Notes under the pieces: generated by a model | What the model saw: the letters and a program-made list of their open reading frames with translations, nothing else | Told to the model about the DNA's origin: nothing | Databases searched by the model: none | Assembly: GCA_945893125.1 (NCBI GenBank) | Contig: CAMDDY010000001.1 | Location: 1-45,307, forward strand | Length of the DNA: 45,307 nucleotides | Direction: 5' to 3' | From: Bordetella parapertussis | GTDB taxonomy: Bacteria; Pseudomonadota; Gammaproteobacteria; Burkholderiales; SG8-41 | Shown here: one piece after another, positions 1 through 45,307 of the stretch | Layout of the letters: each line of letters opens with the position of its first letter | Position numbering within the stretch: the first letter of the stretch is position 1 | Made by a program: the position numbers and the translations under genes

Positions 1-739
1 CGTTTTGCACGGTGTATTTCAGAATCTGGTTCCAGTCCGCGCGCTTCACCAGGCTGGCGAACAGTGTGCCGATTTCGCACTGACCCGGCGCTGCCACTTC
101 ATGGTGATGCACTTCCACCGGCACGCCTTGCTCTTCAAGCGCGAGGCACATTGCCGAGCGAATATCCTGCAACGAATCCACCGGCGGCACGGGGAAATAA
201 CCGCCTTTGATCGGCGGACGATGGCCCATGTTGCCGCCTTCGTATTCCTTGCCTGACGACCACGGCGCTTCGCTGGATTCGATTTTTACGTGCGAGCCGG
301 ACATGTCCACGCCCCACGTCACCGAATCAAACACAAAAAATTCCGGTTCCGGACCGAAGTAGGCGGTATCGCCCAGACCGCTGGATTTCAAATAAGCTTC
401 ACCGCGCTTGGCGAGTGAACGCGGATCGCGGTCATAACCTTTGCCATCCGACGGCTCCACCACGTCGCACGTCAGAATCAACGTCGGCTCATCGGTGAAC
501 GGATCCATGCGCTGCGAATCCGGGTCCGGCATCAGCAACATGTCCGAGGCTTGTATGCCTTTCCAGCCGGCAATCGACGAACCATCGAACGCGTGGCCAT
601 CGGTGAACTTGTCCGCGCCGAACATTTTATGCGGCACGGAAACATGCTGCTCCTTGCCGCGGGTATCGGTAAAACGCAGGTCGACAAACTTGACCTCGTT
701 GTCTTTGATTAACTTCAATACATCAGCGGCGTTAGCCAT
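1..739 (-). CDS. glnA: glutamine synthetase type I, N-terminal ~246 aa (3' end runs off the window)
   Basis: Absent from the ORF track because its stop lies outside the window. My reverse-strand translation from ATG at 739 gives [36 protein letters not shown]...[12 protein letters not shown]...[11 protein letters not shown], a canonical GlnA N-terminus. Confidence 0.9.
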
Positions 740-792
740 ATTTCGTCTCTCCTGACGGGTAAGAATGATTACAACAGTGCGTGTCCTGTATC

Positions 793-808
793 AGCATGAA
801 GCATGCCA
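793..808 (-). promoter_or_regulatory. sigma54 (-24/-12) type promoter candidate for glnA
   Basis: Minus strand 808->793 reads TGGCATGCTTCATGCT. This has GG-N10-GC spacing and matches TGGCAC-N5-TTGCW with 2 mismatches. It lies ~55 nt upstream of the glnA ATG. Confidence 0.55.
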
Positions 809-869
809 AGCCGATGCGCGGGAACGGCATTGTGCCACAAGGGAAATTCTAGCCAAACAACCGCGAGAA

Positions 870-886
870 TGCACCAATTAGGTGCT
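870..886. promoter_or_regulatory. NtrC-type enhancer site candidate
   Basis: Sequence TGCACCAATTAGGTGCT. The core GCACC-N5-GGTGC is a perfect palindrome and matches TGCACC-N5-GGTGCA at 11/12 positions. It lies ~60 nt upstream of the sigma54 element. Confidence 0.5.
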
Positions 887-1105
887 AAATCAGTAAATTG
901 GCCCTAAAGTGGGGCGGCACCGCAGCCTGCCGCTAAATTTAATGCCGATGCCGCGCCCGAGAAAAATATTATTCTTTAAAAACATTGTCTTACATATTTC
1001 ATGCGTTTCCCCGTCGCGAAACGCCTTCACGTCGAGGCGTTGGCGTCGGGTAAACTTGGGCCTCCATTTCTTGAACCACTTGAACCCTTACCACACGAAG
1101 CCCAC

Positions 1106-1555
1106 ATGAATACCGACGACATTCTCAACACCGCCAAGCTGCGCGGCCAACAACTCGGCCTGCCCTATGCAGGCGCGCTCACGCCGAAAGAAGCGCACGA
1201 ACTCATGCAGCACAACGCCAACGCAAAACTCGTGGACGTGCGCACGCGCGCCGAGTGGGATTGGGTTGGGCGCGTGCCGAACGCTATTGAAGTCGAGATC
1301 ATGAGTTATCCCGGCAATCGCCCGAACGACGCGTTCATCGACGACCTGACGAAAAAAGTAGCGAAGGACGTGATAGTGATGTTCTTGTGCCGCAGCGGCG
1401 GCCGCTCGCACAACGCCGCGGGTTACGCCACGCAAGCCGGCTTTGCAAACTGCTACAACGTGCTCGAAGGCTTTGAAGGCGACCGCGACGACAGCGGCCA
1501 GCGCAACAAAGTCGGCGGCTGGCGCGCGGCGGGTTTGCCGTGGGTGCAGGGTTAA
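1106..1555 (+). CDS. single-domain rhodanese-like sulfurtransferase
   Basis: ORF 1001..1555 trimmed to the ATG at 1106 (MNTDDIL...). Rhodanese active-site loop CRSGGRS is present. Confidence 0.8.
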   Translation: MNTDDILNTAKLRGQQLGLPYAGALTPKEAHELMQHNANAKLVDVRTRAEWDWVGRVPNAIEVEIMSYPGNRPNDAFIDDLTKKVAKDVIVMFLCRSGGRSHNAAGYATQAGFANCYNVLEGFEGDRDDSGQRNKVGGWRAAGLPWVQG

Positions 1556-1576
1556 ATTCACCAGGACGCACGCGCA

Positions 1577-2143
1577 ATGAAAACCGCGTTTGTGGTGTTC
1601 GACCAAATGACCACGCTGGATTTTATCGGCTTCTACGACGTGATGACGCGCCTGAAGACGATGAAATTCATGGACGATTTCGCGTGGAAAATCTGTGCGC
1701 GAACAGAACAAGTGAGTGATGATCGCGGCTTGAAAATCGCCGCCGATAGCGTTGGCGAATCACTCGCCAGCTACGATTTGTTGTTCATCCCCGGTGGCTT
1801 CGGCACGCGTCCGCTGCAACACGATCGCGCGTTCGTCGAGTGGATCGCCACTGCGCAAGACGCAAAACTAAAAACCTCGGTCTGCACCGGCGCGCTGCTC
1901 CTCGGCGCGGCGGGTTTTCTCAAAGGTAAACGCGCCACCACGCATCCCGGCGCCTACAAAGAGCTTGAGCCGTACTGCGCCACCGTCGTGCAACAACGCA
2001 TTGTCGATGAAGGCAACGTGGTCACCGGCGGCGGGGTCAGCGCCTCTATCGACCTCGGCCTGCATATGGTCGCGCGCCTCGCCGGCGCGGAGGCGCGTGC
2101 GCGCATTGCAAAGCAAATGGATTACCCGTATCAGCCGACGTAG
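1577..2143 (+). CDS. DJ-1/PfpI (ThiJ) family protein
   Basis: 188 aa. FIPGGFG and nucleophile-elbow SVCTGALLLGAAGFL motifs are typical of DJ-1/PfpI class I glutamine-amidotransferase-like proteins. Confidence 0.8.
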   Translation: MKTAFVVFDQMTTLDFIGFYDVMTRLKTMKFMDDFAWKICARTEQVSDDRGLKIAADSVGESLASYDLLFIPGGFGTRPLQHDRAFVEWIATAQDAKLKTSVCTGALLLGAAGFLKGKRATTHPGAYKELEPYCATVVQQRIVDEGNVVTGGGVSASIDLGLHMVARLAGAEARARIAKQMDYPYQPT

Positions 2144-3342
2144 TGCGTGTCCGTGGTATCGAGTTTGTCCGAGTGCGGAATCACCATCGCGATCAGCATG
2201 GCCGTGCCCGTGGCGCCGGCAGCGGTCACCAGTATCCACGCCGGCGCTAACGTTTCCGCCAGCACGCCGCCGAGCGCGAGACCGCCGCTGATGCCGCCCA
2301 GCAGGCAGGTGCCGCCCCAGGTAAAACTTTCCGCCAGCTTGCCTTGCGGCGCGAGTCTCGACAGCAACAACGATTGCGTGGCGATGACGCTGGCCATCGG
2401 CACGCCGGCGATGGCGTTGACCAGCATGTAAAGATAAATATTGTTCACTGGCGCCACCAACAACGACCCAGTCGCCATCAAGCTGAGCGCAATCAGAAAT
2501 TGTTTGCGCAGCGGCGTCTGCCAGTGCCGCATGCCATAGGCGAACGCGCCCAGCGCGCTGCCCAAACTCGCCAGCGCCAATGCAATGCCGGCGATCGCGG
2601 GCATGCCGCGCTGCGTGGCATAGGCCGTGACGCCGATTTCGTAGAGACCGAACGCCACGGAATAACAGATCGTTGCCGCGAACAGCACCAGCAATCCCGG
2701 CTCGGCAAACACACCCCAGCGGTTGCCGGCGCTGCGCGGGCGAATTTCCCATTGGCGTATCGCCGGCGTGCGCGCGAACCACACCGTGCCCACGCCCGCA
2801 GTCAGCGCCGCCAACAACACCGCGCCTTCGGGAATGCCATAGGCGAGAAACATCGCCACCAGCGCGGGACCAATGACGAACACCGATTCGACGATGACGG
2901 AATCCACGGAATACGCGGTTTGCAGTAATGCAGGATCAGTGAGCGCGCGCGGATACAAGGTGCGCATGCAAATGGTGATCGGCGGCAACGCAGCACCCGC
3001 GACATACGCGCACAGCGCGATGGCGAGCGCGTGCGCCTGCATCGTGACCAACGCCACCAGCGCGGCGAGCATCACGGGATAAACGAAAGCGCACAAACGC
3101 AGCACCGGCAGCGGTCCGGCGCGGTCTATCATGCGCCCGATCAGCGGCGCGACGCTTGCCAGCCCCAGCACATACAGCGCGCTGACGATACCCGCCGTGA
3201 CGAATGAAGCCGATTTGTTTTGCACCAGCAGCAGAATCGCGAAGCCCGCGATGCCGATGGGCAGGCGTCCGGGGATGGACGCGAGCATGGTGGCGTGTAT
3301 CGCGGGCACGCGAAACAGCGCGCGATACCGATCCAGTAACAT
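2131..3342 (-). CDS. MFS transporter
   Basis: 403 aa, hydrophobic throughout with a ~12 TM pattern. MFS motif-A-like loop GRMIDRAGP follows TM2. Confidence 0.8.
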   Translation of the reverse strand: MLLDRYRALFRVPAIHATMLASIPGRLPIGIAGFAILLLVQNKSASFVTAGIVSALYVLGLASVAPLIGRMIDRAGPLPVLRLCAFVYPVMLAALVALVTMQAHALAIALCAYVAGAALPPITICMRTLYPRALTDPALLQTAYSVDSVIVESVFVIGPALVAMFLAYGIPEGAVLLAALTAGVGTVWFARTPAIRQWEIRPRSAGNRWGVFAEPGLLVLFAATICYSVAFGLYEIGVTAYATQRGMPAIAGIALALASLGSALGAFAYGMRHWQTPLRKQFLIALSLMATGSLLVAPVNNIYLYMLVNAIAGVPMASVIATQSLLLSRLAPQGKLAESFTWGGTCLLGGISGGLALGGVLAETLAPAWILVTAAGATGTAMLIAMVIPHSDKLDTTDTHYVG

Positions 3343-3360
3343 GATGTTTTTAAATGCTGT

Positions 3361-4188
3361 TTACGACGGCCATTGCAGCACACCGGTATACGCGGTGGCC
3401 AGAATCACCAGTCCGAAAACAATGCGATACCACGCGAACACGGTGAAATCATGCGTGGTGATGTAGCGCAGCAACCAGCGCACGCAAATAAACGCGGACA
3501 CAAACGCGGTGAACGAACCCACGGCGAAAAATCCGATGTCGTCCACGCTCAACAGCGCGCGATGTTTGATCAGACTGTAGGCGCCCGCCGCCACCAGCGT
3601 GGGCACCGCGAGAAAAAACGAAAACTCGGTGGCCACTTTGCGCGACAGGCCGAACAGCATGCCGCCGATAATCGTCGCGCCGGAGCGCGAGGTGCCGGGA
3701 ATCAGCGCGAAGGTTTGCGCGACGCCGACTTTAAGCGCGTCCCGCCAGGTCATGTCGTCCACGTTGATCACGCGATCAACACGTGTTTTTTGGCCGCCCC
3801 GTTCGACCCACAAAATAATCACGCCGCCAATAATGAACGCCAGCGCCACCGGCACGGCGAAAAACAGATGGCTCTTGATAAAGCCGCCGAATGTCAATCC
3901 GAGTATAGCGGCGGGGATAAACGCAACGATCAGATTGACAATGAAGCGCTGCGCCACGGGATCGCTGAACGCGCCCATCGCCACGCCGAGAAAACGGCGC
4001 CGGTATTCCCACACGATGGCGAGCATGGCGCCGGTCTGGATGACGATTTCAAAGACCTTGGCTTTTTCGCTGTGATAGCCGAGTAAATCACCAGCAAGGA
4101 TCAAATGCCCGGTGCTGGAGATCGGCAGAAATTCGGTCAGGCCTTCGACGATGCCGAGGATAATCGCGACAAGATAGGAATCAGTCAT
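3361..4188 (-). CDS. uppP: undecaprenyl-diphosphate phosphatase
   Basis: 275 aa. [18 protein letters not shown] and [10 protein letters not shown] motifs are characteristic of BacA/UppP. Confidence 0.9.
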
Positions 4189-4273
4189 GCGGACTCAAAA
4201 AAGTTGCCGCATGCTATCACACGAAGGCGCCGGCCCGGCTGAGCCGGGAAGACCCGATGGACTTACCTCGCCG

Positions 4274-4690
4274 TCAGTCTATCGCGTTGGCAGATGGGTT
4301 GGGCGCCGGGGGCGCACGGCGCGGCGCGGATTGCCGCGTCGAAAACTCGCCTAACCCTTCGCGCACCATTTGCTTCGCGGCTGACTCGAAAGCCGAGAGC
4401 AGTACACCCATCAACACGCCGCCGCGCGCGGCAACCTCACGCTGAATCTGCTCCGTCCGCCGGGTCATGGCATCGGACGGCGCTGCCTCCTCGCCGCGCG
4501 CGGAAGCCGCCATCGATTCGCGGATATGCTGGAATAACAGCGACACGTCGTCTTCACGGATGAGGCCCTTGAACAGCATCTCGGGATTGATGGCTTCGAG
4601 CTTTTCGAAAGGATCCCGACTTTGTGCAGCCACCGGCTGGCTCAACACCCATCCTGCAACGGCCACGCTCAACAGATATCGAAGGTTCAT
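4274..4690 (-). CDS. hypothetical exported protein
   Basis: ORF 4274..4723 trimmed to MNLRYLLSVAVAGWVLSQPVAAQS, a signal-peptide-like N-terminus with an AxA site. No family recognised. Confidence 0.5.
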   Translation of the reverse strand: MNLRYLLSVAVAGWVLSQPVAAQSRDPFEKLEAINPEMLFKGLIREDDVSLLFQHIRESMAASARGEEAAPSDAMTRRTEQIQREVAARGGVLMGVLLSAFESAAKQMVREGLGEFSTRQSAPRRAPPAPNPSANAID

Positions 4691-4812
4691 TTGCGCACCC
4701 ACCCAAGTAGAAAGGATACTCATCTAACGCGGTGGATTGCGCCGCGTGTACATCGCGCCGATAAAAACGTAAGTATTTGTTTTTATGAGCTATTTTTACC
4801 GTCGCCGATGCA

Positions 4813-6693
<1,881 letters not shown>

Positions 6694-6744
6694 TCAACAA
6701 AAAAAGTGAAGGGAGCGAGGACGGTAAGAATTACGTTTACCGCA

Positions 6745-6832
6745 CCACGCTTCCCTACGGCGGCATTACCCGCATCAGGTTCCGAGGGTCTTTCTCACCC
6801 CAGCGATACTGACTGGGGACCCCTAACGTGTG
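6745..6832 (-). promoter_or_regulatory. TPP (THI-box) riboswitch in the thiC leader
   Basis: Minus strand reads ...TAGGGGTCCCCAGTCAGTATCGCTGGGGTGAGAAAGACCCTCGGAACCTGATGCGGGTAATGCCGCCGTAGGGAAG... It contains the conserved CUGGGGUGAGA, ACCC..GAACCUGAU and GGUAAUGCC..GUAGGGAA elements. It lies 60-150 nt upstream of the thiC ATG. Confidence 0.85.
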
Positions 6833-6940
6833 CGCTTACGCTAAAGGAATTGTGGGATAATTGCAAGGAAAATCACGCAGCCCTTCCTGCCGCATCCTCA
6901 GTAAAATTGTTTTATTTTCAACCGGTTACGCAATCCGATT

Positions 6941-7600
6941 ATGAGCATGGATATCGAACGCGCCCGCTTCAATATGGTGGAGCAGCAAATCCGCCCGTGG
7001 GAAGTGCTCGACCCCAAGGTGCTTGACTTGCTGTTGAAGGTAAAGCGGGAAGATTACGTGCCTGACAGCCACAAAGCGCTCGCGTTCGGCGATCTTGAGA
7101 TTCCCATCGGGCACGGCGAAGCCATGCTCTCGCCAAAACTCGAAGCGCGCATATTGCAGGCGCTCGGTGTCAATGCCGATGACCGCATACTCGAAATCGG
7201 CACCGGCAGCGGCTACATGACCGCATTGCTCGCAAGTCAGGGCGCGCATGTTTACAGCGTGGATATCGTTGATGATTTTACCGTCAGCGCCGGCGCGCGG
7301 CTGGCGCGGCACGGCATACACAATGTCACGCTCGAAACCGGCGACGCGGCGCGCGGCTGGGATAAACATGGCCCCTATGATGTGATCGTATTGACGGGAT
7401 CAACGCCGGTGTTGGCCGAGGCGTTTCAACAAAACCTCAAAGCCGGCGGCCGATTGTTTGCCGTGGTGGGCATGGCACCGGCGATGGAAGCGCAAATCAT
7501 TACCTGCACGCAGACCGGTATGTACGGCACGACCAGCCTGTTTGAAACCGTGATTCCTGCGCTGCGTAATGCGCCGCAGCGCACGCGGTTTGTGTTCTGA
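6941..7600 (+). CDS. protein-L-isoaspartate O-methyltransferase family protein
   Basis: 219 aa with SAM motif ILEIGTGSGYMTALLA and PCMT-like architecture. It sits immediately upstream of tolC. Confidence 0.8.
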   Translation: MSMDIERARFNMVEQQIRPWEVLDPKVLDLLLKVKREDYVPDSHKALAFGDLEIPIGHGEAMLSPKLEARILQALGVNADDRILEIGTGSGYMTALLASQGAHVYSVDIVDDFTVSAGARLARHGIHNVTLETGDAARGWDKHGPYDVIVLTGSTPVLAEAFQQNLKAGGRLFAVVGMAPAMEAQIITCTQTGMYGTTSLFETVIPALRNAPQRTRFVF

Positions 7601-7601
7601 A

Positions 7602-8960
7602 ATGAAACCCGTCCGCACGCGCGTTTCGACGCACATCTCGACGTTATTGGCTGTGGCCGTTGGCGCCGGCGTGAGTTTGCCTGCTTACGGCGCTGATCTG
7701 CTGGAAGTTTTTCGCTTGGCGAAAAGCTCGGACGCGGTGTACGGCAGCGCGCGGGCAGCTTGGGCCGCGGCACAGGAAAAACTGCCGCAGGGACGCAGCG
7801 GATTGCTGCCGTCCGCTTCGCTTTCCGCATCGACCCAATATAACGACCGCAGTATCAATTTCCGCGATCCGGCGACCGTCGACAACAATACGCGTTTCAA
7901 CTCCAATGTGTTGTCGCTGTCGATCACGCAGCCGATCTACCGGCGGCAGAACACCGTCGTGTATGAGCAGTCAAAAACACAACTGGAACAGTCCGACGCC
8001 GTACTCGCGCTGGCGGCGCAGGATCTGATCACGCGGGTAGCGCAGGCTTATCTGGACGTGCTGCTGGCGCAGGATAATGTCGCGCTCGCCGGCGCGCAGA
8101 AAACCGCGATTGCCGAACAGCTCGCGCAGGCCAAAATCAGCTTTGAGGTCGGCACGGCGACCATCACTGATACGCACGAAGCGCAGGCGCGGTACGATCT
8201 TTCGGTATCGCAGGAAATCGCCGCGCGCAGCGACCTCGAAATCAAGACCCGCGCGCTGGAGCAATTAATTGGCCGCGCCGCGCCCGCGCTCTCGCCGTTA
8301 AGCCCTGCGCTGAAACTGCTGTCGCCGGAACCCGCCGCCATGGACAAATGGGTCGAGGAAGCGCGCGGCAGCAACCATCAGGTGCGCGCCGCGCAATCCG
8401 GCGCCACGCTGGCCAATCAGGAAGTGGAACGTAATCGTGCCGCGCACTATCCGACGCTCGATGCCTTCGCCACTTGGAGCGAAAACCGCACCGGCGCTGG
8501 TACCTTTGGCGGCGCGGGTAACGACGTCAACAACAAGATTATCGGCCTGCAACTGGCGGTGCCGATCTATCAGGGCGGGCTGGTCAATTCGCGCGTGCGC
8601 GAGGCTATCGCCAATGAAGACAAAGCGCGCCACGATCTTGAAAACGCGCGCCGCACCGCCGAACTCAATGCACGGCAGAATTATTTGGGCGTCACCAGCG
8701 GCATCGCGCAGGTCAAGGCGCTCGAAGCGGCACTCACCTCGTCGCAAAGCGCGCTCGATTCCTCGCGCCTCGGACGCGAAGTGGGCGTGCGCACGCAGGT
8801 GGATGTGCTCAACGCGCAACAACAGCTTTTCTCGGCGCGGCGCGATCTTGCGCAGGCCAAATACAATTACATTCTTTCCACGTTGCGGCTGAAGGCGTCC
8901 GTGGGACGGCTCGCCGAAGAAGACCTCTCGGCGGTCAGCGCCTGGCTGGAACGCAAGTAG
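7602..8960 (+). CDS. tolC: TolC-family outer membrane efflux channel
   Basis: ORF 7569..8960 trimmed to ATG 7602 (MKPVRTRVS...). Signal peptide ends ...LPAYG/ADLLEV, followed by two OEP repeats. Confidence 0.85.
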   Translation: MKPVRTRVSTHISTLLAVAVGAGVSLPAYGADLLEVFRLAKSSDAVYGSARAAWAAAQEKLPQGRSGLLPSASLSASTQYNDRSINFRDPATVDNNTRFNSNVLSLSITQPIYRRQNTVVYEQSKTQLEQSDAVLALAAQDLITRVAQAYLDVLLAQDNVALAGAQKTAIAEQLAQAKISFEVGTATITDTHEAQARYDLSVSQEIAARSDLEIKTRALEQLIGRAAPALSPLSPALKLLSPEPAAMDKWVEEARGSNHQVRAAQSGATLANQEVERNRAAHYPTLDAFATWSENRTGAGTFGGAGNDVNNKIIGLQLAVPIYQGGLVNSRVREAIANEDKARHDLENARRTAELNARQNYLGVTSGIAQVKALEAALTSSQSALDSSRLGREVGVRTQVDVLNAQQQLFSARRDLAQAKYNYILSTLRLKASVGRLAEEDLSAVSAWLERK

Positions 8961-8972
8961 TTCGTATCCGGC

Positions 8973-9572
8973 ATGACCGACGCGCCGGATCGGCTGTCAC
9001 TGTCGGCGGCAAAAAAAAATCTTCGTGGTGACATCATTCGCCGGCGCGATGCGCAGGAGTCATCGGCTCGCGCCGCAGCCGGCACCCGCATCACCAGCCA
9101 AATTCTGGCGCTGGAATGCTTTGCGCGCGCGCGCAGCGTGCTGGCTTATGCCGGCATGGGTAGCGAGATTGATACCGGGGCGCTGCTGTCGCATGTGATG
9201 GCGCACAAAAAACTTGCGCTGCCCAGAGTGGATCGGGCCTCGCACAGCCTGCAACTATATTGGGTCAATAATCTGGAGACCGATTTGCAGCCCGGCGTTT
9301 GGGGTATACGAGAGCCTCGTCCTGACCGCTGCGAGCCTGCGCCGCCGGGTGAAATCGATCTGGTGCTGGCGCCGGGCGTGGCGTTTACCCAGCGCGGCGA
9401 ACGGCTGGGTTACGGCGGCGGTTATTACGACCAACTGCTGGCGCGCTTTTCCATCCGTCCCGCGGTTATTGCCGGCGCATTCGAATGCCAGATGGTCGCC
9501 GACGTGCCGTTGTGCGAAAGCGATCTGCCGGTGGATGTGGTCGTCACCGAAAACGCCGTCTACACGCGCTAA
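8973..9572 (+). CDS. 5-formyltetrahydrofolate cyclo-ligase
   Basis: 199 aa. GYGGGYYD motif and LALPRV segment are typical of the 5-FCL family. Confidence 0.8.
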   Translation: MTDAPDRLSLSAAKKNLRGDIIRRRDAQESSARAAAGTRITSQILALECFARARSVLAYAGMGSEIDTGALLSHVMAHKKLALPRVDRASHSLQLYWVNNLETDLQPGVWGIREPRPDRCEPAPPGEIDLVLAPGVAFTQRGERLGYGGGYYDQLLARFSIRPAVIAGAFECQMVADVPLCESDLPVDVVVTENAVYTR

Positions 9573-10837
9573 AAGCGCAGCGTCTCCACCAGTTTTTTCG
9601 CCGCGCCGCGATGCGTTTGACTGAATTGCAGCGCGGCGTCGCCCATGCGTTTTATCAGCGCCGGATGCGTCAGCAACGCGGATGCTTTACGCGCAAGATC
9701 CGCCGCATCCATCACGCGCAGCGCGGCGCCTGCCGTGATTGCGTTCTCGGCGGCATCCGCAAAATTGTAGGTATGCGGCCCGACGAGCGCGGGCTTGCCC
9801 ACCGCGCTCGCTTCGATCAAATTCTGCCCGCCAAACGACAATAAGCTGCCGCCGATAAACGCCACGTCACACGCCGCGTAGTACGCAAACATCTCGCCCA
9901 TGCTGTCGCCCAGCAGCACTTGCGTGTCGGCGCGAATGGCCGCGCGAGTTTTTGTGTTTTCGCTGCGCCGCTGATAACGCACGCCCTGTTTGCCAAGCAA
10001 AGCGGCGACTTCATCAAAGCGTTGCGGATGGCGCGGCACCAGCACCAGCAGCAGGTTCGGCACGTCATGTAGCGCATGACATTGATGCTCGATCAACAAT
10101 TGTTCTTCGCCGTCGCGCGTGCTGGCTGCCAGCAGCACCAAACGTGCGCCCAGGCTCGCACGCAGCCGCGCGCCCTCCGAGAGCAGCGCCGGCGGCGGAT
10201 CGACATCGAATTTGAGATTGCCGAAAACCGAAATATTTTGTGCGCCCAGCGCGGTAAAGCGTTGTGCGTCTGCCGCAGTTTGCGCGGCAATCGCGGTGAG
10301 TTTGCCCAGCGTCGCGGAAATCAGCGTGCGCATGCGCAGATAATTGGCGAAGGATTTTTCGGACAATCGCGCATTCACCAAATGCAGGGGCACGCCGCGC
10401 GCCTTGCAGGCGTGAACCAGATTCGGCCAGATTTCCGTTTCCATCAACAGGCCGATGCGCGGACGAAAATGGTCGAGAAAGCGCCGCACTGCGCCGGGGT
10501 AATCGTAGGGTAAATAATGGCGCATGACATCATCGCCGAACAGGTCCTCACCCGCTTCGCGCCCGGTGGGCGTCATGTGCGTGATCAGGATGCGATGGCC
10601 GGGATATTGGTCGCGCAATGCGCGCACCAGCGGCTCGGTCGCGCGCGTTTCACCAACAGACACCGCGTGCAACCAGATCAGCGGCTGCGCGGACGTTTCG
10701 CCACGATACAAACCAAAGCGCTCGCCGATATGTTGTGCGTATTGCGGCTGACGGCGTGAACGCCACCACAACCGCAGCAACACATAGGGCAACGCCAGAT
10801 AGAGCAGTACGCTGTAAGCGAAACGCGGCATGTTCAT
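9569..10837 (-). CDS. waaA: 3-deoxy-D-manno-octulosonic acid (Kdo) transferase
   Basis: WLHAVSVGE motif and GT30 architecture. Start set at ATG 10837, which forms an ATGA overlap with the waaC stop; the track start at 10855 is a TTG. Confidence 0.9.
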   Translation of the reverse strand: MNMPRFAYSVLLYLALPYVLLRLWWRSRRQPQYAQHIGERFGLYRGETSAQPLIWLHAVSVGETRATEPLVRALRDQYPGHRILITHMTPTGREAGEDLFGDDVMRHYLPYDYPGAVRRFLDHFRPRIGLLMETEIWPNLVHACKARGVPLHLVNARLSEKSFANYLRMRTLISATLGKLTAIAAQTAADAQRFTALGAQNISVFGNLKFDVDPPPALLSEGARLRASLGARLVLLAASTRDGEEQLLIEHQCHALHDVPNLLLVLVPRHPQRFDEVAALLGKQGVRYQRRSENTKTRAAIRADTQVLLGDSMGEMFAYYAACDVAFIGGSLLSFGGQNLIEASAVGKPALVGPHTYNFADAAENAITAGAALRVMDAADLARKASALLTHPALIKRMGDAALQFSQTHRGAAKKLVETLRF

Positions 10838-11796
10838 GCGGTCACTGTTTTCCAAGCGTCGATCACATGCGCGACGGCGGGCGGCGCGCCTATGCCGCCA
10901 AGATTCATCGCATGCGGCGCGCGGTAAATACCCGTCGCGGTAGGATCTGTCGCGACGTAAATGCCGAGCGCCGGCGCACCCAGCGCTGCTGCGAGATGCG
11001 TGAGTCCGGTGTCCACGCCCACCACGCCTTGCGCGCCGGCAAGTAGCGCGGCAAGCTCGTCCAGTGTGAGCGCAGGTGGCGCCACGACGCCGCCTTTCGC
11101 ACCAGCCGCAAGCCTTTCGCTGCGCTCACGCTCGATTGCGCTTCCCCATGGCAGGATACAAAAAATATCATTTAAAAACAAATAATTACATAATTCAATC
11201 CAATGACTTTCCGGCCATAACTTGCGCTCAGCGCTGGTCGCGTGCAACAACACGGCGTAGCGCTTGCCAGGCAACCAGGAAAAATCGCGCGGCTGTGCCG
11301 AAATGCCGTAACCGGGTTCAGGCGACATGCCATAGCCCAGCGCCTGCGCCGCCAAACTGCGATTGCGCCTCACGGCATGTTGGCCCCACGGCACGCGGAA
11401 GGTACGGTCATACAGAAACCGCAACGGCTCGCGCGAACTACGCCAATCCAGCCCAAAACAATGGCCGCGTGCGGCTCGTGCCACCATCGCACTTTTCAGC
11501 AGGCCTTGGGTATCGATGATCGCGTCGTATTCGCGTTCGCGCAGCTTGCCAAGGGAAGCACAAATCTCTGCTCGCGTTTTCGCGCTCGACAAATCACGCC
11601 GCCAGCGGCGCAGCGCCACCGGTATCACGCCACGCACCGCCGGATGCATGCGCGGTATCGCGGCAAACGATTCTTCGACTACCCAATCGATCTCGGCGTT
11701 CGGTGCGTGCTGGCGGATATCGCCAACCACGGGAAGGTTGTGAACCACATCGCCCAGTGACGATGTTTTGACCAGAAGAATTCGCGGCATGTGCAT
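10834..11796 (-). CDS. waaC: LPS heptosyltransferase I
   Basis: 320 aa. N-terminal ILLVKTSSLGDVVH and C-terminal VGVDTGLTHLAAALG are typical of GT9 WaaC. Start could also be the ATG at 11790. Confidence 0.85.
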   Translation of the reverse strand: MHMPRILLVKTSSLGDVVHNLPVVGDIRQHAPNAEIDWVVEESFAAIPRMHPAVRGVIPVALRRWRRDLSSAKTRAEICASLGKLREREYDAIIDTQGLLKSAMVARAARGHCFGLDWRSSREPLRFLYDRTFRVPWGQHAVRRNRSLAAQALGYGMSPEPGYGISAQPRDFSWLPGKRYAVLLHATSAERKLWPESHWIELCNYLFLNDIFCILPWGSAIERERSERLAAGAKGGVVAPPALTLDELAALLAGAQGVVGVDTGLTHLAAALGAPALGIYVATDPTATGIYRAPHAMNLGGIGAPPAVAHVIDAWKTVTA

Positions 11797-11827
11797 GGCG
11801 ATTGTAGGATTACTGGCCGTATGTATT

Positions 11828-11836
11828 TGTTATAAT
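11828..11836 (+). promoter_or_regulatory. extended -10 promoter candidate for the rml operon
   Basis: TGTTATAAT (TGnTATAAT with a perfect TATAAT hexamer) lies in the AT-rich waaC/rmlB divergent intergenic region, ~140 nt upstream of the rmlB start. No convincing -35 element. Confidence 0.4.
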
Positions 11837-11977
11837 TGATAAATCTTATTGTCTTTGTGATCCGGCCCACCTGCTGCACAGGTTAGCATCTGCGGATGGA
11901 AATGCCTACTTCTTGATTAACGATACGATGCACGACATGAACCATCTGCCACTGAGCACCCGCACCGGAGCGAAGCG

Positions 11978-13042
11978 TTGATACTCGTCACCGGCGGCGC
12001 AGGATTTATCGGCGCAAATTTTATACTCGACTGGCTTTCGACTGTCGGTACGCCCGTGCTCAATCTGGACAAGCTCACTTACGCGGGCAACCCCGGCAAT
12101 CTGGCAAGCCTTCGCGGTGACCCGCGCCACGTCTTCGTTAAAGGCGATATTAACGATCACGCGCTGGTTGCCGGTTTGTTGAAGCAACATCAACCCGGCG
12201 CCATCGTGCATTTTGCGGCCGAGAGCCATGTCGATCGCTCCATATACGGACCGGCGGAATTCGTGCAAACCAATATCACGGGCACCTTTAATCTGCTGGA
12301 GGAAGCCCGCACGTATTGGACCGCGCTTGCAGAACCCGCGAGACGCAATTTTCGATTTCTGCATGTCTCTACTGATGAGGTTTACGGCTCATTGGGCCCT
12401 GCCGATCCCGCCTTCAGCGAACACACTGCTTATGCACCCAACAGCCCTTACGCAGCTTCGAAAGCCGCCGCGGATCATTTGGTACGGGCTTATCACCATA
12501 CCTATGGCTTGCCGACGATAACAACCAATTGCTCTAACAATTATGGCCCTTTGCAGTTTCCTGAAAAACTGATTCCGCTGATGATACGTAACGCGTGCGA
12601 ACAAAAGCCGCTACCGGTTTATGGCGACGGCCGGCAAGTGCGCGACTGGCTCCATGTGACCGACCATTGCGCGGGCATTCGCGTCGCGTTGCATGAGGGG
12701 CGCACCGGCGAGACTTACAATATCGGCGGCAACAGTGAAAAGGCGAATATCGAGGTGGTGAACATCTTGTGTGCGATCCTGGATGAATTGCGGCCGGGCG
12801 GCGCGCCGCATGCAAAACTGATTGCCTATGTGAAAGACCGTCCGGGGCACGACCGGCGCTACGCCATCAACGCCTCCAAGATAAAGGATGAACTCGGGTG
12901 GGAGCCTGCCGAAAAATTCGAGGAGGGATTACGCAAAACCGTGATGTGGTATCTGGCCAACGAGGACTGGGTGCGCAACGTAAGCAGCGGCGCGTATCGC
13001 AACTGGGTCGAAACCAATTACACCCACCGAGGTACCGCATGA
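11978..13042 (+). CDS. rmlB: dTDP-glucose 4,6-dehydratase
   Basis: 354 aa starting [11 protein letters not shown], with [11 protein letters not shown] (YxxxK). TTG start has GGAG 7 nt upstream. Confidence 0.95.
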
Positions 13043-13917
13043 AAGGCATAGTTCTGGCGGGAGGCTCCGGTACGCGCCTCTATCCGGCCACGCAAGTGGT
13101 GTCCAAACAACTGCTGCCGGTGTACGACAAACCGATGGTGTATTACCCGCTGTCAACGCTGATGCTGGCGGGCATACGCGACATTCTCCTGATTTCCACG
13201 CCGCAAGACACGCCACGCTTTCAACAATTGCTCGGCGACGGCCACCAGTGGGGACTTGACATCACCTATGCGGTGCAACCGAGTCCTGATGGCTTGCCGC
13301 AGGCGTTTATCATCGGCGCCGATTTCATCGGCAACGGGCCCTGCACACTGATACTCGGCGACAATATTTTCTACGGCCATGATCTGACGCGCGACCTGAA
13401 GGCCGCGACCGCAAGAACAACGGGCGCCACCATTTTTGCCTATCAGGTGCAGGATCCCGAGCGCTCGGGCGTGGTTGAGTTCGACAAGCACGGCAAGGCC
13501 ATCTCGATCGAGGAAAAACCCAAACAACCGAAATCCCGCTATGCGGTTACCGGATTTTTTGTCTACGACAACAAGGTCGTCGACATCGCGCGCAGCTTGA
13601 AACCGTCCGCACGCGGCGAACTCGAAATCACCGACGTCAACAATGAATACCTGCGGCGCGGCGAGCTTTCCGTCACGCGGTTGGGCCGCGGCGTTGCCTG
13701 GCTTGATACCGGCACACATGAATCTCTGCTGGAAGCTTCGATGTTCATCGAAACCATTGAAAAACGACAAGGATTGAAAATCGCCTGCCCCGAAGAAATC
13801 GCCTATCGCATGGGCTACATAACGGCCAGCCGGCTTGAGGCCAATGCCGCCGCGATGGGCAACAGTCCCTACGGCAAATACCTGAGGGACGTGCTGAAGG
13901 AGCAACACCAGCAATGA
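13039..13917 (+). CDS. rmlA: glucose-1-phosphate thymidylyltransferase
   Basis: Trimmed to [16 protein letters not shown] at 13039. ATGA overlap with the rmlB stop. Confidence 0.95.
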
Positions 13918-14459
13918 ACGTCCTGCCGTCCAGCCTGCCTGATGTTTTGATCATCGAGCCCAAGGTGTATGGGGACGCGCGCGGCTTTTTTTTCGAAAGC
14001 TACAACGCACGCGACTTTGCCGAAAAAACCGGCATAACCGCTCAGTTCGTGCAGGATAACCACACGCGAAGCGCCAAAAACGTACTGCGCGGGTTGCATT
14101 ACCAGATCAATCAGCCGCAGGGTAAGCTGGTTCGCGTCACCGAAGGCGAAGTCTTTGATGTCGTGGTGGATGTGCGCAAAAACTCAGCGACTTTTGGACA
14201 GTGGGTATCAGTGACGCTATCTGCAGCCAACCGGCGGATGTTGTGGATCCCTCCGGGTTTCGCACATGGTTTTCTTGTCGTCAGCGACCACGCTGAATTT
14301 CTTTATAAAACAACAGATTACTGGGCGCCGGCGCATGAACGCTGTATTGCTTGGGATGACCCAACCTTGAATATCTCATGGCCGCTGCAAGGCATGCCGG
14401 TGCTGTCACCAAAAGATCAGGGCGGCACGCCCTTTCTCGCCGCCGAGGTTTTTCCGTGA
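13914..14459 (+). CDS. rmlC: dTDP-4-dehydrorhamnose 3,5-epimerase
   Basis: 181 aa. DARGFFFE and GLHYQ motifs. ATGA overlap with rmlA. Confidence 0.95.
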
Positions 14460-15370
14460 AGACCATTTTGTTGATCGGCAAGAACGGCCAAGTCGGCTGG
14501 GAATTAGAACGCGCGTTGCCTGCCGTCGGGAGCGTCATTGCACTTGATCGCGGGCAACTGGATCTGACACAGCCGGACGCCATTCGCAAGGTGATACGCG
14601 ACCTGTCGCCCGACATCATCGTCAATGCGGCGGGCTATACGGCGGTGGATAAGGCCGAAGTGGAAGCCGAACTTGCCATGCAGATAAACGCAACGGCGCC
14701 CGGCATCATGGCGGAGGAAGCCAAGCGTATCAACGCGCTACTCGTTCATTACTCGACCGACTATGTATTCGATGGCACGAGCGCGGCGCCGTATGTCGAA
14801 GACGACACGCCGAATCCGGTCAACGTGTACGGAAAATCGAAGCTCGAGGGAGAGCGCGCCATAGCTGCCGTGGGCTGCGCACATTTGATATTGCGTACTA
14901 GCTGGATTTACAGCCCCCGCAGCACTAATTTCGTCTTAACCATGCTCCGGCTCGCTAGGGAACGGAAGGAAATCGCTGTTGTTGACGATCAGATAGGTTC
15001 GCCCACCTCGGCACGAGAACTCGCGAAGACGACTACCGAATTGCTTGAAAAATTCAGGGGCGCTAACGAACATATCGGGGTATTTCACTTGTCGGCAAGC
15101 GGGTACACGTCGCGCTTTGACCTCGCGAAAGAAATCGTTAAAATCGCCGCAGGTTTCCCTGGCGAGTGGGCCGTGCATGCCACGGTTCGCGCGGCCACAA
15201 CCGAAAACTATCCGTTACCTGCGGCGCGGCCGCTTAATGCATCCACAAGCAAAGAAAAGATCAAACGAATTTTTGGCATTGAAATGCTGGCGTGGGAATA
15301 TCAGATTCAAACCAGCCTGAAGGAGCTGTTAGCAGTAAGCACATCGTTGCCAACTACACTCGCAAAATAG
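14456..15370 (+). CDS. rmlD: dTDP-4-dehydrorhamnose reductase
   Basis: Trimmed to the GTG at 14456 ([17 protein letters not shown]), giving a GTGA overlap with the rmlC stop. STDYVFDG and YGKSKLEGE motifs. Confidence 0.9.
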   Translation: MKTILLIGKNGQVGWELERALPAVGSVIALDRGQLDLTQPDAIRKVIRDLSPDIIVNAAGYTAVDKAEVEAELAMQINATAPGIMAEEAKRINALLVHYSTDYVFDGTSAAPYVEDDTPNPVNVYGKSKLEGERAIAAVGCAHLILRTSWIYSPRSTNFVLTMLRLARERKEIAVVDDQIGSPTSARELAKTTTELLEKFRGANEHIGVFHLSASGYTSRFDLAKEIVKIAAGFPGEWAVHATVRAATTENYPLPAARPLNASTSKEKIKRIFGIEMLAWEYQIQTSLKELLAVSTSLPTTLAK

Positions 15371-15609
15371 GGCATCCGTCACCAACTGCTGCAATCCGCC
15401 CGGCACATGGCTACGACAATAATGGCACGGTGCGCCGTTATTGTATATTGTGCCGGGGCGCAATTTCGTGTGGCACTGAGATGCCGGGGCACGATAAAAT
15501 CGTTTCCATTGCAACTTGTCTACTGTGAAGGCCAAAGGTCTACTTCAAATATGAATATTTGAGGCACATCGCTTCAAATTAAATGTTGGCTAATCGATCC
15601 GAGTAATAG

Positions 15610-17589
15610 ATGATGCTAAATCTTTGGCAAGCACAAGAAGCCGCCACACACGAGAGTAATCTTTCCCTTCGGGTATACTCCTCGCAGTTGCTGGGTCGCG
15701 ACCATACGCTTGTGCTACACGGGGGTGGCAACACTTCCGTCAAGGTCGTAGAAACAAATGCCGTTGGAGAATCCGAGAAGATTCTCTACGTAAAGGGGAG
15801 CGGGTGGGACTTGGAGACAATCCAGGAGCCAGGCTTCTCGCCGGTACGAATGGATCATTTGCTTAAGCTCGCGCTACTGGATTCCCTATCCGACCCTGAG
15901 ATGATGAATGAGCTTTCTACGCAGATGATCCGGGCCGGTGCACCGGCACCCTCAGTGGAAACCATTCTACACGCTATACTTCCTTACGCCTTCGTCGATC
16001 ATACACACGCGGATGCTTTACTTGCGATAGCCAACACAGCGGACGGGGAACAGCGGATTCATGAAATCTTCGGCAACGACGTAGTCGTGATCCCATATGT
16101 GATGCCTGGATTCGATCTTGCGCGGTTGAGCGCGCGACTGTTCCCGGCACAAGCGCACTCGGGAACGATCGGTATGGTATTGATGAACCATGGAATTTTT
16201 TCGTTTGGAAACACTGCGCGGGAGTCTTATGACCGCATGATCGCGTTGGTATCGCGCGCCGAAGATTACCTCGCGCGACACAGTGCCTGGAGGCTTCCAG
16301 TGCCCGTTGAGCAGCCTGTATCACATGCGTTGCGGCTGGAGATTGCAGAGTTGCGTCGCGAAGTCTCGTCATGCGCTGGTTTTCCAGTCGTTCTTGCCAC
16401 GCATGCCCAACCCGGATTTCTGGAATTCGCGCGGCGTGACGACGTAAGGCGTCTTTCACAGCAGGGGCCAGCAACGCCAGATCATTCCATCCGCACCAAA
16501 AGACTGCCAATGGTGGGGCGTGACGTACTGGCATACGCCGAAACCTATCGTACCTATTTCGAATGCAATGCGCCTGCCGCAAAGACGCCCAAAACCATGC
16601 TAGATCCGGCGCCACGAGTAATTCTCGATAAAGCGTTCGGATTGGGGTGCGTCGGACGCTCGGCGAAGGACGCAAAAATAGTACACGACATCTATGCCCA
16701 CACCATCGACATCATCCTGCGCGCGACTGCGCTCGGCGGCTGGCAGGCATTGCCCGAGAAGGATATCTTCGACGTCGAGTACTGGGATCTTGAACAGGCA
16801 AAGCTGAAGAAAGCCGGCACACCTCCGGTTTTTGCCGGCGAGGTGGCACTCATCACCGGCGCCGCGTCGGGCATCGGCAAAGCGTGCGCGGAATCCTTTC
16901 TCAAGCGGGGCGCGGCGGTAGTCGGGCTCGATATCAGCGCGGAAATCGACAATGTCTTTGCCGGCCGACCGGATTTCCTGGGACTCAAGTGCGACGTAAC
17001 GTCGGACGATGCTCTGGTTGCTGCGCTGGAGTCAGGCGTACGCGCATTCGGCGGCCTCGACATGCTGGTGCTCAATGCCGGAATCTTTCCGGGAGGCACA
17101 CGTATCGAGTCGTTGGCAAGCAATGAGTGGCGGCAGGTGATGCGAGTCAACCTCGATGCCAACCTCGCGCTGATGCGCGAATGCCTGCCGCTGCTCAAGC
17201 AGGCGCCGAACGGCGGGCGCGTCGTCATTGTCGGATCCAAGAATGTGCCCGCGCCGGGGCCAGGTGCGGCGGCGTACTCGGCATCGAAGGCTGCGCTGAC
17301 GCAGCTTGCCCGCGTTGCTGCGCTGGAATGGGGTGCCGAAAACATCCGCGTGAACACGATCCATCCCAATGCCGTGTTCGATACCGCCATCTGGTCGGAT
17401 GACGTACTCGCCGCGCGCGCCAAGCACTATGGCCTGTCGGTTGCGGAGTACAAAACCAATAATGTTCTCAGAACCGAAGTCAGAAGCCGCGACGTGGCTG
17501 AACTCGCTGCTGAGATGTGCGGCCCCCTGTTCGCCAAGACGACCGGCGCCCAAGTCCCAGTGGATGGAGGCAACGACCGCGTTATTTGA
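15610..17589 (+). CDS. bifunctional class II aldolase / short-chain dehydrogenase fusion (RhaEW/YuxG-type)
   Basis: 659 aa. N-terminal class II aldolase/adducin-like region has VLHGGGNTSVK and FVDHTHAD. C-terminal classical SDR has TGAASGIGKA and YSASKAAL. Confidence 0.85.
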   Translation: MMLNLWQAQEAATHESNLSLRVYSSQLLGRDHTLVLHGGGNTSVKVVETNAVGESEKILYVKGSGWDLETIQEPGFSPVRMDHLLKLALLDSLSDPEMMNELSTQMIRAGAPAPSVETILHAILPYAFVDHTHADALLAIANTADGEQRIHEIFGNDVVVIPYVMPGFDLARLSARLFPAQAHSGTIGMVLMNHGIFSFGNTARESYDRMIALVSRAEDYLARHSAWRLPVPVEQPVSHALRLEIAELRREVSSCAGFPVVLATHAQPGFLEFARRDDVRRLSQQGPATPDHSIRTKRLPMVGRDVLAYAETYRTYFECNAPAAKTPKTMLDPAPRVILDKAFGLGCVGRSAKDAKIVHDIYAHTIDIILRATALGGWQALPEKDIFDVEYWDLEQAKLKKAGTPPVFAGEVALITGAASGIGKACAESFLKRGAAVVGLDISAEIDNVFAGRPDFLGLKCDVTSDDALVAALESGVRAFGGLDMLVLNAGIFPGGTRIESLASNEWRQVMRVNLDANLALMRECLPLLKQAPNGGRVVIVGSKNVPAPGPGAAAYSASKAALTQLARVAALEWGAENIRVNTIHPNAVFDTAIWSDDVLAARAKHYGLSVAEYKTNNVLRTEVRSRDVAELAAEMCGPLFAKTTGAQVPVDGGNDRVI

Positions 17590-17712
17590 AACGGCGATGT
17601 TTTAATGAGTACTATGTAGCATGCGGTATGATTCGTTAACTATTTTATTTTAAATGACTAAATATCATATCTGAATCTCGGAGCAAGGCCGGAAAACAGG
17701 GAGAAATAGGGC

Positions 17713-18573
17713 ATGCTGGCGGTTATCGGCGGGAGCGGTGTTTATAACATCGAGGGGCTCGCCAACACGCGGTGGGTGAAAGTGAATTCGCCGTTCGGCA
17801 CACCGTCCGACGAACTGTTGCTCGGTGAACTGAATGGCCAGCCGATGGCTTTCCTGCCGCGGCACGGGCGCGGACATCGTATACCGCCGTCGGAAATCAA
17901 CTTTCGCGCCAACATCGACGCGCTGAAACGCGCGGGCGCCACGCAAATCGTTTCTGTGAGCGCCGTAGGTTCGCTGAAGGAGCATCTTGCGCCGGGCATG
18001 TTCGTGATCGTGGATCAGTTCATTGATCGGACATTTGCCCGCGCCAAATCCTTTTTCGGCAGCGGTTTGGTCGCCCATGTCTCAATGGCGCATCCGGTCT
18101 GCGCGCGCCTCGGCGATGCGGTCGGGCAAGCTGCGGTGGAAGCCGGCATCCCTCATACACGCGGCGGAACCTATCTGGTGATGGAAGGACCGCAGTTCTC
18201 CAGCCTCGCGGAGTCTACGCTCTACCGATCATGGAACTGCGACGTGATCGGCATGACCAATATGCCCGAGGCGAAGCTCGCTCGCGAAGCGGAGATGTGT
18301 TACGCAACCGTCGCCATGGTGACAGATTACGACTGCTGGCATCCTGATCACGATCACGTGACAGTGGAAATGATCATCGGCACCCTCCTCGCCAATGCCG
18401 AGAAAGCGCGCACGCTCGTCAAGCTGGCGGCCCCCATAGCGCGGCTGGCGGGCCTTTGTCCGCACGGCTGTCAAACATCCCTAGAGCACGCGCTGATCAC
18501 GGCCCCTGAAGCGAGAGATTCCGAAATGGTAAAGCGCCTAGACGCGGTGGCTGGACGCGTGCTGAAACGTTAA
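17713..18573 (+). CDS. mtnP: S-methyl-5'-thioadenosine phosphorylase
   Basis: 286 aa. AVIGGSG, FLPRHGRGH and MTNMPEAKLAREAE motifs are typical of MTAP. Confidence 0.9.
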   Translation: MLAVIGGSGVYNIEGLANTRWVKVNSPFGTPSDELLLGELNGQPMAFLPRHGRGHRIPPSEINFRANIDALKRAGATQIVSVSAVGSLKEHLAPGMFVIVDQFIDRTFARAKSFFGSGLVAHVSMAHPVCARLGDAVGQAAVEAGIPHTRGGTYLVMEGPQFSSLAESTLYRSWNCDVIGMTNMPEAKLAREAEMCYATVAMVTDYDCWHPDHDHVTVEMIIGTLLANAEKARTLVKLAAPIARLAGLCPHGCQTSLEHALITAPEARDSEMVKRLDAVAGRVLKR

Positions 18574-18597
18574 TCCGTAAACACGAGAGATATCGCC

Positions 18598-19125
18598 ATG
18601 ACGATCAAGTCACACATTCGCACGATTCCCCACTATCCCAAACACGGAATCATGTTCCGCGACATCACCACGCTACTTAAGGATCCAGTAGGTTTTCAAC
18701 TGACGATCAACGACCTCGTAAAGCGCTACAGTAGCGTCAAAATCGACAAGGTTGCCGGCATCGAGTCGCGCGGGTTCATCATCGGGGCAGCCTTGGCATA
18801 TGAATTGGGCAAGGGTTTTATTCCCATCCGCAAGAAGGGAAAACTGCCCGCAGAGACCATCGGTCACGATTATGAGCTCGAATACGGCTCGGACCGGGTC
18901 GAGATTCACATCGATGCCGTCAGCAAGGGAGAGAAAGTGCTGTTGGTGGACGACCTCATCGCTACCGGTGGAACGGCGGAAGCGGGCGCCGCGTTGATCG
19001 AGTCGGCGGGCGGCAGCGTCGTGGAATGCTGTTTTGTCATCGATCTTCCGGACATCGGCGGGCGCAAGCGATTGGAAGCGAAGGGCTACAAGGTTTTCGC
19101 CCTTTGCGAATTCGAGGGCGAATGA
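18598..19125 (+). CDS. apt: adenine phosphoribosyltransferase
   Basis: 175 aa. FRDITTLL and PRPP loop VLLVDDLIATGGTA. Confidence 0.95.
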   Translation: MTIKSHIRTIPHYPKHGIMFRDITTLLKDPVGFQLTINDLVKRYSSVKIDKVAGIESRGFIIGAALAYELGKGFIPIRKKGKLPAETIGHDYELEYGSDRVEIHIDAVSKGEKVLLVDDLIATGGTAEAGAALIESAGGSVVECCFVIDLPDIGGRKRLEAKGYKVFALCEFEGE

Positions 19126-20186
19126 CCGTGGCACATTATGTGCCGTCTTCGGGCGTCGAGACGCTGCGCTGGCGGGACAACCGCATCGAAATGATTGATC
19201 AGCGGGTACTGCCGGCGCGTTTCGATTATCTCGCCTATGATTCCGCACAAGGCGTGGCCGATGCCATACGCAGCATGGTCCTGCGCGGCGCCCCGGCCAT
19301 CGGTTGCGCGGCGGCCTATGGCGTCGCGTTGGAATCACGGCGTATCCGGGGTTTCCCGCCATCCGACTTCTTCGCGCAAATGAATCAGGCGTTTGACTTA
19401 CTGGGGAAAAGCTGCCCCACAGCCGTCAACCTGTTTTGGGCGCTGCGCCGGATGCGAGAGCTCCTGCAACAGATGATATCGCTTCCCGCAGAGCGCATTG
19501 CCGACCGTCTGATCGAGGAAGCGCATAACATTCTCGCCGAGGACGTGAAAATCAATCGAGAAATGGGACGGCATGGTTCGGCACTGCTCGCGGACGGAGC
19601 ACGGGTGCTTACGCATTGCAATGCGGGGGCGCTTGCCACTGCGGGTCACGGCACGGCGCTGGGCGTTATACGTTCCGCTATCGAGGCCGGCAAACACATC
19701 TCGGTCTTCGCCGACGAGACACGGCCTTTTTTGCAGGGCGCGCGTCTCACCGTGTGGGAACTCATGCAGGAACGCATTCCGGTGACACTGATCACAGACA
19801 ATATGGCGGGACATCTGATGAGCCATGGTGATGTGGACGCCGTCATTGTGAGTGCGGATCGCGTCGCAGCCAACGGTGATGTTGCGAACAAGATAGGAAC
19901 CTATATGGTGGCAGTACTCGCCAATCGGCACAGCATACCGTTTTATGTTGCCGCACCGCTTTCCACCATCGATTTGCAATTGCCCAGTGGGGTACACATA
20001 CCGATTGAAGAACGCACTTCAGACGAAGTACGCGGATTTGCAGACACTCAGTGGGCGCCATCGGAAGTATTGGTGCGCAATCCGGCTTTCGACATAACAC
20101 CTGCCGAACTCATTACAGCGCTAATCACGGAAAACGGCATCGTGACAACACCCAATCGCGAAAAAATTACCGCCCTGTTTGGATAA
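19122..20186 (+). CDS. mtnA: S-methyl-5-thioribose-1-phosphate isomerase
   Basis: Trimmed to ATG 19122 (MTVAHYVPSS...), giving an ATGA overlap with the apt stop. eIF-2B-like MtnA sequence: RGAPAIG, HCNAGALAT, GADRVAANGDVANKIGTY. Confidence 0.9.
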   Translation: MTVAHYVPSSGVETLRWRDNRIEMIDQRVLPARFDYLAYDSAQGVADAIRSMVLRGAPAIGCAAAYGVALESRRIRGFPPSDFFAQMNQAFDLLGKSCPTAVNLFWALRRMRELLQQMISLPAERIADRLIEEAHNILAEDVKINREMGRHGSALLADGARVLTHCNAGALATAGHGTALGVIRSAIEAGKHISVFADETRPFLQGARLTVWELMQERIPVTLITDNMAGHLMSHGDVDAVIVSADRVAANGDVANKIGTYMVAVLANRHSIPFYVAAPLSTIDLQLPSGVHIPIEERTSDEVRGFADTQWAPSEVLVRNPAFDITPAELITALITENGIVTTPNREKITALFG

Positions 20187-20286
20187 GCCTGCGAAGGGGA
20201 GTTCCATTTATACTTGCTATTTGGTTTCGGGATCATTGCCTTTTCGAAGATAGGCGTTCACCCCGCTTAATTTAATCATCGGGAAA

Positions 20287-21573
20287 TTGCTTTTGCCAAC
20301 AGTCGCTGTAATAGGCTTGGGTTACGTAGGGCTGCCGCTTGCAGTTGAATTCGGCAAACACTTTCACACCATTGGCTTCGATATTTCCGTTCAGCGTGTC
20401 GCTGATTGCACTAGCCGCATTGATCCCAATGGCGAAGTGACACGTGCTGATTTTGATGTCGCCGCCAAGCTGCGTGTGACGAACGATGCGCATGCGCTCG
20501 CACAGGCTGATTACATCATCATTGCCGTACCCACACCGGTAGATGCCGCACACCAGCCCGACTTCTCTGCTCTCTTGGCAGCCAGCCGCATTGCGGGCGA
20601 GCATATGAAAAAGGGTGCAGTCATCGTTTATGAATCGACCGTCTATCCCGGTGCTACCGAGGAAATTTGTATACCAGCCCTCGAGCAGCATTCGGGCATG
20701 AAATGGCAAACCGGCTTTCATGTCGGCTATTCACCGGAGCGCGTCAATCCGGGCGACAAAAATCACACGCTAACAAATATCATGAAGGTAGTCGCGGGAG
20801 ACAGTCCGGAGACTTTGCAGAAAGTCGCGCAGCTATACGGCACAGTGGTCAAAGCCGGGATTCATCGTGCAAGCAGCATCATAGTCGCGGAAGCGGCGAA
20901 GGTCATTGAGAACACACAGCGTGATCTCAATATCGCGTTGATGAATGAGCTGGCCATAATATTTAACAGGCTGGGCATCGATACGCTGGAGGTTCTGGAA
21001 GCAGCCGGCACGAAATGGAATTTTCTTCCGTTTCGGCCGGGGCTGGTCGGCGGGCACTGCATCGGAGTTGATCCATATTACCTGACCCACAAGGCAGAAA
21101 AGCTCGGCTATCACCCGGAAGTCATTCTCGCCGGGCGCCGGATCAACGACGCGATGGGACAGTTTGTCGCAGAGCAAACCGTGAAGCACATGGTCCGTGC
21201 CGGCCTGCAAGTCACGGGATCCAAAGTCAGCGTCCTGGGCGTGACGTTCAAGGAAAACTGCCCGGACCTGCGTAACACTAAAGTTATCGATATCGTGCGT
21301 GAGCTAGAGCGTTTCGGCATCCGTGTTCAGGTGCATGATCCGGTCGCATCACCCTCAGACGCGAATCGCGAATACGGAATTGACTTATTGCCGTGGGATG
21401 CGCTACCCAAGGCTCAGGCCCTGATCGTCGCTGTTGCTCACGACCAATTCCTGGCCAGACCCGTGCCTGATTACATTGAAAAACTGGAGGCGGGCGGATG
21501 TTTCGTCGACGTGAAATCGAAGTTCGATTGCAACGAGCTTAAGCGGCGCGGTCTTGCGGTCTGGCGTCTGTAG
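20287..21573 (+). CDS. wbpO: UDP-N-acetyl-D-galactosamine (hexosamine) 6-dehydrogenase, WbpO/TviB type
   Basis: 428 aa. Rossmann motif VIGLGYVGLPLA and catalytic-Cys motif GGHCIGVDP. TTG start, so the N-terminus is uncertain by 2 codons. Confidence 0.8.
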   Translation: MLLPTVAVIGLGYVGLPLAVEFGKHFHTIGFDISVQRVADCTSRIDPNGEVTRADFDVAAKLRVTNDAHALAQADYIIIAVPTPVDAAHQPDFSALLAASRIAGEHMKKGAVIVYESTVYPGATEEICIPALEQHSGMKWQTGFHVGYSPERVNPGDKNHTLTNIMKVVAGDSPETLQKVAQLYGTVVKAGIHRASSIIVAEAAKVIENTQRDLNIALMNELAIIFNRLGIDTLEVLEAAGTKWNFLPFRPGLVGGHCIGVDPYYLTHKAEKLGYHPEVILAGRRINDAMGQFVAEQTVKHMVRAGLQVTGSKVSVLGVTFKENCPDLRNTKVIDIVRELERFGIRVQVHDPVASPSDANREYGIDLLPWDALPKAQALIVAVAHDQFLARPVPDYIEKLEAGGCFVDVKSKFDCNELKRRGLAVWRL

Positions 21574-21586
21574 CTCGTATTGACCT

Positions 21587-22627
21587 ATGCCTGCTGCCAT
21601 CCGTGCGCTCAAGACCCGGCTGCTGAACGAGCGGTACGTCTGGCTGGTGACCGGCGTGGCGGGCTTCATCGGCTCCAATCTGCTCGAAGCGCTGCTCAAA
21701 CTGGATCAGGATGTCATTGGTCTGGATAATTTCGCCACGGGTTATCCGCACAATCTTGAAGAAGTGCGTGAGCAGGTGTCCTCGCAACAATGGCAGCGCT
21801 TCCGCTTCGTGGATGGAGATATTCGCAAGCTTGACGACTGCAGGCACGCAGTTGAGGGCGCGACCTATGTGCTCCATCAGGCTGCGGTCGGCAGCGTACC
21901 CAGGTCGGTCGTGGATCCAATCCTCAGTCACGAAGTCAACAGCGGCGGCTTTCTCAATATCCTCCTAGCGGCGCGCGATGCGAAAATAAAACGCATGGTG
22001 TATGCATCATCGAGCTCGGTCTATGGCGACGAGCCTGCGCTGCCCAAGGTTGAGGATAGAATCGGCGTGCCGCTTTCGCCATACGCCTTGAACAAGCGGA
22101 CGAATGAGGAATACGCCACGATATTTTCCAGGTGCTACGGCTTTCATGCGACGGGGCTGCGCTATTTCAACGTATTCGGGCCGCGCCAAGATCCCGATGG
22201 CGCGTACGCGGCGGTCATTCCAAAATGGATCTCCAGCATGCTCAAGGGCGAGCCGGTCTATATCAACGGCGATGGCGAAACCAGCCGCGATTTCTGCTTC
22301 GTGGCAAACGCGGTGCAGGCCAATTTGCTGGCGGCTACCGTGGAAGATCCCGCAGCCGTGGGCCAAGCCTACAATGTTGCCGTGCAGGAGCGCACGACCC
22401 TTAACCAGCTTTTTGCCCTGGTTCGATCCGAGCTCGCGCCACATTTCCCACGCGTTGCTCAGTTGCAGCCGCTACACCGTGAACTCAGGCAGGGCGATAT
22501 CCGGCATTCGCTGGCCGACATCAGCAAGGCGAAAAAGCTGCTCGGCTACGCCCCCACCGACGGTGTTGTCGAAGGCCTCAAAAAAGCGATGGACTGGTAT
22601 ATTGTCAACGCCGCAAAGCGCGCGTGA
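21587..22627 (+). CDS. wbpP: UDP-GlcNAc/UDP-GalNAc C4-epimerase, WbpP/TviC type
   Basis: 346 aa. From memory it is almost colinear with P. aeruginosa WbpP: [56 protein letters not shown]. Confidence 0.8.
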
Positions 22628-22648
22628 GCAACGACGCTGAAATACCTG

Positions 22649-23119
22649 TCAGCTAAACCGGATTTGGTTCATGTGCAGCCAGATTGCGAATGAGTCATAG
22701 GGTGTGACGAGCGGCTGCGTAAGAATCTCGGCACCGGTGAACGCTTTGAATTCCGCACCCTCGTGCAGCACAAACCGTGAAAATTCCTGATCCGACACTG
22801 GCACCACAAAATAGATGCGGTAAACCTTTTCCTGTTTCTTCCCCAGCCAGCTGAAATCGAAATCGAAGCGCGTAAATTCCCGTGCCTCGGTAACTTCGAA
22901 TTCAAGTTCTTCATGTAACTCCCGATACAGCGCCTGCAACGGCGCTTCGCCAGCGTTGACTGCGCCGCCGAAGCAGCCCCAATGATCCGGATAAAAAATA
23001 TGCGGAATATCGTCGCGCAGCTGCATAACGTAGTGGCCGTCTGGCATGACCAACAACGCGGCTACCGCGTCGTCGCCACGCAACTTGCCGGGGGCAGCGA
23101 TAAAAGTCGGCAGTGTCAT
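22649..23119 (-). CDS. Nudix hydrolase
   Basis: 156 aa. Nudix box G-AVNAG-E-APLQALY-RE-L-H-EE-LEF. Last gene of the minus-strand block. Confidence 0.8.
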   Translation of the reverse strand: MTLPTFIAAPGKLRGDDAVAALLVMPDGHYVMQLRDDIPHIFYPDHWGCFGGAVNAGEAPLQALYRELHEELEFEVTEAREFTRFDFDFSWLGKKQEKVYRIYFVVPVSDQEFSRFVLHEGAEFKAFTGAEILTQPLVTPYDSFAIWLHMNQIRFS

Positions 23120-23185
23120 GAAAGCGCGTGCGCGAAATGGAAGATTTGCGGTACCCGCGCGTGGCTATGCCAACCAGCGCGGGGA

Positions 23186-24106
23186 TCAGGCCAAGCCGAG
23201 CTTGGCTGAAATGGTCTTGAGATCAAGGCCGTGCGCCGCTTGCAATTCGGTATGGCTGCCATAGTTGTGAATAAACTCGTCCTGCAGAGCAAAGCTGTCG
23301 AGCTGGCATTTGGCACGGGTGTCCCACGCGATTTCTTTGATGCGCGGACCGAGGCCGCCATACGGGGCCATTTCCTCGATCACAATCACGCGTTTATGGC
23401 TGTGTAGCGCCTTGCTCACGCCCTCCACGTCCAACGGCTTTACCGTGTGCGCCGATACCAATGAAACGCTTTCCCCGCGTGCCTCGAATTTGGCGGCCAG
23501 ATCCGATCCGAGTTTGAGGATGGGGCCATAACCGATGATGCAGACATCGGCGCCGCGCTTGATATAACGCAACTTGCCGAATTCAAACGCGTCGATCGCC
23601 TTGGATGTGAGGTCTGGCTCGCCGGCTTTGCCCAAACGCAGATAAACCGGACCGCGTTCCTGTTTGATGCACCATAGCGTCGCCAAGCGCGCTTCGTGCG
23701 GATCGCACGGCGCGATCACTGCCATATTGGGGATCGCGCAGGCAACCGCCACATCCTCCTGCGCGTGATGCGTGCTGCCCAGCGTGGAATAGGTGATGCC
23801 GCCACCGATGCCGACAACTGTTACCGGCAGATTGTGGTAACAGAGATCGTCTCGCACAAACTCGAACGGGCGGAACAGCGTGAACGTCGCGATCGTGTAT
23901 GCAAACGGGCGCAGCCCGCGCAGCGCCATTCCAGCGCACAAACCGATCATAATCTGTTCGGCAACGCCGGTATTGATGAATCGGTCCGGAAACGTCTGCC
24001 GGAATTTGTCCATGGCGCCGGCGGGAGAAATGTCGGCAACCACCACGCACAGGCGCGGATCCTGCTGCCCTGCCTCGAAGAACGTATTGGCAAACATGTT
24101 TCTCAT
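23186..24106 (-). CDS. transketolase-family, C-terminal (pyrimidine-binding) subunit
   Basis: 306 aa. FINTGVAEQ, GSTHHAQEDVA and PVYLRLGK motifs are typical of split transketolase subunit B. Confidence 0.9.
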   Translation of the reverse strand: MRNMFANTFFEAGQQDPRLCVVVADISPAGAMDKFRQTFPDRFINTGVAEQIMIGLCAGMALRGLRPFAYTIATFTLFRPFEFVRDDLCYHNLPVTVVGIGGGITYSTLGSTHHAQEDVAVACAIPNMAVIAPCDPHEARLATLWCIKQERGPVYLRLGKAGEPDLTSKAIDAFEFGKLRYIKRGADVCIIGYGPILKLGSDLAAKFEARGESVSLVSAHTVKPLDVEGVSKALHSHKRVIVIEEMAPYGGLGPRIKEIAWDTRAKCQLDSFALQDEFIHNYGSHTELQAAHGLDLKTISAKLGLA

Positions 24107-24948
24107 GACGCCACCTCGGCCAACTCAGCCAACGCCTTCTGATACTCGTCTTTGTTCGGAGAACGATAGTGCCAGATCGGCACATGCTCCATGTACGACA
24201 CGCCCTTGCCTTTCACCGTTTTACCGACCACCATGAACGGTCGCTCGCCACTGCGTGTCGCCACCGCGCTGAATACTTCCGCTGCGTCGTGACCATTGAC
24301 CTCGACGGCTTCCCACCCGAAAGCCCGTGCCTTGTCCAACACGGGGTAAAAGTGCGGATGGGTTTCCGACGTGCGCCCCAGCCCCTGAAAATCATTCAGG
24401 TCGAGAAAAGCGACGAGATTATTCAGGCCGAGATTGGCGACCATCATCATTGCTTCCCACGTCGATCCTTCCTGCAGTTCGCCATCCGACAGCACTACAA
24501 AAACCTGCCGGTCGGTTTTTTTTATTTTTTCTGCATAGGCCATGCCCGCCGAGATCCCCATGCCATGGCCGAGCGAACCGGTGGATGCCTCGATCCCGGG
24601 CACCCCATAATCCGGGTGCGCACCAAGCTTGCCGAGCGGCGTGCAATACCGGTCAAGATCGTTCTTGGTGAGAATGCCAAAGTCCTCAAGAATCACGTAC
24701 TGCGAAAGGCAGCCGTGCCCCTTGGACATCACAAAACTGTCCTGCGTGCCGTTGCCCGAATGATCGCGGCGCATCAGCCCGTTGTAAATAACGTCGACCA
24801 TCTCCAGACAGGAAAACGCAGGCGCCACATGCAGCGCCGTCACCTGCTGCGAGATATCAAGGATGCGCCGCCGGTAGCGCAAGCAACGCTGGCGAGCGGC
24901 GACCGCATCAAAGTTCTCGCTACGCTGAACTCCCATGGTCCGCTGCAT
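24103..24948 (-). CDS. transketolase-family, N-terminal (ThDP-binding) subunit
   Basis: STGSLGHGMG and LSDGELQEGSTWEA (ThDP/Mg motif). Start set at ATG 24948, sharing 1 nt with the stop of the upstream SDR. ATGA overlap with subunit B. Alternative starts at 24978 and 24936. Confidence 0.85.
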   Translation of the reverse strand: MQRTMGVQRSENFDAVAARQRCLRYRRRILDISQQVTALHVAPAFSCLEMVDVIYNGLMRRDHSGNGTQDSFVMSKGHGCLSQYVILEDFGILTKNDLDRYCTPLGKLGAHPDYGVPGIEASTGSLGHGMGISAGMAYAEKIKKTDRQVFVVLSDGELQEGSTWEAMMMVANLGLNNLVAFLDLNDFQGLGRTSETHPHFYPVLDKARAFGWEAVEVNGHDAAEVFSAVATRSGERPFMVVGKTVKGKGVSYMEHVPIWHYRSPNKDEYQKALAELAEVAS

Positions 24949-25937
24949 TACGCGCGCAGCACGTAGTCCATCGGCCAATCACGTAACTGGTCGAGGTACT
25001 TGCGCGCCCAGGATGCCATTTCCTCCAAGCCATCTTCCCAGCCAATTTGCGGTTCCCAGCCAACGTCGCGCTTGATCGCACTCGAATCCAGCCAGTAACG
25101 CGAATCCTGACCGAGCCGGTCACCCGTCATCTCGCACAATTGATCGAATGGCATTTTCAGCGCCGCTGCGCACAGTTCCACCACGCGCTTAATCGAAGTC
25201 GGATCTTTGGGCCCCGCGTTGTAGACTGTCCCGAGCGGTGCTTTTTCATCAACCAGATGAATCGCACGTGCAAGATCCCGCGCGTGGATGTACGATTTTT
25301 CGGCACGGCCGCCGCCGTGCAAAGGCAGCCGCTTGCCAAGGAGTCCGCATACCAAGGTTTTCGGAATCACGCGGTGCAGCAACTGGCCCGGGCAGTAGGC
25401 GTTCGACGGTCGAATAATATTCATCGGGAATTTCAGGACCTTTGAAATCGACAACAAATGCATGTCGAATGCCGCTTTGGACGCCGCATATGGACTGGTG
25501 GGCTGCATCGGCGTATCTTCCTTCGCCGCAAAATCAACCGAGCCGTAAAGTTCGGAGGTCCCGATTTGAATAAAGCGCTCCATGTAGTCGCGCGACATCA
25601 ACTCTTCTGAAAACTTGGCAAGCGCCATTGAGTTTGTTTCGAAAAACCGCCAGGATTTTTTCCACGATACCGCACCTTCACCTTGCGCGGCATAATTGAT
25701 AATGACCTGCGGTTTCTCCTTGTCGAGCAACTCCATTACCGAGTCAAGTTCATGCGTAAGATGGAACGCATGGTACTGGTAATTTTTCCGCTTTTCGACA
25801 TTAAGCGAGAAAGGCTCTGGCCGCAACGGATTGCGGCCGACGCCAATGACCTTCTTGGGATCGGCATTGTCAAGCAGATACAGCGCGGTGTGGATCCCAA
25901 ACGATCCGCCAGCCCCGAAAATGGCGTAAGTTTTCAT
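24948..25937 (-). CDS. extended SDR, NDP-sugar 4,6-dehydratase-like
   Basis: 329 aa. Rossmann motif IFGAGGSFG, GTSELYG, and YAASKAAFD (YxxxK). Confidence 0.8.
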   Translation of the reverse strand: MKTYAIFGAGGSFGIHTALYLLDNADPKKVIGVGRNPLRPEPFSLNVEKRKNYQYHAFHLTHELDSVMELLDKEKPQVIINYAAQGEGAVSWKKSWRFFETNSMALAKFSEELMSRDYMERFIQIGTSELYGSVDFAAKEDTPMQPTSPYAASKAAFDMHLLSISKVLKFPMNIIRPSNAYCPGQLLHRVIPKTLVCGLLGKRLPLHGGGRAEKSYIHARDLARAIHLVDEKAPLGTVYNAGPKDPTSIKRVVELCAAALKMPFDQLCEMTGDRLGQDSRYWLDSSAIKRDVGWEPQIGWEDGLEEMASWARKYLDQLRDWPMDYVLRA

Positions 25938-25984
25938 TGAATTTTCGCTGCCTCTCCCTGAATTAAGGGCGCAAGTTTAATTAC

Positions 25985-26641
25985 TTATTCTAGTATCGTC
26001 CAGTACCAGTCGCCCGTGTAACCGGCTTCTTTAAATAGTTTGTTCCAACCATCCGGATAGTCGTGAAACTTGGCAGTCAACACCCACGACAAAAACAGCT
26101 CCCGCTGGGCTGGCGTTCGATACGAATCGACCTGAATGAAGCCACGGCCCGGCGCGAGACGCTCTACCTCTCGCACCGCACGTATTGCATCGTGACGCTC
26201 GAAGTTATGTATGGTATTGAGGGAGATCACTGCACTGAAGCTGTTGTCCGGAAATGGAAGTTTATCGCCACTGCCCAGATGCAGTCGCCCGACCACCTCC
26301 GGCTCGCAATGCATAAGCGCATATTCCGAGATATCCAGGCCGAATACTTCGAGTCCGGGACAGACTTTCAACAAATCCTTCACCAGGAACCCCTTGGCGC
26401 ATCCGACATCGAGCACGCGATCGCCGGGCTTGAGGCTGAAGTGCTTGATGATATCTTCGGCGATAGGTATCCAGCGTCCGTCGTAGCGATAACCGCCATA
26501 GCCGACCTCGCGCGGACCGTCGAAATACTGCTCTCCATATTGACGCGAAATTGCGATGTTCTCGGGTGTCTGCGCTTCCTTGCGCTTTTCAATATTGCGC
26601 TTGGACTTCGGCAACCGCGCCAGCAAATTGATTTCTGCCAT
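25985..26641 (-). CDS. class I SAM-dependent methyltransferase
   Basis: Trimmed to MAEINLL... at 26641, which shares 1 nt with the upstream stop. Motif I is RVLDVGCAKG. Confidence 0.8.
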   Translation of the reverse strand: MAEINLLARLPKSKRNIEKRKEAQTPENIAISRQYGEQYFDGPREVGYGGYRYDGRWIPIAEDIIKHFSLKPGDRVLDVGCAKGFLVKDLLKVCPGLEVFGLDISEYALMHCEPEVVGRLHLGSGDKLPFPDNSFSAVISLNTIHNFERHDAIRAVREVERLAPGRGFIQVDSYRTPAQRELFLSWVLTAKFHDYPDGWNKLFKEAGYTGDWYWTILE

Positions 26642-27528
26642 CAGATCTTCTCCTCGGATAACTTCATTGCCAGCGCCAGTCCCTCTTCCAGCGGCGTAAA
26701 CCGGAACGCGGGAAAAGCCTGGCGACATGCAGTGATATCGAAAAAGCGATGCACTAGGTGCGGGCGCGGTACGGTGCGCGGGTTCTCCTGGACCTTGACC
26801 TTGTTCCCGAACTGCGCCGCAATGATGTGAGCGATTCGGTTAAAAGATGTCGCCACCCCGGTTGCGGCATTGAGCGCGCCGCGGCTGCGGTGAAACAGCA
26901 TCAAACGCGCAATCTCTGCCAAATCATCCACGCTGATGTGATCGCGCTGCTCTTCACCCTCGCCGAACAGCGAAATCGCCTCGCCGCGCTGCGTCTGCCG
27001 CCGAAAACGATTCGGTCCGTAACCGTTATGCGGATCACCTGCACCGTAGATCAGTGTCGGGCGCAGCATGGCAGTCGGTGCCGTTACGGTGGTTTTGAGC
27101 ATCAACTCGCGTGCCGCGTGCATCATGCCGTGCAGCGTCGAGGGCGCACAGCAGGATTCTTCGGTGACGGGATTCGCATCATCGGCGTAGACAGCATCCG
27201 AGCTGATATAGAGCAAATGATGGATTGGCACCGCGGCGAGCGCCTCGCATACGGCCTCTGCCATCCGCAGGTTCTGCATCAGCATCGCAACGTTCTTGGC
27301 CGGTGCGATGGCCGACACCATGACAACGCTGTCATCCGGCCTTAACATGGATTTCAATTTCACTGCGGCGTCCACCGCCATCAGGTCGATTTGCCTGCGC
27401 GTCAACGCAAGTGTTTTGACATCGCATGCCAAGAGACACCGGTTGATAGCACCGCCCACAAAGCCGCCAGCTCCGATTACGATTACGCGTGATGGCTTGA
27501 CTGGCGCTGCGTTGAAATGTTCGAGCAT
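26641..27528 (-). CDS. atypical extended SDR (NAD-dependent epimerase/dehydratase fold, HxxxH instead of YxxxK)
   Basis: 295 aa. Rossmann motif VIGAGGFVGG and ISSDAVY. The expected P-x-x-x-Y-G-x-x-K segment reads PSTLHGMMHAARE. Confidence 0.75.
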   Translation of the reverse strand: MLEHFNAAPVKPSRVIVIGAGGFVGGAINRCLLACDVKTLALTRRQIDLMAVDAAVKLKSMLRPDDSVVMVSAIAPAKNVAMLMQNLRMAEAVCEALAAVPIHHLLYISSDAVYADDANPVTEESCCAPSTLHGMMHAARELMLKTTVTAPTAMLRPTLIYGAGDPHNGYGPNRFRRQTQRGEAISLFGEGEEQRDHISVDDLAEIARLMLFHRSRGALNAATGVATSFNRIAHIIAAQFGNKVKVQENPRTVPRPHLVHRFFDITACRQAFPAFRFTPLEEGLALAMKLSEEKI

Positions 27529-27543
27529 GGTTATCGTTACCCA

Positions 27544-28827
27544 TTATGCGCCGTGCAGGCACGGCTTGCCTAACGTAAAGTATTCGAGCCCCGCTTCTTT
27601 GACACTTGCCTCGTCGAGCACGCGGTAAGGATCAATAATCGCTTTTCCCGCCAATCGGCTCCTAAGATCGGTCGGCTTCAGCTCGCGGAATGCCGGCCAC
27701 GGCGTCATGATCGCAATCACGTCGGCACCGTTCGCCGCATCCAGCGCCGACTCGAAACCGGCACAATTCGGGTGATCGACCACGTTCGCCAGCACCAACG
27801 GATCGAACACTCGCAACCGCCATGGCTTAAGGTGCGCGATCAACGCCAGCGACGGCGAATTCTTGGTCGAGTGGGTGTTTTCCTTGTACGCAAGGCCCAG
27901 CACGGCAATGACGGCATCCGGCTTGCGTGCGATGACTGCAGCATGCAACGTGCGCAATACCCAATGACGGCGGTGCCGGCTATTGCGCACGAAGGCCTGC
28001 ACCAGGCCCGCTTCTGTGCCGGTTTCCTGGCTCAACTGCAATACGGTCGCGAGGTCGCGCTCGAGGTTGCCGCCCGCCAAGCCGAGGCCGGGCGCGAGGT
28101 ATGCAAATTGACCGATACGGCGATCGAGCTTCAAGGCCGGCGCGATCTCGCTCCAGTCGGCGCCTATCCGTTCGCTGAGTTCCGCCAGCGTGTTTGCCAC
28201 GGTGACCGAAGCCACCAAGCAGCAGTTGATTGAAATTTTTGCAAGTTCGGCGCTTTCATACCGCATCGGCAGGAGGGGGCACGCGAACGCGGACAGAAAA
28301 GCGTTGTAATGCCTGGGCAGGGGCTGCATCGGATCGGCGCAACCCACGATAATGCGTTCTGGATGCATCGCGCGATCAAACGCACGGCCGAAAATCAGCG
28401 TCTCGACCTGATAATAAAGCCGTGCGCAATCGAACGTGAGGCTGCGCGTGAACCCGGGTGGGGCCTGGCACAGAATGACAAGCGTTGCCGCAGGCGCCAG
28501 TGCTGCCGCAACCGCGCCGATCAATGCCCTGATGCCGGCGAGATTGCTCTGCCCGCAGTCATCGGTCGGCACGTCGGCTGCGATGTATACCACGTCGCAG
28601 CGTGCAAGGTCGCGCTGATCGGCGGAATATCGGATGCGCCCAGCGTGCTGCCAAAGCATTTCCGGCAGATCCGGCTCGACCACGGGCAGGTCGCCCGCCG
28701 TGAGACGCGCAATGAGCGCTGAATCCGTATCGAAGCACACCGTATCAAAACCGCGTGCTGCACAAGCCGCTGCGGAATTGATGCCAAGATGCGTCATTCC
28801 TGCAAAGCCGACTACACTGCCGCTCAT
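27544..28827 (-). CDS. UDP-glucose/GDP-mannose dehydrogenase family protein lacking the catalytic cysteine
   Basis: Trimmed to MSGSVVGFAGMTHLG at 28827, giving an ATGA overlap with the upstream gene. Three-domain UGDH-like layout (VLGLAYKENT). The active-site motif reads GLGLAGGNLERD where the family has GxGxGGxC(L/F)PKD. Confidence 0.8.
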   Translation of the reverse strand: MSGSVVGFAGMTHLGINSAAACAARGFDTVCFDTDSALIARLTAGDLPVVEPDLPEMLWQHAGRIRYSADQRDLARCDVVYIAADVPTDDCGQSNLAGIRALIGAVAAALAPAATLVILCQAPPGFTRSLTFDCARLYYQVETLIFGRAFDRAMHPERIIVGCADPMQPLPRHYNAFLSAFACPLLPMRYESAELAKISINCCLVASVTVANTLAELSERIGADWSEIAPALKLDRRIGQFAYLAPGLGLAGGNLERDLATVLQLSQETGTEAGLVQAFVRNSRHRRHWVLRTLHAAVIARKPDAVIAVLGLAYKENTHSTKNSPSLALIAHLKPWRLRVFDPLVLANVVDHPNCAGFESALDAANGADVIAIMTPWPAFRELKPTDLRSRLAGKAIIDPYRVLDEASVKEAGLEYFTLGKPCLHGA

Positions 28828-29756
28828 GACTGCACCTGTTGCAATGCTGCTGCACCGAGCTCGCGTAACTGCCGGTTGAGCCACAAGTCATCGGCAAGAT
28901 CGGTGGCAACGCCGCGCTTGCACAGCGCCTTGAAGTACGCATATTCGATTTCCCACGTGGGATCGTCCTGCGCAAGCGTCACCGATTCTTCGGGCGGTCG
29001 CCCGCTCGGCAACAGGCGCGTGCGCAGCGTGAAAGTGCTGGGCCCCCACTTGCACAACGAACGGATATGCGCGCTGCCACGCTCGGCGAACACATCGCAA
29101 GTGAAGTGATTGCGCCATGAGAGCAGCGTCATTTCCAGTTCTAGTTTCGGCGCCGACGTGTTCGACCCAATCACCACATGGTCCGGTGCGCGGTTTTCGA
29201 AGCAATTGACCGAAACAATTTCTAATTTCCCGCCCACATCGCCGAACCAGAACTTCGCGGTATCCAGCAGGTGCGAGCCGAGATCAGGCAGCACGCCCGC
29301 ACCCTGATCTCGCCACTGCGAGTCACGCACCAAGCGCGCCGTACCGTTGCCGTAAAACATCCGGCAACGATATATCTTCCCAAGCCGGCCCGACGCCACG
29401 AGTTCGCGCATGCGCACGAAATGCGGCTCGAAGCGGTGGTTGTATGCGGTGTAGCAGACGGCCTTGTTGGCGCGGGCGATCCGCTGCAGGCGCTCGATAT
29501 CTTCATCCTGCGCGGCCCACAGCGGCTTTTCCACCAGCACGTGCTTGCCGTGACCCAGCAGATAGGACAGAACTTCTATTTTCGGTTCGTCGGGTATGCA
29601 GGCAAGCGCTGCATCATAGCTATCCAGCGGCACATCCTCGATTTTTCGGTATTCAGCCTGGGTGTTGAGCGGATCCACCGCTGCGACAAAATCCGCGCCC
29701 GCGAATTTCCGGCGCTTGTGTCCCTGTACTCCGAGGCCCACGACGATGACGCGCAT
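28824..29756 (-). CDS. Gfo/Idh/MocA family oxidoreductase
   Basis: Trimmed to MRVIVVGLGVQG at 29756. VLVEKP motif present. Confidence 0.8.
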   Translation of the reverse strand: MRVIVVGLGVQGHKRRKFAGADFVAAVDPLNTQAEYRKIEDVPLDSYDAALACIPDEPKIEVLSYLLGHGKHVLVEKPLWAAQDEDIERLQRIARANKAVCYTAYNHRFEPHFVRMRELVASGRLGKIYRCRMFYGNGTARLVRDSQWRDQGAGVLPDLGSHLLDTAKFWFGDVGGKLEIVSVNCFENRAPDHVVIGSNTSAPKLELEMTLLSWRNHFTCDVFAERGSAHIRSLCKWGPSTFTLRTRLLPSGRPPEESVTLAQDDPTWEIEYAYFKALCKRGVATDLADDLWLNRQLRELGAAALQQVQS

Positions 29757-29772
29757 AATGCGACCGTTGATG

Positions 29773-31329
29773 CTAACTGTAATTTGCCTGGCGCTCGACC
29801 GTGTCGATTTTTCGACGGACATCCTCCGGCGTTACCGGAATATTACCGTCGTATTCGCACGCACAGGCCGCAGCAATCGAGCCGAGTATGGTTGCGACCG
29901 TGTCCGACCCGGTCGCTAGCTTGGACAACGTCGCGTAAGCGAGCAAAGCATCGCCCGCACCAACCGCATCGACAACGTGCTCGACAAAACTGTCCAACAC
30001 GCCGAAGGAATCCAGGGAACTGTGATCGCTGCTGCGGCACGTCAGCACGCCACGTTCGCCAAGCTTGAGAATGAGGGTCTTGCATTTAGCGGCATCATAG
30101 AGCGCCGAAGCGAGCGGTCGTATACCCGAGTCCTGATCGCCGAGCGCAAATCTCGCTTCACGCTCATTGGGTGTGATCAGATCGAAACCCTTGAAGTCGG
30201 TGATGTTGCCCCAGCGGCTCGCTACCTGGCTGTCAGCCACTTTGTAGATACCAGCAGGGATGGCTGATATCAGGTGCGGGATCGTACGGCGGTTGTAAAT
30301 GCCATGCCGAAAATCGCTGAACACCACCGCGTCAGTCGCGGTTTCCCGCACGCCTTGGCATAACGTCGCCAACACATCATCGGAAATCGAGCGGTTGTCG
30401 AGTGTGTCGATTTTCAGCAATCGATACCCTCCCGCAACGATAGCGTTCTTGTGGGTCGTCGGCCGCGTCGAATCGATTATCGGACGACACACCACGCCCG
30501 ACTTCGCAAGGCCACTCAGCACGAAATCCTTAAATTTGTCGTCGCCAAGAACGGTCGAAAAAACAACCTCCGCGCCGGCGGCGCGCAGATGCTCGGCAAC
30601 GATTGCCGCGCCACCGATGTAGTCGTCACGCCCCTCGTAGAGCACACTCATGGTCGGCGTCTTGGTCTGCCCACCTATCATCGCGGTCCGCGTATAGCTG
30701 TCGACTATGGTGTCGCCGACCACATGCACACGCTTGCCTTTGAGCTTGTCGAGCGCTTCGCGGAGCGAGGTGAACGTGAGTTTTTCCGAATCCATGAAGG
30801 TGAGGAGTTTCTCGAGCTTGATCGCCGGCGGTGCAAGTTCGATCAGCTTGCTCGATGAGTAAACGATATCCCCCGGCGTAAATAGCAGTTCCCCGCCATA
30901 AGAATGCAGAATCTGCGACTCTTCCTGCGTTTTGGCAGCTACGCCGTTGGACGTGTATTCGTAGCCTTTCGCGAAATAGTCAGGCTGGATGCGGGATATG
31001 TTTTTGAGCGGAGTCGCATCCGTGTCGATGAGAACATAATCGACCAGTTCGAACGCCGCAAGGTTGAGTGCGCGTAGATCCTGCGGCACATGAGGGCGAT
31101 GCTGGCCCTTGGTGATATGAGCGTCGGCGGTGATGCTGGTAACAAGGATATCGGCTTTGCTCTTGGCGTAGATCAGGTGGCGCAGGTGGCCAGGATGCAC
31201 CACATCGAACACGCCGTGGCACATAATCACTTTTTTCTCGCGCGGTCGCGTCCCGACCGCCTTGATCAATTCATCGACCGTCTTGATCTTGTGCCGGTAC
31301 TTTTCGGTCAGCGAAGCGAGTGTGCTCAT
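29773..31329 (-). CDS. bifunctional nucleotidyltransferase (N-terminal, cytidylyltransferase-like) / PfkB sugar kinase (C-terminal); domain-permuted HldE-like
   Basis: 518 aa. The N-terminal domain has HGVFDVVHPGHLRHL (HxGH). The C-terminal domain has VVGDTIVDSY...VDAVGAGDALLA (PfkB signatures). Confidence 0.85.
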   Translation of the reverse strand: MSTLASLTEKYRHKIKTVDELIKAVGTRPREKKVIMCHGVFDVVHPGHLRHLIYAKSKADILVTSITADAHITKGQHRPHVPQDLRALNLAAFELVDYVLIDTDATPLKNISRIQPDYFAKGYEYTSNGVAAKTQEESQILHSYGGELLFTPGDIVYSSSKLIELAPPAIKLEKLLTFMDSEKLTFTSLREALDKLKGKRVHVVGDTIVDSYTRTAMIGGQTKTPTMSVLYEGRDDYIGGAAIVAEHLRAAGAEVVFSTVLGDDKFKDFVLSGLAKSGVVCRPIIDSTRPTTHKNAIVAGGYRLLKIDTLDNRSISDDVLATLCQGVRETATDAVVFSDFRHGIYNRRTIPHLISAIPAGIYKVADSQVASRWGNITDFKGFDLITPNEREARFALGDQDSGIRPLASALYDAAKCKTLILKLGERGVLTCRSSDHSSLDSFGVLDSFVEHVVDAVGAGDALLAYATLSKLATGSDTVATILGSIAAACACEYDGNIPVTPEDVRRKIDTVERQANYS

Positions 31330-32327
31330 GGTCGATTTCCGAGGTATTCAAACCAAGTCTTAGTTGCGACCGAGATCGACTTGGGATCCCATAGCGGGGC
31401 ATCGCGCCAAACATCAATCTCCTGCATCATCATGGCGACGCCCTTTTCGAACGGCACTTGCGGCCGCCATCCCAAGTCCTTCTGGATCTTTTTGACGTCG
31501 GCCCAAGTGCAGTCCGGCTCGCCCGGGCGCTTGGGAATATATTCCTTCTCGCCACCAAGAAGGTCCACCAGCCGGTTCACCGACTGCGGGTTTCCCGCCC
31601 CCAAATTCCAGATCTCGCCCGTCTTGGCGGATTCCGCCGCAAGACGGAATGCCTCCGCAACATCAGTCACATACAGGAAATCCCGCGTCTGCGAGCCGTC
31701 GCCGACTACCGTGAACGACCGGCCGGCGAGCTTCTGCCGGAAAAACACGCCGAATACCGCGCCGTATGCGCCGGTCGTTCGCACGCGCGTCCCGTAAGCG
31801 TTGAATATCCGGACCGAATTCACCGGCAACCGGTAGACCTTGTGCCAGTGGAAGCAGGCAACCTCGCCCATCCATTTCGACAAGGCATACGGATAGTGCG
31901 GCTCGATCGGATGATCTTCGCGCGTGGGTGTCGCAGCCAGTCCGTAACAGGAGGAGGATGCCGCATAGACCAGTTTTCGCACTTTAGCGTCGCGCGCGCA
32001 TTCGAGCACCTTGACCGTACCCTGCACGTTCGCCGACATGTATTCGGCGGGATGCTCGATCGACGGCACGATATCGCCTATCCCGGCAAAATGAAAAACA
32101 TGACGCACGTCCCGAAACAGCGCGTCACCCGGCTCGAGATCGCGCACATCGCGCTTTTCAAGAGAGAAATCCGGATTGGCCGCTTGGTGCGCGACATTGC
32201 TCTCGCGGCCGCTGACGAAATTATCAACAGCCCTGACCCTGTATCCCTGGCCGAGCAGGTTGTCGACCATGTGACTGCCGATAAACCCCGCACCGCCGGT
32301 GACTACGGCGATGGGCTTGACTGTCAT
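31326..32327 (-). CDS. extended SDR, NDP-sugar epimerase/decarboxylase-like
   Basis: 333 aa. [11 protein letters not shown] and YPYALSKWMGE. ATGA overlaps on both sides. Confidence 0.85.
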   Translation of the reverse strand: MTVKPIAVVTGGAGFIGSHMVDNLLGQGYRVRAVDNFVSGRESNVAHQAANPDFSLEKRDVRDLEPGDALFRDVRHVFHFAGIGDIVPSIEHPAEYMSANVQGTVKVLECARDAKVRKLVYAASSSCYGLAATPTREDHPIEPHYPYALSKWMGEVACFHWHKVYRLPVNSVRIFNAYGTRVRTTGAYGAVFGVFFRQKLAGRSFTVVGDGSQTRDFLYVTDVAEAFRLAAESAKTGEIWNLGAGNPQSVNRLVDLLGGEKEYIPKRPGEPDCTWADVKKIQKDLGWRPQVPFEKGVAMMMQEIDVWRDAPLWDPKSISVATKTWFEYLGNRP

Positions 32328-33319
32328 TGAACGCCCAGCCTCTTCATGCGCTTGACGTTGTAATAAATATCGTCCGTCATGCTGTCCGGGAGCTTGCCGG
32401 CTTTGAATGCCTTACACAGATCGCGCACGGCATCCTCGATAGTATGCTTGGGCTTGAATCCGATCACACGGGCGATTTTGTCCGAATTGATGTGATAGGA
32501 GCGAATGTCGTCGCTGGGTGTGGTCACGAGTTCGATATCACCCTTCTCGGGATATTCTTCTTTTACTACTTTGCGAACCGCCTTCGCGATATCCATGATG
32601 CTCAGGTTCTGGTAACCGGCATTGAACGTCTGCCCTGCGATTTTCTCCGCCGGCAACTCGATCAGCAGTTGATACAGATCACACATGTCCTGGATATGCA
32701 GGTTGGGGCGTAACTGGCCACCGCCAAAAACCGTGATCTTATTGTTATTGACCGCGTGATTGGTGAGAATATTGACCGACAAATCCATGCGTGTGCGCGG
32801 GCTATAGCCGCACACTGTCGCTGGACGTATCGTAACGCACGTGAAGTCGGGTCCCTGATGCTTCCATAGCAGCGGCTCGCACATGCCCTTGTATTTGTTA
32901 TAGAGCGACACCGGCACCAGCGGATGATCCTCCGTCACGTCGGGTTTGTCGGAAACGCCATACACCGAGCTTGACGAGCAATAGACAAAGCGCTTGACTC
33001 CCGCTTTCTTGGCCGCAATAACCATCGGCTCGAATGCGTCCATATTGACACTGGTAGACAGCTTTTCGTCGAGCTCGAAACTCGCGTCGTTCGAAACGCA
33101 TGCAAGCGACAGCATGACATCAATGCCCTTGAACATGTCCGCATACTTGGCAATCTCGCGGATGTCCCCCGTGACGAGCTTCAGATTCTGGTGCTTCGGC
33201 AAGTGATTACCGTAAAGATAGGTGTCAAAAACGGTGACGTTGTAACCGGCGTTCAGCAGTTGCGGCGTGAGAACGCAACCCACATAGCCGGCACCGCCCG
33301 TGATGAGGACGTTTTTCAT
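32324..33319 (-). CDS. extended SDR, NDP-sugar epimerase/dehydratase family
   Basis: 331 aa. ITGGAGYVGC, SSSSVYG and LYNKYKGMCE (YxxxK). Confidence 0.85.
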   Translation of the reverse strand: MKNVLITGGAGYVGCVLTPQLLNAGYNVTVFDTYLYGNHLPKHQNLKLVTGDIREIAKYADMFKGIDVMLSLACVSNDASFELDEKLSTSVNMDAFEPMVIAAKKAGVKRFVYCSSSSVYGVSDKPDVTEDHPLVPVSLYNKYKGMCEPLLWKHQGPDFTCVTIRPATVCGYSPRTRMDLSVNILTNHAVNNNKITVFGGGQLRPNLHIQDMCDLYQLLIELPAEKIAGQTFNAGYQNLSIMDIAKAVRKVVKEEYPEKGDIELVTTPSDDIRSYHINSDKIARVIGFKPKHTIEDAVRDLCKAFKAGKLPDSMTDDIYYNVKRMKRLGVQ

Positions 33320-33349
33320 ATTAGCCTGTAGTTAAGTGAAAAGAATCAT

Positions 33350-34105
33350 TCAACCGGCGGCGCGGCGCGCTGCCGCAGGTGCTTCGCCGGCAATCGTGAA
33401 ACCGGCGGCGACCGCGTCGCGGCGAAACATCTCGACGGTTTCGAGCGAATAGTCGTCGAGGTTCTTGCCGACCAGATTAAGCTTGGCCAGCACGTCGTTG
33501 GTTACCGTGATGATGTGGCAGCCGATCGCATCCGCCTGAAAGATATTGAGCAGTTCACGCGGACTGGCCCAGATCAATTCAGCCTTGGGTTTCGACTTCA
33601 TAATCCTGACCGCTTGCGCCATCAACGGCACCGGGTCTACGCCGGTGTCGGCGACGCGGCCCGCGAAAACCGAAATGATCGCCGGAGTTCCCGGCACGAG
33701 GCAATCAGTCACCTGCTGAACCTGATCGAGCGTCATGATCGCGGTGACATTCACGGCAACACCGGCCTTGGACAACTCGCGAATCAACCGACCTGAAAAT
33801 TCACGCCGGGTATTAGTCACCGGAATTTTGACATTAACATTCTTACCCCAAGACGCAATCACCTTCGCCTGGCGCTCCATTTCGTCGAACTCGTCAGCAA
33901 ACACTTCCAGAGACACAGGCCGATCAGGCACTGCAGCCAACAGCTTGCGTGCGAACGCTTCGTATTCTGCGATCCCCACCTTACGCATCAACGTCGGATT
34001 CGTAGTGAATCCCTTGATCAACGGATTCGCGTACATTTTCATGATCCCGTCGAAATCGGCGCCGTCGGCGAAAATTTTGACGCGCAACTTATCGATGGAT
34101 GTCAT
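33350..34105 (-). CDS. transaldolase / fructose-6-phosphate aldolase family protein
   Basis: 251 aa. GFTTNPTL and the Schiff-base lysine context NVNVKIPVT. Confidence 0.85.
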   Translation of the reverse strand: MTSIDKLRVKIFADGADFDGIMKMYANPLIKGFTTNPTLMRKVGIAEYEAFARKLLAAVPDRPVSLEVFADEFDEMERQAKVIASWGKNVNVKIPVTNTRREFSGRLIRELSKAGVAVNVTAIMTLDQVQQVTDCLVPGTPAIISVFAGRVADTGVDPVPLMAQAVRIMKSKPKAELIWASPRELLNIFQADAIGCHIITVTNDVLAKLNLVGKNLDDYSLETVEMFRRDAVAAGFTIAGEAPAAARRAAG

Positions 34106-34125
34106 TGCGAATTTTTCCCCTGGAT

Positions 34126-34677
34126 TTAAACTAACGATAGAATCGAGCGTGTGGCGAAACCAAGCGTACGCGCATAATTATTAGGTATAGCCAACCGCAA
34201 CTCTCTATAGCCGCGATCGATGAAGAAAGTATAACATCCAACCGCTTGCCCAGCAACGATATCCCCCCACCGGTCACCCACCATGAAGCTCCGGGCAAGG
34301 TCGATATCCCACTCCTTGGCGGCCTCGACCAATAGCCCCGGTTTCGGCTTGCGGCACTCACATCCCTCGTTCTGCCGGTGAGGACACACCTTGATATCGT
34401 CTACCGGCAAACGATTCATGAGCTTGTCGTGCATAGCTTCAACGACGTTAACGTCGACGAGGCCGTTGCCAATATCCGGTTGATTGGTCACGACAATCAC
34501 CAGCAACCCTGCGTGTTTAAGGGACTGCACTGCGGGAATCACCCCGGGAAGCAGACGAAAATCCTCGACGCGGCGCGGCGCATAAGGTTTGCCATCGCGC
34601 ACTTCGCAGCGGTTGATTACGCCGTCGCGGTCGAGAAAAACCGCGCGGTGCTTACTGACAATTCGGGACTCCGGCAC
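34126..34677 (-). CDS. gmhB: HAD-IIIA sugar bisphosphate phosphatase (D,D-heptose 1,7-bisphosphate phosphatase-like)
   Basis: 183 aa. FLDRDGVIN nucleophile motif and GmhB-type Zn/Cys motif CPHRQNEGCECRKPKPG. Confidence 0.8.
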   Translation of the reverse strand: MPESRIVSKHRAVFLDRDGVINRCEVRDGKPYAPRRVEDFRLLPGVIPAVQSLKHAGLLVIVVTNQPDIGNGLVDVNVVEAMHDKLMNRLPVDDIKVCPHRQNEGCECRKPKPGLLVEAAKEWDIDLARSFMVGDRWGDIVAGQAVGCYTFFIDRGYRELRLAIPNNYARTLGFATRSILSLV

Positions 34678-34716
34678 GTTTGCGCAGGCGCGATGTAATA
34701 GATGACAAGCAACCGC

Positions 34717-35478
34717 CTAAGGCGGCGTAGTCTGGGTATTCATCCGGTGATACTCTTTTGCCACATCGGCTGTGCTGCCGGTGGCAATGATCCGGCCATG
34801 ATCCATCAGCACCGCCTTGTTGCACATCACATTGATCAAGGCATCGGAATGCGATGCGAGAACCAGTATGCTCGATCGCTCGATCAGCGCATCAATGCGT
34901 TTCTTTACGCGTTCCTGAAACCGTGCATCCCCGGCACCCAAGCCTTCGTCCAGCAACAGAATTTCCGGATTGATTGCGGTTGCAATCGCGAACCCAAGCC
35001 GCGTTAGCATTCCTGTGGAATAGGTACGCACGGGCAGCGAAAGATACTCGCCGAGTTCGGTAAACTCCTCGATTTCCGGAGTCTTGAGCCGGATCTCCTC
35101 GCGGGTCATGCCGAGATAGAGACCGCAAGTCAGGATGTTCTCGTAACCGGTATCGTCCATGCTAAGTCCAGGGGCCGTATTAAGCAATGGCGAAAGTCGG
35201 CCCTCGGTAATGACGCGGCCTGACAGAGGTTCGTACACGCCCGCCAGCACACGCAACAAAGTGGATTTGCCGGCGCCATTGTGGCCGATGAACCCGATGC
35301 GATCTCCGTGCGCGATCGTCAGAGAAATATCGTCCAGCGAGCGCACTGTCACCCGATCACTTTTCTTGCCTTCCCGCCTTATGAGACCACCCGCCCGTGA
35401 CAATAAAGCGGTGCGAAAGCTATGGTGCCCGTAGATCGGGAAATCGACCGTGACGTGCTCAAGAATAATGGATGCCAA
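34717..35478 (-). CDS. wzt: polysaccharide ABC exporter ATP-binding protein (NBD only, 253 aa)
   Basis: Walker A GHNGAGKST, signature YSTGM, Walker B ILLLDE. I place the start at TTG 35478, 7 nt downstream of GAGGAGGA. The 389-aa track ORF extends out of frame into wzm. Confidence 0.8.
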   Translation of the reverse strand: MASIILEHVTVDFPIYGHHSFRTALLSRAGGLIRREGKKSDRVTVRSLDDISLTIAHGDRIGFIGHNGAGKSTLLRVLAGVYEPLSGRVITEGRLSPLLNTAPGLSMDDTGYENILTCGLYLGMTREEIRLKTPEIEEFTELGEYLSLPVRTYSTGMLTRLGFAIATAINPEILLLDEGLGAGDARFQERVKKRIDALIERSSILVLASHSDALINVMCNKAVLMDHGRIIATGSTADVAKEYHRMNTQTTPP

Positions 35479-35498
35479 CTCGAAATCCTCCTCGTCCG

Positions 35499-36296
35499 TC
35501 AGAGCCAGTACGCCACTCGGCGACGGAAACGGCTGTAAATAAATAACGTCAGGCACCAGCCGATAATCGTGCCCAAAAACACCATCTTCCAGTTCAGGGC
35601 ACTCGCAGGCGTACCGAGTAAAGGTTTGCGCACGATTTCGATGTAATGGACCAGCGGGTTGAGGTCTACAAGAATGGTGGCTGCGCGTCCGCTGATCTGG
35701 CTGGGTGACCAGAAAACCGGTGTGACGAACATCAGTATCTGGAGAATGCTGATGACCAACTGCTGCATGTCGCGGTAGCGTGCGCCTATCATGCCGAGCA
35801 ACGTGACAACCCATACGCCGTTTAGGCAAATGAACAAAAGTCCGGGGATGACCTGCAAACTCGCCCAGGTAACAGGTATGCCACAAAACACCATAACCCC
35901 GATATACACGACGCTATTGTGTAAAAAAAGAATGAGATTTCTCCACACCACGGCGCAACTGAGCACCGTATACGGAAAGCGCATCGCCTTGATGAGCGCC
36001 TCGAATGAGATAAACGTCACGACGCCTTCAGCCATAATGGCGGAGATCAGGGTCCAGGTCAGCATTCCCGCAGCGACGAAAGGCAGATAATCGCTGACAT
36101 TCATTTTCCACAATTTCGCCCACACGATGCTGAATGAGACCATGAAGATGCCGAGGCTCAGCGTCGCCCAGAACGGGCCGAAAGAGGTGCGGCGATAGCG
36201 TGCCCGAACATCCGACCAGCCTTGACGCCCCCACATTCGCCACTGCGTCACACCTTCGCGGATATCAGTGAAAGCTAGATCATACTCGGGCTTCAT
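35499..36296 (-). CDS. wzm: polysaccharide ABC exporter permease (ABC-2 type)
   Basis: About 6 TM segments with N-terminal ...VRARYRRTSFGPFWATLS, typical of Wzm/KpsM-type permeases. ATG 36296 chosen; TTG 36323 is possible. Confidence 0.8.
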   Translation of the reverse strand: MKPEYDLAFTDIREGVTQWRMWGRQGWSDVRARYRRTSFGPFWATLSLGIFMVSFSIVWAKLWKMNVSDYLPFVAAGMLTWTLISAIMAEGVVTFISFEALIKAMRFPYTVLSCAVVWRNLILFLHNSVVYIGVMVFCGIPVTWASLQVIPGLLFICLNGVWVVTLLGMIGARYRDMQQLVISILQILMFVTPVFWSPSQISGRAATILVDLNPLVHYIEIVRKPLLGTPASALNWKMVFLGTIIGWCLTLFIYSRFRRRVAYWL

Positions 36297-36432
36297 CTTG
36301 ATCGTATCCAGAAAAGCCTGCAAAAATAATTGTGGTGGCTAGGGCCGCTTCCCGGCATTTCGGTGTTCGCTGTATTAAATTTTCCGTTCGTCCGCGCCCA
36401 CCACCGCAATATGCCCCCAGACAGCATACCTG

Positions 36433-37020
36433 CTACCACTTGGTAGCCTGCTGCTGCAGTATGGGATGGGAAACGAGGCAGTGCCAGACGACCGCCTGAA
36501 AAGCTTCCGTATGCGGAGTTACGTGCGCGGGATCAACGGTCGGAACAACTACGACGTGATCGCCAACCTTCTTGGTATAGCCACCATCGCGGCCGACGAC
36601 GCCGAAAATCTTCATACTACGTACTTTCGCGACTTCCAGCGCTCGCACAAGATTTGGACTGACGTGCTTTTCCAGATTACCGCCCCCCACGGAGAATATA
36701 AACACGCCATCCTTGTTGCACGCCTTGCTGGTTACCAGCCAGGCGGCAAAAACGGTTTCCCAACCTTCGTCATTGGTACGCGCAGTAAGTTCGGATACAT
36801 TATCCGTCGGGGCATAGGATTCAATACCACACAACTTGCGGAAGTCATTGACCGCGTGACTACAATTCCCCGCACTGCCACCAACGCCAAGAAAAAACAG
36901 CCTACCTCCTTCCGACCGAAGCTGAGCAAGGGCAGCGGCCATAGCCTCGATCGCAGAAACATCAAGCGTACGCGCAACTTCGGCAGCTTGATCCAGATAA
37001 GTTTTAACGTGGGAAGGCAT
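36433..37020 (-). CDS. gmhA: SIS-domain ketose-phosphate isomerase (sedoheptulose-7-phosphate isomerase-like, divergent)
   Basis: 195 aa. FFLGVGGSAGNCSHAVNDF, TNDEGWETVF and FSVGGGN align with GmhA motifs GNGGSHCDAMHF / GNDFGFNDIF / STSGNS. Confidence 0.75.
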   Translation of the reverse strand: MPSHVKTYLDQAAEVARTLDVSAIEAMAAALAQLRSEGGRLFFLGVGGSAGNCSHAVNDFRKLCGIESYAPTDNVSELTARTNDEGWETVFAAWLVTSKACNKDGVFIFSVGGGNLEKHVSPNLVRALEVAKVRSMKIFGVVGRDGGYTKKVGDHVVVVPTVDPAHVTPHTEAFQAVVWHCLVSHPILQQQATKW

Positions 37021-37148
37021 TAGTATCTCAGTTTGGATTGATCACAGATGAACTCGGGCACGGATTGTAGCGCCCGGAATTGTCACTGTAAACGATACTC
37101 ACCCTCTAAAACCGACAGCGTTCATCGGTCCGAAGGCTCCGCCGACAG

Positions 37149-37176
37149 AAAAAAACCTCCGCGCGCGAACGCCGAG
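37149..37176 (-). terminator. intrinsic terminator candidate inside the glycan block
   Basis: Directly after the stop at 37177 the minus strand reads CTCGGCG-TTCGCG-CGCGGAG-G-TTTTTTT. This is a 7-bp GC-rich stem with one mismatch, followed by a T7 run. Confidence 0.5.
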
Positions 37177-38376
37177 TCAGCGGCCTCTCCGGTTATGCAA
37201 AGGTCGCAGTTCTTGAATCATTCTGGCCGCACGCTGCGGGACGCGGTTCTTCAATTCTGATACAAGGTTGCGCCAAGGCACACGTCGCAAATGTACCTTG
37301 TCTGCCAGATCAAGCTGAAGTATCGGGTAGACCAAGGGTGCTGTTTTCTTTTCAACGGCAGACCAACTGCTGCCAAGTTCTCCTGAATGCAGTTTTATCG
37401 CTCTCGTAAAAAAGAGCCGGTGCAACGGATTGACGAGTGGCGAATAAGCCATCCCCTGTATATTTGCTATGTTTGGAGCGTTAGGCGTCAATGCAGCGAA
37501 TCTTTCGTCTCTACCTGTGAGAGAAAAAATCAACAGGTTATCCGAGTCCGTCTCAACGTGTATCTGTTCCCAGTCGGTTACGCTATACCCAAGAAAGTCC
37601 CCGTCGATGGTCGAAACCTCGAGGCTGGGGAAATCCTTTGCTCCGCGCATCGATACCAACATCGGGTGCAGATGGAACGCCCGTATCAACAGCCCCGTAT
37701 CTCCTGGCACGTTCCACGTGCACATATGGGGATGCACGGTAAATTGCGGGTGCTCCCAGTTATATCTCTGCACTTCCAAATGCAAGTGGCGCATACCAAA
37801 CTCGACCAGTTCGCGCCCGGAAAATGTGAGCGGGCCATCTCCGTCTAACTTGCCAGTTTGCTTAAGTTCTTCGTAAACGCTCTCCTGTATCAGCCTGAGC
37901 CCGGGTGTCATAACCGCCTGCTTGCCCGCTCTGGCCATCTGCTCCAAATGCCTGAAAGACCCATCCGATATCAGACAATCAGGACAAAGGTACACACAAT
38001 ATCCATCACCTTGGGCAGCAATCTCCGCTGCTGCGCGGTGCCCGCGGGCAGCCTTCAGATGGTAGGGAATGTTCTGTCCCATCCACGGCGAATCAACAAA
38101 TACCGGCTCGATGACCATGCACAGCTTTTTAAAAATCGGAGCGGCCTCGATACGCACGCGATCTGCTGGCGTGGTAAGGATCAGGAAGCGCGATTCCTTC
38201 AGGTTTGATAGCGCCGGTAGATTACCCGGGGACATGAACGTTGGTAGTGCGATGTCAAGGAACATATCGACATAGCTTTCGCCCCAGACCACCATTACAT
38301 AAAAGAACGGCAATGCCGTGTCGACTGAAGGCTGACCCATGTGCGCGCTATCGTTCATCTGTCCATTTCGTTGCAT
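37177..38376 (-). CDS. uncharacterised protein, paralog A (candidate novel glycosyltransferase)
   Basis: 399 aa. No family recognised. Clear homology to ORF 42185..43675 (segments listed in the findings). Start could be M7 or M13. Confidence 0.7.
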   Translation of the reverse strand: MQRNGQMNDSAHMGQPSVDTALPFFYVMVVWGESYVDMFLDIALPTFMSPGNLPALSNLKESRFLILTTPADRVRIEAAPIFKKLCMVIEPVFVDSPWMGQNIPYHLKAARGHRAAAEIAAQGDGYCVYLCPDCLISDGSFRHLEQMARAGKQAVMTPGLRLIQESVYEELKQTGKLDGDGPLTFSGRELVEFGMRHLHLEVQRYNWEHPQFTVHPHMCTWNVPGDTGLLIRAFHLHPMLVSMRGAKDFPSLEVSTIDGDFLGYSVTDWEQIHVETDSDNLLIFSLTGRDERFAALTPNAPNIANIQGMAYSPLVNPLHRLFFTRAIKLHSGELGSSWSAVEKKTAPLVYPILQLDLADKVHLRRVPWRNLVSELKNRVPQRAARMIQELRPLHNRRGR

Positions 38377-38535
38377 AACTGGCGGAGAAGAAAACTGTTT
38401 TAGTCCACTATTGATACAGACAGCAAGTCAAACCAACGCGGACAAATACCGGCAAGTCCAATATCCAAATCCGCCTTGTGACTATGCCACCGCCGTTCCG
38501 ATGAACGCCTTACCCGTGAGCACGCCAGAATACAA

Positions 38536-39543
38536 TCATATCTTACGTGCAATTAACGCCACGCCATTGCCCTGATCATTGAAATGTTCGAATTCCATTC
38601 CCGCCGCCACCACCATCTTGCGCAACTCATCAATCGAATGAAACAGAACGTGGGCCGGGAAATACGCATTCCAGTTATTCACCACATGCCGCGTGAACGG
38701 CAATTCCGGATTATAAAACAGCTTCATAAAGTGATAGTAGAAGAATCTCTGTAAATCGTAATTACCAGCCTTAATTCCCAGAAAAGGGATGTCCTCGGGA
38801 ACATCGATAGTCTGCTTCAATTCGCCCAAAGCTATCCCCAGTTTGGTCAGCGGCTTCATCGCTTCGAAGGCTTCGTCCGGCGCCATCTTTGAAATCACCG
38901 AACGTATGTAGTCGTCGGTGACCTGGCGAATCGGCTTCTGTTGCTGGTAGACCCATGAAATAATCCGGCCGCCCTTTTTTAGCACCCTGGCCAGATCCTT
39001 GAGCGCAGCCCCCATGTCCGGCGTGTAGTGCAGGACACCCGGACAGAAAACAAAGTCGGCCGACGCAGCTGGAAAGGGCAGGCTTTCAATCTTTGCTTGC
39101 ACAAGACCAACCACCATGTTTTCTTTGGCGAAATCCTGTTTGGCCTGTTCGATGGCCAAAGACATATCAATAGCGATATACCTCGTCTTGCGCAGGGAGT
39201 CTCCGAAATAAGCGCGCCCTGCAATGCCCGAGCCACAGCCGATATCGAAGACCACGTCATTTGCTTTGACTTCTTTCTGCACGCGCTTCTGATAATCCGG
39301 AAACATGACTTCGAACAATTCCTGCTGAAACTTGAAGCTCGGCGCATCGTCGTATGCCCCGGGCATGCGCCAATGAAGACCGTAGAACGCCGAAAGCGGA
39401 TCCTCTTTTTCCATCAAAGAGGCCTGCCTCAAGACCCCGTCGCGCACCACGAACGCGGTGTCGTTTACTTTGATCGCGCCGCCCTCTGCAGGCAACTTTT
39501 GACCAAGAGCGCTTTCAACTACGGAGAGAGACATCTGTGACAT
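38536..39543 (-). CDS. class I SAM-dependent methyltransferase
   Basis: 335 aa. Motif I is VVFDIGCGSGIAG, and LKKGGRI is the post-II motif. Confidence 0.8.
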   Translation of the reverse strand: MSQMSLSVVESALGQKLPAEGGAIKVNDTAFVVRDGVLRQASLMEKEDPLSAFYGLHWRMPGAYDDAPSFKFQQELFEVMFPDYQKRVQKEVKANDVVFDIGCGSGIAGRAYFGDSLRKTRYIAIDMSLAIEQAKQDFAKENMVVGLVQAKIESLPFPAASADFVFCPGVLHYTPDMGAALKDLARVLKKGGRIISWVYQQQKPIRQVTDDYIRSVISKMAPDEAFEAMKPLTKLGIALGELKQTIDVPEDIPFLGIKAGNYDLQRFFYYHFMKLFYNPELPFTRHVVNNWNAYFPAHVLFHSIDELRKMVVAAGMEFEHFNDQGNGVALIARKI

Positions 39544-39864
39544 GTTTTCTGGTGTCCTTTCGGGTTATCGAGATTTTACTGAGATTCGCGTTATTCAGTG
39601 CTAACAATCTGGCGTCATCGCGCGATGTGGCGCTCAGATTTTTCCATTGTATTTCCGCTTTCGTGGGAATGGCAAGGTTGCAGAAATTTTGTACACACCT
39701 GCGCGAGTGTCAACAGTCGTCGAAAAAATATCAGATACCAGAGGAATGGCATTATTGAATCAGGAGCAATGCATGGTGCAAAAAAAATTGACGTCACTAA
39801 CCTACCATTGGCAGTTTGACTTACGGCGCAGTCCGGCGAGAAAATCGCTTCCAAAAACCCTTGG

Positions 39865-40923
39865 TTACGCCATCGCGCCCTCAGTGATTTGAGGCGGTGC
39901 AGGGTGTCCGCCCAACAGCTTGCCCTGCCAGTTAGTCAGCCGGGCAATTTTGTTGTAATAGGTAAATTCTGGCGATTTGCGGATCAACAGGCCGTCACGC
40001 ATCTCTTCCTCGAAGGAGTGCTGTGCCCAACCATTGCACGGCTTGCAAAACGGCACTTTGTCCCACTGATCGGTTTCATGGTAATAGCGAAGTTTCGCAA
40101 ACTCTTCACCCTGCCATACCGCCTTGACACCATTTTCAAACACATTGCCCAGATTCGTGGCTTTGAAGCCGTCAAGGCAGCAGACCGTTACTTTCCCGTC
40201 ATTATGGATAGGCATCGTGTTGTAGATAGCGGGGCAAGGCAGGCGCTTTTCGGGAGTCGCCATGTCTGGATAGCTGCCATTCAGAAATATCAATCCGATG
40301 CGCACGACGTCCACGACACCGACCCAACGCGCAACGAACGCATCAGTCTCATGGCGATTGTCATCCTGCTTAGTAAAAGACACCCCGATACGCGGATGGA
40401 TCGCGTCGCCCCGCACCTTGAGCATTCTGAATACGGAACGTTCTATGCGTTCCAGCTTGTGAATGCCGCGAACTTTCTTCAGTGTCTCGCGCGTTACGGC
40501 ATCAACGCTGAACATCACGGAATCCACTTTCTGCTCAACGAAAAATTGCGCCAAGTCTTCATCGAGCGTAAGGCCGTTGGTGTTCATGGCCACCGACATC
40601 CCACCCGCTTTCATCTTTGTGATCTGCTCCCGCAGGTTGGGGGCGAGCAGCGGCTCGCCATACATATTCGGCTGAATCAGTGGCTTTGCCGCCATCAATT
40701 CATCAAGAATCTTGCGCGACCCCTCGAAGTCCATGACCCCGGCTACAGAGTCGGATTCGTTTTCTTCCGAACCCCAGACGGGGCACATCGGGCAGCGAAG
40801 ATTGCATTTGGTGGCAAGATCAAGCAGCACTCGCGGTGGCAACTCGGGTACGGGCAGCGGCGTCCATTTGTGCTTGGGGTCAACCCAGCTTGCTGTAGAC
40901 CAGTCACGCATGAAGAGCTCCAT
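39865..40923 (-). CDS. radical SAM enzyme with truncated SPASM/twitch-like C-terminal Cys motif
   Basis: 352 aa. CNLRCPMC (CxxxCxxC) at residues 40-47. C-terminal CPAIYNTMPIHNDGKVTVC (C-x12-G-x4-C) and CKPC. Confidence 0.85.
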   Translation of the reverse strand: MELFMRDWSTASWVDPKHKWTPLPVPELPPRVLLDLATKCNLRCPMCPVWGSEENESDSVAGVMDFEGSRKILDELMAAKPLIQPNMYGEPLLAPNLREQITKMKAGGMSVAMNTNGLTLDEDLAQFFVEQKVDSVMFSVDAVTRETLKKVRGIHKLERIERSVFRMLKVRGDAIHPRIGVSFTKQDDNRHETDAFVARWVGVVDVVRIGLIFLNGSYPDMATPEKRLPCPAIYNTMPIHNDGKVTVCCLDGFKATNLGNVFENGVKAVWQGEEFAKLRYYHETDQWDKVPFCKPCNGWAQHSFEEEMRDGLLIRKSPEFTYYNKIARLTNWQGKLLGGHPAPPQITEGAMA

Positions 40924-41022
40924 TTGTTACCATATGTCGCATTAGCAAGAATAGCCGTTCGGCCTCATTCATTCGAGTAAATAGCTGAGTTTTATATATT
41001 ATAAGTGGAATAGGCAGCGATT

Positions 41023-42180
41023 TTACGCCCGTGGAATGCCGTACGCCACCGTTTCAATCACGCCCCCATCATGCTGGCGCAGATACAGACGGTAATCCGG
41101 ATCGATTTTCCGGAACGCAAAAGGCACCTCCCATAGATCGGAAGGCCGATGATAGGCCGAGATCGCGAGCCTGGGATGCCAGCGGCGGATCGACTCCGCG
41201 CCTCCGCGCAAGGCGTCGAGTTCGGCCCCTTCGATGTTCATTTTGATGAAGCTTACGCGCTGTCCGGCAAGAATTTCGTCGAGACCCACGACGTTAATCC
41301 TGCATTCTCCATCGTCGGAGATAATTGCGCCCCGTGACCCATCGTTGTTAAATCGCAATTCTGCCTTGGCGCTGTGCAAACCGTAATTGAGCGGCTCTAC
41401 TCGCGGTAAAGCCGCGAGGTTTTTTTGCAGGCGCTTGAATGTCTGCGGATCGGGTTCGAATGCAAGGACGCGTTCGTACTTGCCATGAACGTGGTCGATA
41501 AACATGCGCACAGAATCGCCGTCGTATGCCCCGCCATCCACATACACTTCGTCATCCTGGAATTCAACCAATCCGGAAAACCCGTAAAGGTCCCAATCAA
41601 TAACTTCCGCCAGCAATGCGGCATCGAGCGTTAAACGATATCCCAGGACGCGATCAAGGACTCTCACCGACTCTTCATCATGGAGTTGTTCGGCCAGTTC
41701 CAGGTAGCGCGGCCGATTGTTGAAGATATCGTCAACAAAACCGTCATAAAACATGTGCGGCTGAAACATATCCGGAGCAAGTACCTGAAGCAAAGCAAAA
41801 GGCGCAACCGGAAATCCCATCGCCCGCAACATCAGCGTGCCGCCGAGCACTCTGTGGGATGCAATGATGACCGGCACCGACCGATCGAGCGACCCGATTG
41901 CGTCTGACGGAACGACCCGATGTTTCCCAATGGCAAGGCCGCGTTTACCAGCGTCATTATCGTACACACCTGCCACCTCTATGCCCTGTTTGGCACAAAT
42001 CTCTGCCAGACGCCTGCCCTCGGCACCAGCGCCAAGAATAGCAAGACGTTCGGGAAGCCCGCGACGCATAAATGGGTAGCGCTCACGCAACGAATCCTTC
42101 AGCGATTGCAGCGAAGGGATCCTCGATATTTCGTGCAGCCACCTTTGGCTTGACGCATGGTCAGTGTTTAACTTATTCAT
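41023..42180 (-). CDS. FkbM-family methyltransferase with N-terminal Rossmann-like domain
   Basis: Trimmed to MNKLNTDH... at 42180, 4 nt after the upstream stop. N-terminal LAILGAGAEGRRLA. C-terminal FkbM-like VYVDGGAYDGDS...IKMNIEGAELDAL. Confidence 0.8.
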   Translation of the reverse strand: MNKLNTDHASSQRWLHEISRIPSLQSLKDSLRERYPFMRRGLPERLAILGAGAEGRRLAEICAKQGIEVAGVYDNDAGKRGLAIGKHRVVPSDAIGSLDRSVPVIIASHRVLGGTLMLRAMGFPVAPFALLQVLAPDMFQPHMFYDGFVDDIFNNRPRYLELAEQLHDEESVRVLDRVLGYRLTLDAALLAEVIDWDLYGFSGLVEFQDDEVYVDGGAYDGDSVRMFIDHVHGKYERVLAFEPDPQTFKRLQKNLAALPRVEPLNYGLHSAKAELRFNNDGSRGAIISDDGECRINVVGLDEILAGQRVSFIKMNIEGAELDALRGGAESIRRWHPRLAISAYHRPSDLWEVPFAFRKIDPDYRLYLRQHDGGVIETVAYGIPRA

Positions 42181-42184
42181 AACG

Positions 42185-43675
42185 CTATTTTTCTCTGACG
42201 ACAATCGAGATTTTCCCCTCCCGCTCGTTGCTGCTTCCACCGACGTAACGATTATTCCCCTCGGCGCTTCCCGCACGAGCCTGGAACAAGCGTATGCGCT
42301 TCAATATCGGCCGAACATAACGTTTTGGTACAAATTTCAATATTAGAACAAGCCATTGACGCCCCAAGCTGCCAAGCACGGGCCCAACCCACCATCCAAA
42401 GACAGCTCGCAGGATTCGGCTCCTAGCCCTAAGCAGCGCGGCAATAATAATCCGAGGAAATCTCTGGATTTTCGACTTAATGACCATGAAAAAAAGCCCT
42501 GCGACGCTACTTGGATAGTTATTCCAATAGTCTTTATGTCGTTGAAAAATATCGAGATAAACACGCTGGCCAAACCGCTCGATATTTCCCATTGCTATGG
42601 CTCGTTCAACTATTGCGCTAGACGTTTTCGCCATTTCGATCGATTCTGGCGCCAATCCGTCGCCATGAATATGGCAAGGCAGCCGATAAGCCAACCGTCT
42701 AAATTCGTCGCACCCCTGACTGAATAGATAACGGTTTATTTCGTAAATTCGATTCTCTTTGCCACGGAAACTGCTGTTTATGGGCCGATCCTGGAAAGGC
42801 AAATAAGTAAGTTCGGATTCCGGCGTTAGTGATAAGTAAAATACTTCATCTGAATCGGTAGAATAATACAAATCTTCCTTAAGACTTCCCTGATAGAAGG
42901 TGTTGTAAATATATTTACCGTCTGTGGTGTCGTTGTCGAGAACATCATCATTGTAGTTTGGGACCTTGGCGAAATCTCCAAACAATAAGCCCCAGCTCAT
43001 GCTATGAATGACAATTGCTTTTCGTTCCGGTACTGGCCAGTAGCACCACAATGGATAGTCACCAAAATATGGCGCGTCAAACTCATAGCTACGAATTTCG
43101 GAATGTAATGAGCGCCGCGCCAATTCGGCCAGGAAGCGCGGCTTAAGATCCATTGGATCATCAGGCCGCAAGAAACCCTGCGCCTCAAGCGATTCCACAA
43201 CAGGCTCTGTCGCATAGCGAAACACTGGGGCCAGAACAGCTTTTTTTCCTTGCCTTGCTTTATCAATAATAAAGGCAATCGTCCCGTCCGAAACCAGTAA
43301 ATCGGGCGCGACGAAGCCGGCCCATGCCCGGTCTGCTAGCGCTTTTCGCGCTGCGAGACGATGTCCTGTCGACATATGCAACATCACTCGATGCCTGCCG
43401 GTTATCTCAGCCGATAGCGCCTTATTCTCATCAGGGTATCCAATATCAATGAGTACGGGCTCTACATATTGGCGCATTTGCTCAAACAATGGCCGACCTT
43501 CCAGCGCGTTCCAGTCGTCCCTCGTCGTAGAGATTAGGAATTTGGAACCGGGCACGCCACGCAATATAGGGAGATTGTTTGGCGAAAGCAAAGAACTTAG
43601 GCAAAAGGAATAAAAATGCTCTGTGAAGAGCTTCCCCCAGAAAGTAATCATCAGGTAATACGGACTCGAACTCAT
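42185..43675 (-). CDS. uncharacterised protein, paralog B, with basic/hydrophobic C-terminal extension (candidate novel glycosyltransferase)
   Basis: 496 aa. Homologous to ORF 37177..38376 over ~290 aa. Visibly AT-richer than its neighbours. Confidence 0.7.
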   Translation of the reverse strand: MSSSPYYLMITFWGKLFTEHFYSFCLSSLLSPNNLPILRGVPGSKFLISTTRDDWNALEGRPLFEQMRQYVEPVLIDIGYPDENKALSAEITGRHRVMLHMSTGHRLAARKALADRAWAGFVAPDLLVSDGTIAFIIDKARQGKKAVLAPVFRYATEPVVESLEAQGFLRPDDPMDLKPRFLAELARRSLHSEIRSYEFDAPYFGDYPLWCYWPVPERKAIVIHSMSWGLLFGDFAKVPNYNDDVLDNDTTDGKYIYNTFYQGSLKEDLYYSTDSDEVFYLSLTPESELTYLPFQDRPINSSFRGKENRIYEINRYLFSQGCDEFRRLAYRLPCHIHGDGLAPESIEMAKTSSAIVERAIAMGNIERFGQRVYLDIFQRHKDYWNNYPSSVAGLFFMVIKSKIQRFPRIIIAALLRARSRILRAVFGWWVGPVLGSLGRQWLVLILKFVPKRYVRPILKRIRLFQARAGSAEGNNRYVGGSSNEREGKISIVVREK

Positions 43676-43769
43676 CGCGCGTCAAAAACCCATTTCCAGC
43701 TCAACGTGCAGAAAGAAACATAGTTACGGGCTTCATTACGTAAAGCTTCATCTCATGCCCTCTTCGCAA

Positions 43770-45044
43770 TCACGCGGAGCGAATGGAAATTGTGAGCTTA
43801 CGTTTACCGGAAACGCCGAGTGCCCGGTCAACCTTGATCAAGGCGGCAACGGTATCTGCCGCTTCTTCTTCGGTATAGTTCTCGTTGACATAAAGGCAAA
43901 AGCTGCGGTCGCGGTTGCTGACCGCCTGCGGCGTGCCAAATGCGTCGGCGAGATGCGGACGCACCCAGGGCCACTCGGACACCACATATTGATAGTGCGG
44001 GTTGAGACCGATGCCTTCAGCAAGCACAGCCTTGGCAATCGAGATCTTGTCGCACGTCGCGCGCGCCGGGTCTACAAATACCGGCAATATGAATGGCGAA
44101 TCAGTCGGGCGCCATGGCAACAGCGAGAACATGGTATTGGTTTCTACCAGCATCGATGCCAACTCCGATACGAATGCCGCCCGCCGCACGATGGTATCGC
44201 GCAGACGGCGTAGGGAGGCGATCCCGATGGCGCATGACAATTCGTCGTTGTTCCAGTTAAGCGCAGGGAACAGGAACGTCTCGGGATTGCGATCGTCGAA
44301 GTCCGGCTGCCAACGCGGCTTACCGCGGTCGGCATGCGCCAGTGCGTTGCGAAAGATGTCCAAGTCCCGGGAATAGACAATGCCGCCGCAGCCGCCGCTC
44401 ATATGGCCTTTACGGTACATGGTCGAGAACGCGGCAATATCCCCGAACGTGCCAACCTGGCGTCCGAATATCTGCGCGCCGTGCGATTGGCTGCAATCTT
44501 CGATGACGCGTACTCCGCGCGCATGCGCCTCGGCAACGATGCGATCGACATCCGTGGCTTGCCCGGTGGCATGAACCACCAGCACCGCGGAAACCGCGGG
44601 TGTCATGCGCGCCAGCACCTGCTCGACACCCATGTTGTAGTCGTCGGGACGCGTATCCGCCAAACGCGGCCGTAATCCATTCAGAATAATCGCACTGATG
44701 CAACCGGGATCAGTAATCGGCGAGACGATAACTTCGCTGCCTTTGGGTAAATTCAGGGCGGCAATGGCAAGATAAACGGAAGCGGTTCCGGTGGAAACCG
44801 AATCCGCATAGCCGCCACCCATCATGGCAACAAACTCGTCTGTATAGCGCTTCTCGAACGGCCCCTGGTACCCCGGATCCACATCTTTGCCGCGATAGAA
44901 CTCAATCGCCTCTTCGAGCATCGCGACCTCGGCATCGCCGAACGCAAACCTTGGCGGCATGGGATGCGTCCGCACCGGCTGCCCGCCGTCCACCGCGAGC
45001 TTCTTGTCTGCAATGCGGTTTTCCAGATCTGTCGTTCCTATCAT
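43770..45044 (-). CDS. DegT/DnrJ/EryC1/StrS-family PLP-dependent sugar aminotransferase
   Basis: 424 aa. DSVSTGTASVYLA and the FSTMYRKGHMSGGCGG lysine region. First gene of the minus-strand block. Confidence 0.85.
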   Translation of the reverse strand: MIGTTDLENRIADKKLAVDGGQPVRTHPMPPRFAFGDAEVAMLEEAIEFYRGKDVDPGYQGPFEKRYTDEFVAMMGGGYADSVSTGTASVYLAIAALNLPKGSEVIVSPITDPGCISAIILNGLRPRLADTRPDDYNMGVEQVLARMTPAVSAVLVVHATGQATDVDRIVAEAHARGVRVIEDCSQSHGAQIFGRQVGTFGDIAAFSTMYRKGHMSGGCGGIVYSRDLDIFRNALAHADRGKPRWQPDFDDRNPETFLFPALNWNNDELSCAIGIASLRRLRDTIVRRAAFVSELASMLVETNTMFSLLPWRPTDSPFILPVFVDPARATCDKISIAKAVLAEGIGLNPHYQYVVSEWPWVRPHLADAFGTPQAVSNRDRSFCLYVNENYTEEEAADTVAALIKVDRALGVSGKRKLTISIRSA

Positions 45045-45063
45045 GCTTCCTCACTCCAACGAG

Positions 45064-45091
45064 CAGGTTCGATGCCGAACCTGGTTTTTTT
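45064..45091 (+). terminator. canonical intrinsic-terminator-shaped hairpin, + strand orientation
   Basis: CAGGTTCG-ATGC-CGAACCTG (perfect 8-bp stem, 4-nt loop), then G and T7. No + strand gene lies upstream of it. Confidence 0.45.
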
Positions 45092-45177
45092 GGACTCGAA
45101 TAACGATAATTATGGGCTTGTGCGGATTTTACAGTGGCGGAATCGTCCGCGCCAGTAAGAGCCTTGTCCAACGTGGT

Positions 45178-45222
45178 ATGAGCCTGAGCGGCAGGCGTAT
45201 TTCCAACGAGGAATGAGCCTGA
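45178..45222. repeat. exact 10-bp direct repeat ATGAGCCTGA x2, 35 nt apart (function unknown)
   Basis: Copies at 45178..45187 and 45213..45222, in the region upstream of the degT-led operon. Confidence 0.6.
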
Positions 45223-45307
45223 AGGGTTAATTTAGAGGGATTGGCGTTTGGGTTGATCATCACAGGATGATCATCAACATGGACGAATCCAAACTGCGCA
45301 CGATTGA

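Follow-up and report, generated by a model that had tools for sequence, protein, structure and literature searches.

The DHAP shunt, which consists of MtnP or MtnN/MtnK, MtnA and Ald2, has been described in Rhodospirillum rubrum, Rhodopseudomonas palustris and ExPEC E. coli (PMC5893883, PMC10986504). The equivalent 5-deoxyribose pathway, DrdK/DrdI/DrdA, is found in Bacillus thuringiensis, and clusters for the disposal of 5-deoxyribose are 'far from ubiquitous' (PMC6079011). The enzyme handling 2-methylthioacetaldehyde in the shunt was called unknown as late as 2026 (PMC13474568), and cyanobacteria that lack Ald2 and have just mtnP and mtnA 'must employ another pathway' (PMC8102628). RhaEW, exemplified by B. 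subtilis YuxG and Chloroflexus aurantiacus Caur_2283 (TIGR02632 / NF006189), combines aldol cleavage and NAD+-dependent oxidation of the aldehyde to the acid in one polypeptide (PMC3870299), whereas the published shunt reduces the aldehyde to an alcohol.

In the window (the whole stretch of 45,307 nucleotides that was analysed), the ORF list revealed four adjacent genes on the + strand at 15610-20186, encoding an aldolase/SDR fusion, MtnP, Apt and MtnA (Table 1). The ORFs and family models agree with the original prediction on the places and strand of these genes, and the Pfam domains Aldolase_II (aa 29-220) and adh_short (aa 412-594) bear out its view of the first gene as a class II aldolase fused to an SDR. 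All four genes scored above curated cutoffs, and MtnP (NF006492, 501.7, cutoff 437; TIGR01694, 298.7, cutoff 274.85), Apt (NF002634, 279.4, cutoff 170; TIGR01090, 228.2, cutoff 185.85) and MtnA (TIGR00512, 444.8, cutoff 279; NF004326, 463.3, cutoff 271) were identified at the equivalog level. The mechanical ORF of mtnA begins at 19026, but alignment to the family models starts with the ATG at 19122. Reading the sequence confirmed the expected overlap of the apt stop with this start as ATGA, ggcgaATGAccg (ATG 19122-19124, TGA 19123-19125). The reported lack of mtnB, mtnC and mtnD downstream also held, as Pfam scans of the other ORFs detected no MtnB, MtnC or MtnD after mtnA or elsewhere in the window, and tblastn with FucA, an MtnB, an MtnW-like RuBisCO-like protein and an MtnX gave zero matches in it. 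In the spacer at 17590-17712, the promoter-like site (17586-17615) was no better than shuffled expectation, and an Rfam search returned zero matches at E<=1. Our literature search found no paper describing a fusion-mtnP-apt-mtnA module.

Table 1. Positions of the four-gene block, the domains of the fusion protein and the flanking genes in the window
Feature	Position	Strand	Details
waaA-like Kdo transferase	9569-10855	-	upstream of block
GT9 heptosyltransferase	10834-11796	-	upstream of block
rmlBACD	11978-15370		upstream of fusion gene
aldolase/SDR fusion gene	15610-17589	+	659 aa; Pfam Aldolase_II + adh_short; NCBIfam NF006196
N-terminal class II aldolase domain	15610-16284	+	aa 1-225; GGGNTS phosphate loop aa 38-43
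central domain	16285-16824	+	aa 226-405; covered by NF006196 and sister models, by no Pfam domain
C-terminal classical SDR domain	16825-17589	+	aa 406-659
AT-rich spacer fusion gene/mtnP	17590-17712	+	123 nt; one weak promoter-like match
mtnP, S-methyl-5'-thioadenosine phosphorylase	17713-18573	+	286 aa; NF006492, TIGR01694
apt, adenine phosphoribosyltransferase	18598-19125	+	175 aa; NF002634, TIGR01090
mtnA, S-methyl-5-thioribose-1-phosphate isomerase	19122-20186	+	354 aa; TIGR00512, NF004326
UDP-sugar dehydrogenase (WbpO)	20287-21573		downstream of mtnA; name from Pfam domain content only
epimerase (WbpP)	21587-22627		downstream of mtnA; name from Pfam domain content only
methyltransferases (n=3), polysaccharide cluster	25985-26728; 38536-39543; 41023-42276		
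radical SAM/SPASM protein (n=1), polysaccharide cluster	39865-40923		

The fusion protein is a full member of the equivalog NF006196 (PRK08324.2-4, 'bifunctional aldolase/short-chain dehydrogenase') with no difference from it, scoring 1071.4 bits against a cutoff of 831 and matching model positions 1-657 of 657. It fell under the cutoffs of both RhaEW models (430.1 bits against 567.75 for TIGR02632; also under that of NF006189), shares ~33% identity with rhizobial RhaD and stands in a separate clade. A long branch in the tree parts the window-type clade from the Shinella-type, NF006192-type and RhaD-type fusions. Other full-length members of NF006196 include L013, L032 and L059, and L013 and L059 remain above its cutoff even with no mtnA/mtnP junction. 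NF006196 is a family distinct from and sister to RhaEW, and it carries no functional name.

The order of class II aldolase, central domain and classical SDR is shared with RhaEW, as are the His metal ligands, the SDR catalytic residues and the NAD-type cofactor signature. In the aldolase domain, the phosphate loop, E117 and the putative metal ligands H131, H133 and H194 are invariant or nearly so in our alignment A1, which includes rhizobial RhaD, and hhalign placed the three histidines on the zinc ligands H141/H143/H212 of E. coli RhaD. The SDR domain, which in structure matches FabG-like and NAD-dependent SDRs, contains TGAASGIG (416-423), D441 at the end of beta-2 (the NAD(H)-type signature), NAG (489-491) and catalytic S543, Y556 and K560; the motifs TGxxxGxG, D441, NAG, S543 and Y556-x3-K560 are invariant across 48 homologues. 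Both domains keep intact catalytic motifs. The central domain, partly of low pLDDT in the predicted structure, is common to all PRK08324-type fusions and to stand-alone ~410-aa aldolases, and occurs without an SDR in Paracoccus and Sinorhizobium proteins.

We compared the aldolase domain with DrdA, FucA and RhaD by sequence and hhalign searches. It is of a distant RhaE type, not Ald2/DrdA/FucA-like, and its relation to the proven MTRu-1-P/5-dRu-1-P aldolases is only remote. With the domain as query, DrdA gave no match even at E<=10, and hhalign against FucA gave a probability of 0.5%, whereas DrdA (6btd) matches FucA at 7e-38. Residues aa 13-222 matched PDB 3m4r best, both in structure and in sequence (E 5e-53, Foldseek TMt 0.88, 44% identity). 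This structural-genomics entry is a class II aldolase domain from the N-terminus of a conserved Thermoplasma acidophilum protein; it extends over no more than that domain and carries no functional annotation, and therefore says nothing about substrate. RhaE and RhaD cleave L-threo (3R,4S) ketose-1-phosphates, whereas MTRu-1-P and 5-dRu-1-P have the D-erythro configuration and are handled by FucA-type enzymes. Given this mismatch with the expected substrate, the NF006196 subfamily would need a different C4 specificity from RhaEW. With its RhaE-type aldolase, the fusion would be a non-orthologous replacement, not a fused Ald2.

To survey gene neighbourhoods, we scanned contigs and found at least 575 relatives among candidate stretches, retaining the best 80 loci, which come from Beta-, Gamma- and Zetaproteobacteria and cyanobacteria and share 65-75% identity with the window protein. 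Among these best 80 of at least 575, same-strand mtnA and/or mtnP lay directly downstream in 30 of the 57 loci with at least 1.5 kb of downstream sequence, and in 40/73 with at least 300 nt. The 30 comprised 20 with mtnA only, 6 with mtnP-apt-mtnA, 3 with mtnP-mtnA and 1 with mtnP-apt. Within the same 80, mtnA was the commonest neighbour, mtnP followed the fusion in 10/57 informative loci, and the order mtnP-apt-mtnA recurred in L032, L038, L041, L067, L076 and L080. Linked junctions in this set had a median spacer of ~49 nt, and 14 overlapped or abutted (estimates extrapolated from tblastn). Upstream, the 80 loci varied (tolB-pal-cpoB-queE, ygfZ/NRDE/GNAT, glgA/glgP, polysaccharide genes), and the mtnA/mtnP junction was kept across at least six upstream contexts and several proteobacterial classes. 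No other neighbour family recurred in more than 10 of the best 80 loci. About 47% of the informative loci had zero mtn genes within 10 kb, cyanobacterial members were mostly monocistronic in unrelated contexts, and linked and unlinked loci were mixed within one tight clade of the tree. The 80 loci share ancestry, so their counts do not represent independent events. The operonic linkage of NF006196 to mtnA and mtnP is conserved.

Taken together, we consider it reasonably probable that the block is a variant of the DHAP shunt, in which the fusion would cleave MTRu-1-P or 5-deoxyribulose-1-P and then convert the aldehyde with NAD(H). On this reading it would be a compact operon for the disposal and salvage of 5'-methylthioadenosine (MTA) and probably also of 5'-deoxyadenosine (5'-dAdo). 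MtnP would phosphorolyse the nucleoside to adenine and 5-methylthioribose-1-P or 5-deoxyribose-1-P; Apt would return the adenine to AMP, and MtnA would convert the sugar phosphate to its ribulose-1-P form. The N-terminal metal-dependent aldolase would then yield DHAP and 2-(methylthio)acetaldehyde or acetaldehyde, and the C-terminal NAD(H)-type SDR would convert the reactive aldehyde immediately, likely within one protein as in RhaEW. By analogy with RhaEW, this step is most likely NAD+ oxidation to 2-(methylthio)acetate or acetate, the alternative being reduction to the alcohol. We infer the aldolase substrate, the direction and cofactor of the SDR and any coupling of the two domains from sequence. 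In favour of this reading stand the family assignments, the mtnA/mtnP junctions, the methionine-salvage genes around the fusion in L059, the lack of rha genes near 81 members among the matches listed, the autotrophic lineages among the carriers, the conserved catalytic residues, the RhaEW precedent and the gap it would fill in the published shunt. Against it count the remote kinship to the proven aldolases, the stereochemical mismatch, the informative loci with no mtn gene nearby, the mtnB of L059 and the varied contexts of sister subfamilies.

The block resembles the DHAP shunt in placing genes for a nucleoside phosphorylase and the isomerase MtnA beside that of a class II aldolase, and in its predicted products (adenine, DHAP and a C2 aldehyde); its entry would be by MtnP, as in R. 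rubrum, not by a nucleosidase and kinase. It differs in its RhaE-type aldolase, in the fused SDR predicted to process the aldehyde, and in the inclusion of apt. The mtnA/mtnP junctions and the lack of rha neighbours support the central idea of a shunt module, with the correction that the aldolase is not of the Ald2/DrdA type.

The same chemistry might instead be dedicated to 5'-deoxyadenosine, with MTRu-1-P passing to canonical MtnB or excretion, a reading we regard as unlikely. Here 5'-deoxyadenosine would proceed through 5-deoxyribulose-1-P to DHAP and acetaldehyde, and on to acetate or ethanol; the fusion would then be an analogue of DrdA rather than of Ald2. At locus L059, from Oscillatoria sp. 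SIO1A7, the genes flanking the fusion encode an MtnW-like RuBisCO-like protein, an MtnX-like phosphatase and MtnB (TIGR03328 189.7, cutoff 137), which suggests two fates of MtnA products. This coexistence with a bona fide mtnB indicates that the fusion need not replace the canonical route. Acetaldehyde is also the simpler SDR substrate, and Bacillus species hold both DrdA clusters and full methionine-salvage clusters (PMC6079011). However, MtnP, MtnA, Ald2 and DrdA use both substrates with similar efficiency (PMC13474568, PMC6079011), mtnB was nearby in only 1 of the best 80 of at least 575 loci, and the window has no mtnB/C/D.

That the fusion acts on another ketose-1-phosphate or phosphosugar, its adjacency to mtnA/mtnP reflecting shared gene-order ancestry or co-regulation, seems quite improbable. 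Sister subfamilies occur in varied sugar contexts (glycerol-3-P dehydrogenases with ABC transporters; lsrF-like genes with an FGGY kinase; the lsr operon), so different that substrate range in the superfamily appears labile and hard to predict. The loci lacking an mtn neighbour and the stereochemical mismatch of RhaE-type cleavage also fit this reading, as does the abutting of rmlB or rmlA on the fusion in L009, L011, L014 and the window; the closest relatives among the matches listed (L001-L008) likewise border polysaccharide genes. Against it stand the persistence of the mtnA/mtnP junction, often with overlapping or abutting coding regions, and the tie of the fusion to different methionine-salvage genes in L059. 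Moreover, besides the mtn enzymes, no recurrent kinase, isomerase or transporter in the best 80 loci would supply another ketose-1-P. In the window, the fusion could on this reading serve the surrounding polysaccharide or deoxysugar metabolism.

An ordinary RhaEW orthologue, acting as L-rhamnulose-1-phosphate aldolase as well as L-lactaldehyde dehydrogenase in rhamnose catabolism, is very improbable, since the shared two-domain architecture, the TIGR02632 score, the identity to rhizobial RhaD and the rml (dTDP-rhamnose) genes directly upstream are outweighed by the family cutoffs, by carriers from autotrophic lineages and by the biosynthetic, not catabolic, role of rmlBACD. The JGI annotation of homologues, 'rhamnose utilization protein RhaD', implies this reading. 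By record title, many carriers among the best 80 loci belong to Gallionellaceae, Sideroxydans, Zetaproteobacteria, Sulfuricaulis and Crocosphaera, lineages with chemolithoautotrophic or photoautotrophic cultured members, which makes a rhamnose-catabolic role implausible for them. The original prediction named company with rhaA/rhaB/rhaM as grounds for its rejection, and we found no RhaA, RhaB, RhaM or RhaD homologue in 1.17 Mb around 81 family members among the matches listed. Window-type fusions in these matches are linked to mtnA/mtnP and never to rha genes, whereas true RhaD-type fusions on rhizobial plasmids (NF006189, 1289 bits) lie beside rhaM, rhaI, rhaS-ABC and a kinase.

The flanks were as first described, with rmlBACD, wbpOP (by Pfam content only), three methyltransferases and one radical SAM protein, and a long polysaccharide cluster extends beyond the epimerase gene. 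The suggestion that this LPS-locus position is functional did not find support, because the module occupies many unrelated contexts among the best 80 of at least 575 loci (tolB-pal-queE, ygfZ, glycogen genes, hemE, GGDEF genes, urease genes and others). The by-product of methyltransferases is SAH rather than MTA or 5'-deoxyadenosine, which would leave the one radical SAM enzyme as the sole source for the module. Most likely, it is incidental that the block lies within the LPS locus.

Together, the four genes appear to form a pathway that disposes of two toxic S-adenosylmethionine by-products. If this is true, the known shunt aldolase would be replaced by a RhaEW-related two-enzyme fusion performing the last steps, and the proposal would give a functional name to NF006196, an equivalog so far without an assigned function.

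The fusion gene, mtnP, apt and mtnA were found in one direction at the coordinates first proposed for them, as confirmed by the ORF table and family scans, and the ATGA overlap of the apt stop with the mtnA start was read in the sequence. The fusion gene is preceded by a spacer of 239 nt and separated from mtnP by 123 nt; mtnP and apt stand 24 nt apart. The cluster holds the genes that mark the DHAP shunt, namely a MtnP gene, a MtnA gene and an aldolase gene clustered operonically with both. No MtnB, MtnC or MtnD homologue is encoded within the 45-kb window, in agreement with the original prediction; MTRu-1-P dehydratase, enolase-phosphatase and dioxygenase are accordingly missing from it, and it holds no FucA-like gene.

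Genes of the aldolase/SDR-mtnP-apt-mtnA module and the family matches that identify them
Gene	Position	Strand	Family match
Aldolase/SDR fusion	15610-17589	+	class II aldolase PF00596 aa 29-220; SDR PF00106/PF13561 aa 412-654 (adh_short match aa 412-594)
mtnP, MTA phosphorylase	17713-18573	+	NF006492 501.7 bits, cutoff 437
apt, adenine phosphoribosyltransferase	18598-19125	+	NF002634 279.4 bits, cutoff 170
mtnA, MTR-1-P isomerase	19122-20186	+	TIGR00512 444.8 bits, cutoff 279

To classify the fusion protein, we compared it with family models, and found that it is a full-length member of NF006196 (1071.4 bits, cutoff 831; aa 2-659 on model positions 1-657), an equivalog family with only a generic name. 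It scored below the cutoffs of the models for RhaEW, the rhamnulose-1-P aldolase/lactaldehyde dehydrogenase fusion (TIGR02632, 430.1 bits, cutoff 567.75; NF006189, 417.3 bits, cutoff 634), on which a rhizobial RhaD reached 1193 and 1289 bits. Its architecture is of the RhaEW type, with an aldolase, a central domain and a C-terminal SDR, and it aligned over its full length to PRK08324 models. When aa 1-410 were scanned alone, PRK08324-type fusion models were the sole matches, and stand-alone MtnB and RhaD models gave E values of about 1e-3 to 0.03 at best.

The aldolase domain had a single match in the PDB, 3m4r, an uncharacterised class II aldolase domain from Thermoplasma (E 5e-53). DrdA (6btd), the aldolase of the Bacillus 5-deoxyribose pathway, FucA and MtnB gave no match to it in this search at E<=10. 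As a control, 6btd was present in the search set and matched FucA at 7e-38. Profile comparison with E. coli RhaD gave a probability of 73% (E 3e-5), and hhalign against FucA gave 0.5%, essentially no similarity. Ald2 was compared through its proxies, FucA and the PDB entry of DrdA. Ald2/DrdA-type enzymes (EC 4.1.2.62) are class II aldolases of some 220 aa that resemble FucA, and the aldolase domain of the fusion is not of that type; by profile comparison it proved RhaD-like. Since the protein fails the RhaEW models and has a RhaD-like, non-FucA profile, it is RhaEW-like in architecture, and probably in mechanism, and on these comparisons is neither a RhaEW orthologue nor an Ald2/DrdA-type aldolase.

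The catalytic motifs of both domains are intact. The GGGNTS loop, E117, H131, H133 and H194 are conserved throughout the superfamily, rhizobial RhaD included (E117 nearly invariant, the rest invariant). The three histidines superpose in the profile alignment on H141, H143 and H212 of E. coli RhaD, which we take from RhaD structures to be zinc ligands. The domain thus has the three-His metal site, catalytic Glu and phosphate-binding loop of a class II aldolase. In the SDR domain, TGxxxGxG (T416-G423), NAG (N489-G491), S543, Y556 and K560 are invariant or nearly so across 48 homologues, and D441 follows beta-2. An Asp at this point in SDRs favours NAD(H) over NADP(H) as a rule of thumb, which suggests an NAD(H)-type domain. 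An AlphaFold2 model (pLDDT 69.9, pTM 0.53), built on a shallow alignment (72-86% identity), was used for domain-level fold matches only. The N-terminal domain matched 3m4r (TMt 0.88) and the C-terminal domain FabG-like SDRs; no full-length structure of such a fusion was among the fold matches.

To examine the genomic context of the family, we scanned species-representative genomes and obtained at least 575 tblastn-confirmed relatives, of which the best 80 (L001-L080), 65-75% identical to the window protein, were analysed. Their carriers are Burkholderiales and other Betaproteobacteria, Gallionellaceae, Sideroxydans, Sulfuricaulis, Steroidobacteraceae, Zetaproteobacteria, 'Muproteobacteria' and cyanobacteria. 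Linkage, that is, mtnA and/or mtnP directly 3' of the fusion gene on the same strand, was counted by tblastn with the window proteins, and neighbouring ORFs were called with a GC3 filter. Among these best 80, 57 loci extend at least 1.5 kb past the fusion gene, and 30 of them are linked: 20 have mtnA alone, 6 the mtnP-apt-mtnA order of the window, 3 mtnP-mtnA and 1 mtnP-apt. When 300 nt of downstream sequence is required instead, 40 of 73 loci are linked. The median spacer at linked junctions comes to about 49 nt, with overlapping or abutting genes at 14 junctions, both estimates being extrapolated from tblastn. When all neighbouring ORFs were clustered, every other family was confined to 10 loci or fewer, and the 5' contexts of linked loci vary (tolB-pal-cpoB-queE, ygfZ/NRDE/GNAT, glgA/glgP, polysaccharide genes). 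Neighbour-joining intermixed the linked and unlinked loci in one tight clade, which a long branch sets apart from other fusion subfamilies; unlinked members likewise exceed the NF006196 cutoff. The NUDIX gene of the window (22649-23119) was considered as a counterpart of the NUDIX neighbour of five unlinked loci and rejected, because the Nudix box alone matches and the genes are not orthologous.

One cyanobacterial locus, L059 of Oscillatoria sp. SIO1A7 (JAAHFN010000005.1, 7556-12813), carries on one strand genes for a MtnW-like RuBisCO-like protein, a MtnX-like phosphatase, the fusion and MtnB. It is the sole locus of the 80 with canonical methionine-salvage genes beside the fusion, and is an independent link of the fusion to methionine salvage. 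Other cyanobacterial members are monocistronic and lie in unrelated contexts, and the model cyanobacteria of Rapp et al. (PCC 6803, PCC 7120, ATCC 29413, ATCC 29133) are not among the 120 matches listed.

Control of the module by a riboswitch or other RNA element was rejected on Rfam scans of the window and of seven linked loci. At the gathering threshold, the sole match in the whole window is a TPP riboswitch (RF00059, 6735-6834, minus strand; 69.6 bits, gathering score 54.3) directly upstream of thiC (4813-6684, minus strand), and a permissive scan of 15300-20400 found no RNA element. The seven linked loci gave tRNAs, a fluoride riboswitch elsewhere, one sX9-like match and nothing more. In three of the linked loci, the fusion gene is directly preceded by tRNA genes (L015 9894-9966, L020 9885-9957, L032 7605-8727). 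The sX9 match, to a Xanthomonas sRNA, falls in the fusion-mtnP spacer of L076 (6583-6658; 48.3 bits, gathering score 44), and the corresponding spacer of the window has none. In 15200-20500, predicted promoters and terminators were no more numerous than in shuffled controls; therefore we make no claim about operon boundaries from them.

A rhamnose-catabolic role is an unlikely alternative, implied by the annotation of homologues: JGI names many metagenomic NF006196 members (P0004, P0005, P0009 and others) 'rhamnose utilization protein RhaD (predicted bifunctional aldolase and dehydrogenase)'. The contexts found for NF006196 members make this name doubtful; it is probably an over-annotation inherited from COG3347. 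E. coli RhaA, RhaB, RhaM and RhaD, the four queries used (RhaI-type isomerases were left out), had no match at E<=1e-3 in the window and the 80 loci (1.17 Mb), and no recurrent isomerase or kinase neighbour of the fusion was seen in the 80 loci. Many carrier lineages are, as we take it from their cultured members, autotrophs, which argues against a sugar-catabolic role.

The sister subfamilies have contexts of their own. RhaD-type fusions on rhizobial plasmids (L082; 33% identical, NF006189 1289 bits) sit with rhaM, rhaI, a rhamnose ABC transporter, a kinase and a DeoR regulator, which agrees with the statement that RhaEW genes are always inside rha loci (PMC3870299). Also on plasmids, an NF006192-type fusion adjoins glycerol-3-P dehydrogenases and a sugar ABC transporter, and a Shinella-type fusion has an FGGY kinase, a transporter and an lsrF-like gene as neighbours. 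Functions thus differ within the superfamily, each subfamily having a distinct context, and the context proper to NF006196 is mtnA/mtnP. An SDR-less 413-aa relative (aldolase plus central domain; L085 7947-9188) ends an lsr (AI-2) operon of lsrK, lsrA, two ABC permeases and lsrB on pAMI4 of Paracoccus aminophilus. SDR-less relatives also occur among the Sinorhizobium meliloti megaplasmid matches H32-H37, and the full Shinella fusion (L084 7053-9956) lies 3' of its lsrF-like gene. A different branch of the superfamily may accordingly process phospho-AI-2-derived compounds.

The LPS/polysaccharide surroundings of the module were upheld by ORF and family scans of its flanks. A waaA-like gene, a GT9 heptosyltransferase and rmlBACD lie upstream; a UDP-sugar dehydrogenase and an epimerase lie downstream, followed by a long minus-strand cluster with three methyltransferases and one radical SAM/SPASM enzyme. 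In the closest relatives among the best 80, L001-L008, fusion-mtnA is also at the edge of polysaccharide genes. Besides, rmlB or rmlA adjoin the fusion in L009 (12025-13068), L014 (5196-5828) and L011 (9247-10110), 67-69% identical to the window genes (11978-15370); these three loci are without mtn genes, and their rml orientation is unlike that of the window. Thus the placement is common to some related lineages. The rml adjacency may be left over from an older gene order in particular lineages, and no functional link between the rml genes and the fusion was found.

The further proposal, that this position inside the LPS locus and near a SAM-hungry block may be functional, found no support, as the module occurs in many unrelated contexts and methyltransferases release SAH, which is no shunt substrate. 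The lone radical SAM enzyme of the cluster is a small load compared with housekeeping ones such as ThiC, which is encoded in the same window and, being of the radical-SAM type, is therefore another 5'-deoxyadenosine producer there. AdoMet metabolites inhibit ThiC, according to a paper as cited in PMC6079011.

Other ORFs of the polysaccharide cluster (23186-24978, 29773-31329, 33350-34105, 34126-34677 and 36433-37020, all on the minus strand) encode a split transketolase with separate N- and C-terminal halves and a protein of the transaldolase/FSA type, together with three others: an HldE-like kinase/cytidylyltransferase, a HAD phosphatase resembling GmhB, and a GmhA-like protein with a SIS domain. 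The whole set looks like a self-contained heptose or higher-sugar nucleotide pathway in the O-antigen locus. Minus-strand ORFs 37177-38376, 42185-43675 and 4274-4723 (399, 496 and 149 aa) have coding-like GC3 and no Pfam match at E<=1e-3; the first two, inside the cluster, might encode a polymerase, a ligase or a novel transferase.

Gene identities, domain architecture, intact motifs and synteny are shown here, and they frame the most likely pathway, in which the aldolase substrate, the SDR direction and any coupling of the domains are predicted from sequence. MtnP would convert MTA or 5'-deoxyadenosine to adenine and a ribose-1-P derivative, Apt would recycle the adenine, and MtnA would form the ribulose-1-P derivative. 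The aldolase domain would cleave this to DHAP and 2-(methylthio)acetaldehyde or acetaldehyde, and the SDR domain would convert the released aldehyde. In RhaEW, lactaldehyde is oxidised with NAD+ and is not reduced with NADH, and even the aldol cleavage requires NAD+ (PMC3870299). Because of this precedent and the NAD-type signature of the fusion, we lean modestly towards oxidation of the aldehyde to the acid over its reduction to the alcohol.

Several points count as caveats to this shunt assignment. The relationship of the aldolase domain to proven MTRu-1-P aldolases is remote; RhaE and RhaD cleave L-threo substrates, and the shunt substrates are D-erythro. About 47% of the loci are unlinked, and L059 has the fusion together with a bona fide mtnB. 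We tentatively consider, as a possibility with the balance somewhat against it, that NF006196 is a widespread, unrecognised one-polypeptide end of the DHAP shunt. Its RhaE-derived aldolase would have switched to D-erythro 5-deoxy- and 5-methylthio-pentulose-1-phosphates and would be obligatorily coupled to an NAD+-dependent SDR. As part of the same tentative proposal, the SDR would oxidise the toxic aldehyde to acetate or methylthioacetate, giving an NADH-yielding oxidative shunt.

Cells that produce 5'-deoxyadenosine (from radical SAM enzymes) and MTA (from polyamine or acyl-homoserine lactone synthesis) must remove them, because both inhibit the enzymes releasing them. Disposal clusters for 5-deoxyribose (the known ones being DrdKIA and MtnP/MtnK-MtnA-Ald2) are described as 'far from ubiquitous' (PMC6079011), recent work still calls the aldehyde-handling enzyme of the shunt unknown (PMC13474568), and cyanobacteria with only mtnP and mtnA are said to need 'another pathway' (PMC8102628). 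The DHAP shunt and RhaEW are each known. The literature searched, with the two primary DHAP-shunt papers outside it, contained no description of a RhaEW-like fusion recruited into mtnP/mtnA operons.

Gene fusion and paralogue recruitment are common themes. The evidence is comparative and the surprise moderate: this is a well-supported prediction of function, open to direct test, for a large family that has no name, and it is not conceptually surprising. The assignment would give a name and a testable activity to a family of at least 575 tblastn-confirmed relatives and thousands of metagenomic proteins, many of which now wrongly bear the name 'rhamnose utilization protein RhaD'. It would also be a further instance of non-orthologous displacement, here with changed aldolase stereospecificity, and would define a possible oxidative version of the DHAP shunt. 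The one-polypeptide shunt proposal, if true, would identify the long-missing aldehyde-handling enzyme and explain MTA and 5'-deoxyadenosine disposal in Proteobacteria and cyanobacteria, in hundreds of species, that possess mtnP and mtnA without Ald2, DrdA or MtnB.

Follow-up and report, generated by a model that had tools for sequence, protein, structure and literature searches.

A 22-gene, most likely ABC-transporter-dependent surface-glycan locus with a conserved sugar module and two predicted GT-A-fold glycosyltransferases

Results

Organization of the locus

The window analysed here, a stretch of 45,307 nucleotides, contains 22 open reading frames between positions 22649 and 45044 that all run in the same direction on the minus strand (Table 1); the ORF list and translations, with internal stops in none of the 22, bear out what an earlier note on this DNA had described. 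The six junction overlaps it reported are likewise all real on the minus strand, comprising four 4-nt ATGA overlaps (32324-32327, 31326-31329, 28824-28827 and 24103-24106) and two of 1 nt (TGATG at 26641 and TAATG at 24948). Those at 28824-28827, 26641 and 24948 exist only with an internal ATG start, not with the longest ORF, and internal starts are backed by the lengths of orthologs (310 aa for the Gfo oxidoreductase, 427 aa for the UGDH-like enzyme, 218 aa for the methyltransferase and 252-253 aa for Wzt, the Wzt ortholog in locus L007 having 252 aa). The ATGA overlap between m8 and m7 indicates that these two genes are translationally coupled.

Since the upstream half of the block (m16-m22) has wider intergenic gaps (94-321 nt) and a lower GC content (0.53 versus 0.57-0.58, with m21 the lowest in the block at 0.48), the block may comprise more than one transcription unit, and its status as a single operon is unproven because promoter and terminator scans gave signals at or below chance. 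Just 263 nt separate the start of the block from the end of the contig, which is 45 kb long and comes from a MAG. Its arrangement is not due to chance: the same gene order is seen again in unrelated contigs, at 55-90% amino-acid identity.

Pfam and NCBIfam searches returned the gene tally given earlier, namely the two exporter components Wzm and Wzt, 13 sugar enzymes, three methyltransferases, one radical SAM/SPASM enzyme and one Nudix hydrolase, with two further proteins that match nothing in either database. The sugar enzymes are two transketolase halves, four SDRs, a UGDH-like enzyme, a Gfo/Idh/MocA oxidoreductase, a cytidylyltransferase-PfkB fusion, a transaldolase, a GmhB-like HAD phosphatase, a SIS isomerase and a DegT aminotransferase.

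Table 1. Genes of the block, from first to last, with the evidence for each assignment.
Gene	Product	Coordinates	Strand	Evidence or feature
m22	DegT/DnrJ/EryC1-family PLP aminotransferase, first gene of block	43770..45044	-	Pfam PF01041, E 1e-48
m21	Unknown-family paralog 2, 496 aa, predicted GT-A-fold glycosyltransferase	42185..43675	-	AF2, Foldseek
m20	FkbM-family methyltransferase with extra N-terminal domain	41023..42180	-	PF05050 E 1e-17; TIGR01444 71.9 bits, above cut-off
m19	Radical SAM enzyme with SPASM auxiliary-cluster domain	39865..40923	-	Pfam PF04055, PF13186
m18	Class I SAM methyltransferase	38536..39543	-	Pfam Methyltransf_11, E 2e-19
m17	Unknown-family paralog 1, 399 aa, predicted GT-A-fold glycosyltransferase	37177..38376	-	AF2, Foldseek
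m16	SIS-domain ketose-phosphate isomerase, distant GmhA relative	36433..37020	-	Pfam SIS_2 27.4 bits
m15	Wzm, ABC-2 permease of polysaccharide exporter	35499..36296	-	Pfam ABC2_membrane
m14	Wzt, ABC ATPase, 253 aa	34717..35478	-	TTG start with GAGGAGGA ribosome-binding site
m13	GmhB-like HAD-IIIA sugar-bisphosphate phosphatase	34126..34677	-	TIGR01656, TIGR01662 above cut-offs
m12	Transaldolase (Staphylococcus/Coxiella type), within module	33350..34105	-	TIGR02134 351 bits, cut-off 282
m11	Extended SDR epimerase/dehydratase/reductase	32324..33319	-	Pfam Epimerase, E 2e-35
m10	Extended SDR, GalE/UXS/4,6-dehydratase-like	31326..32327	-	Pfam Epimerase, E 5e-57
m9	Bifunctional: cytidylyltransferase-like (N-terminal) and PfkB kinase (C-terminal)	29773..31329	-	PF01467 residues 37-129, PF00294 residues 203-499
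m8	Gfo/Idh/MocA oxidoreductase, 310 aa	28824..29756	-	Pfam PF22725, PF01408, PF02894
m7	UDP-glucose/GDP-mannose dehydrogenase-family enzyme without catalytic Cys	27544..28827	-	3 Pfam domains
m6	SDR epimerase/reductase, weakly heptose-epimerase/GDP-fucose-synthase-like	26641..27528	-	Pfam Epimerase, E 2e-24
m5	Class I SAM methyltransferase, 218 aa, conserved-module member	25985..26641	-	Pfam Methyltransf_11
m4	SDR resembling dTDP-glucose 4,6-dehydratase	24948..25937	-	Best PDB matches all dTDP-glucose 4,6-dehydratases
m3	Split transketolase, N-terminal (ThDP-binding) subunit	24103..24948	-	Transketolase_N E 7e-29; NCBIfam transketolase 208 bits
m2	Split transketolase, C-terminal subunit, non-canonical acceptor-site residues	23186..24106	-	Best PDB match 6yaj
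m1	Nudix hydrolase, last gene of conserved module	22649..23119	-	Pfam NUDIX, E 4e-11

A conserved 14-gene sugar module

All of the sugar enzymes except the DegT aminotransferase, together with methyltransferase m5 and the Nudix hydrolase, form a module of 14 genes (m16, then m13 down to m1) that is colinear in L007, L009 and L010, at 55-90% identity. The isomerase gene opens the module in L009, L010 and L012, the transaldolase gene adjoins that of the GmhB-like phosphatase in L007, L009, L010 and L012, and the Nudix gene comes last in the module in L009 and L010 and is internal to it in L011 and L012. Orthologs of m11 are 69-91% identical and those of m5 58-83% (218 aa in L008 and L009, 233 aa in L010), while m4, which always adjoins the transketolase, has orthologs in Alpha-, Beta- and Gammaproteobacteria that share 72-86% identity with it. 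Homologs of m9 and m4 at least 77-79% identical occur across many lineages; for m9, which has more than 6,700 homologs, none of the best 120 falls below 79% identity.

Outside the module lies a variable set made up of the DegT aminotransferase, the FkbM and second methyltransferases and the radical SAM enzyme. The aminotransferase retains the Lys of the FS..x..K motif, and its orthologs (75-77% identical) adjoin a gene of the m17/m21 family in L003 and L007. The FkbM protein has a 50% identical ortholog in L007, where it is adjoined by a counterpart of the radical SAM enzyme m19; the latter, which reaches no NCBIfam equivalog, occurs in L011 as a fusion with an acetyltransferase. What had been taken as excess tailoring capacity is, for the most part, this one module travelling as a unit plus the variable set. 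The view that the sugar pathway is non-textbook is supported. Its GmhA-, HldE- and GmhB-like enzymes all fall far below the NCBIfam equivalog cut-offs (m16 scores 48 bits against gmhA, cut-off 209; m9 reaches 127 bits for rfaE domain I, cut-off 345, and 90 bits for domain II, cut-off 181; m13 scores 133 bits against GmhB, cut-off 178), and in m9, which would perform HldE-like chemistry, the domain order is reversed. Among the SDRs, m11 reaches no NCBIfam equivalog, m6 has only weak matches there, m4 scores 162 bits against TIGR01181 (cut-off 365), and the closest PDB entries to m10 are UDP-glucose 4-epimerases and a UDP-GlcA decarboxylase.

It is unlikely that the product is an ordinary sugar, made by two or three common pathways (for example 6-deoxy-heptose, a 4-amino-4,6-dideoxy sugar and O-methylation) with transketolase, transaldolase and Nudix hydrolase as helpers in sedoheptulose-7-phosphate supply and nucleotide recycling. 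Every enzyme class in the block is common among O-antigen loci, the transaldolase clears a housekeeping-type equivalog cut-off, transketolase and transaldolase may do no more than raise sedoheptulose-7-phosphate supply, and L004 has the SDR/kinase/Gfo/UGDH core with transaldolase, SIS and GmhB genes absent within 10 kb. Yet the 14 genes move as one colinear, very highly conserved unit, and none of the heptose-pathway-like enzymes reaches an equivalog threshold. In m7, aligned to the UGDH structures 4a7p and 3gg2, GGNLERD replaces GGSCFPKD, placing Asn at the position of the catalytic Cys, as also in the orthologs from L004 and L007, so that a uronic acid could not be made by the canonical mechanism. 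The N-terminal transketolase subunit, m3, carries an SDG...N cofactor motif. The transketolase points both ways: the closest structural relative of m2 is a genuine split transketolase, that of Carboxydothermus; however, the motif tHaGltvgeDgasHq has become iGggitystLgstHh in m2, so that relative to canonical enzymes the acceptor-binding His is replaced by Gly and the Asp by Leu, a change kept in the orthologs from L008, L009 and L012.

Two predicted GT-A-fold glycosyltransferases

The two proteins that match no named family, m17 and m21, are paralogs (30% identity over 287 aa, E 5e-42). Neither has a match in Pfam (E<=1) or NCBIfam, or in searches of the PDB by sequence and by profile, and nothing links their family by sequence or profile to a characterised glycosyltransferase. 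The earlier statement that the block has no recognisable glycosyltransferase holds at this level, since no protein of the block matches a glycosyltransferase family in Pfam or NCBIfam, but the statement is rejected at the level of the fold. Confident AF2 models of m17 (pLDDT 91.4, pTM 0.86) and m21 (pLDDT 82.9) each gave 50 listed Foldseek matches, all of them GT-A-fold proteins and all glycosyltransferases (among them TarP, SpsA, RmlT, AvpGT, K4CP, BcsA, hyaluronan synthase and WrtF) bar four to LH3, a lysyl hydroxylase with a GT-A domain; the top matches are all GT-A glycosyltransferases. For m17, those to TarP, AvpGT, RmlT, SpsA and others have probability 1.0 and E ~1e-5; the alignment is limited to ~150-160 N-terminal residues, the C-terminal half lacking a solved counterpart. 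Foldseek TM-scores are low (0.25-0.40). The secondary-structure order is beta1-alpha-beta2-alpha-beta3-alpha-beta4, and an invariant Asp directly follows beta4 (D133 in m17, after strand 126-130, and D125 in m21), the usual place of the DxD motif; a true DxD is absent from the family, which has this single invariant Asp only. The C-terminal tail of m21 is basic/hydrophobic and helical. On these models, m17 and m21 are predicted to be very divergent GT-A-fold glycosyltransferases.

Their family is large and unnamed, its profile collecting 5,003 cluster representatives. Many members are 700-2,300 aa long with two tandem copies of the domain, an arrangement known from bifunctional polysaccharide polymerases, and in a few long ones the fusion partner is a GT2, GT41, sulfotransferase, methyltransferase or TPR domain. 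Two copies per locus are found in the window, L003, L004 and L007, and L006 has two fused in one ORF. Members adjoin one or both exporter genes (Wzm, Wzt) in the window, L004, L006, L007 and L011, and seven of the ten loci examined (the window, L004, L007, L008, L010, L011 and L012) have them within or next to the sugar module, with four to six copies interleaved among the module genes in L012. In L003 and L006 members are present with the module absent within 10 kb. Because the module in L009 stands beside Wzm with two no-Pfam proteins (890 and 509 aa) that fail to match the family, the pairing of module and family is frequent, not obligatory.

The chain might instead be built by ordinary GT2/GT4 enzymes elsewhere in the genome, with m17 and m21 as accessory GT-A-like proteins (side-branch, capping or adaptor) or not sugar transferases at all. 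With only 45 kb of the genome visible on the contig, the missing DxD, the L009 module without the family and the L010 module ~5 kb from GT4 and GT9 genes would fit this. We nevertheless consider it quite unlikely: two copies per locus and tandem fusions keep recurring, in the window, L004, L007 and L011 no candidate transferase other than the family members stands between the sugar genes and Wzm/Wzt, and ABC-dependent loci normally encode their own elongating transferases.

Export and destination of the glycan

The only NCBIfam match of m15 is to the galactan exporter Wzm/RfbD (258 bits, cut-off 380) and the best of m14 to the galactan exporter Wzt/RfbE (272 bits, cut-off 400); m14 consists of the nucleotide-binding domain alone, the C-terminal glycan-binding domain being absent. 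As had been noted, no block protein matches a Pfam model of WecA/WbaP, Wzx, Wzy or WaaL, and the 45-kb contig encodes no initiating transferase or ligase, but this is normal for an ABC-exporter locus rather than an anomaly. Absence of Wzx/Wzy defines the ABC-transporter pathway, in well-studied ABC-dependent O-antigen systems the genes for WecA and WaaL normally lie outside the locus, and, because only a 45-kb MAG contig is available, their absence from the genome is not inferable. WaaA, a GT9 heptosyltransferase and rmlBADC lie on the same contig, 8-13 kb off. The block is most likely an ABC-transporter-dependent surface-glycan locus, and an O-antigen is the most likely destination that we infer for its product.

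Another exported glycoconjugate (a capsule-like polymer, glycolipid or protein-linked glycan) leaving by the Wzm/Wzt-type exporter is quite unlikely, since, although the contig lacks WaaL and WecA, Wzt lacks an O9a-type glycan-binding domain, Labrys (L008) has a fused MsbA-like ABC transporter in place of Wzm/Wzt, and teichoic acids, capsules and mycobacterial galactan are further cargoes of ABC-2 exporters, the LPS core and rhamnose genes share the contig, rml genes abut the module in L009, and no KpsC/S/D/E-type capsule genes were seen in the window.

Discussion

Gene content, predicted folds, residue substitutions and synteny, which are observed, make a three-layer surface-glycan locus, consisting of the module, a tailoring set and an assembly and export layer, the likely explanation of the block as a whole, from which we infer substrates, step order, glycosyltransferase activity and the O-antigen destination. 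In the module, with the order of steps taken from the analogous ADP-heptose and GDP-octose routes, the transaldolase, and possibly the transketolase too, would form a C7 or C8 ketose phosphate that the SIS isomerase would convert to an aldose; the PfkB domain would then phosphorylate C1, the GmhB-like phosphatase would remove the distal phosphate and the cytidylyltransferase-like domain would yield an NDP-sugar. The four SDRs and the methyltransferase would remodel this NDP-sugar, and the coupled Gfo oxidoreductase and Cys-less UGDH-like dehydrogenase would carry out a two-electron oxidation to an aldehyde or ketone, not a uronic acid. The atypical split transketolase is probably not a pentose-phosphate pathway enzyme but one that adds a two-carbon unit to an oxidised sugar, and the Nudix enzyme probably hydrolyses or proofreads NDP-sugars. 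The DegT aminotransferase, FkbM methyltransferase, radical SAM/SPASM enzyme and second methyltransferase would supply the variable tailoring layer. As cytoplasmic, membrane-associated enzymes of predicted GT-A fold, m17 and m21 would elongate the chain on a lipid carrier, with the priming enzyme encoded elsewhere, and Wzm/Wzt, with Wzt as a bare ATPase, would export the finished chain.

The block matches the lincosamide octose pathway enzyme class by enzyme class (transaldolase, isomerase, kinase, phosphatase, nucleotidyltransferase, dehydrogenase, epimerase, oxidoreductase and aminotransferase; PMC4351081; PMC12945683). LPS sugars are branched by ThDP enzymes, and transketolases have been proposed to do likewise on keto sugars (PMC12247030). 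We found no paper in the literature describing the locus. The 14-gene pathway, widely conserved and apparently undescribed, probably makes an unusual sugar of seven carbons or more, derived from a heptose or octose and possibly chain-extended or branched.

Gene organisation of the glycan block

The window, of 45,307 bp, appears to be a whole metagenome-assembled contig. ORF calling and translation of the window place 22 ORFs, all on the minus strand, between 22649 and 45044. This agrees with the earlier note, and the six overlapping junctions that it had read by eye are all real on that strand, four of them as ATGA overlaps (32324-32327, 31326-31329, 28824-28827 and 24103-24106) and two as 1-nt overlaps (TGATG at 26641 and TAATG at 24948). 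The gene inventory was reproduced exactly by Pfam and NCBIfam. Several longest-ORF starts proved too long, and starts were corrected from ortholog lengths and ribosome-binding sites. The downstream half of the block (m13 to m1) is densely packed, whereas the upstream half (m22 to m16) has gaps of 94-321 nt between genes and a lower GC content (0.48 for m21).

Positions of features in the window, with corrected gene starts for the block
Feature	Position (nt)	Strand	Remarks
thiC	4813-6684	-
TPP riboswitch (Rfam RF00059)	6735-6834	-	69.6 bits
LPS core and rhamnose genes	9569-15370
WaaA (GT30)	9569-10855	-
GT9 heptosyltransferase	10834-11796	-	overlaps WaaA
rmlB, rmlA, rmlC, rmlD	11978-15370	+
Aldolase-SDR fusion and putative salvage genes	15610-20186	+
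Second UGDH-family gene	20287-21573	+	GGHC
Second UGDH-family gene and SDR epimerase	20287-22627	+	convergent with block
m3 start	24948	-	281 aa
m5 start	26641	-	218 aa
m7 start	28827	-	427 aa
m8 start	29756	-	310 aa
Wzt start	35478	-	TTG; 253 aa
Wzm start	36296	-	265 aa
Widest intergenic gap of block	39544-39864		321 nt
Sigma-70-like match	39675-39646	-
Sigma-70-like match	39713-39686	-
m20 start	42180	-	385 aa
GC-rich hairpin	45064-45083		8 bp
Divergent ORF, ATG	45267	+	leaves contig at 45307

Two block proteins are predicted to be GT-A-fold enzymes

The proteins m17 (399 aa) and m21 (496 aa) are paralogs, with 30% identity over 287 aa (E 5e-42), that gave zero matches to Pfam even at E<=1, zero matches to NCBIfam, and no glycosyltransferase in the PDB either by phmmer or by a 44-sequence family profile. 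The earlier note had found no recognisable glycosyltransferase, WecA, WbaP, Wzx, Wzy or WaaL in the block, and in our searches, too, no Pfam or NCBIfam model of these kinds matched there; profile searches likewise place neither m17 nor m21 in a well-described glycosyltransferase family. AlphaFold2 models built on the family alignment reached a pLDDT of 91.4 and a pTM of 0.86 for m17, and a pLDDT of 82.9 for m21. When these were compared with the PDB using Foldseek, all 50 of the 50 matches listed for each model were GT-A-fold proteins, nearly all of them glycosyltransferases, including TarP, AvpGT, RmlT, SpsA, chondroitin polymerase, cellulose and hyaluronan synthases and WrtF. Listed probabilities were 0.84-1.00 (best 1.00), with E values of about 1e-5 to 1e-3; TM-scores were low, at 0.25-0.40, and m17 aligned over about 150-160 residues only. 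As modelled, both proteins would thus share a Rossmann-like alpha/beta/alpha core that binds the nucleotide sugar, and the predicted topology of m17 (beta 24-29, helix, beta 63-67, helices, beta 90-94, helix, beta 126-130) is that of the nucleotide-binding half of GT-A. We therefore regard m17 and m21 as predicted GT-A-fold enzymes that lie outside any named glycosyltransferase sequence family.

Like the GT2-type GT-A enzymes (TarP, SpsA, RmlT, K4CP), m17 and m21 are predicted to carry an acidic residue after beta4 of this common N-terminal core. An invariant Asp (D133 in m17, D125 in m21; consensus LxPDxxxSDG) lies three residues past strand 126-130, at the usual place of the DxD motif. In contrast to the GT2-type enzymes, however, it stands in a P-D context with no second invariant Asp, the family has no detectable sequence or profile similarity to them, and its C-terminal half is distinct. 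Further invariant residues of m17 are W31, G32, R161, H199, D258 and D277, some of them in this C-terminal half, which is conserved (H199, D258, D277-S-D, H330) and has no solved counterpart. The tail of m21 (about residues 360-475) is modelled as low-confidence helices in which basic and hydrophobic residues are abundant, and we infer that it is a membrane-association element.

The family is large and often paired beside ABC exporters

A word-indexed protein search returned 65 relatives, none with a functional annotation. The impression of a tiny family was an artefact of sensitivity, since an exhaustive profile search yielded 5,003 cluster representatives, taken at 50% identity, at E<=1e-3, of which 2,640 remained at E<=1e-30. 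Many representatives are 700-2,300 aa long with the domain present twice, a tandem layout that resembles the two-domain arrangement of bifunctional polymerases. Most of the 39 long members checked against Pfam were without any Pfam domain; the fusions seen among them were to Glycos_transf_2 (2), GT41 (1), a sulfotransferase (1), methyltransferase domains (1) and TPR repeats (2).

The family HMM was run over all fetched loci to count copies, the ten comparison loci being a small sample. Two copies each were found in the window and in L003, L004 and L007, and two fused copies in a single 804-aa ORF in L006; one copy each was found in L002, L008, L010 and L011, four to six in L012 and none in L009. 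Wzm and/or Wzt adjoin family members in the window and in L004, L006, L007 and L011. ABC-dependent polysaccharide polymerases are typically laid out as paired or tandem glycosyltransferase modules alongside the ABC exporter, and it is mainly because paired or tandem copies adjoin the ABC exporter that we assign a role in elongation to m17 and m21, which, if the predicted fold is right, are the only candidates in the locus for chain-elongating transferases. The non-canonical polymerising enzymes and unusual monosaccharide suggested in the earlier note were a reasonable expectation and one that is partly strengthened here, with the correction that the enzymes are GT-A-fold by prediction.

Two of the comparison loci show further arrangements. 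At 8096-10001 of L012, a DDE transposase (ISAZ013 type) lies between two fragments corresponding to neighbouring stretches of the family profile, so that one family copy has apparently been split by an IS element; the same locus holds four intact copies and another split copy, interleaved with sugar genes. In L009 (GCA_964433345.1), the region 392-4593 (minus strand) carries the 14-gene sugar module described below with Wzm and two other proteins lacking Pfam matches (890 and 509 aa). Both were considered as family members and proved unrelated to the family profile by hmmsearch --max and hhalign; they may represent another unrecognised transferase type.

Export system and destination

The export genes of the block lie side by side and encode a polysaccharide-export-type ABC-2 permease and ABC ATPase (Pfam ABC2_membrane and ABC_tran), for which the NCBIfam galactan Wzm and Wzt models are the best or only matches, at 258 and 272 bits against cut-offs of 380 and 400. 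None of the 22 block proteins has a Pfam match to Wzx or Wzy. Wzt consists of the nucleotide-binding domain only and does not have the C-terminal carbohydrate-binding domain of the O9a type. As a bare ATPase it has no end-cap-recognising domain like that in E. coli O9a, and the locus therefore resembles the O2a-type subclass. The Klebsiella pneumoniae O2a galactan type and the mycobacterial galactan exporter likewise have an adjacent Wzm and short Wzt and no Wzx or Wzy. In O2a galactan-type loci, as in the block, sugar-nucleotide genes and cytoplasmic transferases (predicted ones, in our case) share one co-directional cluster. The genes for the initiating enzyme and the ligase lie outside the cluster in such loci, and presumably do so here too; no WecA/WbaP-type priming enzyme or WaaL ligase is present on the 45-kb contig. 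The step from the absence of Wzx, Wzy, WecA and WaaL, as recorded in the earlier note, to an unusual locus does not follow. What sets the block apart from galactan-type loci is that its exporter scores under the equivalog cut-offs, that its transferases lie outside named families and that its sugar pathway is far larger. The most economical reading of the destination is an O-antigen.

The same contig carries LPS core and rhamnose genes, and in L009 rml genes abut the module. As the contig encodes a GT9 heptosyltransferase and WaaA, a separate pathway for core heptose is presumably present in the organism.

A conserved 14-gene sugar module

Of the 22 block genes, 14 form a sugar module in the order SIS isomerase, GmhB-like phosphatase, transaldolase, SDR, SDR, cytidylyltransferase-PfkB, Gfo oxidoreductase, UGDH-like, SDR, methyltransferase, 4,6-dehydratase-like SDR, transketolase-N, transketolase-C and Nudix; in the window, Wzm and Wzt are inserted between the SIS and phosphatase genes. 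The module is colinear in L009 and L010, at 55-90% identity, and its gene order is kept in L007 as far as the contig edge, while partial modules occur in L004 (a Legionellaceae MAG), L008 (Labrys okinawensis), L011 and L012. The best 120 relatives of the cytidylyltransferase-PfkB protein m9 are all at least 79% identical to it, with Sulfuricaulis and Burkholderiales among them. For the Labrys ortholog of the 4,6-dehydratase-like SDR m4, the best 120 matches lie at 77-89% identity and include Methylocystis, Methylobacterium, a Coxiella MAG, Rhodospirillaceae and Stellaceae. The module is strikingly well conserved and occurs in Alpha-, Beta- and Gammaproteobacteria, several of its enzymes being 77-90% identical.

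At 3821-9485 of L011, one ORF joins SDR and Transketolase_N domains and another joins radical SAM, SPASM and aminoglycoside N-acetyltransferase domains; in this locus the gene for the C-terminal part of the transketolase is apparently frameshifted, possibly through long-read assembly errors. If real, the SDR-Transketolase_N fusion ties the 4,6-dehydratase-like SDR functionally to the transketolase.

The module has four chemistries in common with the pathway to ADP-L-glycero-D-manno-heptose (GmhA, HldE, GmhB, HldD), namely an SIS isomerase, a PfkB kinase, a HAD-IIIA phosphatase and a cytidylyltransferase-like nucleotidyltransferase, although all of these module enzymes score well under the equivalog cut-offs. 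The isomerase m16 reaches 48 bits against the GmhA equivalog TIGR00441 (cut-off 209) and 27.4 against Pfam SIS_2 (cut-off 27), and the phosphatase m13 reaches 133 bits against the GmhB equivalog NF006506 (cut-off 178), with HAD-IIIA subfamily models above their cut-offs. The domains of m9 are fused in the reverse order to the kinase-first HldE (PF01467 at residues 37-129, PfkB at 203-499), and it scores 148 bits against the HldE equivalog (cut-off 521). Beyond these steps, the module adds a dedicated transaldolase and transketolase and then ten further tailoring genes. By these comparisons the module is distinct from the housekeeping ADP-heptose route. A live alternative is that the transaldolase and transketolase merely raise precursor supply and that the sugar is an ordinary modified heptose.

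Substituted active sites in the UGDH-like enzyme and the transketolase

The UGDH-like protein m7 has the three-domain UGDH architecture (PF03721, PF00984, PF03720) and scores 189.9 against TIGR03026 (cut-off 189.8). In m7, however, an Asn is aligned with the catalytic Cys of the UGDH structures 4a7p and 3gg2 (GGNLERD vs GGSCFPKD), and two orthologs, 51% and 80% identical, keep this change from Cys to Asn. In the second UGDH-family gene of the window the Cys is retained. The catalytic Cys of UGDH (GGxC motif) is the nucleophile on which the second oxidation step, giving the acid, depends, so that the reaction of m7, given the established UGDH mechanism, should stop after a two-electron oxidation. 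The ATGA overlap between the m7 and m8 genes suggests that the UGDH-like enzyme and the Gfo oxidoreductase work together.

The split transketolase m2/m3 has the ThDP- and pyrimidine-binding domains (Pfam Transketolase_N, Transket_pyr and Transketolase_C), and the best PDB match of the C-terminal subunit m2 is the split transketolase 6yaj. Within the motif tHxxxxxxxDxxxH, m2 has Gly for the first His and Leu for the Asp and retains the third His; both substitutions are kept in three orthologs (L008, L009 and L012). We take the substituted positions to be those of yeast His469 and Asp477, which bind the phosphate and 2-hydroxyl of the acceptor. The transketolase genes invariably come next after m4, the 4,6-dehydratase-like SDR gene, whose stop codon overlaps their start codon. 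It is from the conserved active-site substitutions only that we propose an action of m2/m3 on an NDP-sugar. To our knowledge, such an action of a transketolase is not established for any pathway of polysaccharide synthesis.

Transcription signals and flanking genes

About 220 nt of non-coding sequence lie upstream of m22, and beyond them a divergent plus-strand ORF begins MIINMDESKLRTI...; this arrangement places the 5' end of the block inside the contig. A contig break at a mobile element or repeat may account for the absent upstream neighbourhood. Promoter and terminator scans gave matches at or below shuffled expectation, and no RfaH ops element (GGCGGTAG) was found by eye in the 220 nt upstream of the block. 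The GC-rich hairpin, 20 nt upstream of the m22 start codon and with an A-run and a T-run on its sides, is intrinsic-terminator-like on the plus strand and part of the block's 5' leader on the minus strand. Both sigma-70-like promoter matches fall in the widest gap, between the radical SAM gene and the methyltransferase gene m18, making an internal promoter possible.

Elsewhere in the window, the TPP riboswitch directly upstream of thiC is the only Rfam match. Between the rml genes and the block lie genes for a class II aldolase-SDR fusion (659 aa), a PNP_UDP_1 phosphorylase, a phosphoribosyltransferase and an IF-2B-family isomerase; the last three might, speculatively, be genes of a methylthioadenosine-salvage type. 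By recycling what is left over from SAM, such genes would suit a neighbouring locus that has three methyltransferases and a radical SAM enzyme. The second UGDH-family dehydrogenase and the SDR epimerase next to it, separated from the block by 21 nt between converging stop codons, probably belong to a separate pathway to a uronic-acid sugar.

Discussion

A close parallel to the sugar genes at the level of enzyme class is the route from GDP-octose to GDP-lincosamide in lincomycin and celesticetin synthesis, in which a C8 sugar is built from a transaldolase product by LmbR (transaldolase), LmbN (isomerase), LmbP (kinase), LmbK (phosphatase), LmbO (nucleotidyltransferase), LmbL (dehydrogenase), LmbM (epimerase), LmbZ (oxidoreductase) and LmbS (aminotransferase) (PMC4351081; PMC12945683). 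When the Pfam classes of the block were compared with Table 2 of PMC4351081, the match was one for one, at class level only: transaldolase, isomerase, kinase, phosphatase, nucleotidyltransferase, dehydrogenase (UGDH-family), SDR epimerase, oxidoreductase and DegT-type aminotransferase are all present. The two differ in that m9 is of the HldE type, whereas PMC4351081 lists LmbO as a guanylyltransferase, in that the block additionally has a transketolase, extra SDRs and methyltransferases, and in that its product is presumed to serve an exported polymer rather than an antibiotic. Precedent for branching comes from ThDP enzymes of the YerE type, which branch LPS sugars, and from miharamycin and amipurimycin, where transketolases have been put forward as the enzymes that attach a hydroxyacetyl group to keto sugars (PMC12247030). 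As in the YerE/ErwE branching of deoxy-keto sugars, the block has a ThDP enzyme beside a 4,6-dehydratase-like SDR in an LPS-type locus, although the YerE-type enzyme belongs to the decarboxylase superfamily and that of the block is a transketolase.

Because of the lincosamide class match and these branching precedents, our working model is an NDP-activated C7 or C8 sugar. It would undergo oxidation, extension or branching by two carbons, reduction or epimerisation, and methylation, with amination as well in this locus; the substrate assignments throughout are ones that we infer. A bolder version, which we consider possible and rather doubtful, is that the module makes a branched or carbocyclic C8-C10 sugar and that the enzymes polymerising it form a GT-A family, not recognised before, that is devoted to sugars of this kind. 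Its backbone would arise by carbon-carbon bond formation of the transaldolase (C3) and/or transketolase (C2) type, the Cys-less UGDH-like enzyme and the Gfo oxidoreductase would create a carbonyl, and the atypical transketolase would place a two-carbon unit on that carbonyl at the level of the NDP-sugar, giving a lincosamine-, caryose- or bradyrhizose-like product. Bradyrhizose has a proposed 11-gene sugar operon with a dTDP-glucose-4,6-dehydratase-like gene (PMC4743980); no Bradyrhizobium is among the best 120 matches of the Labrys m4 ortholog. A lead to Coxiella virenose and dihydrohydroxystreptose was dropped after a literature search gave no link of those loci to a transketolase. Our literature search found no described locus that combines a transketolase, a transaldolase, heptose genes and Wzm, nor this locus with a solved glycan.

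The cluster is of a familiar type with two apparently undescribed components, the GT-A-like family and the 14-gene module. The family numbers about 5,000 cluster representatives at 50% identity, is covered by no Pfam or NCBIfam model and has no relative of solved structure; it turns up repeatedly in glycan loci with an ABC exporter, mostly in pairs or as tandem fusions. The chemistry of the module is not readable from known pathways. Experiments could start from Labrys okinawensis (CP178864.1, around 2.47-2.50 Mb), a host that is in culture. Characterising both components would extend the known glycosyltransferases by one family and would probably bring to light a bacterial monosaccharide that is new. 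It might also provide the first case of a transketolase with demonstrated activity on a nucleotide sugar during the synthesis of a polysaccharide, and would make it possible to annotate thousands of 'hypothetical proteins' in LPS loci. Were the module indeed to make a higher-carbon sugar polymerised by this family, the locus would represent a new class of sugar and a new CAZy-level family, both widespread in environmental Proteobacteria.

Follow-up and report, generated by a model that had tools for sequence, protein, structure and literature searches.

Background

To our knowledge, ThDP-dependent branching of cell-surface sugars is established for YerE-type enzymes only. Branching of the transketolase type has so far been a proposal, and for two Streptomyces antibiotics only, transketolases being one of three superfamilies, with alpha-KADH2 and the YerE type, that are known or proposed to branch keto sugars (PMC12247030). 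In photosynthetic Bradyrhizobium, an eleven-gene gdh cluster (BRAO285v1_100023 in ORS285, BRADO5164-5168 in ORS278; PMC4743980, PMC3899966) is needed for the bradyrhizose O-antigen (PMC4743980), and bradyrhizose has at C4 a tertiary carbinol joined to C9 (PMC9912281). Transketolase is unmentioned in the published gdh-cluster papers (PMC4743980, PMC3899966), and our literature search found no treatment of bradyrhizose enzymology; nor did it yield anything relevant on transketolases in clusters for O-antigens, heptoses or octoses, or on split transketolases in connection with polysaccharide. The Coxiella burnetii LPS region cbu0674-cbu0683 encodes a phosphoheptose isomerase (0674), an epimerase (0676), an SDR (0677) and CBU0678, a reversed-domain HldE-like protein essential for phase I LPS (PMC5843353). 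In E. coli transketolase, S385, D469 and R520 have been engineered for non-natural acceptors, D469T leading to a hydrophobic surface, and H100L is required for a pyruvate donor (PMC10787763, PMC7661550).

A split transketolase coupled to an SDR

We analysed a stretch of 45,307 nucleotides from Bordetella parapertussis (GCA_945893125.1 CAMDDY010000001.1:1-45307), hereafter the window, in which three adjacent genes encode an SDR and the two subunits of a split transketolase:

24948..25937, minus strand, SDR329, extended SDR, 4,6-dehydratase-like, 329 aa
24103..24948, minus strand, transketolase N-subunit (TKN, PP domain), 281 aa from ATG 24948
23186..24106, minus strand, transketolase C-subunit (TKC, Pyr and TK-C domains), 306 aa

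The coordinates and overlap coupling that an earlier note had proposed for these genes are borne out by the minus-strand sequence. At the SDR329/TKN junction (...GCGCGCG TAATG CAG...), the stop TAA (24950-24948) and the TKN ATG share base 24948, an overlap of 1 nt (TAATG), whereas the TKN stop and the TKC start overlap by the 4 nt ATGA, in the sequence ...GCGTCATGAGA.... The longest TKN reading frame begins at a TTG at 24978; since TKN homologues measure 278-283 aa at 96-100% coverage, ATG 24948 is favoured as the start. The transketolase (TK) pair closes a cassette of about 12 genes that is conserved in several phyla, and in the window the surrounding genes are:

36433-37020, minus strand, SIS/GmhA-like isomerase (GmhA family match)
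34717-36323, minus strand, Wzt and Wzm ABC exporter (Wzt/Wzm family matches)
34126-34677, minus strand, GmhB-like phosphatase (GmhB family match)
33350-34105, minus strand, transaldolase (TIGR02134, 350.9 bits against a cut-off of 281.95)
32324-33319, minus strand, SDR (Pfam/NCBIfam)
31326-32327, minus strand, SDR (Pfam/NCBIfam)
29773-31329, minus strand, nucleotidyltransferase-PfkB kinase fusion in reversed HldE order (Pfam/NCBIfam)
28824-29822, minus strand, Gfo/Idh/MocA oxidoreductase, GFO (Pfam/NCBIfam)
27544-28884, minus strand, UGDH-like protein (Pfam/NCBIfam)
26641-27528, minus strand, atypical SDR (Pfam/NCBIfam)
25985..26728, minus strand, MT247, class I SAM methyltransferase (PF08241/PF13649)
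22649..23119, minus strand, NUDIX hydrolase, 156 aa, last gene of the operon (PF00293, 3.7e-11)

The transaldolase that had been read at 33350-34105 is real, its TIGR02134 match lying above the cut-off. The stretch 26641..33319 is the constant middle of the cassette, with an order identical in nearly all related loci, and the full order SIS-GmhB-Tal-SDR-SDR-NT/kinase-GFO-UGDH-like-SDR-MT-SDR329-TKN-TKC-NUDIX is found in about 30 TK-seeded loci, namely those with enough flank. MT247 keeps its position as the gene immediately before the SDR or the transketolase, and a homologue with 41-42% identity lies in the Bradyrhizobium-type cluster. In many loci an orthologue of the NUDIX hydrolase comes after the transketolase or the SDR, and this enzyme probably hydrolyses an NDP-sugar as housekeeping of the sugar-nucleotide pool. 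SDR329 matches PF16363/PF01370, and its best NCBIfam match is TIGR01181, dTDP-glucose 4,6-dehydratase (2e-47, below the model cut-off). Aligned with E. coli RmlB and Gmd, it shows a GAGGSFG Rossmann motif, GTSELYG, which keeps the Gmd-like Thr-Ser-Glu, and YAASK, which keeps YxxxK. Its orthologues are 65-86% identical and stand immediately upstream of the transketolase in most loci, and SDR329 is the probable maker of the keto-sugar acceptor.

Cofactor site and acceptor pocket

TKN matches PF00456 (7e-29), and TKC matches PF02779 (1.5e-31) and PF02780 (2e-17). The best PDB matches are the 6yak N-chain of the Carboxydothermus hydrogenoformans split transketolase for TKN (1.5e-46) and 6yaj for TKC (3e-46), while the pair scores below the cut-offs of the NCBIfam transketolase equivalogs (207.8 vs 488 bits). 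We mapped acceptor and catalytic positions, in E. coli transketolase numbering, on 38 family members and on the Bradyrhizobium-type relatives. TKN His40, His78, His111 and His260 correspond to H26, H66, H100 and H261, and TKC retains Arg2 (R358), Glu50 (E411) and His113 (H473); H26, H66, H100, H261, H473, D155, N185, E160 and E411 are conserved in 38/38 family sequences. The ThDP/Mg2+ ligands and the five catalytic histidines (26/66/100/261/473) are therefore all present in the window enzyme, as in the TktA type. Two motif deviations had been pointed out in the N-subunit. TALHVAPAFS does stand in place of SGHxGGxLS, but the alignment retains its His, on E. coli His26, and its Ser, with the glycines alone lost. 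SDGELQEG is likewise present, but SDG rather than GDG is the usual form of the family, in which GDG also occurs (L021, L024), and the metal-binding Asp and Asn are invariant despite this variation.

The acceptor pocket, on the other hand, departs from the TktA type. The window TKC has Ala29 at S385, Ile72 at F434, Gly101 at H461, Leu109 at D469 and Lys160 at R520, and S385, H461, D469 and R520 are altered in each of the 38 sequences compared: D469 is replaced by Leu in 38, H461 by Gly in 37 and R520 by Lys in 37, with Ala at S385 and Ile at F434 as the family replacements. Of the phosphate clamp Arg358/Ser385/His461/Arg520, Arg358 alone is kept and three of the four residues are replaced (Ala, Gly, Lys); the reader of the 2-hydroxyl, Asp469, is Leu throughout the family. 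The window enzyme thus has neither the TktA-type clamp nor Asp469. Because Arg358 is kept and position 520 is still basic, the site probably continues to bind a phosphate or diphosphate, which fits an NDP group, though a sugar phosphate would also be compatible.

Housekeeping genes, distribution and an exchangeable position

It had been asked whether a full-length tktA and a talB exist elsewhere in the genome, the pair otherwise being the sole transketolase. Both were found: a full-length tkt on contig C167 (674-aa frame, 8.5e-158) and a second transaldolase on contig C468, so that the split pair is not the housekeeping enzyme. The suggested phylogenetic comparison with TktA, Dxs and E1-beta placed the cassette TKC apart from all three. 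In the tree, the C-subunits of the cassettes group as a supported clade (98/88) within a large group of remodelled split transketolases. The large natural clade defined here comprises 1,323 cluster representatives at E <= 1e-30; Gly occupies the His461 position in nearly all full-length members among the best 150 of the 1,323.

SDR-TKN-TKC adjacency was found in about 30 loci of alpha-, beta- and gamma-proteobacteria, Nitrospirales and Verrucomicrobia, and given this recurrence and its presence in the distant Bradyrhizobium-type cluster, it exceeds chance. Relatives are 60-90% identical across classes. The transketolase occurs in 11/401 sampled Rhizobiales genomes and the cassette in 9/400 other genomes of the window's own order, so the arrangement is not rare. 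The partnership of SDR and transketolase is frequent but not obligatory, the SDR being missing from several TK-bearing cassettes (L014-16, L022, L034, L039, L044, L072, L146, L151).

We further surveyed cassettes collected via the kinase fusion, that is, independently of the transketolase, and these differ solely at the transketolase slot. Rhizobiales have 10 TK and 2 PDH-E1 alpha/beta cassettes, one of the latter together with a YerE-like enzyme; the window's own order has 2 TK, 2 E1, 2 YerE-like and 1 empty; and Coxiellaceae have 2 TK, 1 TK + E1, 1 E1 and 1 with none seen. E1 alpha/beta fills the slot in L107, L108, L141, L144 and L148, a YerE-like enzyme in L108, L143 and L147, and TK with E1 in L152, and the slot is empty in L140. 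On this genomic evidence, the exchange points to functional equivalence with the known branching classes. The context in the window is also that of a branching enzyme, with a ThDP carboligase in a nucleotide-sugar tailoring cluster and in 1-nt overlap with SDR329.

Relation to the Bradyrhizobium gdh cluster

The link to the gdh cluster emerged, in locus L116, after kinase-fusion seeding at a looser threshold. The ORS285 gdh primers map in the L116 SDR homologue, 381 bp apart (reverse 23/24 bases, forward 18/23), the translated primers match its protein (LLPYKW, DMSLRTYF), and the gene order of L104 agrees with the published ORS278 list BRADO5164-5168. The primers (up to 5 mismatches) and the translated peptides were absent from the first 56 loci and from nine Rhizobiales cassette loci, and a forward primer scan of 401 Rhizobiales genomes gave one chance-level match, with controls matching equally often. 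L104, L116 and L114 carry the succession SDR (31-36% identity to the window), TKN (38-39%) and TKC (41-44%).

As in the window, the 4,6-dehydratase-like SDR of the Bradyrhizobium gdh cluster is followed by TKN and a TKC with the same Gly/Leu/Lys signature, and the two also share the reversed HldE-like fusion, the SIS isomerase, a class I methyltransferase and a nearby Wzm/Wzt. Unlike the window, the gdh cluster contains neither a transaldolase nor the UGDH-like/GFO pair, and no atypical SDR either; it has an additional NTP transferase, Zn-ADH and APH-family kinase, and its SDR reads YxxxR, whereas SDR329 reads YxxxK. The gene sets therefore differ, while a gdh-type SDR with a split transketolase in a heptose-entry cluster is present in both. 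Judged by sequence and gene content, the window cassette is a relative of the gdh cluster and not a member of it. With 31-44% identity and a differing gene set, bradyrhizose cannot simply be assigned as the window product. Addition of a C2 unit at a C4 keto group would yield exactly the C4 tertiary carbinol of bradyrhizose.

Proposed function and alternatives

On balance, we favour a role in which the split transketolase would transfer a C2 unit onto an NDP-keto sugar destined for the cell surface, given that the pair is not housekeeping, that its pocket is changed, that its slot is exchanged with other carboligases and that the trio is linked to gdh. This was one of two readings in the earlier note, which had invoked the logic of YerE and AviB with the adjacent SDR as the source of the acceptor, and it is the better supported of the two by the housekeeping tkt, the remodelled pocket and the slot exchange. 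TKN and TKC would form an alpha2-beta2 ThDP enzyme of transketolase fold that keeps the formation and transfer of dihydroxyethyl-ThDP (a two-carbon ketol) but no longer has the pocket that accommodates a standard 2-hydroxy aldose phosphate. The retention of His100 and His473 leads us to infer a hydroxylated C2 donor, for example hydroxypyruvate or a ketose phosphate. The enzyme would act late, on a nucleotide-activated sugar of the heptose or octose type built by the upstream isomerase, kinase/nucleotidyltransferase and phosphatase, adding the C2 unit to a carbonyl of the NDP-sugar, most likely the C4 keto group from SDR329. This would yield a sugar with a hydroxyacetyl branch and a tertiary alcohol; its finishing may fall to the neighbouring methyltransferase and reductases, and its export, within a polymer, to Wzm/Wzt. 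Acceptor, donor, attacked position and product are all predictions. Since SDR329 is missing from several TK cassettes, the acceptor may come from another enzyme or the keto group may lie at another carbon, and the fact that the cassette carries its own transaldolase speaks against C2 transfer. A possible, if unlikely, elaboration is that, once the C2 ketol is attached to an NDP-heptose or -octose at its C4 keto group, an aldol reaction closes the new arm onto the tail of the sugar, so that the carbon skeleton is extended, either into a bradyrhizose-like fused carbocycle or in some other way.

Instead of branching, the C2 ketol could be added to a terminal aldehyde of an NDP-sugar, made for example by the UGDH-like/GFO pair, extending C7 to C9 or C8 to C10 with a terminal ketose tail. 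Aldehydes are the natural targets of transketolases, window-type cassettes always carry the UGDH-like/GFO pair but not always SDR329, loss of the 2-hydroxyl reader (D469L) would suit an aldehyde whose alpha-carbon is a ring carbon, and the C7-C8 bond of bradyrhizose could equally be transketolase-made. We nonetheless regard such chain extension as unlikely: the substitutes in the slot, E1 alpha/beta and YerE-like, are known for ketone acceptors, and the direct translational coupling is with the 4,6-dehydratase-like SDR. The Cys-less UGDH-like protein as source of an aldehyde extended by the transketolase was demoted to this rival position because Bradyrhizobium-type clusters share the TK signature with no UGDH-like or GFO gene nearby.

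The other reading of the earlier note, in which the pair and the cassette transaldolase privately supply sedoheptulose-7-P or octulose-8-P for the SIS isomerase, kinase and phosphatase, is disfavoured, and we consider it quite unlikely. The TIGR02134 transaldolase does belong to the cassette, Arg358 is kept with Lys at position 520, and plant transketolases are reported to make octulose phosphate (PMC4892735). Against this, the genome has a housekeeping tkt and tal, three of four clamp residues and the 2-hydroxyl reader are replaced family-wide, and the TK genes lie at the tailoring end of the operon, away from the isomerase, phosphatase and transaldolase. Moreover, PDH-E1 and YerE-like substitutes cannot make ketose phosphates, the slot is sometimes empty while the transaldolase stays, and Bradyrhizobium-type clusters have the transketolase without a transaldolase.

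QncN/QncL-type split transketolases of quinocarcin and naphthyridinomycin biosynthesis transfer a glycolyl/hydroxyethyl unit to a carrier. A different ThDP reaction of this kind, or one in the reverse direction in which an NDP-ketose would lose its ketol side chain, would be supported by the catalytic residues as far as donor cleavage goes, but it is improbable here, as the cassette has no acyl-carrier, lipoyl or acyltransferase partner, making a long sugar merely to shorten it would be uneconomical, and the carboligases that replace TK in the slot point to bond formation. That the pair is catalytically dead or purely structural, as its departures from GDG and SGHxGG might suggest, is hardly credible with cofactor ligands and catalytic histidines all invariant and relatives so similar across classes.

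Implications and comparison with known systems

These findings define a large natural clade with an acceptor pocket changed where protein engineers mutate. Its anchor is a conserved glycan cassette, and sequence ties it to the Bradyrhizobium gdh operon, the only relative studied genetically. The findings make testable the source of the extra carbons in the ten-carbon bicyclic bradyrhizose, as well as the product of the conserved cassette, a copy of which is suggested in the C. burnetii phase I LPS region by the published gene order. For biocatalysis, the clade is of interest as a source of natural transketolases with possible activity on ketones or bulky acceptors. If the reading of a carbocycle-fused or extended sugar were true, the capacity to make such higher-carbon sugars, until now described from photosynthetic Bradyrhizobium alone, would extend to a few percent of proteobacteria and to other phyla, with a different skeleton for each of the TK, E1 and YerE-like cassette types.

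Among known systems, the C. burnetii region cbu0674-cbu0683 matches the front and middle of the cassette in its published order and is likened by gene order alone, and in environmental Coxiellaceae the cassette is present with TK, E1 or both. The split transketolases of miharamycin and amipurimycin in Streptomyces (PMC12247030), likened by description, share the proposed logic, in which a keto sugar receives a C2 ketol and a tertiary alcohol results; their role, itself proposed, belongs to actinomycete secondary metabolism, whereas the window genes lie in a proteobacterial surface-glycan locus with Wzm/Wzt. YerE (yersiniose) and the alpha-KADH2/PDH-E1-like pairs (aldgarose, kibdelomycin KbDH, avilamycin-type) carry out ThDP-dependent C2 transfer onto NDP-3- or NDP-4-keto sugars, and YerE-like and E1-like enzymes fill the same cassette slot in the window's relatives. 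They belong, however, to other ThDP superfamilies and use pyruvate or a 2-oxo acid to transfer an acetyl or hydroxyethyl unit, whereas the window enzyme retains His100 and His473, which bind the donor hydroxyl in transketolases.

The C. hydrogenoformans enzyme ChTK (PDB 6YAK/6YAJ; PMC7661550) has the same two-chain layout, with PP on one chain and Pyr and TK-C on the other, and the window pair shares this split architecture of adjacent genes for separate N and C chains, with identical cofactor ligands and catalytic histidines. ChTK, however, has the canonical acceptor residues His, Asp, Ser and Arg at 461, 469, 385 and 520, against Gly, Leu, Ala and Lys in the aligned window enzyme (...ATHAG...GEDGASHQ...RLGRSG in ChTK vs ...GIGGG...STLGSTHH...RLGKAG in the window), and unlike the window pair it lies outside any sugar-nucleotide operon. 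Finally, the engineered E. coli transketolase 3M (S385Y/D469T/R520Q) is altered at the same three pocket positions and retains hydroxypyruvate-type donor chemistry, which is predicted for the window enzyme as well; 3M is a laboratory variant for aromatic aldehydes, whereas the window enzyme carries Ala, Leu and Lys naturally, together with H461G.

Organisation of the operon

The two transketolase halves lie near the end of a long minus-strand operon, which runs in the window from about 45044 down to 22649.

Genes of the operon, in order
Start, minus strand: DegT aminotransferase, methyltransferases, radical-SAM/SPASM enzyme
Next block, minus strand: SIS isomerase, Wzm/Wzt, GmhB-like phosphatase, transaldolase
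Next block, minus strand: two SDRs, nucleotidyltransferase-PfkB kinase fusion
Next block, minus strand: Gfo/Idh/MocA oxidoreductase, UGDH-like protein, atypical SDR
Next block, minus strand: class I methyltransferase, 4,6-dehydratase-like SDR (24948-25937; SDR329)
End, minus strand: transketolase N-subunit (24103-24948) and C-subunit (23186-24106), NUDIX hydrolase

The coordinates given for the last SDR and both subunits in an earlier note on this DNA were exact, and the two couplings it described are present: the final base of the SDR stop TAA is the A of the N-subunit ATG, and the N-subunit stop and C-subunit start overlap as ATGA. Homologues of 278-283 aa back the ATG at 24948, rather than an upstream TTG, as the N-subunit start. 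About 22 nt separate the operon end from the end of a convergent plus-strand TviB/TviC-like pair (20287-22627), and space for separate terminators was not seen between them (22627-22649).

SDR329 keeps a Rossmann motif, GTSELYG and YAASK. Its GTSELYG contains Thr-Ser-Glu as in GDP-mannose 4,6-dehydratase, whereas RmlB has Thr-Asp-Glu. The enzyme could plausibly oxidise C4, with or without dehydration.

Conserved cofactor ligands and a remodelled acceptor site

Among solved structures, the split transketolase of C. hydrogenoformans is nearest to both subunits, its two chains matching at 1.5e-46 and 3e-46. The next matches are human transketolase (N-subunit) and Dxs (C-subunit). Upon mapping 38 concatenated family members onto K-12 E. 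coli TktA, we found that the cofactor ligands Asp155, Asn185, Glu160 and Glu411 are invariant, as are all five catalytic histidines (26, 66, 100, 261 and 473); an inactive pair is highly improbable. The two motifs previously reported as deviant are both present, but TALHVAPAFS keeps the His of the SGH motif, which aligns with E. coli His26, and the Ser of SDG is a family-typical, though not universal, swap of the Gly of GDG, with the metal-binding Asp invariant.

Among the residues holding the normal substrate, Arg358 is the only one retained. Asp469 is replaced by Leu in 38/38 members, His461 by Gly and Arg520 by Lys in 37/38 each, and Phe434 and Ser385 are changed to Ile and Ala, whereas the canonical split transketolase of C. 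hydrogenoformans has His, Asp, Ser and Arg at 461, 469, 385 and 520. Ser385, Asp469 and Arg520 are the sites mutated in E. coli transketolase for non-natural acceptors; S385 and R520 form the active-site entrance, and D469T makes the surface hydrophobic (PMC10787763). A pocket changed in this way points to an acceptor other than a 2-hydroxy aldose phosphate. On the donor side, pyruvate requires H100L in E. coli transketolase (PMC10787763), and Dxs has Phe at this position (PMC7661550); the retention of His100 and His473 argues for a hydroxylated C2 unit.

A search of 1.84 billion cluster representatives with the C-subunit gave 13,840 relatives at E <= 1e-3, of which 1,323 reach E <= 1e-30. Among the 116 full-length sequences of the best 150, the His461 position is Gly in almost all, and the Asp469 position is Leu in 62, Ala in 14 and Asp in only a handful. 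In a maximum-likelihood tree, the C-subunits of the cassette form a supported clade (98/88) within the remodelled group, apart from E. coli TktA, the TktA of the same genome, Dxs and E1-beta. Two cluster representatives, P0151 (658 aa) and P0248 (571 aa), are about twice the normal length, and in both only the first ~250-306 residues align with the query; a further domain may be fused to them.

The earlier note would have abandoned its proposals had the pair been the only transketolase of the genome, and it suggested looking for full-length enzymes elsewhere. The assembly (614 contigs, 84% complete) holds both: contig C167 encodes a full-length transketolase (674-aa frame, PF00456 8.5e-158), and contig C468 a second, longer transaldolase. 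The split pair is thus not housekeeping.

A recurrent, patchily distributed cassette

The arrangement recurs and is not rare: when one genome of each species was scanned, 47 loci with close transketolase relatives (49-84% identity) were recovered. They belong to Nitrospirales, Verrucomicrobia and the beta-, alpha- and gamma-proteobacteria, the last with MAGs of Coxiellaceae. Among the carriers, those in culture are Azospirillum sp. B2RO_4, where the locus is on a plasmid, Azospirillum sp. TSO22-1 and Skermanella stibiiresistens. Wherever the flank sufficed, the transketolase ends the same collinear cassette (GmhB, transaldolase, two SDRs, nucleotidyltransferase-kinase fusion, Gfo/Idh/MocA oxidoreductase, UGDH-like protein, SDR, methyltransferase, SDR329, N-subunit, C-subunit), usually followed by NUDIX or DegT, with protein identities of 45-86%. 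SDR329 is the usual upstream neighbour of the transketolase, but it is not an obligatory partner, since it is absent there in L014-16, L022, L034, L039, L044, L072, L146 and L151.

Some loci differ locally. A 296-aa protein without a Pfam match takes the place of the missing SDR329 in L016 (5208-6098) and L022 (9085-9975), and in L014 (7451-9966), which also lacks SDR329, an RmlD-like SDR and a 504-aa protein without a Pfam match precede the transketolase. In L077 (4316-6367), and likewise in L078, an insert of 2.2 kb separates the methyltransferase from the atypical SDR. It codes for a TylF-like methyltransferase along with a flavoprotein resembling UDP-galactopyranose mutase, which hints that the cassette product may take a furanose form.

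Of 400 other genomes of the same order, 9 have the cassette (window 22649-37020); it was found in 8 of the 166 other genera covered, and both genomes of the same genus lack it. This patchy distribution, together with protein identities of 60-85% even to other classes and phyla, suggests that the whole block moved horizontally.

Variation at the tail slot

We also sought cassettes through the kinase fusion, an HldE-like protein of reversed domain order, independently of the transketolase. Among 401 Rhizobiales genomes, 14 have a close orthologue, with a transketolase at the cassette tail in 10, a contig edge in two, and a PDH-E1 pair in two (L107, 14268-17237, minus strand; L108, 14258-19110), where E1 alpha (PF00676) and beta (PF02779 and PF02780) replace the transketolase; L108 additionally encodes a short-chain dehydrogenase and a 598-aa ThDP enzyme of the YerE/acetolactate-synthase type. 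The nine cassettes from the window's own order comprise two with transketolase, two with E1 alpha/beta, two with a YerE-like enzyme, two truncated, and one, L140, without any ThDP enzyme, in which glycosyltransferases come after SDR329 and NUDIX. Five Coxiellaceae loci with flank gave transketolase in two, transketolase plus E1 in one (L152), E1 in one, and no slot ThDP enzyme within 8 kb in one.

From its front through its middle, transaldolase included, the cassette is constant, with variation confined to this slot, whose occupants belong to the three ThDP superfamilies listed in a review as known or proposed keto-sugar branching enzymes (PMC12247030). This pattern fits a late tailoring step on an activated sugar. 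Of the two readings of the earlier note, ThDP-dependent transfer of a C2 ketol onto an NDP-keto sugar is the better and, in our view, probably correct, with the qualification that the acceptor carbonyl is only putatively the product of SDR329. Extension of a terminal aldehyde by the transketolase is unlikely, and other ThDP chemistry very unlikely. The other proposal, in which transketolase and transaldolase privately supply a ketose-phosphate precursor, is likewise unlikely; it is hard to reconcile with a transaldolase that stays constant while the slot is filled by PDH-E1 or YerE-type enzymes, which cannot provide ketose phosphates, or is left empty.

Comparison with Coxiella burnetii and Bradyrhizobium

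By gene order alone, a published cluster of C. burnetii resembles the front and middle parts of the cassette. It comprises the phosphoheptose isomerase CBU0674, the epimerase/SDR proteins CBU0676 and CBU0677, and CBU0678, an HldE-like protein with reversed domains that is required for phase I LPS (PMC5843353; PMC13552124).

Looser kinase-fusion matches (30-35% identity) led to five further loci. In L104, L114 and L116, an SDR329 homologue (31-36%) immediately precedes the N-subunit (38-39%) and C-subunit (41-44%); L105 and L106 have the transketolase pair (37-41%), with no SDR329 homologue seen upstream. The published gdh primers, from work in which ORS285 gdh mutants lacked the bradyrhizose O-antigen (Busset et al.), fall within the SDR of L116, 381 bp apart (reverse 23/24 bases, forward 18/23), and its protein contains the translated primers (LLPYKW, DMSLRTYF). 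L104 reads nucleotidyltransferase-PfkB fusion, NTP transferase, SDR, SIS, 4,6-dehydratase-like SDR, N-subunit, C-subunit, Zn-ADH, a gene of unknown function, APH-family kinase and methyltransferase. This order agrees with the published ORS278 list: BRADO5164 kinase/cytidylyltransferase, 5165 nucleotidyltransferase, 5167 phosphoheptose isomerase, 5168 dTDP-glucose 4,6-dehydratase and 5173 aminoglycoside phosphotransferase family (PMC3899966).

The Bradyrhizobium-type transketolases share the Gly/Leu/Lys/Ile signature of the window family. However, their SDR329 homologues (L104, 13321-14316; L116, 10669-11661) read TTPEVYG at the Thr-Asp/Ser-Glu motif and YAVSR for the SDR YxxxK, with Lys changed to Arg. 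The window cassette also has a transaldolase, a UGDH-like/Gfo pair and an atypical SDR that the Bradyrhizobium cluster lacks; it is related to that cluster without being a copy of it. Bradyrhizose is a ten-carbon bicyclic sugar whose aldehyde is able to cyclise onto OH-4, OH-5 or OH-9 (PMC9912281), which makes C4 a tertiary carbinol with a bond to C9. A C2 ketol added to a C4 keto group would make this C4-C9 bond, and a heptose (seven carbons) plus two carbons plus a C-methyl would account for the ten carbons of bradyrhizose.

What the first reader, a model, noticed from the sequence alone, without database searches (positions are those of the whole stretch)
27544..37020. The enzyme set mirrors the lincosamide octose pathway as closely as a heptose pathway, suggesting an aminated C7/C8 sugar
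Seen in the window:
- transaldolase (33350-34105)
- SIS isomerase (36433-37020)
- sugar kinase fused to a nucleotidyltransferase (29773-31329)
- HAD bisphosphate phosphatase (34126-34677)
- SDR epimerases
- a UGDH-family protein (27544-28827) coupled to a Gfo/Idh/MocA oxidoreductase (28824-29756)
- a DegT aminotransferase (43770-45044)

As I recall the published lincomycin work:
- LmbR (transaldolase) builds octulose-8-phosphate.
- LmbN (SIS isomerase), LmbP (kinase), LmbK (HAD phosphatase) and LmbO (nucleotidyltransferase) give GDP-octose.
- LmbM (SDR), LmbL (NDP-sugar-dehydrogenase-like), LmbZ/CcbZ (Gfo/Idh/MocA) and LmbS/CcbS (PLP aminotransferase) then perform epimerisation, 6,8-dehydration and 6-transamination.

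Every one of those families has a counterpart here. The kinase and nucleotidyltransferase are of the HldE type (PfkB plus cytidylyltransferase-like) rather than the GHMP plus RmlA type. The donor would therefore be ADP/CDP-linked and the pathway independently assembled.

A lincosamine-like 6-amino-6,8-dideoxy-octose, or the analogous amino-deoxy-heptose, in a Gram-negative surface glycan would be new to me.
Basis: partly seen in the sequence, partly recalled or inferred. Interest (0 to 1): 0.85.

Follow-up and report, generated by a model that had tools for sequence, protein, structure and literature searches.

The report
Widespread cassette for an unknown sugar
A conserved block of about a dozen sugar-building genes, present here in a Gram-negative bacterium and in hundreds of other species, most likely makes an unidentified seven- or eight-carbon methylated (here probably also aminated) cell-surface sugar; its enzyme logic parallels the lincomycin octose pathway but uses different parts.

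Summary
They form one co-directional array (22649-45044, minus strand).

The core order is SIS isomerase, GmhB-like phosphatase, transaldolase, two SDRs, nucleotidyltransferase-kinase fusion, Gfo oxidoreductase, UGDH-like protein, atypical SDR, SAM methyltransferase. It is colinear in Nitrospirota, Burkholderiales, many Alphaproteobacteria, Acidobacteriota and Gemmatimonadota. At least 586 species genomes carry the marker protein.

The UGDH-like protein has the catalytic cysteine replaced by asparagine (GGNLERD) throughout the subfamily. It overlaps the Gfo gene by 4 bases. It therefore cannot be an ordinary uronic-acid-forming dehydrogenase, which rules out a WbpA/WbpB-type reading and is compatible with an LmbL/LmbZ-like role.

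The DegT aminotransferase is an accessory part. Its orthologs sit directly after a split transketolase in 13 loci.

The isomerase, kinase-nucleotidyltransferase and phosphatase all fall below the curated thresholds for ADP-heptose enzymes. No Lmb sequence could be obtained, so orthology to LmbL/LmbZ was not tested. C7 versus C8 stays open, with octose slightly favoured. No description was found in the literature searched.

The parts
36433..37020 (-). SIS-domain sugar-phosphate isomerase (divergent GmhA-like); core
   Evidence: PF13580. TIGR00441 gmhA 48 bits against a cut-off of 209. Best PDB matches are phosphoheptose isomerases at E 3.5e-12. Ortholog found in 40/50 loci.
34126..34677 (-). 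HAD-IIIA sugar bisphosphate phosphatase (GmhB-like); core
   Evidence: NF006506 (beta-heptose 1,7-bisphosphate 7-phosphatase) 133 bits against a cut-off of 178; TIGR01656 140.8 bits. DRDG and CxH...CxCRKP motifs are read directly from the sequence. Found in 44/50 loci.
33350..34105 (-). Small transaldolase, TIGR02134 type; core
   Evidence: PF00923. TIGR02134 350.9 bits (cut-off 282); TIGR00875 only 81.9 bits. The VKIP Schiff-base lysine motif is conserved. Found in 47/50 loci.
32324..33319 (-). Extended SDR 'A' (epimerase type, SSSxVYG / YxxxK); core
   Evidence: PF01370 122 bits. Found in 47/50 loci at 64-86% identity.
31326..32327 (-). Extended SDR 'B' (GalE/LegB-like); core
   Evidence: PF01370 193 bits; TIGR01179 160 bits, below cut-off. 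Found in 49/50 loci.
29773..31329 (-). Bifunctional nucleotidyltransferase (N-terminal, HxGH) plus PfkB sugar kinase (C-terminal); HldE-like with swapped domain order; core
   Evidence: PF01467 at residues 37-129 and PF00294 at 203-499. rfaE_dom_II 90 bits (cut-off 181.5), rfaE_dom_I 127 bits (cut-off 345), HldE 148 bits (cut-off 521). Found in 49/50 loci.
28824..29756 (-). Gfo/Idh/MocA NAD-dependent oxidoreductase, translationally coupled to the next gene; core
   Evidence: PF01408, PF22725 and PF02894. GLGVQG Rossmann motif. Best PDB matches are inositol/glucuronide dehydrogenases at E 1e-10; no WbpB/WlbA entry is listed at E<=1e-3. Found in 50/50 loci. The sequence is 44% identical to the N-terminal half of fusion protein P0183.
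27544..28827 (-). UGDH-family protein without the catalytic cysteine (Cys to Asn; GGNLERD), with GxGxxG replaced by G[LM][ST]HLG; core and marker of the cassette
   Evidence: Three UGDH Pfam domains. TIGR03026 189.9 bits against a cut-off of 189.8. Alignments to 4a7p and 3gg2 place Asn at the Cys position. Asn is invariant in 120 close homologs. In 126 aligned sequences the position is N in 110 and H in 9. The UGDH catalytic Lys, Asn and Asp are kept. ATGA overlap with the Gfo gene.
26641..27528 (-). Atypical extended SDR 'C' (RmlD/GDP-fucose-synthase-like); YxxxK replaced by a conserved HGxMHxxR; core
   Evidence: PF01370 87 bits and PF04321. Conservation profile. Found in 48/52 loci.
25985..26641 (-). 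Class I SAM-dependent methyltransferase; core and the most conserved gene (up to 91% identity)
   Evidence: PF08241 and PF13649. Found in 51/52 loci.
24948..25937 (-). NDP-sugar 4,6-dehydratase-like SDR 'D' (TSELYG motif); accessory
   Evidence: TIGR01181 161.8 bits, below cut-off. Best PDB matches are dTDP-glucose 4,6-dehydratases at E 7e-40. Found in 23/52 loci.
23186..24948 (-). Split transketolase: N-terminal ThDP subunit 24103-24948 and C-terminal subunit 23186-24106; accessory
   Evidence: PF00456; PF02779 plus PF02780. NF004559 207.9 and 155.4 bits. Found in 31/52 loci.
22649..23119 (-). NUDIX hydrolase; accessory
   Evidence: PF00293. Found in 23/52 loci.
43770..45044 (-). DegT/DnrJ/EryC1 PLP sugar aminotransferase; accessory, displaced to the far 5' end of the array in this window
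   Evidence: PF01041 166.9 bits. A lysine is present in the FSTMYRK motif. Orthologs at 55-64% identity lie immediately after the transketolase C subunit in 13 loci. Found in 10/52 loci that have enough flank.
34717..36296 (-). ABC-2 permease (35499-36296) and ABC ATPase (34717-35556): Wzm/Wzt-type polysaccharide exporter inserted between the isomerase and the phosphatase
   Evidence: PF01061 and PF00005. Orthologs flank the cassette in 10 or more other loci.
37177..38376 (-). Unannotated protein with a predicted GT-A glycosyltransferase fold (paralog at 42185-43675)
   Evidence: No Pfam or NCBIfam hit. The AlphaFold2 model has mean pLDDT 90.5. Top Foldseek matches are TarP, AvpGT, RmlT and SpsA at probability 1.0 over about 155 residues. 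PD and DSD columns are invariant.
42185..43675 (-). Paralog of the GT-A-like protein, with a hydrophobic C-terminal tail
   Evidence: 26% identity to 37177-38376 in alignment A2. No Pfam hit.
38536..42180 (-). Second SAM methyltransferase (38536-39543), radical SAM/SPASM protein (39865-40911) and FkbM-family methyltransferase (41023-42180): further tailoring genes
   Evidence: Pfam. Radical SAM orthologs at 60-65% identity lie near the cassette in 7 loci; FkbM orthologs at 47-52% identity in 4 (L005, L006, L009, L081).

Best explanation
The region is a conserved, horizontally mobile biosynthetic cassette. It builds, from central sugar phosphates, a nucleotide-activated higher-carbon sugar that is tailored and methylated and then built into an ABC-transporter-exported surface polysaccharide (O-antigen or capsule type).

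Inferred order of steps:
1. The dedicated transaldolase makes a ketose phosphate. This is most likely octulose 8-phosphate from ribose 5-phosphate plus a C3 unit; alternatively sedoheptulose 7-phosphate.
2. The SIS enzyme isomerises it to the aldose phosphate.
3. The PfkB domain phosphorylates C1.
4. The GmhB-like phosphatase removes the terminal phosphate.
5. The fused nucleotidyltransferase makes the NDP-sugar, probably ADP- and beta-linked.
6. SDRs A and B epimerise it.
7. The Gfo oxidoreductase and the cysteine-less UGDH-like protein act as a pair on the exocyclic side chain. The reaction is an oxidation/dehydration that stops short of a carboxylate, by analogy with the LmbL/CcbZ 6,8-dehydration.
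8. The atypical SDR C and the methyltransferase finish the core product.
9. In this window the accessory set (4,6-dehydratase-like SDR D, split transketolase, DegT aminotransferase, radical SAM, extra methyltransferases) modifies the product further. This includes one transamination.

Shown: gene families, intact catalytic motifs, loss of the catalytic Cys, cassette conservation and composition. Inferred: substrates, carbon number, reaction order, nucleotide.
For: - Families and motifs.
- The cassette is colinear in Sulfuricaulis and Burkholderiales MAGs and in 80 species genomes from at least five phyla; at least 586 genomes hold the marker.
- Core gene frequencies are 40-51 of 50-52 loci.
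- The transaldolase is as conserved (57-83% identity) and as constant (47/50) as the activating enzymes. No published heptose cluster known to me includes one.
- The isomerase, kinase/nucleotidyltransferase and phosphatase all score below the NCBIfam equivalog cut-offs for GmhA, HldE and GmhB. They are therefore not the housekeeping ADP-heptose enzymes.
- Cys is replaced by Asn or His across the UGDH-like subfamily while the catalytic Lys, Asn and Asp are kept.
- ATGA coupling with the Gfo gene, and one Gfo-UGDH-like fusion protein.
- A separate canonical TviB/TviC pair with the Cys intact sits in the same window.
- DegT orthologs lie inside the cassette in 13 loci.
- ABC-2 exporter genes and GT-A-fold proteins are in the array.
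- WaaA, a GT9 heptosyltransferase and a TolC-like gene in the window show a Gram-negative host.
- The published lincosamide roles of LmbR/N/K/O/P/M/L/Z/S are confirmed from PMC4351081 and PMC12945683.
Against: - No Lmb or Ccb sequence could be compared. The LmbL/LmbZ analogy rests on family membership, pairing and the loss of the Cys only.
- The transaldolase subfamily (TIGR02134) differs from the type reported for CcbR.
- A transaldolase can equally make sedoheptulose 7-phosphate, so C7 is not excluded.
- The fusion protein P0183 comes from a single 3.7-kb contig. It could be an assembly or frameshift artefact of the 4-base overlap.
- The role of the split transketolase is unexplained. Transketolase itself can make octulose 8-phosphate (PMC4892735), or it could act on a nucleotide sugar.
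- No glycan from any carrier organism has been analysed.
Confidence: 0.55

Rival explanations
1. Modified heptose pathway (C7). The transaldolase only boosts sedoheptulose 7-phosphate supply. The divergent GmhA/HldE/GmhB-like enzymes make an ADP-heptose. The cysteine-less dehydrogenase oxidises C7-OH to the aldehyde (or the Gfo enzyme oxidises C6). The rest epimerise, reduce, methylate and, in this window, aminate it, giving a methylated deoxy- or amino-heptose.
For: - The closest characterised relatives of the isomerase, kinase/nucleotidyltransferase and phosphatase are the heptose enzymes.
- A UGDH-type active site without the Cys would be expected to stop at the aldehyde.
- The terminal oxidation plus transamination logic is known from Kdo8N. 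Its KdnA-type transaminase is among the PDB hits of the DegT (5k8b).
Against: - All three activating enzymes fall well below the heptose equivalog cut-offs.
- A dedicated transaldolase kept in 47/50 loci is hard to justify for a metabolite every cell already has.
- DegT is absent from about 80% of cassettes, so aldehyde amination cannot be the core role of the dehydrogenase-like protein.
Confidence: 0.3
2. Chain-extension pathway. The cysteine-less dehydrogenase makes a terminal aldehyde on the NDP-sugar. The split transketolase adds a C2 ketol unit to it, and the DegT aminates the new ketone. The product would be a C9-C10 amino sugar, or a carbocyclic/branched higher sugar of the caryose, caryophyllose or bradyrhizose kind.
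For: - DegT orthologs always follow the transketolase directly.
- The transketolase is present in 31/52 cassettes.
- An aldehyde-arrested dehydrogenase would provide a transketolase acceptor.
- Higher-carbon and C-4-branched sugars of unknown biosynthesis exist in related Alphaproteobacteria (PMC9912281; PMC4743980).
Against: - The transketolase is missing from 40% of cassettes that keep the dehydrogenase-like/Gfo pair.
- No transketolase is known to act on nucleotide sugars.
- A search with the Bradyrhizobium sp. LTSP849 ortholog found no BTAi1, ORS278, ORS285 or Rhodopseudomonas palustris protein among the best 120 hits. The published ORS285 gdh primers match none of the loci.
Confidence: 0.1
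3. Ordinary WbpA/WbpB/WbpE-type route: UDP-GlcNAc 6-dehydrogenase, 3-oxidase and aminotransferase giving a 2,3-diamino uronic acid. On this reading the heptose-like genes are an unrelated neighbouring pathway.
For: The same three protein families (UGDH, Gfo/Idh/MocA, DegT) define that pathway. WbpE is a weak PDB hit of the DegT (E 2e-16).
Against: - The catalytic Cys needed for acid formation is replaced throughout the subfamily.
- No WbpB/WlbA structure is among the Gfo protein's PDB hits.
- The pair is locked between the kinase/nucleotidyltransferase and SDR C in every locus.
- DegT is usually absent.
- No acetyltransferase or 2-epimerase is present.
- A canonical TviB/TviC pair is encoded separately.
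Confidence: 0.02
4. Kanosamine/AHBA-like amino-sugar-phosphate pathway (RifL/K/M/N plus transketolase, or NtdABC logic) making a small molecule rather than a glycan.
For: Gfo oxidoreductase, DegT-family aminotransferase, HAD phosphatase, sugar kinase, isomerase and split transketolase all have counterparts in that pathway (my own knowledge of the rif and ntd clusters). AHBA synthase is a PDB hit of the DegT.
Against: - DegT and the transketolase are accessory.
- The kinase is fused to a nucleotidyltransferase, and the phosphatase has GmhB motifs.
- There are no aminoDAHP/AHBA genes.
- The cassette sits among an ABC-2 exporter, glycosyltransferases and LPS genes.
Confidence: 0.02

Closest known systems
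Lincosamide GDP-octose/lincosamide pathway (LmbR, N, P, K, O, M, L, Z, S; Ccb equivalents) of Streptomyces
   Same: The chemistry is staffed by the same or analogous families: transaldolase, SIS isomerase, anomeric kinase, GmhB-like phosphatase, nucleotidyltransferase, SDR epimerase, a UGDH-like protein paired with a Gfo/Idh/MocA protein, and a DegT-type aminotransferase.
   Different: - The kinase is PfkB rather than GHMP. The nucleotidyltransferase is cytidylyltransferase-like and fused to the kinase, rather than RmlA-like.
- The transaldolase belongs to subfamily TIGR02134, not the 222-aa actinobacterial type.
- The aminotransferase is only accessory.
- This cassette has an obligatory methyltransferase and an atypical SDR, plus an optional 4,6-dehydratase-like SDR, split transketolase and NUDIX, all without Lmb counterparts.
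- The product goes into a polysaccharide, not an antibiotic.
- Sequence relatedness to the Lmb proteins was not tested.
ADP-L-glycero-beta-D-manno-heptose pathway (GmhA, HldE, GmhB, HldD)
   Same: The nearest characterised relatives of the isomerase, kinase/nucleotidyltransferase and phosphatase belong to it. The same four-step activation logic applies. The nucleotide is probably ADP and the anomer beta.
   Different: - All scores are far below the equivalog cut-offs.
- The domain order of the bifunctional enzyme is reversed.
- The transaldolase, Gfo, UGDH-like protein and methyltransferase have no place in that pathway.
GDP-6-deoxy-heptose tailoring of Campylobacter, Burkholderia and Yersinia capsules and O-antigens (DmhA/WcbK 4,6-dehydratases, C3/C5 epimerases, C4 reductases)
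   Same: A dedicated second set of higher-sugar genes inside a polysaccharide locus. SDR D carries the TSELYG 4,6-dehydratase motif.
   Different: - Those pathways are GDP-alpha-linked, using a GHMP kinase.
- They use cupin epimerases.
- They lack the transaldolase, Gfo, UGDH-like protein and transketolase.
WbpA/WbpB/WbpE (UDP-ManNAc3NAcA) pathway
   Same: The UGDH, Gfo/Idh/MocA and DegT families occur together.
   Different: The catalytic Cys is absent here, the Gfo protein is not close to WbpB/WlbA, there is no acetyltransferase or 2-epimerase, and the genomic context is different.
ThDP-dependent two-carbon transfer in branched or higher sugars (yersiniose YerE, PDH-E1-like AviB1/B2), and transketolase-made octulose 8-phosphate in plants
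   Same: A ThDP enzyme is embedded in a deoxysugar cluster next to a 4,6-dehydratase-like SDR. Transketolase is a known source of octulose 8-phosphate (PMC4892735).
   Different: Here it is a true split transketolase, not an acetolactate-synthase or E1 type. Its substrate is unknown, and it is always followed by the aminotransferase when the latter is present.

Membership tests
Lincosamide octose pathway (Lmb/Ccb) | Transaldolase orthologous to LmbR/CcbR that makes octulose 8-phosphate | tested here: inconclusive
   Same Pfam family, PF00923. However, the window enzyme is TIGR02134 type (350.9 bits) and scores only 81.9 bits on the FSA/TalC model. CcbR is reported as 222 aa and closest to a Cellulomonas transaldolase. 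No LmbR sequence was available, and activity cannot be tested here.
Lincosamide octose pathway (Lmb/Ccb) | GHMP-type C1 kinase (LmbP) and separate RmlA-type guanylyltransferase (LmbO) | tested here: not met
   The kinase is PfkB and is fused to a cytidylyltransferase-like domain.
Lincosamide octose pathway (Lmb/Ccb) | UGDH-like LmbL acting with Gfo/Idh/MocA LmbZ/CcbZ (6,8-dehydration) | tested here: inconclusive
   A pair of the same two families is present, translationally coupled, co-occurring in 50/50 loci, and the dehydrogenase-like partner lacks the Cys. Sequence relation to LmbL/LmbZ was not tested (no sequences; PMC7547251 not held). Whether LmbL also lacks the Cys is unknown to me.
Lincosamide octose pathway (Lmb/Ccb) | PLP aminotransferase (LmbS/CcbS) as an obligatory step | tested here: not met
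   A DegT is present in the window, but its orthologs occur in only 10/52 cassettes.
ADP-heptose pathway (GmhA/HldE/GmhB) | Proteins reach the curated equivalog scores | tested here: not met
   GmhA 48 against 209; HldE 148 against 521; rfaE domain I 127 against 345; rfaE domain II 90 against 181.5; GmhB 133 against 178.
ADP-heptose pathway (GmhA/HldE/GmhB) | HldE architecture: kinase N-terminal, adenylyltransferase C-terminal | tested here: not met
   The nucleotidyltransferase is at residues 28-164 and the kinase at 194-507.
UDP-glucose/GDP-mannose 6-dehydrogenase family (four-electron oxidation to the acid) | Three-domain fold | tested here: met
   PF03721, PF00984 and PF03720 are all matched.
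UDP-glucose/GDP-mannose 6-dehydrogenase family (four-electron oxidation to the acid) | Catalytic cysteine nucleophile in GGxCxxKD, and GxGxxG NAD motif | tested here: not met
   GGNLERD and GMTHLG are found instead. The position is Asn in 110 and His in 9 of 126 aligned sequences. Two canonical controls in the same alignment have Cys.
WbpA/WbpB/WbpE pathway | Functional 6-dehydrogenase, WbpB-like 3-oxidase, obligatory aminotransferase, acetyltransferase and 2-epimerase | tested here: not met
   No acetyltransferase or 2-epimerase appears in the array.
ABC-transporter-dependent surface polysaccharide locus | Wzm/Wzt-type ABC-2 permease and ATPase, glycosyltransferases, and LPS context | tested here: met
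   PF01061 and PF00005. GT-A-fold prediction for 37177-38376. WaaA, GT9, rmlBADC and TviB/TviC-like genes lie nearby. WecA-type and GT2 genes lie next to the cassette in L003.

The most novel reading that the evidence does not exclude
The cassette is a route to sugars longer than eight carbons. The cysteine-less dehydrogenase-like enzyme stops at a terminal aldehyde on the nucleotide sugar. The split transketolase extends that aldehyde by a two-carbon ketol, and the DegT aminates the new keto group. This would be the first transketolase acting on a nucleotide sugar. It would also give a biosynthetic entry to the C9-C12 and carbocyclic sugars (caryose, caryophyllose, bradyrhizose types), whose origin is unknown.
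Probability: 0.1. Interest if true: 0.9.

Novelty: new variant of a known kind. Interest (0 to 1): 0.66.

Why it matters
Apart from Kdo-type acids, no eight-carbon (or longer) aldose is known to be made for a bacterial cell surface by a defined pathway. The only characterised NDP-octose route is the lincomycin one, in an antibiotic producer.

This is an unstudied cassette with the same chemical logic, built from different enzyme families. It is fixed in gene order across at least five phyla and hundreds of environmental species, including nitrifiers (Nitrospira), Bradyrhizobium, Azospirillum and Magnetospirillum.

If it makes an octose or a longer sugar, it adds a new class of monomer to LPS and capsule chemistry. 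It would also explain a large, mis-annotated 'UDP-glucose 6-dehydrogenase' subfamily that cannot make uronic acids. The few cultured carriers give a direct experimental handle.

Tried and rejected
1. **Direct comparison with Lmb/Ccb proteins: not possible.**
   - The PNAS 2020 and JACS 2012 papers are not held.
   - The PLoS One 2015 supplement gives only accession numbers and identities.
   - Looking up ten divergent, GC-rich representatives by cluster gave no actinomycete producer.
   - No Lmb-named structure is in the PDB hits.
2. **Plasmid collection:** no match to the UGDH-like protein.
3. **Bradyrhizose link.** The assumed 11-gene 'gdh' operon of photosynthetic Bradyrhizobium (PMC4743980) looked like a candidate. 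A search with the Bradyrhizobium sp. LTSP849 ortholog returned B. manausense but no BTAi1, ORS278, ORS285 or Rhodopseudomonas palustris protein in the best 120. The published gdh primers and their translations match none of the 86 loci. The link is not supported, though it is not strictly excluded.
4. **Literature searches.** I searched for a transaldolase-containing heptose or octose polysaccharide cluster, for Coxiella (the other TIGR02134 host), and for NDP-octoses outside lincosamides. Nothing relevant turned up.
5. **WbpA/B/E and kanosamine/AHBA readings:** considered and rejected (see rivals).
6. **The Gfo-UGDH-like fusion P0183** is kept only as weak evidence. It is a single sequence on a 3.7-kb contig.

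Full report
**Observation**

The window is a metagenome contig (ENA ERZ27280223, k141_1191795). It comes from a Gram-negative bacterium: it carries waaA, a GT9 heptosyltransferase, a TolC-like gene, thiC and bacA. The most similar cassettes are in Burkholderiales MAGs (L005, L008, L017, L019, L025; several proteins at 80-91% identity).

From 22649 to 45044 every gene is on the minus strand, with short gaps or 4-base overlaps.

- The bifunctional enzyme has the nucleotidyltransferase first and the PfkB kinase second, the reverse of HldE.
- The start of the UGDH-like gene overlaps the stop of the Gfo gene (ATGA).
- The array also holds two more SDRs, a SAM methyltransferase, a split transketolase and a NUDIX gene downstream.
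- It holds an ABC-2 exporter in the middle. Two unannotated paralogs, two further methyltransferases and a radical SAM/SPASM protein lie between the isomerase and the DegT.

**The cassette is conserved**

The UGDH-like protein has more than 120 clusters of homologs at 66-82% identity.

Contigs from a Sulfuricaulis MAG and a Burkholderiales MAG carry the genes in one order: SIS, HAD, transaldolase, SDR, SDR, nucleotidyltransferase-kinase, Gfo, UGDH-like, SDR, methyltransferase, SDR, (split transketolase), NUDIX.

The best 80 come from Nitrospirota, Burkholderiales and other Betaproteobacteria, many Alphaproteobacteria, Gemmatimonadota, Acidobacteriota and Thermodesulfobacteriota. Cultured isolates among them are Bradyrhizobium sp. 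LTSP849, Azospirillum rugosum, A. griseum, Magnetospirillum sp. UT-4 and Marinibaculum pumilum.

I ran tblastn of all window proteins against these loci. Frequencies among loci with enough flank:

| Class | Gene | Loci |
|---|---|---|
| Core | Gfo | 50/50 |
| Core | Kinase/nucleotidyltransferase | 49/50 |
| Core | SDR B | 49/50 |
| Core | Transaldolase | 47/50 |
| Core | SDR A | 47/50 |
| Core | Phosphatase | 44/50 |
| Core | Isomerase | 40/50 |
| Core | Methyltransferase | 51/52 |
| Core | SDR C | 48/52 |
| Accessory | Split transketolase | 31/52 |
| Accessory | 4,6-dehydratase-like SDR D | 23/52 |
| Accessory | NUDIX | 23/52 |
| Accessory | DegT | 10/52 |

DegT orthologs (55-64% identity) were found in 13 loci in all. 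In each they lie immediately after the transketolase C subunit.

**The UGDH-like/Gfo pair**

Alignments to solved UDP-glucose dehydrogenases place Asn where the catalytic Cys should be (GGSCFPKD becomes GGNLERD). The GxGxxG motif becomes GMTHLG.

The Asn is invariant in 120 close homologs. An exhaustive search returned 150 representatives of 50%-identity clusters, down to 34% identity. In an alignment of 126 sequences (124 of those representatives plus the window's own two UGDH-family proteins), the position is N in 110 and H in 9. The only two Cys in that column are the canonical controls: the window's own TviB-like gene and P0221.

The UGDH catalytic Lys, Asn and Asp are kept (K197, N201, D258 are invariant).

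This is a large, distinct subfamily, annotated in databases as UDP-glucose 6-dehydrogenase. It cannot use the thiohemiacetal/thioester mechanism that makes uronic acids. It always sits behind the same Gfo oxidoreductase. One protein (P0183) is a Gfo-UGDH-like fusion whose N-terminal half is 44% identical to the window Gfo. That protein is a single sequence on a short contig, so I weigh it lightly.

The Gfo protein has a normal Rossmann motif. Its nearest solved relatives are inositol and glucuronide dehydrogenases, with no WbpB/WlbA entry listed.

The window also encodes a canonical TviB/TviC-like pair with the Cys intact (20287-22627) and rmlBADC. Ordinary nucleotide-sugar dehydrogenase chemistry is thus covered elsewhere.

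These facts exclude the WbpA/WbpB/WbpE reading. They fit a non-classical side-chain oxidation/dehydration of the kind published for LmbL plus CcbZ; the roles are confirmed from PMC12945683 and PMC4351081.

My mechanistic suggestion is inference only. The Gfo protein would do the redox steps. The Cys-less protein, with its degenerate dinucleotide motif, would do the acid/base (dehydration) step or a two-electron oxidation.

**The activating enzymes**

The catalytic motifs are intact:
- VKIP lysine in the transaldolase.
- DRDG and CxH...CxCRKP in the phosphatase.
- HxGH in the nucleotidyltransferase.
- GAGD in the kinase.

Their nearest characterised relatives are GmhA, HldE and GmhB, but all scores are far below the NCBIfam equivalog cut-offs. 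The nucleotidyltransferase domain is nearer to the heptose adenylyltransferase (90 bits) than to glycerol-3-phosphate cytidylyltransferase (26 bits). The phosphatase is nearer to the beta-specific model (133 bits) than to the alpha-specific one (86 bits). An ADP-beta-linked product is therefore the best guess.

The transaldolase is TIGR02134 type. CcbR is described as a 222-aa protein closest to a Cellulomonas transaldolase. Like the kinase and nucleotidyltransferase, it was probably recruited independently.

**C7 or C8?**

Nothing computed here decides it.

- For C8: a dedicated transaldolase is as constant and as conserved as the other core enzymes. No heptose cluster I know of has one. A side-chain dehydration of the Lmb type needs a carbon beyond C7. 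The activating enzymes have diverged strongly from the heptose enzymes.
- For C7: those enzymes' nearest relatives are heptose enzymes, and a transaldolase naturally makes sedoheptulose 7-phosphate.

I put octose at about one half, heptose at about one third, and longer sugars at about one tenth.

**The accessory module**

SDR D has the TSELYG motif, and its best structural relatives are dTDP-glucose 4,6-dehydratases. The split transketolase could act in three ways:
- On sugar phosphates. Transketolase is a known source of octulose 8-phosphate (PMC4892735).
- By adding a two-carbon branch to a 4-keto sugar.
- By extending a terminal aldehyde.

Its invariable adjacency to the DegT suggests the aminotransferase acts on the keto group this module creates. 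That is speculation.

**Glycan context**

An ABC-2 permease/ATPase pair lies inside the array, and orthologs flank the cassette elsewhere.

The two unannotated paralogs (37177-38376, 42185-43675) belong to a small family of 65 proteins with no Pfam domain. They have invariant PD and DSD motifs. A confident AlphaFold2 model (pLDDT 90.5) has an N-terminal half matching GT-A glycosyltransferases: TarP, AvpGT, RmlT and SpsA, at Foldseek probability 1.0. They are the likely transferases for the unusual sugar.

In L003 the cassette is followed by GT2, WecA-type and WbpM-type genes. A surface polysaccharide is therefore well supported.

**Known or new?**

Full-text searches found no description of this cassette or of a bacterial surface octose pathway.

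Two leads to known but biosynthetically unexplained sugars were followed:
- Bradyrhizose of photosynthetic Bradyrhizobium, for which an uncharacterised 11-gene 'gdh' operon is assumed (PMC4743980).
- The C-4-branched, O-methylated higher sugar of Rhodopseudomonas palustris CGA009 (PMC9912281).

A search with the Bradyrhizobium sp. LTSP849 ortholog found B. manausense, but none of those strains among the best 120 hits. The published primers match none of the loci. The link is not supported.

**Limits**

The decisive sequence comparison with LmbL, LmbZ and LmbR could not be run, because no Lmb sequence was obtainable with the tools. Substrates, carbon number, nucleotide and reaction order are inferences.

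**Verdict**

The region is one instance of a widespread, apparently uncharacterised cassette for a nucleotide-activated, methylated higher-carbon sugar. Its logic parallels the lincosamide octose pathway without sharing several of its enzyme families. The amino group is an optional elaboration, present in this window. I rate it a new variant of a known kind, with interest about 0.66.

Noticed in passing
window 37177-38376 and 42185-43675: Two paralogous proteins with no Pfam or NCBIfam family. A confident AlphaFold2 model of the first (pLDDT 90.5) has a GT-A glycosyltransferase-like N-terminal half, and the family has invariant PD and DSD motifs. The family is small (65 database clusters, all 'hypothetical'). 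It is likely a new glycosyltransferase family for the unusual sugar.
   Followed up: partly
window 26641-27528: The conserved SDR C of the cassette lacks the canonical YxxxK catalytic pair. A conserved HGxMHxxR occupies that place in 60 orthologs. It may be a non-redox epimerase or use a different catalytic set.
   Followed up: partly
window 39865-40911, 38536-39543 and 41023-42180: A radical SAM/SPASM protein, a 335-aa SAM methyltransferase and an FkbM-family methyltransferase sit between the isomerase and the DegT. Radical SAM orthologs (60-65% identity) recur next to the cassette in seven other loci. Their role in sugar tailoring is unknown.
   Followed up: partly
window 20287-22627 (+): A canonical TviB-like UDP-GlcNAc 6-dehydrogenase (Cys intact, GGHC) and a TviC-like 4-epimerase are transcribed towards the cassette. 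They imply a GalNAcA-type residue in the same or a neighbouring glycan.
   Followed up: partly
window 11978-15370 (+) and 9569-11796 (-): A complete rmlB-rmlA-rmlC-rmlD operon lies next to waaA (Kdo transferase) and a GT9 heptosyltransferase. LPS core, rhamnose and the cassette are thus clustered within 35 kb.
   Followed up: no
window 15610-20186 (+): A bifunctional class II aldolase/short-chain dehydrogenase (NF006196, 1071 bits) is followed by a PNP_UDP_1-family phosphorylase, a phosphoribosyltransferase and an IF-2B-family protein. These could be methionine-salvage or rhamnose-related genes wedged between the two sugar regions.
   Followed up: no
P0214 (722 aa) and P0183 (719 aa), from the representative search: Two fusion proteins carry the cysteine-less UGDH-like domain at the C-terminus. 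One has a classical short-chain dehydrogenase at the N-terminus, the other the cassette's Gfo oxidoreductase. Only P0183 was looked up; it is a singleton on a 3.7-kb contig. P0214 was not looked up, so artefacts are not excluded for either.
   Followed up: partly
L058 (Azospirillum rugosum) 1-14712: Here the cassette is interrupted. The Gfo gene ends at 2070 and the UGDH-like gene starts at 10001, leaving about 8 kb between the two otherwise overlapping genes. The transaldolase and phosphatase were not found within the locus.
   Followed up: no
L016 (contig CAZCGD010000530.1): A MAG labelled 'uncultured Streptomycetaceae' carries a cassette 66-84% identical to the window's proteobacterial one. 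Several MAGs labelled 'Bordetella parapertussis' carry it too. These labels look like binning or naming errors rather than true hosts.
   Followed up: no

What the first reader, a model, noticed from the sequence alone, without database searches (positions are those of the whole stretch)
27544..28827. UGDH-family protein with the nucleophilic Cys replaced by Asn, and PKD replaced by ERD
In UDP-glucose/GDP-mannose dehydrogenases the two-step oxidation to the uronic acid needs the Cys of GxGxGGxC(L/F)PKD. The wbpO-like gene in this same window keeps it (GLVGGHCIGVDP).

The aligned segment here is GLGLAGGNLERD. I verified Asn codon AAC at 28066-28068 on the minus strand; the whole motif spans 28054-28074. 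Without the thiol the enzyme cannot form the thiohemiacetal or thioester. It is therefore either a single-step dehydrogenase (alcohol to aldehyde/ketone) or a non-redox scaffold.

Its start overlaps (ATGA) the stop of a Gfo/Idh/MocA oxidoreductase. This argues for a two-protein redox or dehydration machine.
Basis: seen in the sequence. Interest (0 to 1): 0.7.

Follow-up and report, generated by a model that had tools for sequence, protein, structure and literature searches.

The report
Cysteine-less sugar dehydrogenase paired with oxidoreductase
This gene encodes a conserved, widespread variant of the sugar-acid-forming UDP-glucose dehydrogenase family that has lost the catalytic cysteine and is always coupled to a second oxidoreductase inside an operon predicted to build an unusual long-chain (probably eight-carbon) sugar for a cell-surface polysaccharide.

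Summary
ORF 27544-28827 (-) is a three-domain UGDH-family protein. GGNLERD replaces GGxC(F/L)PKD (Cys->Asn254, Pro->Glu, Lys->Arg). Its ATG overlaps the TGA of an upstream Gfo/Idh/MocA gene.

This is not decay. 118 of 120 close homologues keep GNLERD. Among 128 diverse relatives (down to 32% identity), the column is Asn in 113 and His in 10, never Cys. No other Cys is conserved. Tyr10, Thr118 and Glu145 equivalents have also changed. The Lys/Asn/Asp/Glu set and the Rossmann fold are kept.

The gene lies in a cassette found in at least 459 species genomes: GmhA-like isomerase, GmhB-like phosphatase, transaldolase, two SDRs, HldE-like kinase/nucleotidyltransferase, Gfo, this protein, an atypical SDR and a methyltransferase. 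Gfo is adjacent in 77 of 80 loci, with the 4-nt overlap in 61 of 76.

The gene set mirrors the lincomycin octose genes LmbR/N/K/P/O/M/Z/L. There, LmbL (UGDH-like) and LmbZ (Gfo) are reported to act as a 6,8-dehydratase.

Most likely this is a one-step NAD-dependent dehydrogenase working with Gfo and the SDR on the side chain of an NDP-octose. I could not test orthology to LmbL, the substrate or the chemistry.

The parts
27544..28827 (-). Cys-less UGDH-family protein ('UGDHx'), 427 aa
   Evidence: It has the three Pfam domains PF03721, PF00984 and PF03720. TIGR03026 scores 190.1 bits against a cutoff of 189.8. The AF2 model has pLDDT 82.9, and Foldseek top hits are BceC, UgdG and human UGDH.
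28054..28074 (-). GGNLERD motif, replacing GGxC(F/L)PKD; the Asn254 codon AAC is at 28066-28068
   Evidence: Sequence read directly. Alignment to 4a7p, 3gg2 and 2y0e. Subfamily column counts.
28783..28800 (-). Altered dinucleotide fingerprint G-M-T-H-L-G (residues 10-15), in place of GxGYVG; His13 replaces the Tyr10 equivalent
   Evidence: Alignment to 4a7p and 2y0e. His13 is present in 120 of 128 representatives, and position 12 is Ser or Thr in 116 of 128.
28824..28827 (-). ATGA start/stop overlap between the Gfo gene and UGDHx (translational coupling)
   Evidence: Seen in the window. The same 4-nt overlap occurs in 61 of 76 related loci.
28824..29756 (-). Gfo/Idh/MocA oxidoreductase partner, 310 aa, with an intact catalytic fingerprint
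   Evidence: Pfam PF01408, PF22725 and PF02894. GxGxxG, EKP and D-x-x-x-H are conserved in 72-77 orthologues.
26641..27528 (-). Atypical extended SDR ('SDR_c'), third member of the triad; YxxxK is replaced by H-G-M-M-H
   Evidence: Pfam Epimerase and RmlD_sub_bind. Present in 76 of 80 loci. Motif conservation across orthologues.
29773..31329 (-). HldE-like bifunctional nucleotidyltransferase and PfkB sugar kinase, with the domain order swapped
   Evidence: rfaE_dom_II matches residues 28-164 and rfaE_dom_I matches 194-507.
31326..33319 (-). Two extended SDR epimerase/dehydratase-type genes (SDR_b 31326-32327 and SDR_a 32324-33319)
   Evidence: Family hits. Each is present in 37 of 38 loci with full flanks.
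33350..34105 (-). Dedicated transaldolase
   Evidence: TIGR02134 scores 350.9 bits against a cutoff of 281.95. Present in 35 of 38 full-flank loci.
34126..34677 (-). GmhB-like HAD-IIIA sugar-bisphosphate phosphatase
   Evidence: NCBIfam hits. Present in 33 of 38 full-flank loci.
36433..37020 (-). GmhA-like SIS ketose-phosphate isomerase
   Evidence: TIGR00441 and PRK13936 hits, below cutoff. Present in 31 of 38 full-flank loci.
34717..36296 (-). Wzm/Wzt-type polysaccharide ABC exporter (membrane subunit 35499-36296, ATPase 34717-35556)
   Evidence: Gene calls and family hits.
25985..26641 (-). Class I SAM methyltransferase (MT2), a core cassette gene
   Evidence: Pfam hits. Present in 37 of 38 full-flank loci.
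23186..25937 (-). Accessory tailoring genes: 4,6-dehydratase-like SDR (24948-25937) and a split transketolase/DXS-like ThDP enzyme (24103-24948 and 23186-24106)
   Evidence: Family hits. DH46 is present in 18 of 38 and TK in 23 of 38 full-flank loci.

Best explanation
**What it is.** UGDHx belongs to a deep, widespread subfamily of the UDP-glucose/GDP-mannose dehydrogenase fold. The subfamily has kept the machinery for the first hydride transfer: the NAD Rossmann domain, Lys197, Asn201, Asp258 and Glu142. It has lost what the second oxidation needs: the Cys nucleophile and the equivalents of Tyr10, Thr118 and Glu145.

**Proposed function.** I propose it is an active, NAD-dependent, one-step dehydrogenase that oxidises a side-chain hydroxyl of a nucleotide-activated higher sugar. 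The most likely target is the C6 secondary alcohol of an NDP-octose. That reaction gives a ketone, which cannot be oxidised further and therefore needs no thiol.

**Partners.** It works as a unit with the translationally coupled Gfo/Idh/MocA oxidoreductase and the following SDR. The likely sequence is oxidation, then elimination or rearrangement (6,8-dehydration, by analogy with LmbL plus LmbZ/CcbZ of lincosamide biosynthesis), then keto-reduction in place of the LmbS transamination. The product would be an 8-deoxy or otherwise remodelled octose. It is then methylated, and in some lineages 4,6-dehydrated and C2-branched. Export would be in a Wzm/Wzt-dependent surface polysaccharide.

**Shown.** The residue pattern, the fold, the conservation, the synteny, the coupling and the fusions.

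**Inferred.** The substrate (octose rather than heptose), the regiochemistry, the dehydration step and the division of labour between the two proteins.
For: **Residue pattern**
- By alignment to 4a7p/2y0e-type UGDHs and the 128-representative alignment: Cys->Asn254 (N 113, H 10 of 128), Lys->Arg257, Tyr10->His13, Thr118->Gln121, Glu145->Phe146.
- Lys197, Asn201, Asp258 and Glu142 are at least 93% conserved.
- No Cys column is conserved above 79%.

**Fold**
- UGDH fold with a predicted N-terminal beta-alpha-beta unit. Asp33 is conserved at the position where the 4a7p alignment places the Asp of 'vcvDkD'.

**Coupling to Gfo**
- Gfo is adjacent in 77 of 80 loci, and the 4-nt overlap occurs in 61 of 76.
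- The Gfo partner keeps GxGxxG, EKP and DxxxH.

**Triad with an SDR**
- SDR_c follows in 76 of 80 loci.
- Distant variants replace it with a classical adh_short ketoreductase. In P0237 this reductase is fused to UGDHx and is seen on 4 contigs.
- One Gfo::UGDHx fusion was found (P0195).

**Cassette context**
- The same core cassette surrounds members at 35-48% identity.
- Pathway context includes a dedicated transaldolase, a GmhA-like isomerase, a GmhB-like phosphatase, an HldE-like kinase/nucleotidyltransferase and SDR epimerases.
- These correspond one-to-one to LmbR, N, K, P, O and M. LmbL is listed as 'dehydrogenase' and LmbZ as 'NAD(P)-dependent oxidoreductase' in the thiooctose operon lmbVTQRSOPZNML. 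LmbM, LmbL, CcbZ and CcbS convert GDP-octose to GDP-lincosamide (PMC12945683 Table 1 and text; PMC4351081 Table 2).
- That LmbL plus CcbZ perform the 6,8-dehydration is my recollection of Wang et al., PNAS 2020. That paper could not be read here.

**Loss outside the cassette**
- Relatives found outside the cassette (P0186/P0271, P0227) have also lost the Asn.
Against: - No LmbL, CcbL or LmbZ sequence could be obtained. Homology beyond the Pfam family level is untested, and I do not know whether LmbL itself lacks the Cys.
- The kinase/nucleotidyltransferase is HldE-type. From memory, LmbP/LmbO are of a different type.
- The core cassette has no aminotransferase.
- The transaldolase passes an 'ordinary transaldolase' equivalog model (TIGR02134). 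It could simply supply sedoheptulose-7-P, making the substrate a heptose. A 6,8-dehydration is impossible on a heptose.
- The GxGxxG middle glycine is replaced by Thr/Ser, so NAD binding is inferred, not shown.
- SDR_c lacks YxxxK, so its role as a reductase is uncertain.
- The AF2 model is low-confidence around residues 238-250, just before the motif. No coordinates were available to inspect the pocket.
- The Gfo::UGDHx fusion is a single observation. A 1-nt assembly error at the overlap could produce it.
Confidence: 0.5

Rival explanations
1. UGDHx is a terminal-alcohol dehydrogenase that stops at the aldehyde. It oxidises the primary C7/C8 hydroxyl to an aldehyde, as in the first half-reaction of UGDH. 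Without the Cys the aldehyde is released and serves as acceptor for the split transketolase, which extends or branches the chain by two carbons.
For: The UGDH family normally acts on the terminal primary alcohol, and the first-half-reaction residues are retained. Split transketolase genes lie in the same operon in the window and in many loci. Transketolases need an aldehyde acceptor (established enzymology).
Against: TK genes are accessory, present in only 23 of 38 loci with at least 9 kb on both sides. Gfo and UGDHx are present in 38 of 38 and SDR_c in 36 of 38. Distant cassettes (P0269, P0136, P0249) have the triad without TK. This model gives no role to the invariably coupled Gfo.
Confidence: 0.15
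2. The substrate is an NDP-heptose, not an octose. The transaldolase only boosts the sedoheptulose-7-P supply. Gfo, UGDHx and SDR_c carry out an oxidation/reduction (epimerisation or keto formation) at C6/C7 of the heptose side chain.
For: GmhA-, GmhB- and HldE-like genes are the ADP-heptose toolkit. The transaldolase passes the ordinary transaldolase equivalog TIGR02134.
Against: S7P is a central metabolite. From my own knowledge, known NDP-heptose operons do not carry a dedicated transaldolase, and the one precedent I know (LmbR) makes octulose-8-P. The SIS and HldE-like proteins score far below the equivalog cutoffs (48 vs 209 bits; 148 vs 521 bits), consistent with an altered substrate. 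Three redox proteins would be excessive for an epimerisation that HldD does alone.
Confidence: 0.2
3. UGDHx is a catalytically dead pseudo-enzyme. It serves as a scaffold or as an NDP-sugar-binding or allosteric subunit for the Gfo oxidoreductase.
For: Several canonical catalytic residues are lost and GxGxxG is altered. The tight translational coupling suggests a stoichiometric complex.
Against: The replacements are themselves highly conserved (Asn254 in 113 of 128; His13, Gln121 and Arg257 at 93% or more), rather than drifting. Lys197, Asn201, Asp258 and Glu142 are also 93% or more conserved, and Asp33 is present in 109 of 128 representatives. This is the pattern of a re-tooled active site. 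Relatives that leave the cassette lose these residues.
Confidence: 0.1
4. UGDHx is a normal uronic-acid-forming dehydrogenase that uses another nucleophile, either a different Cys (C120, C202 or C203) or the hydrated aldehyde.
For: In this lineage C120 sits next to the Thr118-equivalent position, and C202/C203 follow the catalytic Asn201.
Against: Across the subfamily these positions are Ser (105 of 128) and L/M/I/A/F or F/Y/M/L. No Cys is conserved above 79%. Residues implicated in thioester hydrolysis in canonical enzymes (Tyr10 in BceC, per the titles of PDB 2y0c-e; Thr118 and Glu145 from my own knowledge) are also replaced.
Confidence: 0.03

Closest known systems
LmbL (UGDH-family 'dehydrogenase') plus LmbZ/CcbZ (Gfo/Idh/MocA oxidoreductase) of lincomycin/celesticetin thiooctose biosynthesis
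   Same: Both pair a UGDH-family protein with a Gfo/Idh/MocA protein inside a sugar-nucleotide operon. That operon also encodes a transaldolase (LmbR), a SIS isomerase (LmbN), a HAD phosphatase (LmbK), a kinase (LmbP), a nucleotidyltransferase (LmbO) and an SDR epimerase (LmbM) (PMC12945683 Table 1; PMC4351081 Table 2; window genes). Neither system produces a uronic acid. From memory of PNAS 2020, the lincosamide pair performs a 6,8-dehydration of a GDP-octose.
   Different: Sequence relationship to LmbL/LmbZ is untested. The kinase/nucleotidyltransferase here is a fused, domain-swapped HldE type. The next step is an SDR, or in variants a classical ketoreductase, rather than the PLP enzyme LmbS. 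In the window and most related loci the two genes are adjacent and translationally coupled, whereas lmbZ and lmbL are separated by lmbN and lmbM (operon lmbVTQRSOPZNML). The context is a Wzm/Wzt surface-polysaccharide locus of environmental Gram-negative and other phyla, not an actinomycete antibiotic cluster.
Canonical UDP-glucose/GDP-mannose/UDP-GlcNAc 6-dehydrogenases (Ugd, BceC, UgdG, AlgD, TviB/WbpO, human UGDH)
   Same: They share the three-domain fold and family HMMs. UGDHx is 20-26% identical in the Foldseek alignments, with phmmer E-values down to 7e-41. The conserved Lys, Asn, Asp and first Glu of the active site are retained.
   Different: The catalytic Cys is Asn. PKD is ERD. GxGYVG is G(L/M)(S/T)HLG. 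The Thr118 equivalent is Gln and the Glu145 equivalent is Phe. TIGR03026 is passed by only 0.3 bits. The window's own TviB-like protein scores 376.6 bits on the same model and keeps the Cys.
ADP-L-glycero-beta-D-manno-heptose pathway (GmhA, HldE, GmhB, HldD)
   Same: The same enzyme families build the sugar nucleotide.
   Different: All members score far below the equivalog cutoffs. The HldE domains are swapped. A dedicated transaldolase, Gfo, UGDHx and a methyltransferase are added.
SDR-type NDP-hexose 4,6-dehydratases (RmlB, Gmd)
   Same: The proposed net chemistry is the same: oxidise, eliminate a gamma-hydroxyl, then reduce. This would give a keto-deoxy sugar nucleotide. This is inference.
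   Different: The protein folds are entirely different, two or three polypeptides are used instead of one, and the side-chain positions C6-C8 are targeted rather than C4-C6.

Membership tests
UDP-glucose/GDP-mannose dehydrogenase family (PF03721/PF00984/PF03720; TIGR03026) | Three-domain architecture (NAD-binding, central, NDP-sugar-binding) and family HMM scores above the cutoffs | tested here: met
   All three Pfam domains score above the gathering thresholds. TIGR03026 scores 190.1 against a cutoff of 189.8, which is marginal.
UDP-glucose/GDP-mannose dehydrogenase family (PF03721/PF00984/PF03720; TIGR03026) | UGDH fold | tested here: met
   The AF2 model has pLDDT 82.9. Foldseek top hits are BceC 2y0e, UgdG 4a7p and hUGDH, with probability 1.00 and TM about 0.75.
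UDP-glucose/GDP-mannose dehydrogenase family (PF03721/PF00984/PF03720; TIGR03026) | Catalytic Cys nucleophile in GGxC(F/L)PKD | tested here: not met
   The position is Asn254 in the window. Across 128 representatives it is N 113, H 10 and never Cys. No alternative Cys is conserved.
UDP-glucose/GDP-mannose dehydrogenase family (PF03721/PF00984/PF03720; TIGR03026) | Catalytic Lys, Asn and Asp (S. pyogenes K204, N208, D264 equivalents) | tested here: met
   K197 is present in 125 of 129 aligned sequences, N201 in 125 of 129 and D258 in 129 of 129.
UDP-glucose/GDP-mannose dehydrogenase family (PF03721/PF00984/PF03720; TIGR03026) | GxGYxG dinucleotide fingerprint | tested here: not met
   The window has G-M-T-H-L-G. 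The middle Gly is Ser or Thr in 116 of 128 representatives, and the Tyr is His in 120 of 128. The predicted beta-alpha-beta unit and Asp33 are retained.
UDP-glucose/GDP-mannose dehydrogenase family (PF03721/PF00984/PF03720; TIGR03026) | Four-electron oxidation of the primary alcohol to a uronic acid | not testable with these tools
   This needs an enzyme assay. The sequence argues against it.
LmbL/LmbZ(CcbZ)-type two-protein NDP-octose 6,8-dehydratase | A UGDH-family protein acting together with a Gfo/Idh/MocA protein | tested here: met
   At the gene-pair level only. The genes are adjacent in 77 of 80 loci, the 4-nt overlap occurs in 61 of 76, and one fusion was found.
LmbL/LmbZ(CcbZ)-type two-protein NDP-octose 6,8-dehydratase | Embedded in an octose-nucleotide pathway (transaldolase, SIS isomerase, HAD phosphatase, kinase, nucleotidyltransferase, SDR epimerase) | tested here: inconclusive
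   All these enzyme classes are present and co-conserved. However, the classes are shared with heptose pathways, and the kinase/NT are of HldE type. The C8 product is not shown.
LmbL/LmbZ(CcbZ)-type two-protein NDP-octose 6,8-dehydratase | Sequence orthology to LmbL/CcbL and LmbZ/CcbZ | not testable with these tools
   No LmbL or LmbZ sequence was reachable. The key papers are not held. There are no close plasmid hits and no solved structure.
LmbL/LmbZ(CcbZ)-type two-protein NDP-octose 6,8-dehydratase | Followed by a PLP-dependent C6 transaminase (LmbS/CcbS) | tested here: not met
   The core cassette has an SDR or ketoreductase instead. DegT genes appear only in some variants, for example P0136, and far upstream in the window.
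LmbL/LmbZ(CcbZ)-type two-protein NDP-octose 6,8-dehydratase | 6,8-dehydratase activity | not testable with these tools
   This needs an in vitro reconstitution.
Gfo/Idh/MocA oxidoreductases (for the partner, 28824-29756) | N-terminal GxGxxG, the EKP motif, and the D-x-x-x-H catalytic pair | tested here: met
   GLGVQG, LVEKPL (72 of 75) and LPDLGSHLLD (64 of 77, with D and H in all variants listed, which cover 75 of the 77) are conserved. They align to inositol dehydrogenase 4hkt.

The most novel reading that the evidence does not exclude
Environmental bacteria from at least seven phylum- or class-level groups carry a horizontally spread, so far undescribed pathway for a nucleotide-activated eight-carbon sugar. 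The groups are Nitrospirota, Acidobacteriota, Gemmatimonadota, Thermodesulfobacteriota and Alpha-, Beta- and Gammaproteobacteria, and at least 459 species genomes are involved. The key step would be carried out by a new three-part side-chain deoxygenation/remodelling system. Its parts are a re-tooled Cys-less UGDH scaffold (His13, Gln121, Asn254, Arg257), a Gfo/Idh/MocA oxidoreductase and an SDR with HxxxH in place of YxxxK. This would be a route to keto-deoxy higher sugars that is mechanistically distinct from the SDR 4,6-dehydratases. It would also make the lincosamide LmbL/LmbZ step a specialised offshoot of a much larger primary, cell-envelope enzyme family.
Probability: 0.35. Interest if true: 0.75.

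Novelty: new variant of a known kind. Interest (0 to 1): 0.6.

Why it matters
Databases label this protein 'UDP-glucose 6-dehydrogenase' or 'nucleotide sugar dehydrogenase'. The sequence says it cannot carry out that reaction by the known mechanism.

The protein defines a large subfamily, with at least 149 clusters at 50% identity, and has a clean diagnostic signature: G(L/M)(S/T)HLG ... Q ... GGN(L/I)ERD. An obligate Gfo partner accompanies it.

If the proposed function is right, three things follow:
- A widespread mis-annotation could be corrected.
- A common but unrecognised higher-carbon sugar in the surface polysaccharides of soil and groundwater bacteria, including Nitrospira and Azospirillum, would be revealed.
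- Enzymologists would gain a natural experiment showing how the UGDH scaffold was converted from a four-electron to a two-electron (or dehydratase-coupled) catalyst.

Three cultured carriers make the question directly testable: Azospirillum rugosum, A. griseum and Marinibaculum pumilum.

Tried and rejected
**1. Retrieving LmbL/LmbZ for a direct alignment failed.**
- PNAS 2020 (DOI and PMC7547251), the ChemBioChem review and the two JACS papers are not held.
- Literature searches returned only gene tables.
- tblastn against plasmids gave only canonical UGDHs at 32% identity or less.
- Cluster look-ups of high-GC representatives gave no names.

**2. Product ideas.**
- Erwiniose and caryophyllose are rejected. 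Per PMC9306805 they arise from YerE-type ThDP enzymes acting on a 3,6-dideoxy-4-keto-hexose.
- Bradyrhizose is not supported. I considered C10 as C8 plus C2, because PMC4743980 describes an uncharacterised 11-gene sugar operon. The ORS285 gdh primers and their encoded peptides match none of the loci. A search from the Bradyrhizobium-MAG orthologue returned no named photosynthetic Bradyrhizobium.

**3. Pseudogene or decay is rejected**, given the conservation of the substitutions.

**4. An alternative active-site Cys is rejected at subfamily level**. It could not be checked on coordinates because the model's coordinates are not exposed.

**5. P0226 looked like a Cys-containing member of the clade.** It is a tandem of two canonical UGDHs whose scores add up.

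**6. No complex prediction was possible.** The structure tool takes single chains and window-derived sequences only, so it was not attempted.

**7. No paper in the held library describes this cassette**.
Full report
**1. The observation**

On the minus strand, an ORF runs from the ATG at 28825-28827 to the TAA at 27544-27546 and encodes 427 aa. The context gtcATGAgc shows that the ATG overlaps the TGA stop (28824-28826) of the preceding Gfo/Idh/MocA ORF, 28824-29756. AAC at 28066-28068 encodes Asn254. The full GLGLAGGNLERD runs to 28089.

The protein has the three UGDH Pfam domains. It passes the NCBIfam 'nucleotide sugar dehydrogenase' model by only 0.3 bits, 190.1 against 189.8. HMMER alignments to solved UGDHs (4a7p, 3gg2, 2y0e) place G-G-N-L-E-R-D on G-S-C-F-P-K-D. 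An AF2 model (pLDDT 82.9) has UGDH structures as its top Foldseek hits, with probability 1.00 and TM about 0.75. The second UGDH-family gene of the window (20293-21573, +, TviB-like at 376.6 bits on TIGR03026) keeps the Cys in GL-VGGHCIGVDP.

**2. It is a conserved subfamily, not a damaged gene**

Of the 120 closest database proteins (66-100% identity), 118 carry the Asn motif. A profile search over 1.84 billion cluster representatives returned 150 top hits, down to 32% identity to the window protein. Of these, 149 are Cys-less. The one exception is a tandem of two canonical UGDHs whose scores add.

In a 128-sequence alignment of full-length representatives, the Cys column is Asn in 113 and His in 10, with V, Q, D and E once each. 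The other replacements are equally fixed:

| Canonical residue | In UGDHx | Conservation |
|---|---|---|
| Tyr of GxGYVG | His13 | 120 of 128 |
| Middle Gly of GxGxxG | Ser or Thr | 116 of 128 |
| Thr118 equivalent | Gln121 | 123 |
| Glu145 equivalent | Phe146 | 106 |
| Lys of PKD | Arg257 | 128 |

The residues retained are Lys197, Asn201, Asp258 and Glu142 (the first Glu of NPEF), together with Asp33. The predicted N-terminal beta-alpha-beta unit is also retained.

No Cys column exceeds 79% conservation. The window's C120 and C202/C203 lie next to active-site elements in sequence, but they are Ser and hydrophobic residues in most relatives. I could not inspect coordinates.

From my own knowledge of UGDH enzymology, the replaced residues are Cys260, Thr118 and Glu145 (S. 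pyogenes numbering) and Tyr10 of BceC. The titles of PDB 2y0c-e tie Tyr10 to 'the final step' of the reaction. These are the residues associated with thiohemiacetal/thioester formation and hydrolysis. The retained Lys, Asn and Asp serve the first hydride transfer. The pattern is that of an active site re-tooled to stop after one oxidation.

**3. Genomic context**

The window is an ENA metagenome contig. Its closest relatives are Burkholderiales-type MAGs.

The gene sits in a long minus-strand operon, in this order:
- GmhA-like SIS isomerase (36433-37020)
- Wzm/Wzt exporter (34717-36296)
- GmhB-like HAD phosphatase (34126-34677)
- transaldolase (33350-34105; passes TIGR02134)
- two extended SDRs (31326-33319)
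- an HldE-like protein with swapped domains (29773-31329)
- Gfo (28824-29756)
- UGDHx (27544-28827)
- an atypical SDR (26641-27528)
- a SAM methyltransferase (25985-26641)
- a 4,6-dehydratase-like SDR (24948-25937)
- a split transketolase/DXS-like ThDP enzyme (23186-24948)
- a NUDIX hydrolase

A scan of one genome per GTDB species found at least 459 genomes with a relative. The best 80 loci (57-72% identity) come from Nitrospirota, Acidobacteriota, Gemmatimonadota, Thermodesulfobacteriota and Alpha-, Beta- and Gammaproteobacteria. They include the cultured Azospirillum rugosum, A. griseum and Marinibaculum pumilum.

tblastn mapping of the window proteins shows the same cassette order almost everywhere. 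Gfo is directly upstream of UGDHx in 77 of 80 loci, and the other three are truncated there. SDR_c follows in 76 of 80.

Among 38 loci with at least 9 kb on both sides:

| Gene | Loci present (of 38) |
|---|---|
| Gfo | 38 |
| UGDHx | 38 |
| SDR_a | 37 |
| SDR_b | 37 |
| KinNT | 37 |
| MT2 | 37 |
| SDR_c | 36 |
| TAL | 35 |
| HAD | 33 |
| SIS | 31 |
| transketolase | 23 |
| 4,6-dehydratase-like gene | 18 |
| NUDIX | 16 |

The last three are accessory genes.

The 4-nt ATGA/GTGA overlap between Gfo and UGDHx is present in 61 of 76 loci. The Gfo partner keeps GxGxxG, EKP and D-x-x-x-H in essentially all orthologues.

Members as distant as 35-48% identity (P0269, P0136, P0158) lie in the same core cassette. 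In two divergent variants the third gene is a classical adh_short ketoreductase. In one of these (P0237, seen on four contigs) it is fused to the N-terminus of UGDHx. A single Gfo::UGDHx fusion (P0195) also exists, but an assembly error at the overlap could produce it.

Degenerate relatives that have lost the Asn (P0186/P0271, P0227) have also lost Gfo and the cassette.

**4. What it most likely does**

The cassette contains everything needed to turn a ketose phosphate into a nucleotide sugar by the heptose logic: isomerase, anomeric kinase, distal phosphatase and nucleotidyltransferase. It adds a dedicated transaldolase.

The only characterised pathway I know with that combination is the thiooctose branch of lincomycin and celesticetin. 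Its operon lmbVTQRSOPZNML encodes a transaldolase (R), isomerase (N), kinase (P), phosphatase (K), nucleotidyltransferase (O), epimerase (M), a UGDH-type 'dehydrogenase' (L), an 'NAD(P)-dependent oxidoreductase' of the Gfo family (Z) and a transaminase (S). LmbM, LmbL, CcbZ and CcbS together convert GDP-octose to GDP-lincosamide (PMC12945683; PMC4351081 Table 2). From memory of Wang et al. (PNAS 2020, not readable here), LmbL and CcbZ jointly catalyse the 6,8-dehydration.

The window operon reproduces eight of these nine functions. It replaces the transaminase with an SDR or ketoreductase.

My best explanation (confidence 0.5) has four parts:
- UGDHx keeps the family's C6 regiochemistry but acts on the secondary C6 alcohol of an NDP-octose. 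The product is a ketone, so no thiol is needed.
- With Gfo, the 8-hydroxyl is eliminated and the enol or enone is reduced.
- The third enzyme reduces the 6-ketone.
- Methylation follows, with optional 4,6-dehydration and ThDP-dependent C2 addition.

The invariant His13 is a candidate acid/base for the elimination. All of this paragraph is inference. What is shown is the residue pattern, the fold, the conservation, the synteny, the coupling and the fusions.

**5. Rivals**

- **(a) Aldehyde for the transketolase (0.15).** A terminal alcohol is oxidised to an aldehyde that feeds the transketolase. This is attractive chemically. However, TK is accessory (23 of 38 loci) while the triad is universal.
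- **(b) The sugar is a heptose (0.2).** The transaldolase passes an ordinary-transaldolase model, so this cannot be excluded. It would change the chemistry (no 6,8-dehydration) but not the 'one-step dehydrogenase with Gfo' reading.
- **(c) Pseudo-enzyme or scaffold (0.1).** This is disfavoured by the fixation of both the retained and the replacement residues.
- **(d) Normal uronic-acid formation with another nucleophile (0.03).** This is disfavoured by the absence of any conserved Cys.

**6. Comparison and novelty**

The protein is a structural member of the UGDH family but fails two of its defining sequence features, the Cys and the GxGYxG fingerprint. It should not be annotated as a 6-dehydrogenase that forms a uronic acid.

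Functionally the closest known system is LmbL/LmbZ. Membership in that system is untested at the sequence level. It is contradicted in one feature (no transaminase) and inconclusive in another (the C8 product).

I found no paper in the held library that describes this cassette. Sources name the protein 'UDPglucose 6-dehydrogenase' or 'nucleotide sugar dehydrogenase'.

I rate it a new variant of a known kind, with interest 0.6. A specialist would find three things surprising and directly testable: the breadth and sharpness of the Cys-less clade, the obligate Gfo coupling, and the second atypical enzyme (SDR with HxxxH) in the same operon. The LmbL/LmbZ precedent limits the conceptual novelty.

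**7. Limits**

- No LmbL sequence was available.
- No model coordinates were available.
- No complex prediction was possible.
- The AF2 model has low confidence for residues 238-250.
- Product identity is unknown. The erwiniose/caryophyllose idea is rejected, and the bradyrhizose idea is unsupported.

Noticed in passing
window 26641-27528 (-): The SDR immediately downstream of UGDHx is an extended SDR whose catalytic YxxxK is H-G-M-M-H. In the orthologues checked (about 60), the Lys position is always His, and the Tyr position is His in most and Tyr in a minority. This is a second conserved 'missing catalytic residue' in the same operon. The ENA gene call (start 27459) also cuts off its GAGGFVGG loop, so the ATG at 27528 is the likelier start.
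   Followed up: partly
window 29773-31329 (-): The HldE-like bifunctional enzyme has the opposite domain order to E. coli HldE. The nucleotidyltransferase (rfaE_dom_II) matches residues 28-164 and the PfkB kinase (rfaE_dom_I) matches 194-507. Both score far below the equivalog cutoffs.
   Followed up: no
loci L002-L081 versus window 22649-37020: The cassette proteins are mostly 55-90% identical between Nitrospirota, Acidobacteriota, Gemmatimonadota, Thermodesulfobacteriota and Proteobacteria, with gene order preserved; SDR_c, the ABC subunits and NUDIX drop to about 40%. This implies horizontal spread of the whole cassette. Nearly all carriers are uncultured soil or groundwater MAGs.
   Followed up: partly
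window 23186-25937 (-): A split transketolase/DXS-like ThDP enzyme (N and C halves as separate, overlapping genes) and a 4,6-dehydratase-like SDR form an accessory module. They are present in 23 and 18 of 38 complete loci respectively, which suggests lineage-specific C2 branching or extension of the sugar. Locus L082 carries two such TK pairs.
   Followed up: partly
L061, L066, L072, L073: In four loci an extra SDR_c-like gene is inserted between Gfo and UGDHx, breaking the usual overlap.
   Followed up: no
L088 8560-10728 (P0237); L086 1434-3593 (P0195): Two natural fusions were found. An adh_short ketoreductase::UGDHx fusion occurs in a low-GC lineage and is seen on 4 contigs. A single Gfo::UGDHx fusion could be a 1-nt assembly artefact at the ATGA overlap.
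   Followed up: partly
L089/L090 (P0271, cluster of P0186); L091 (P0227): Some relatives have degraded motifs (GDLGRD or EELERD, with altered N-terminal fingerprints). They lie outside the cassette, with no Gfo. One has only SIS and NUDIX neighbours, and the other has unrelated genes. They look like relics.
   Followed up: partly
window 39865-45044 (-): Further upstream on the same strand lie a radical SAM/SPASM protein (39865-40923), an FkbM-type methyltransferase (41023-42276), a 496-aa protein with no Pfam hit (42185-43675) and a DegT aminotransferase (43770-45044). A 399-aa protein with no family hit lies at 37177-38376 and recurs weakly in 7 loci.
   Followed up: no
window 20293-22627 (+): A convergent TviB/TviC-like pair (UDP-GlcNAc 6-dehydrogenase with the canonical Cys, plus a C4 epimerase) would supply UDP-GalNAcA for the same polysaccharide.
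   Followed up: partly
window 15610-20186 (+): An Aldolase_II::adh_short fusion (659 aa) sits with a PNP_UDP_1 phosphorylase and an IF-2B/MtnA-like isomerase. This looks like a methylthioribose salvage set next to the polysaccharide locus.
   Followed up: no
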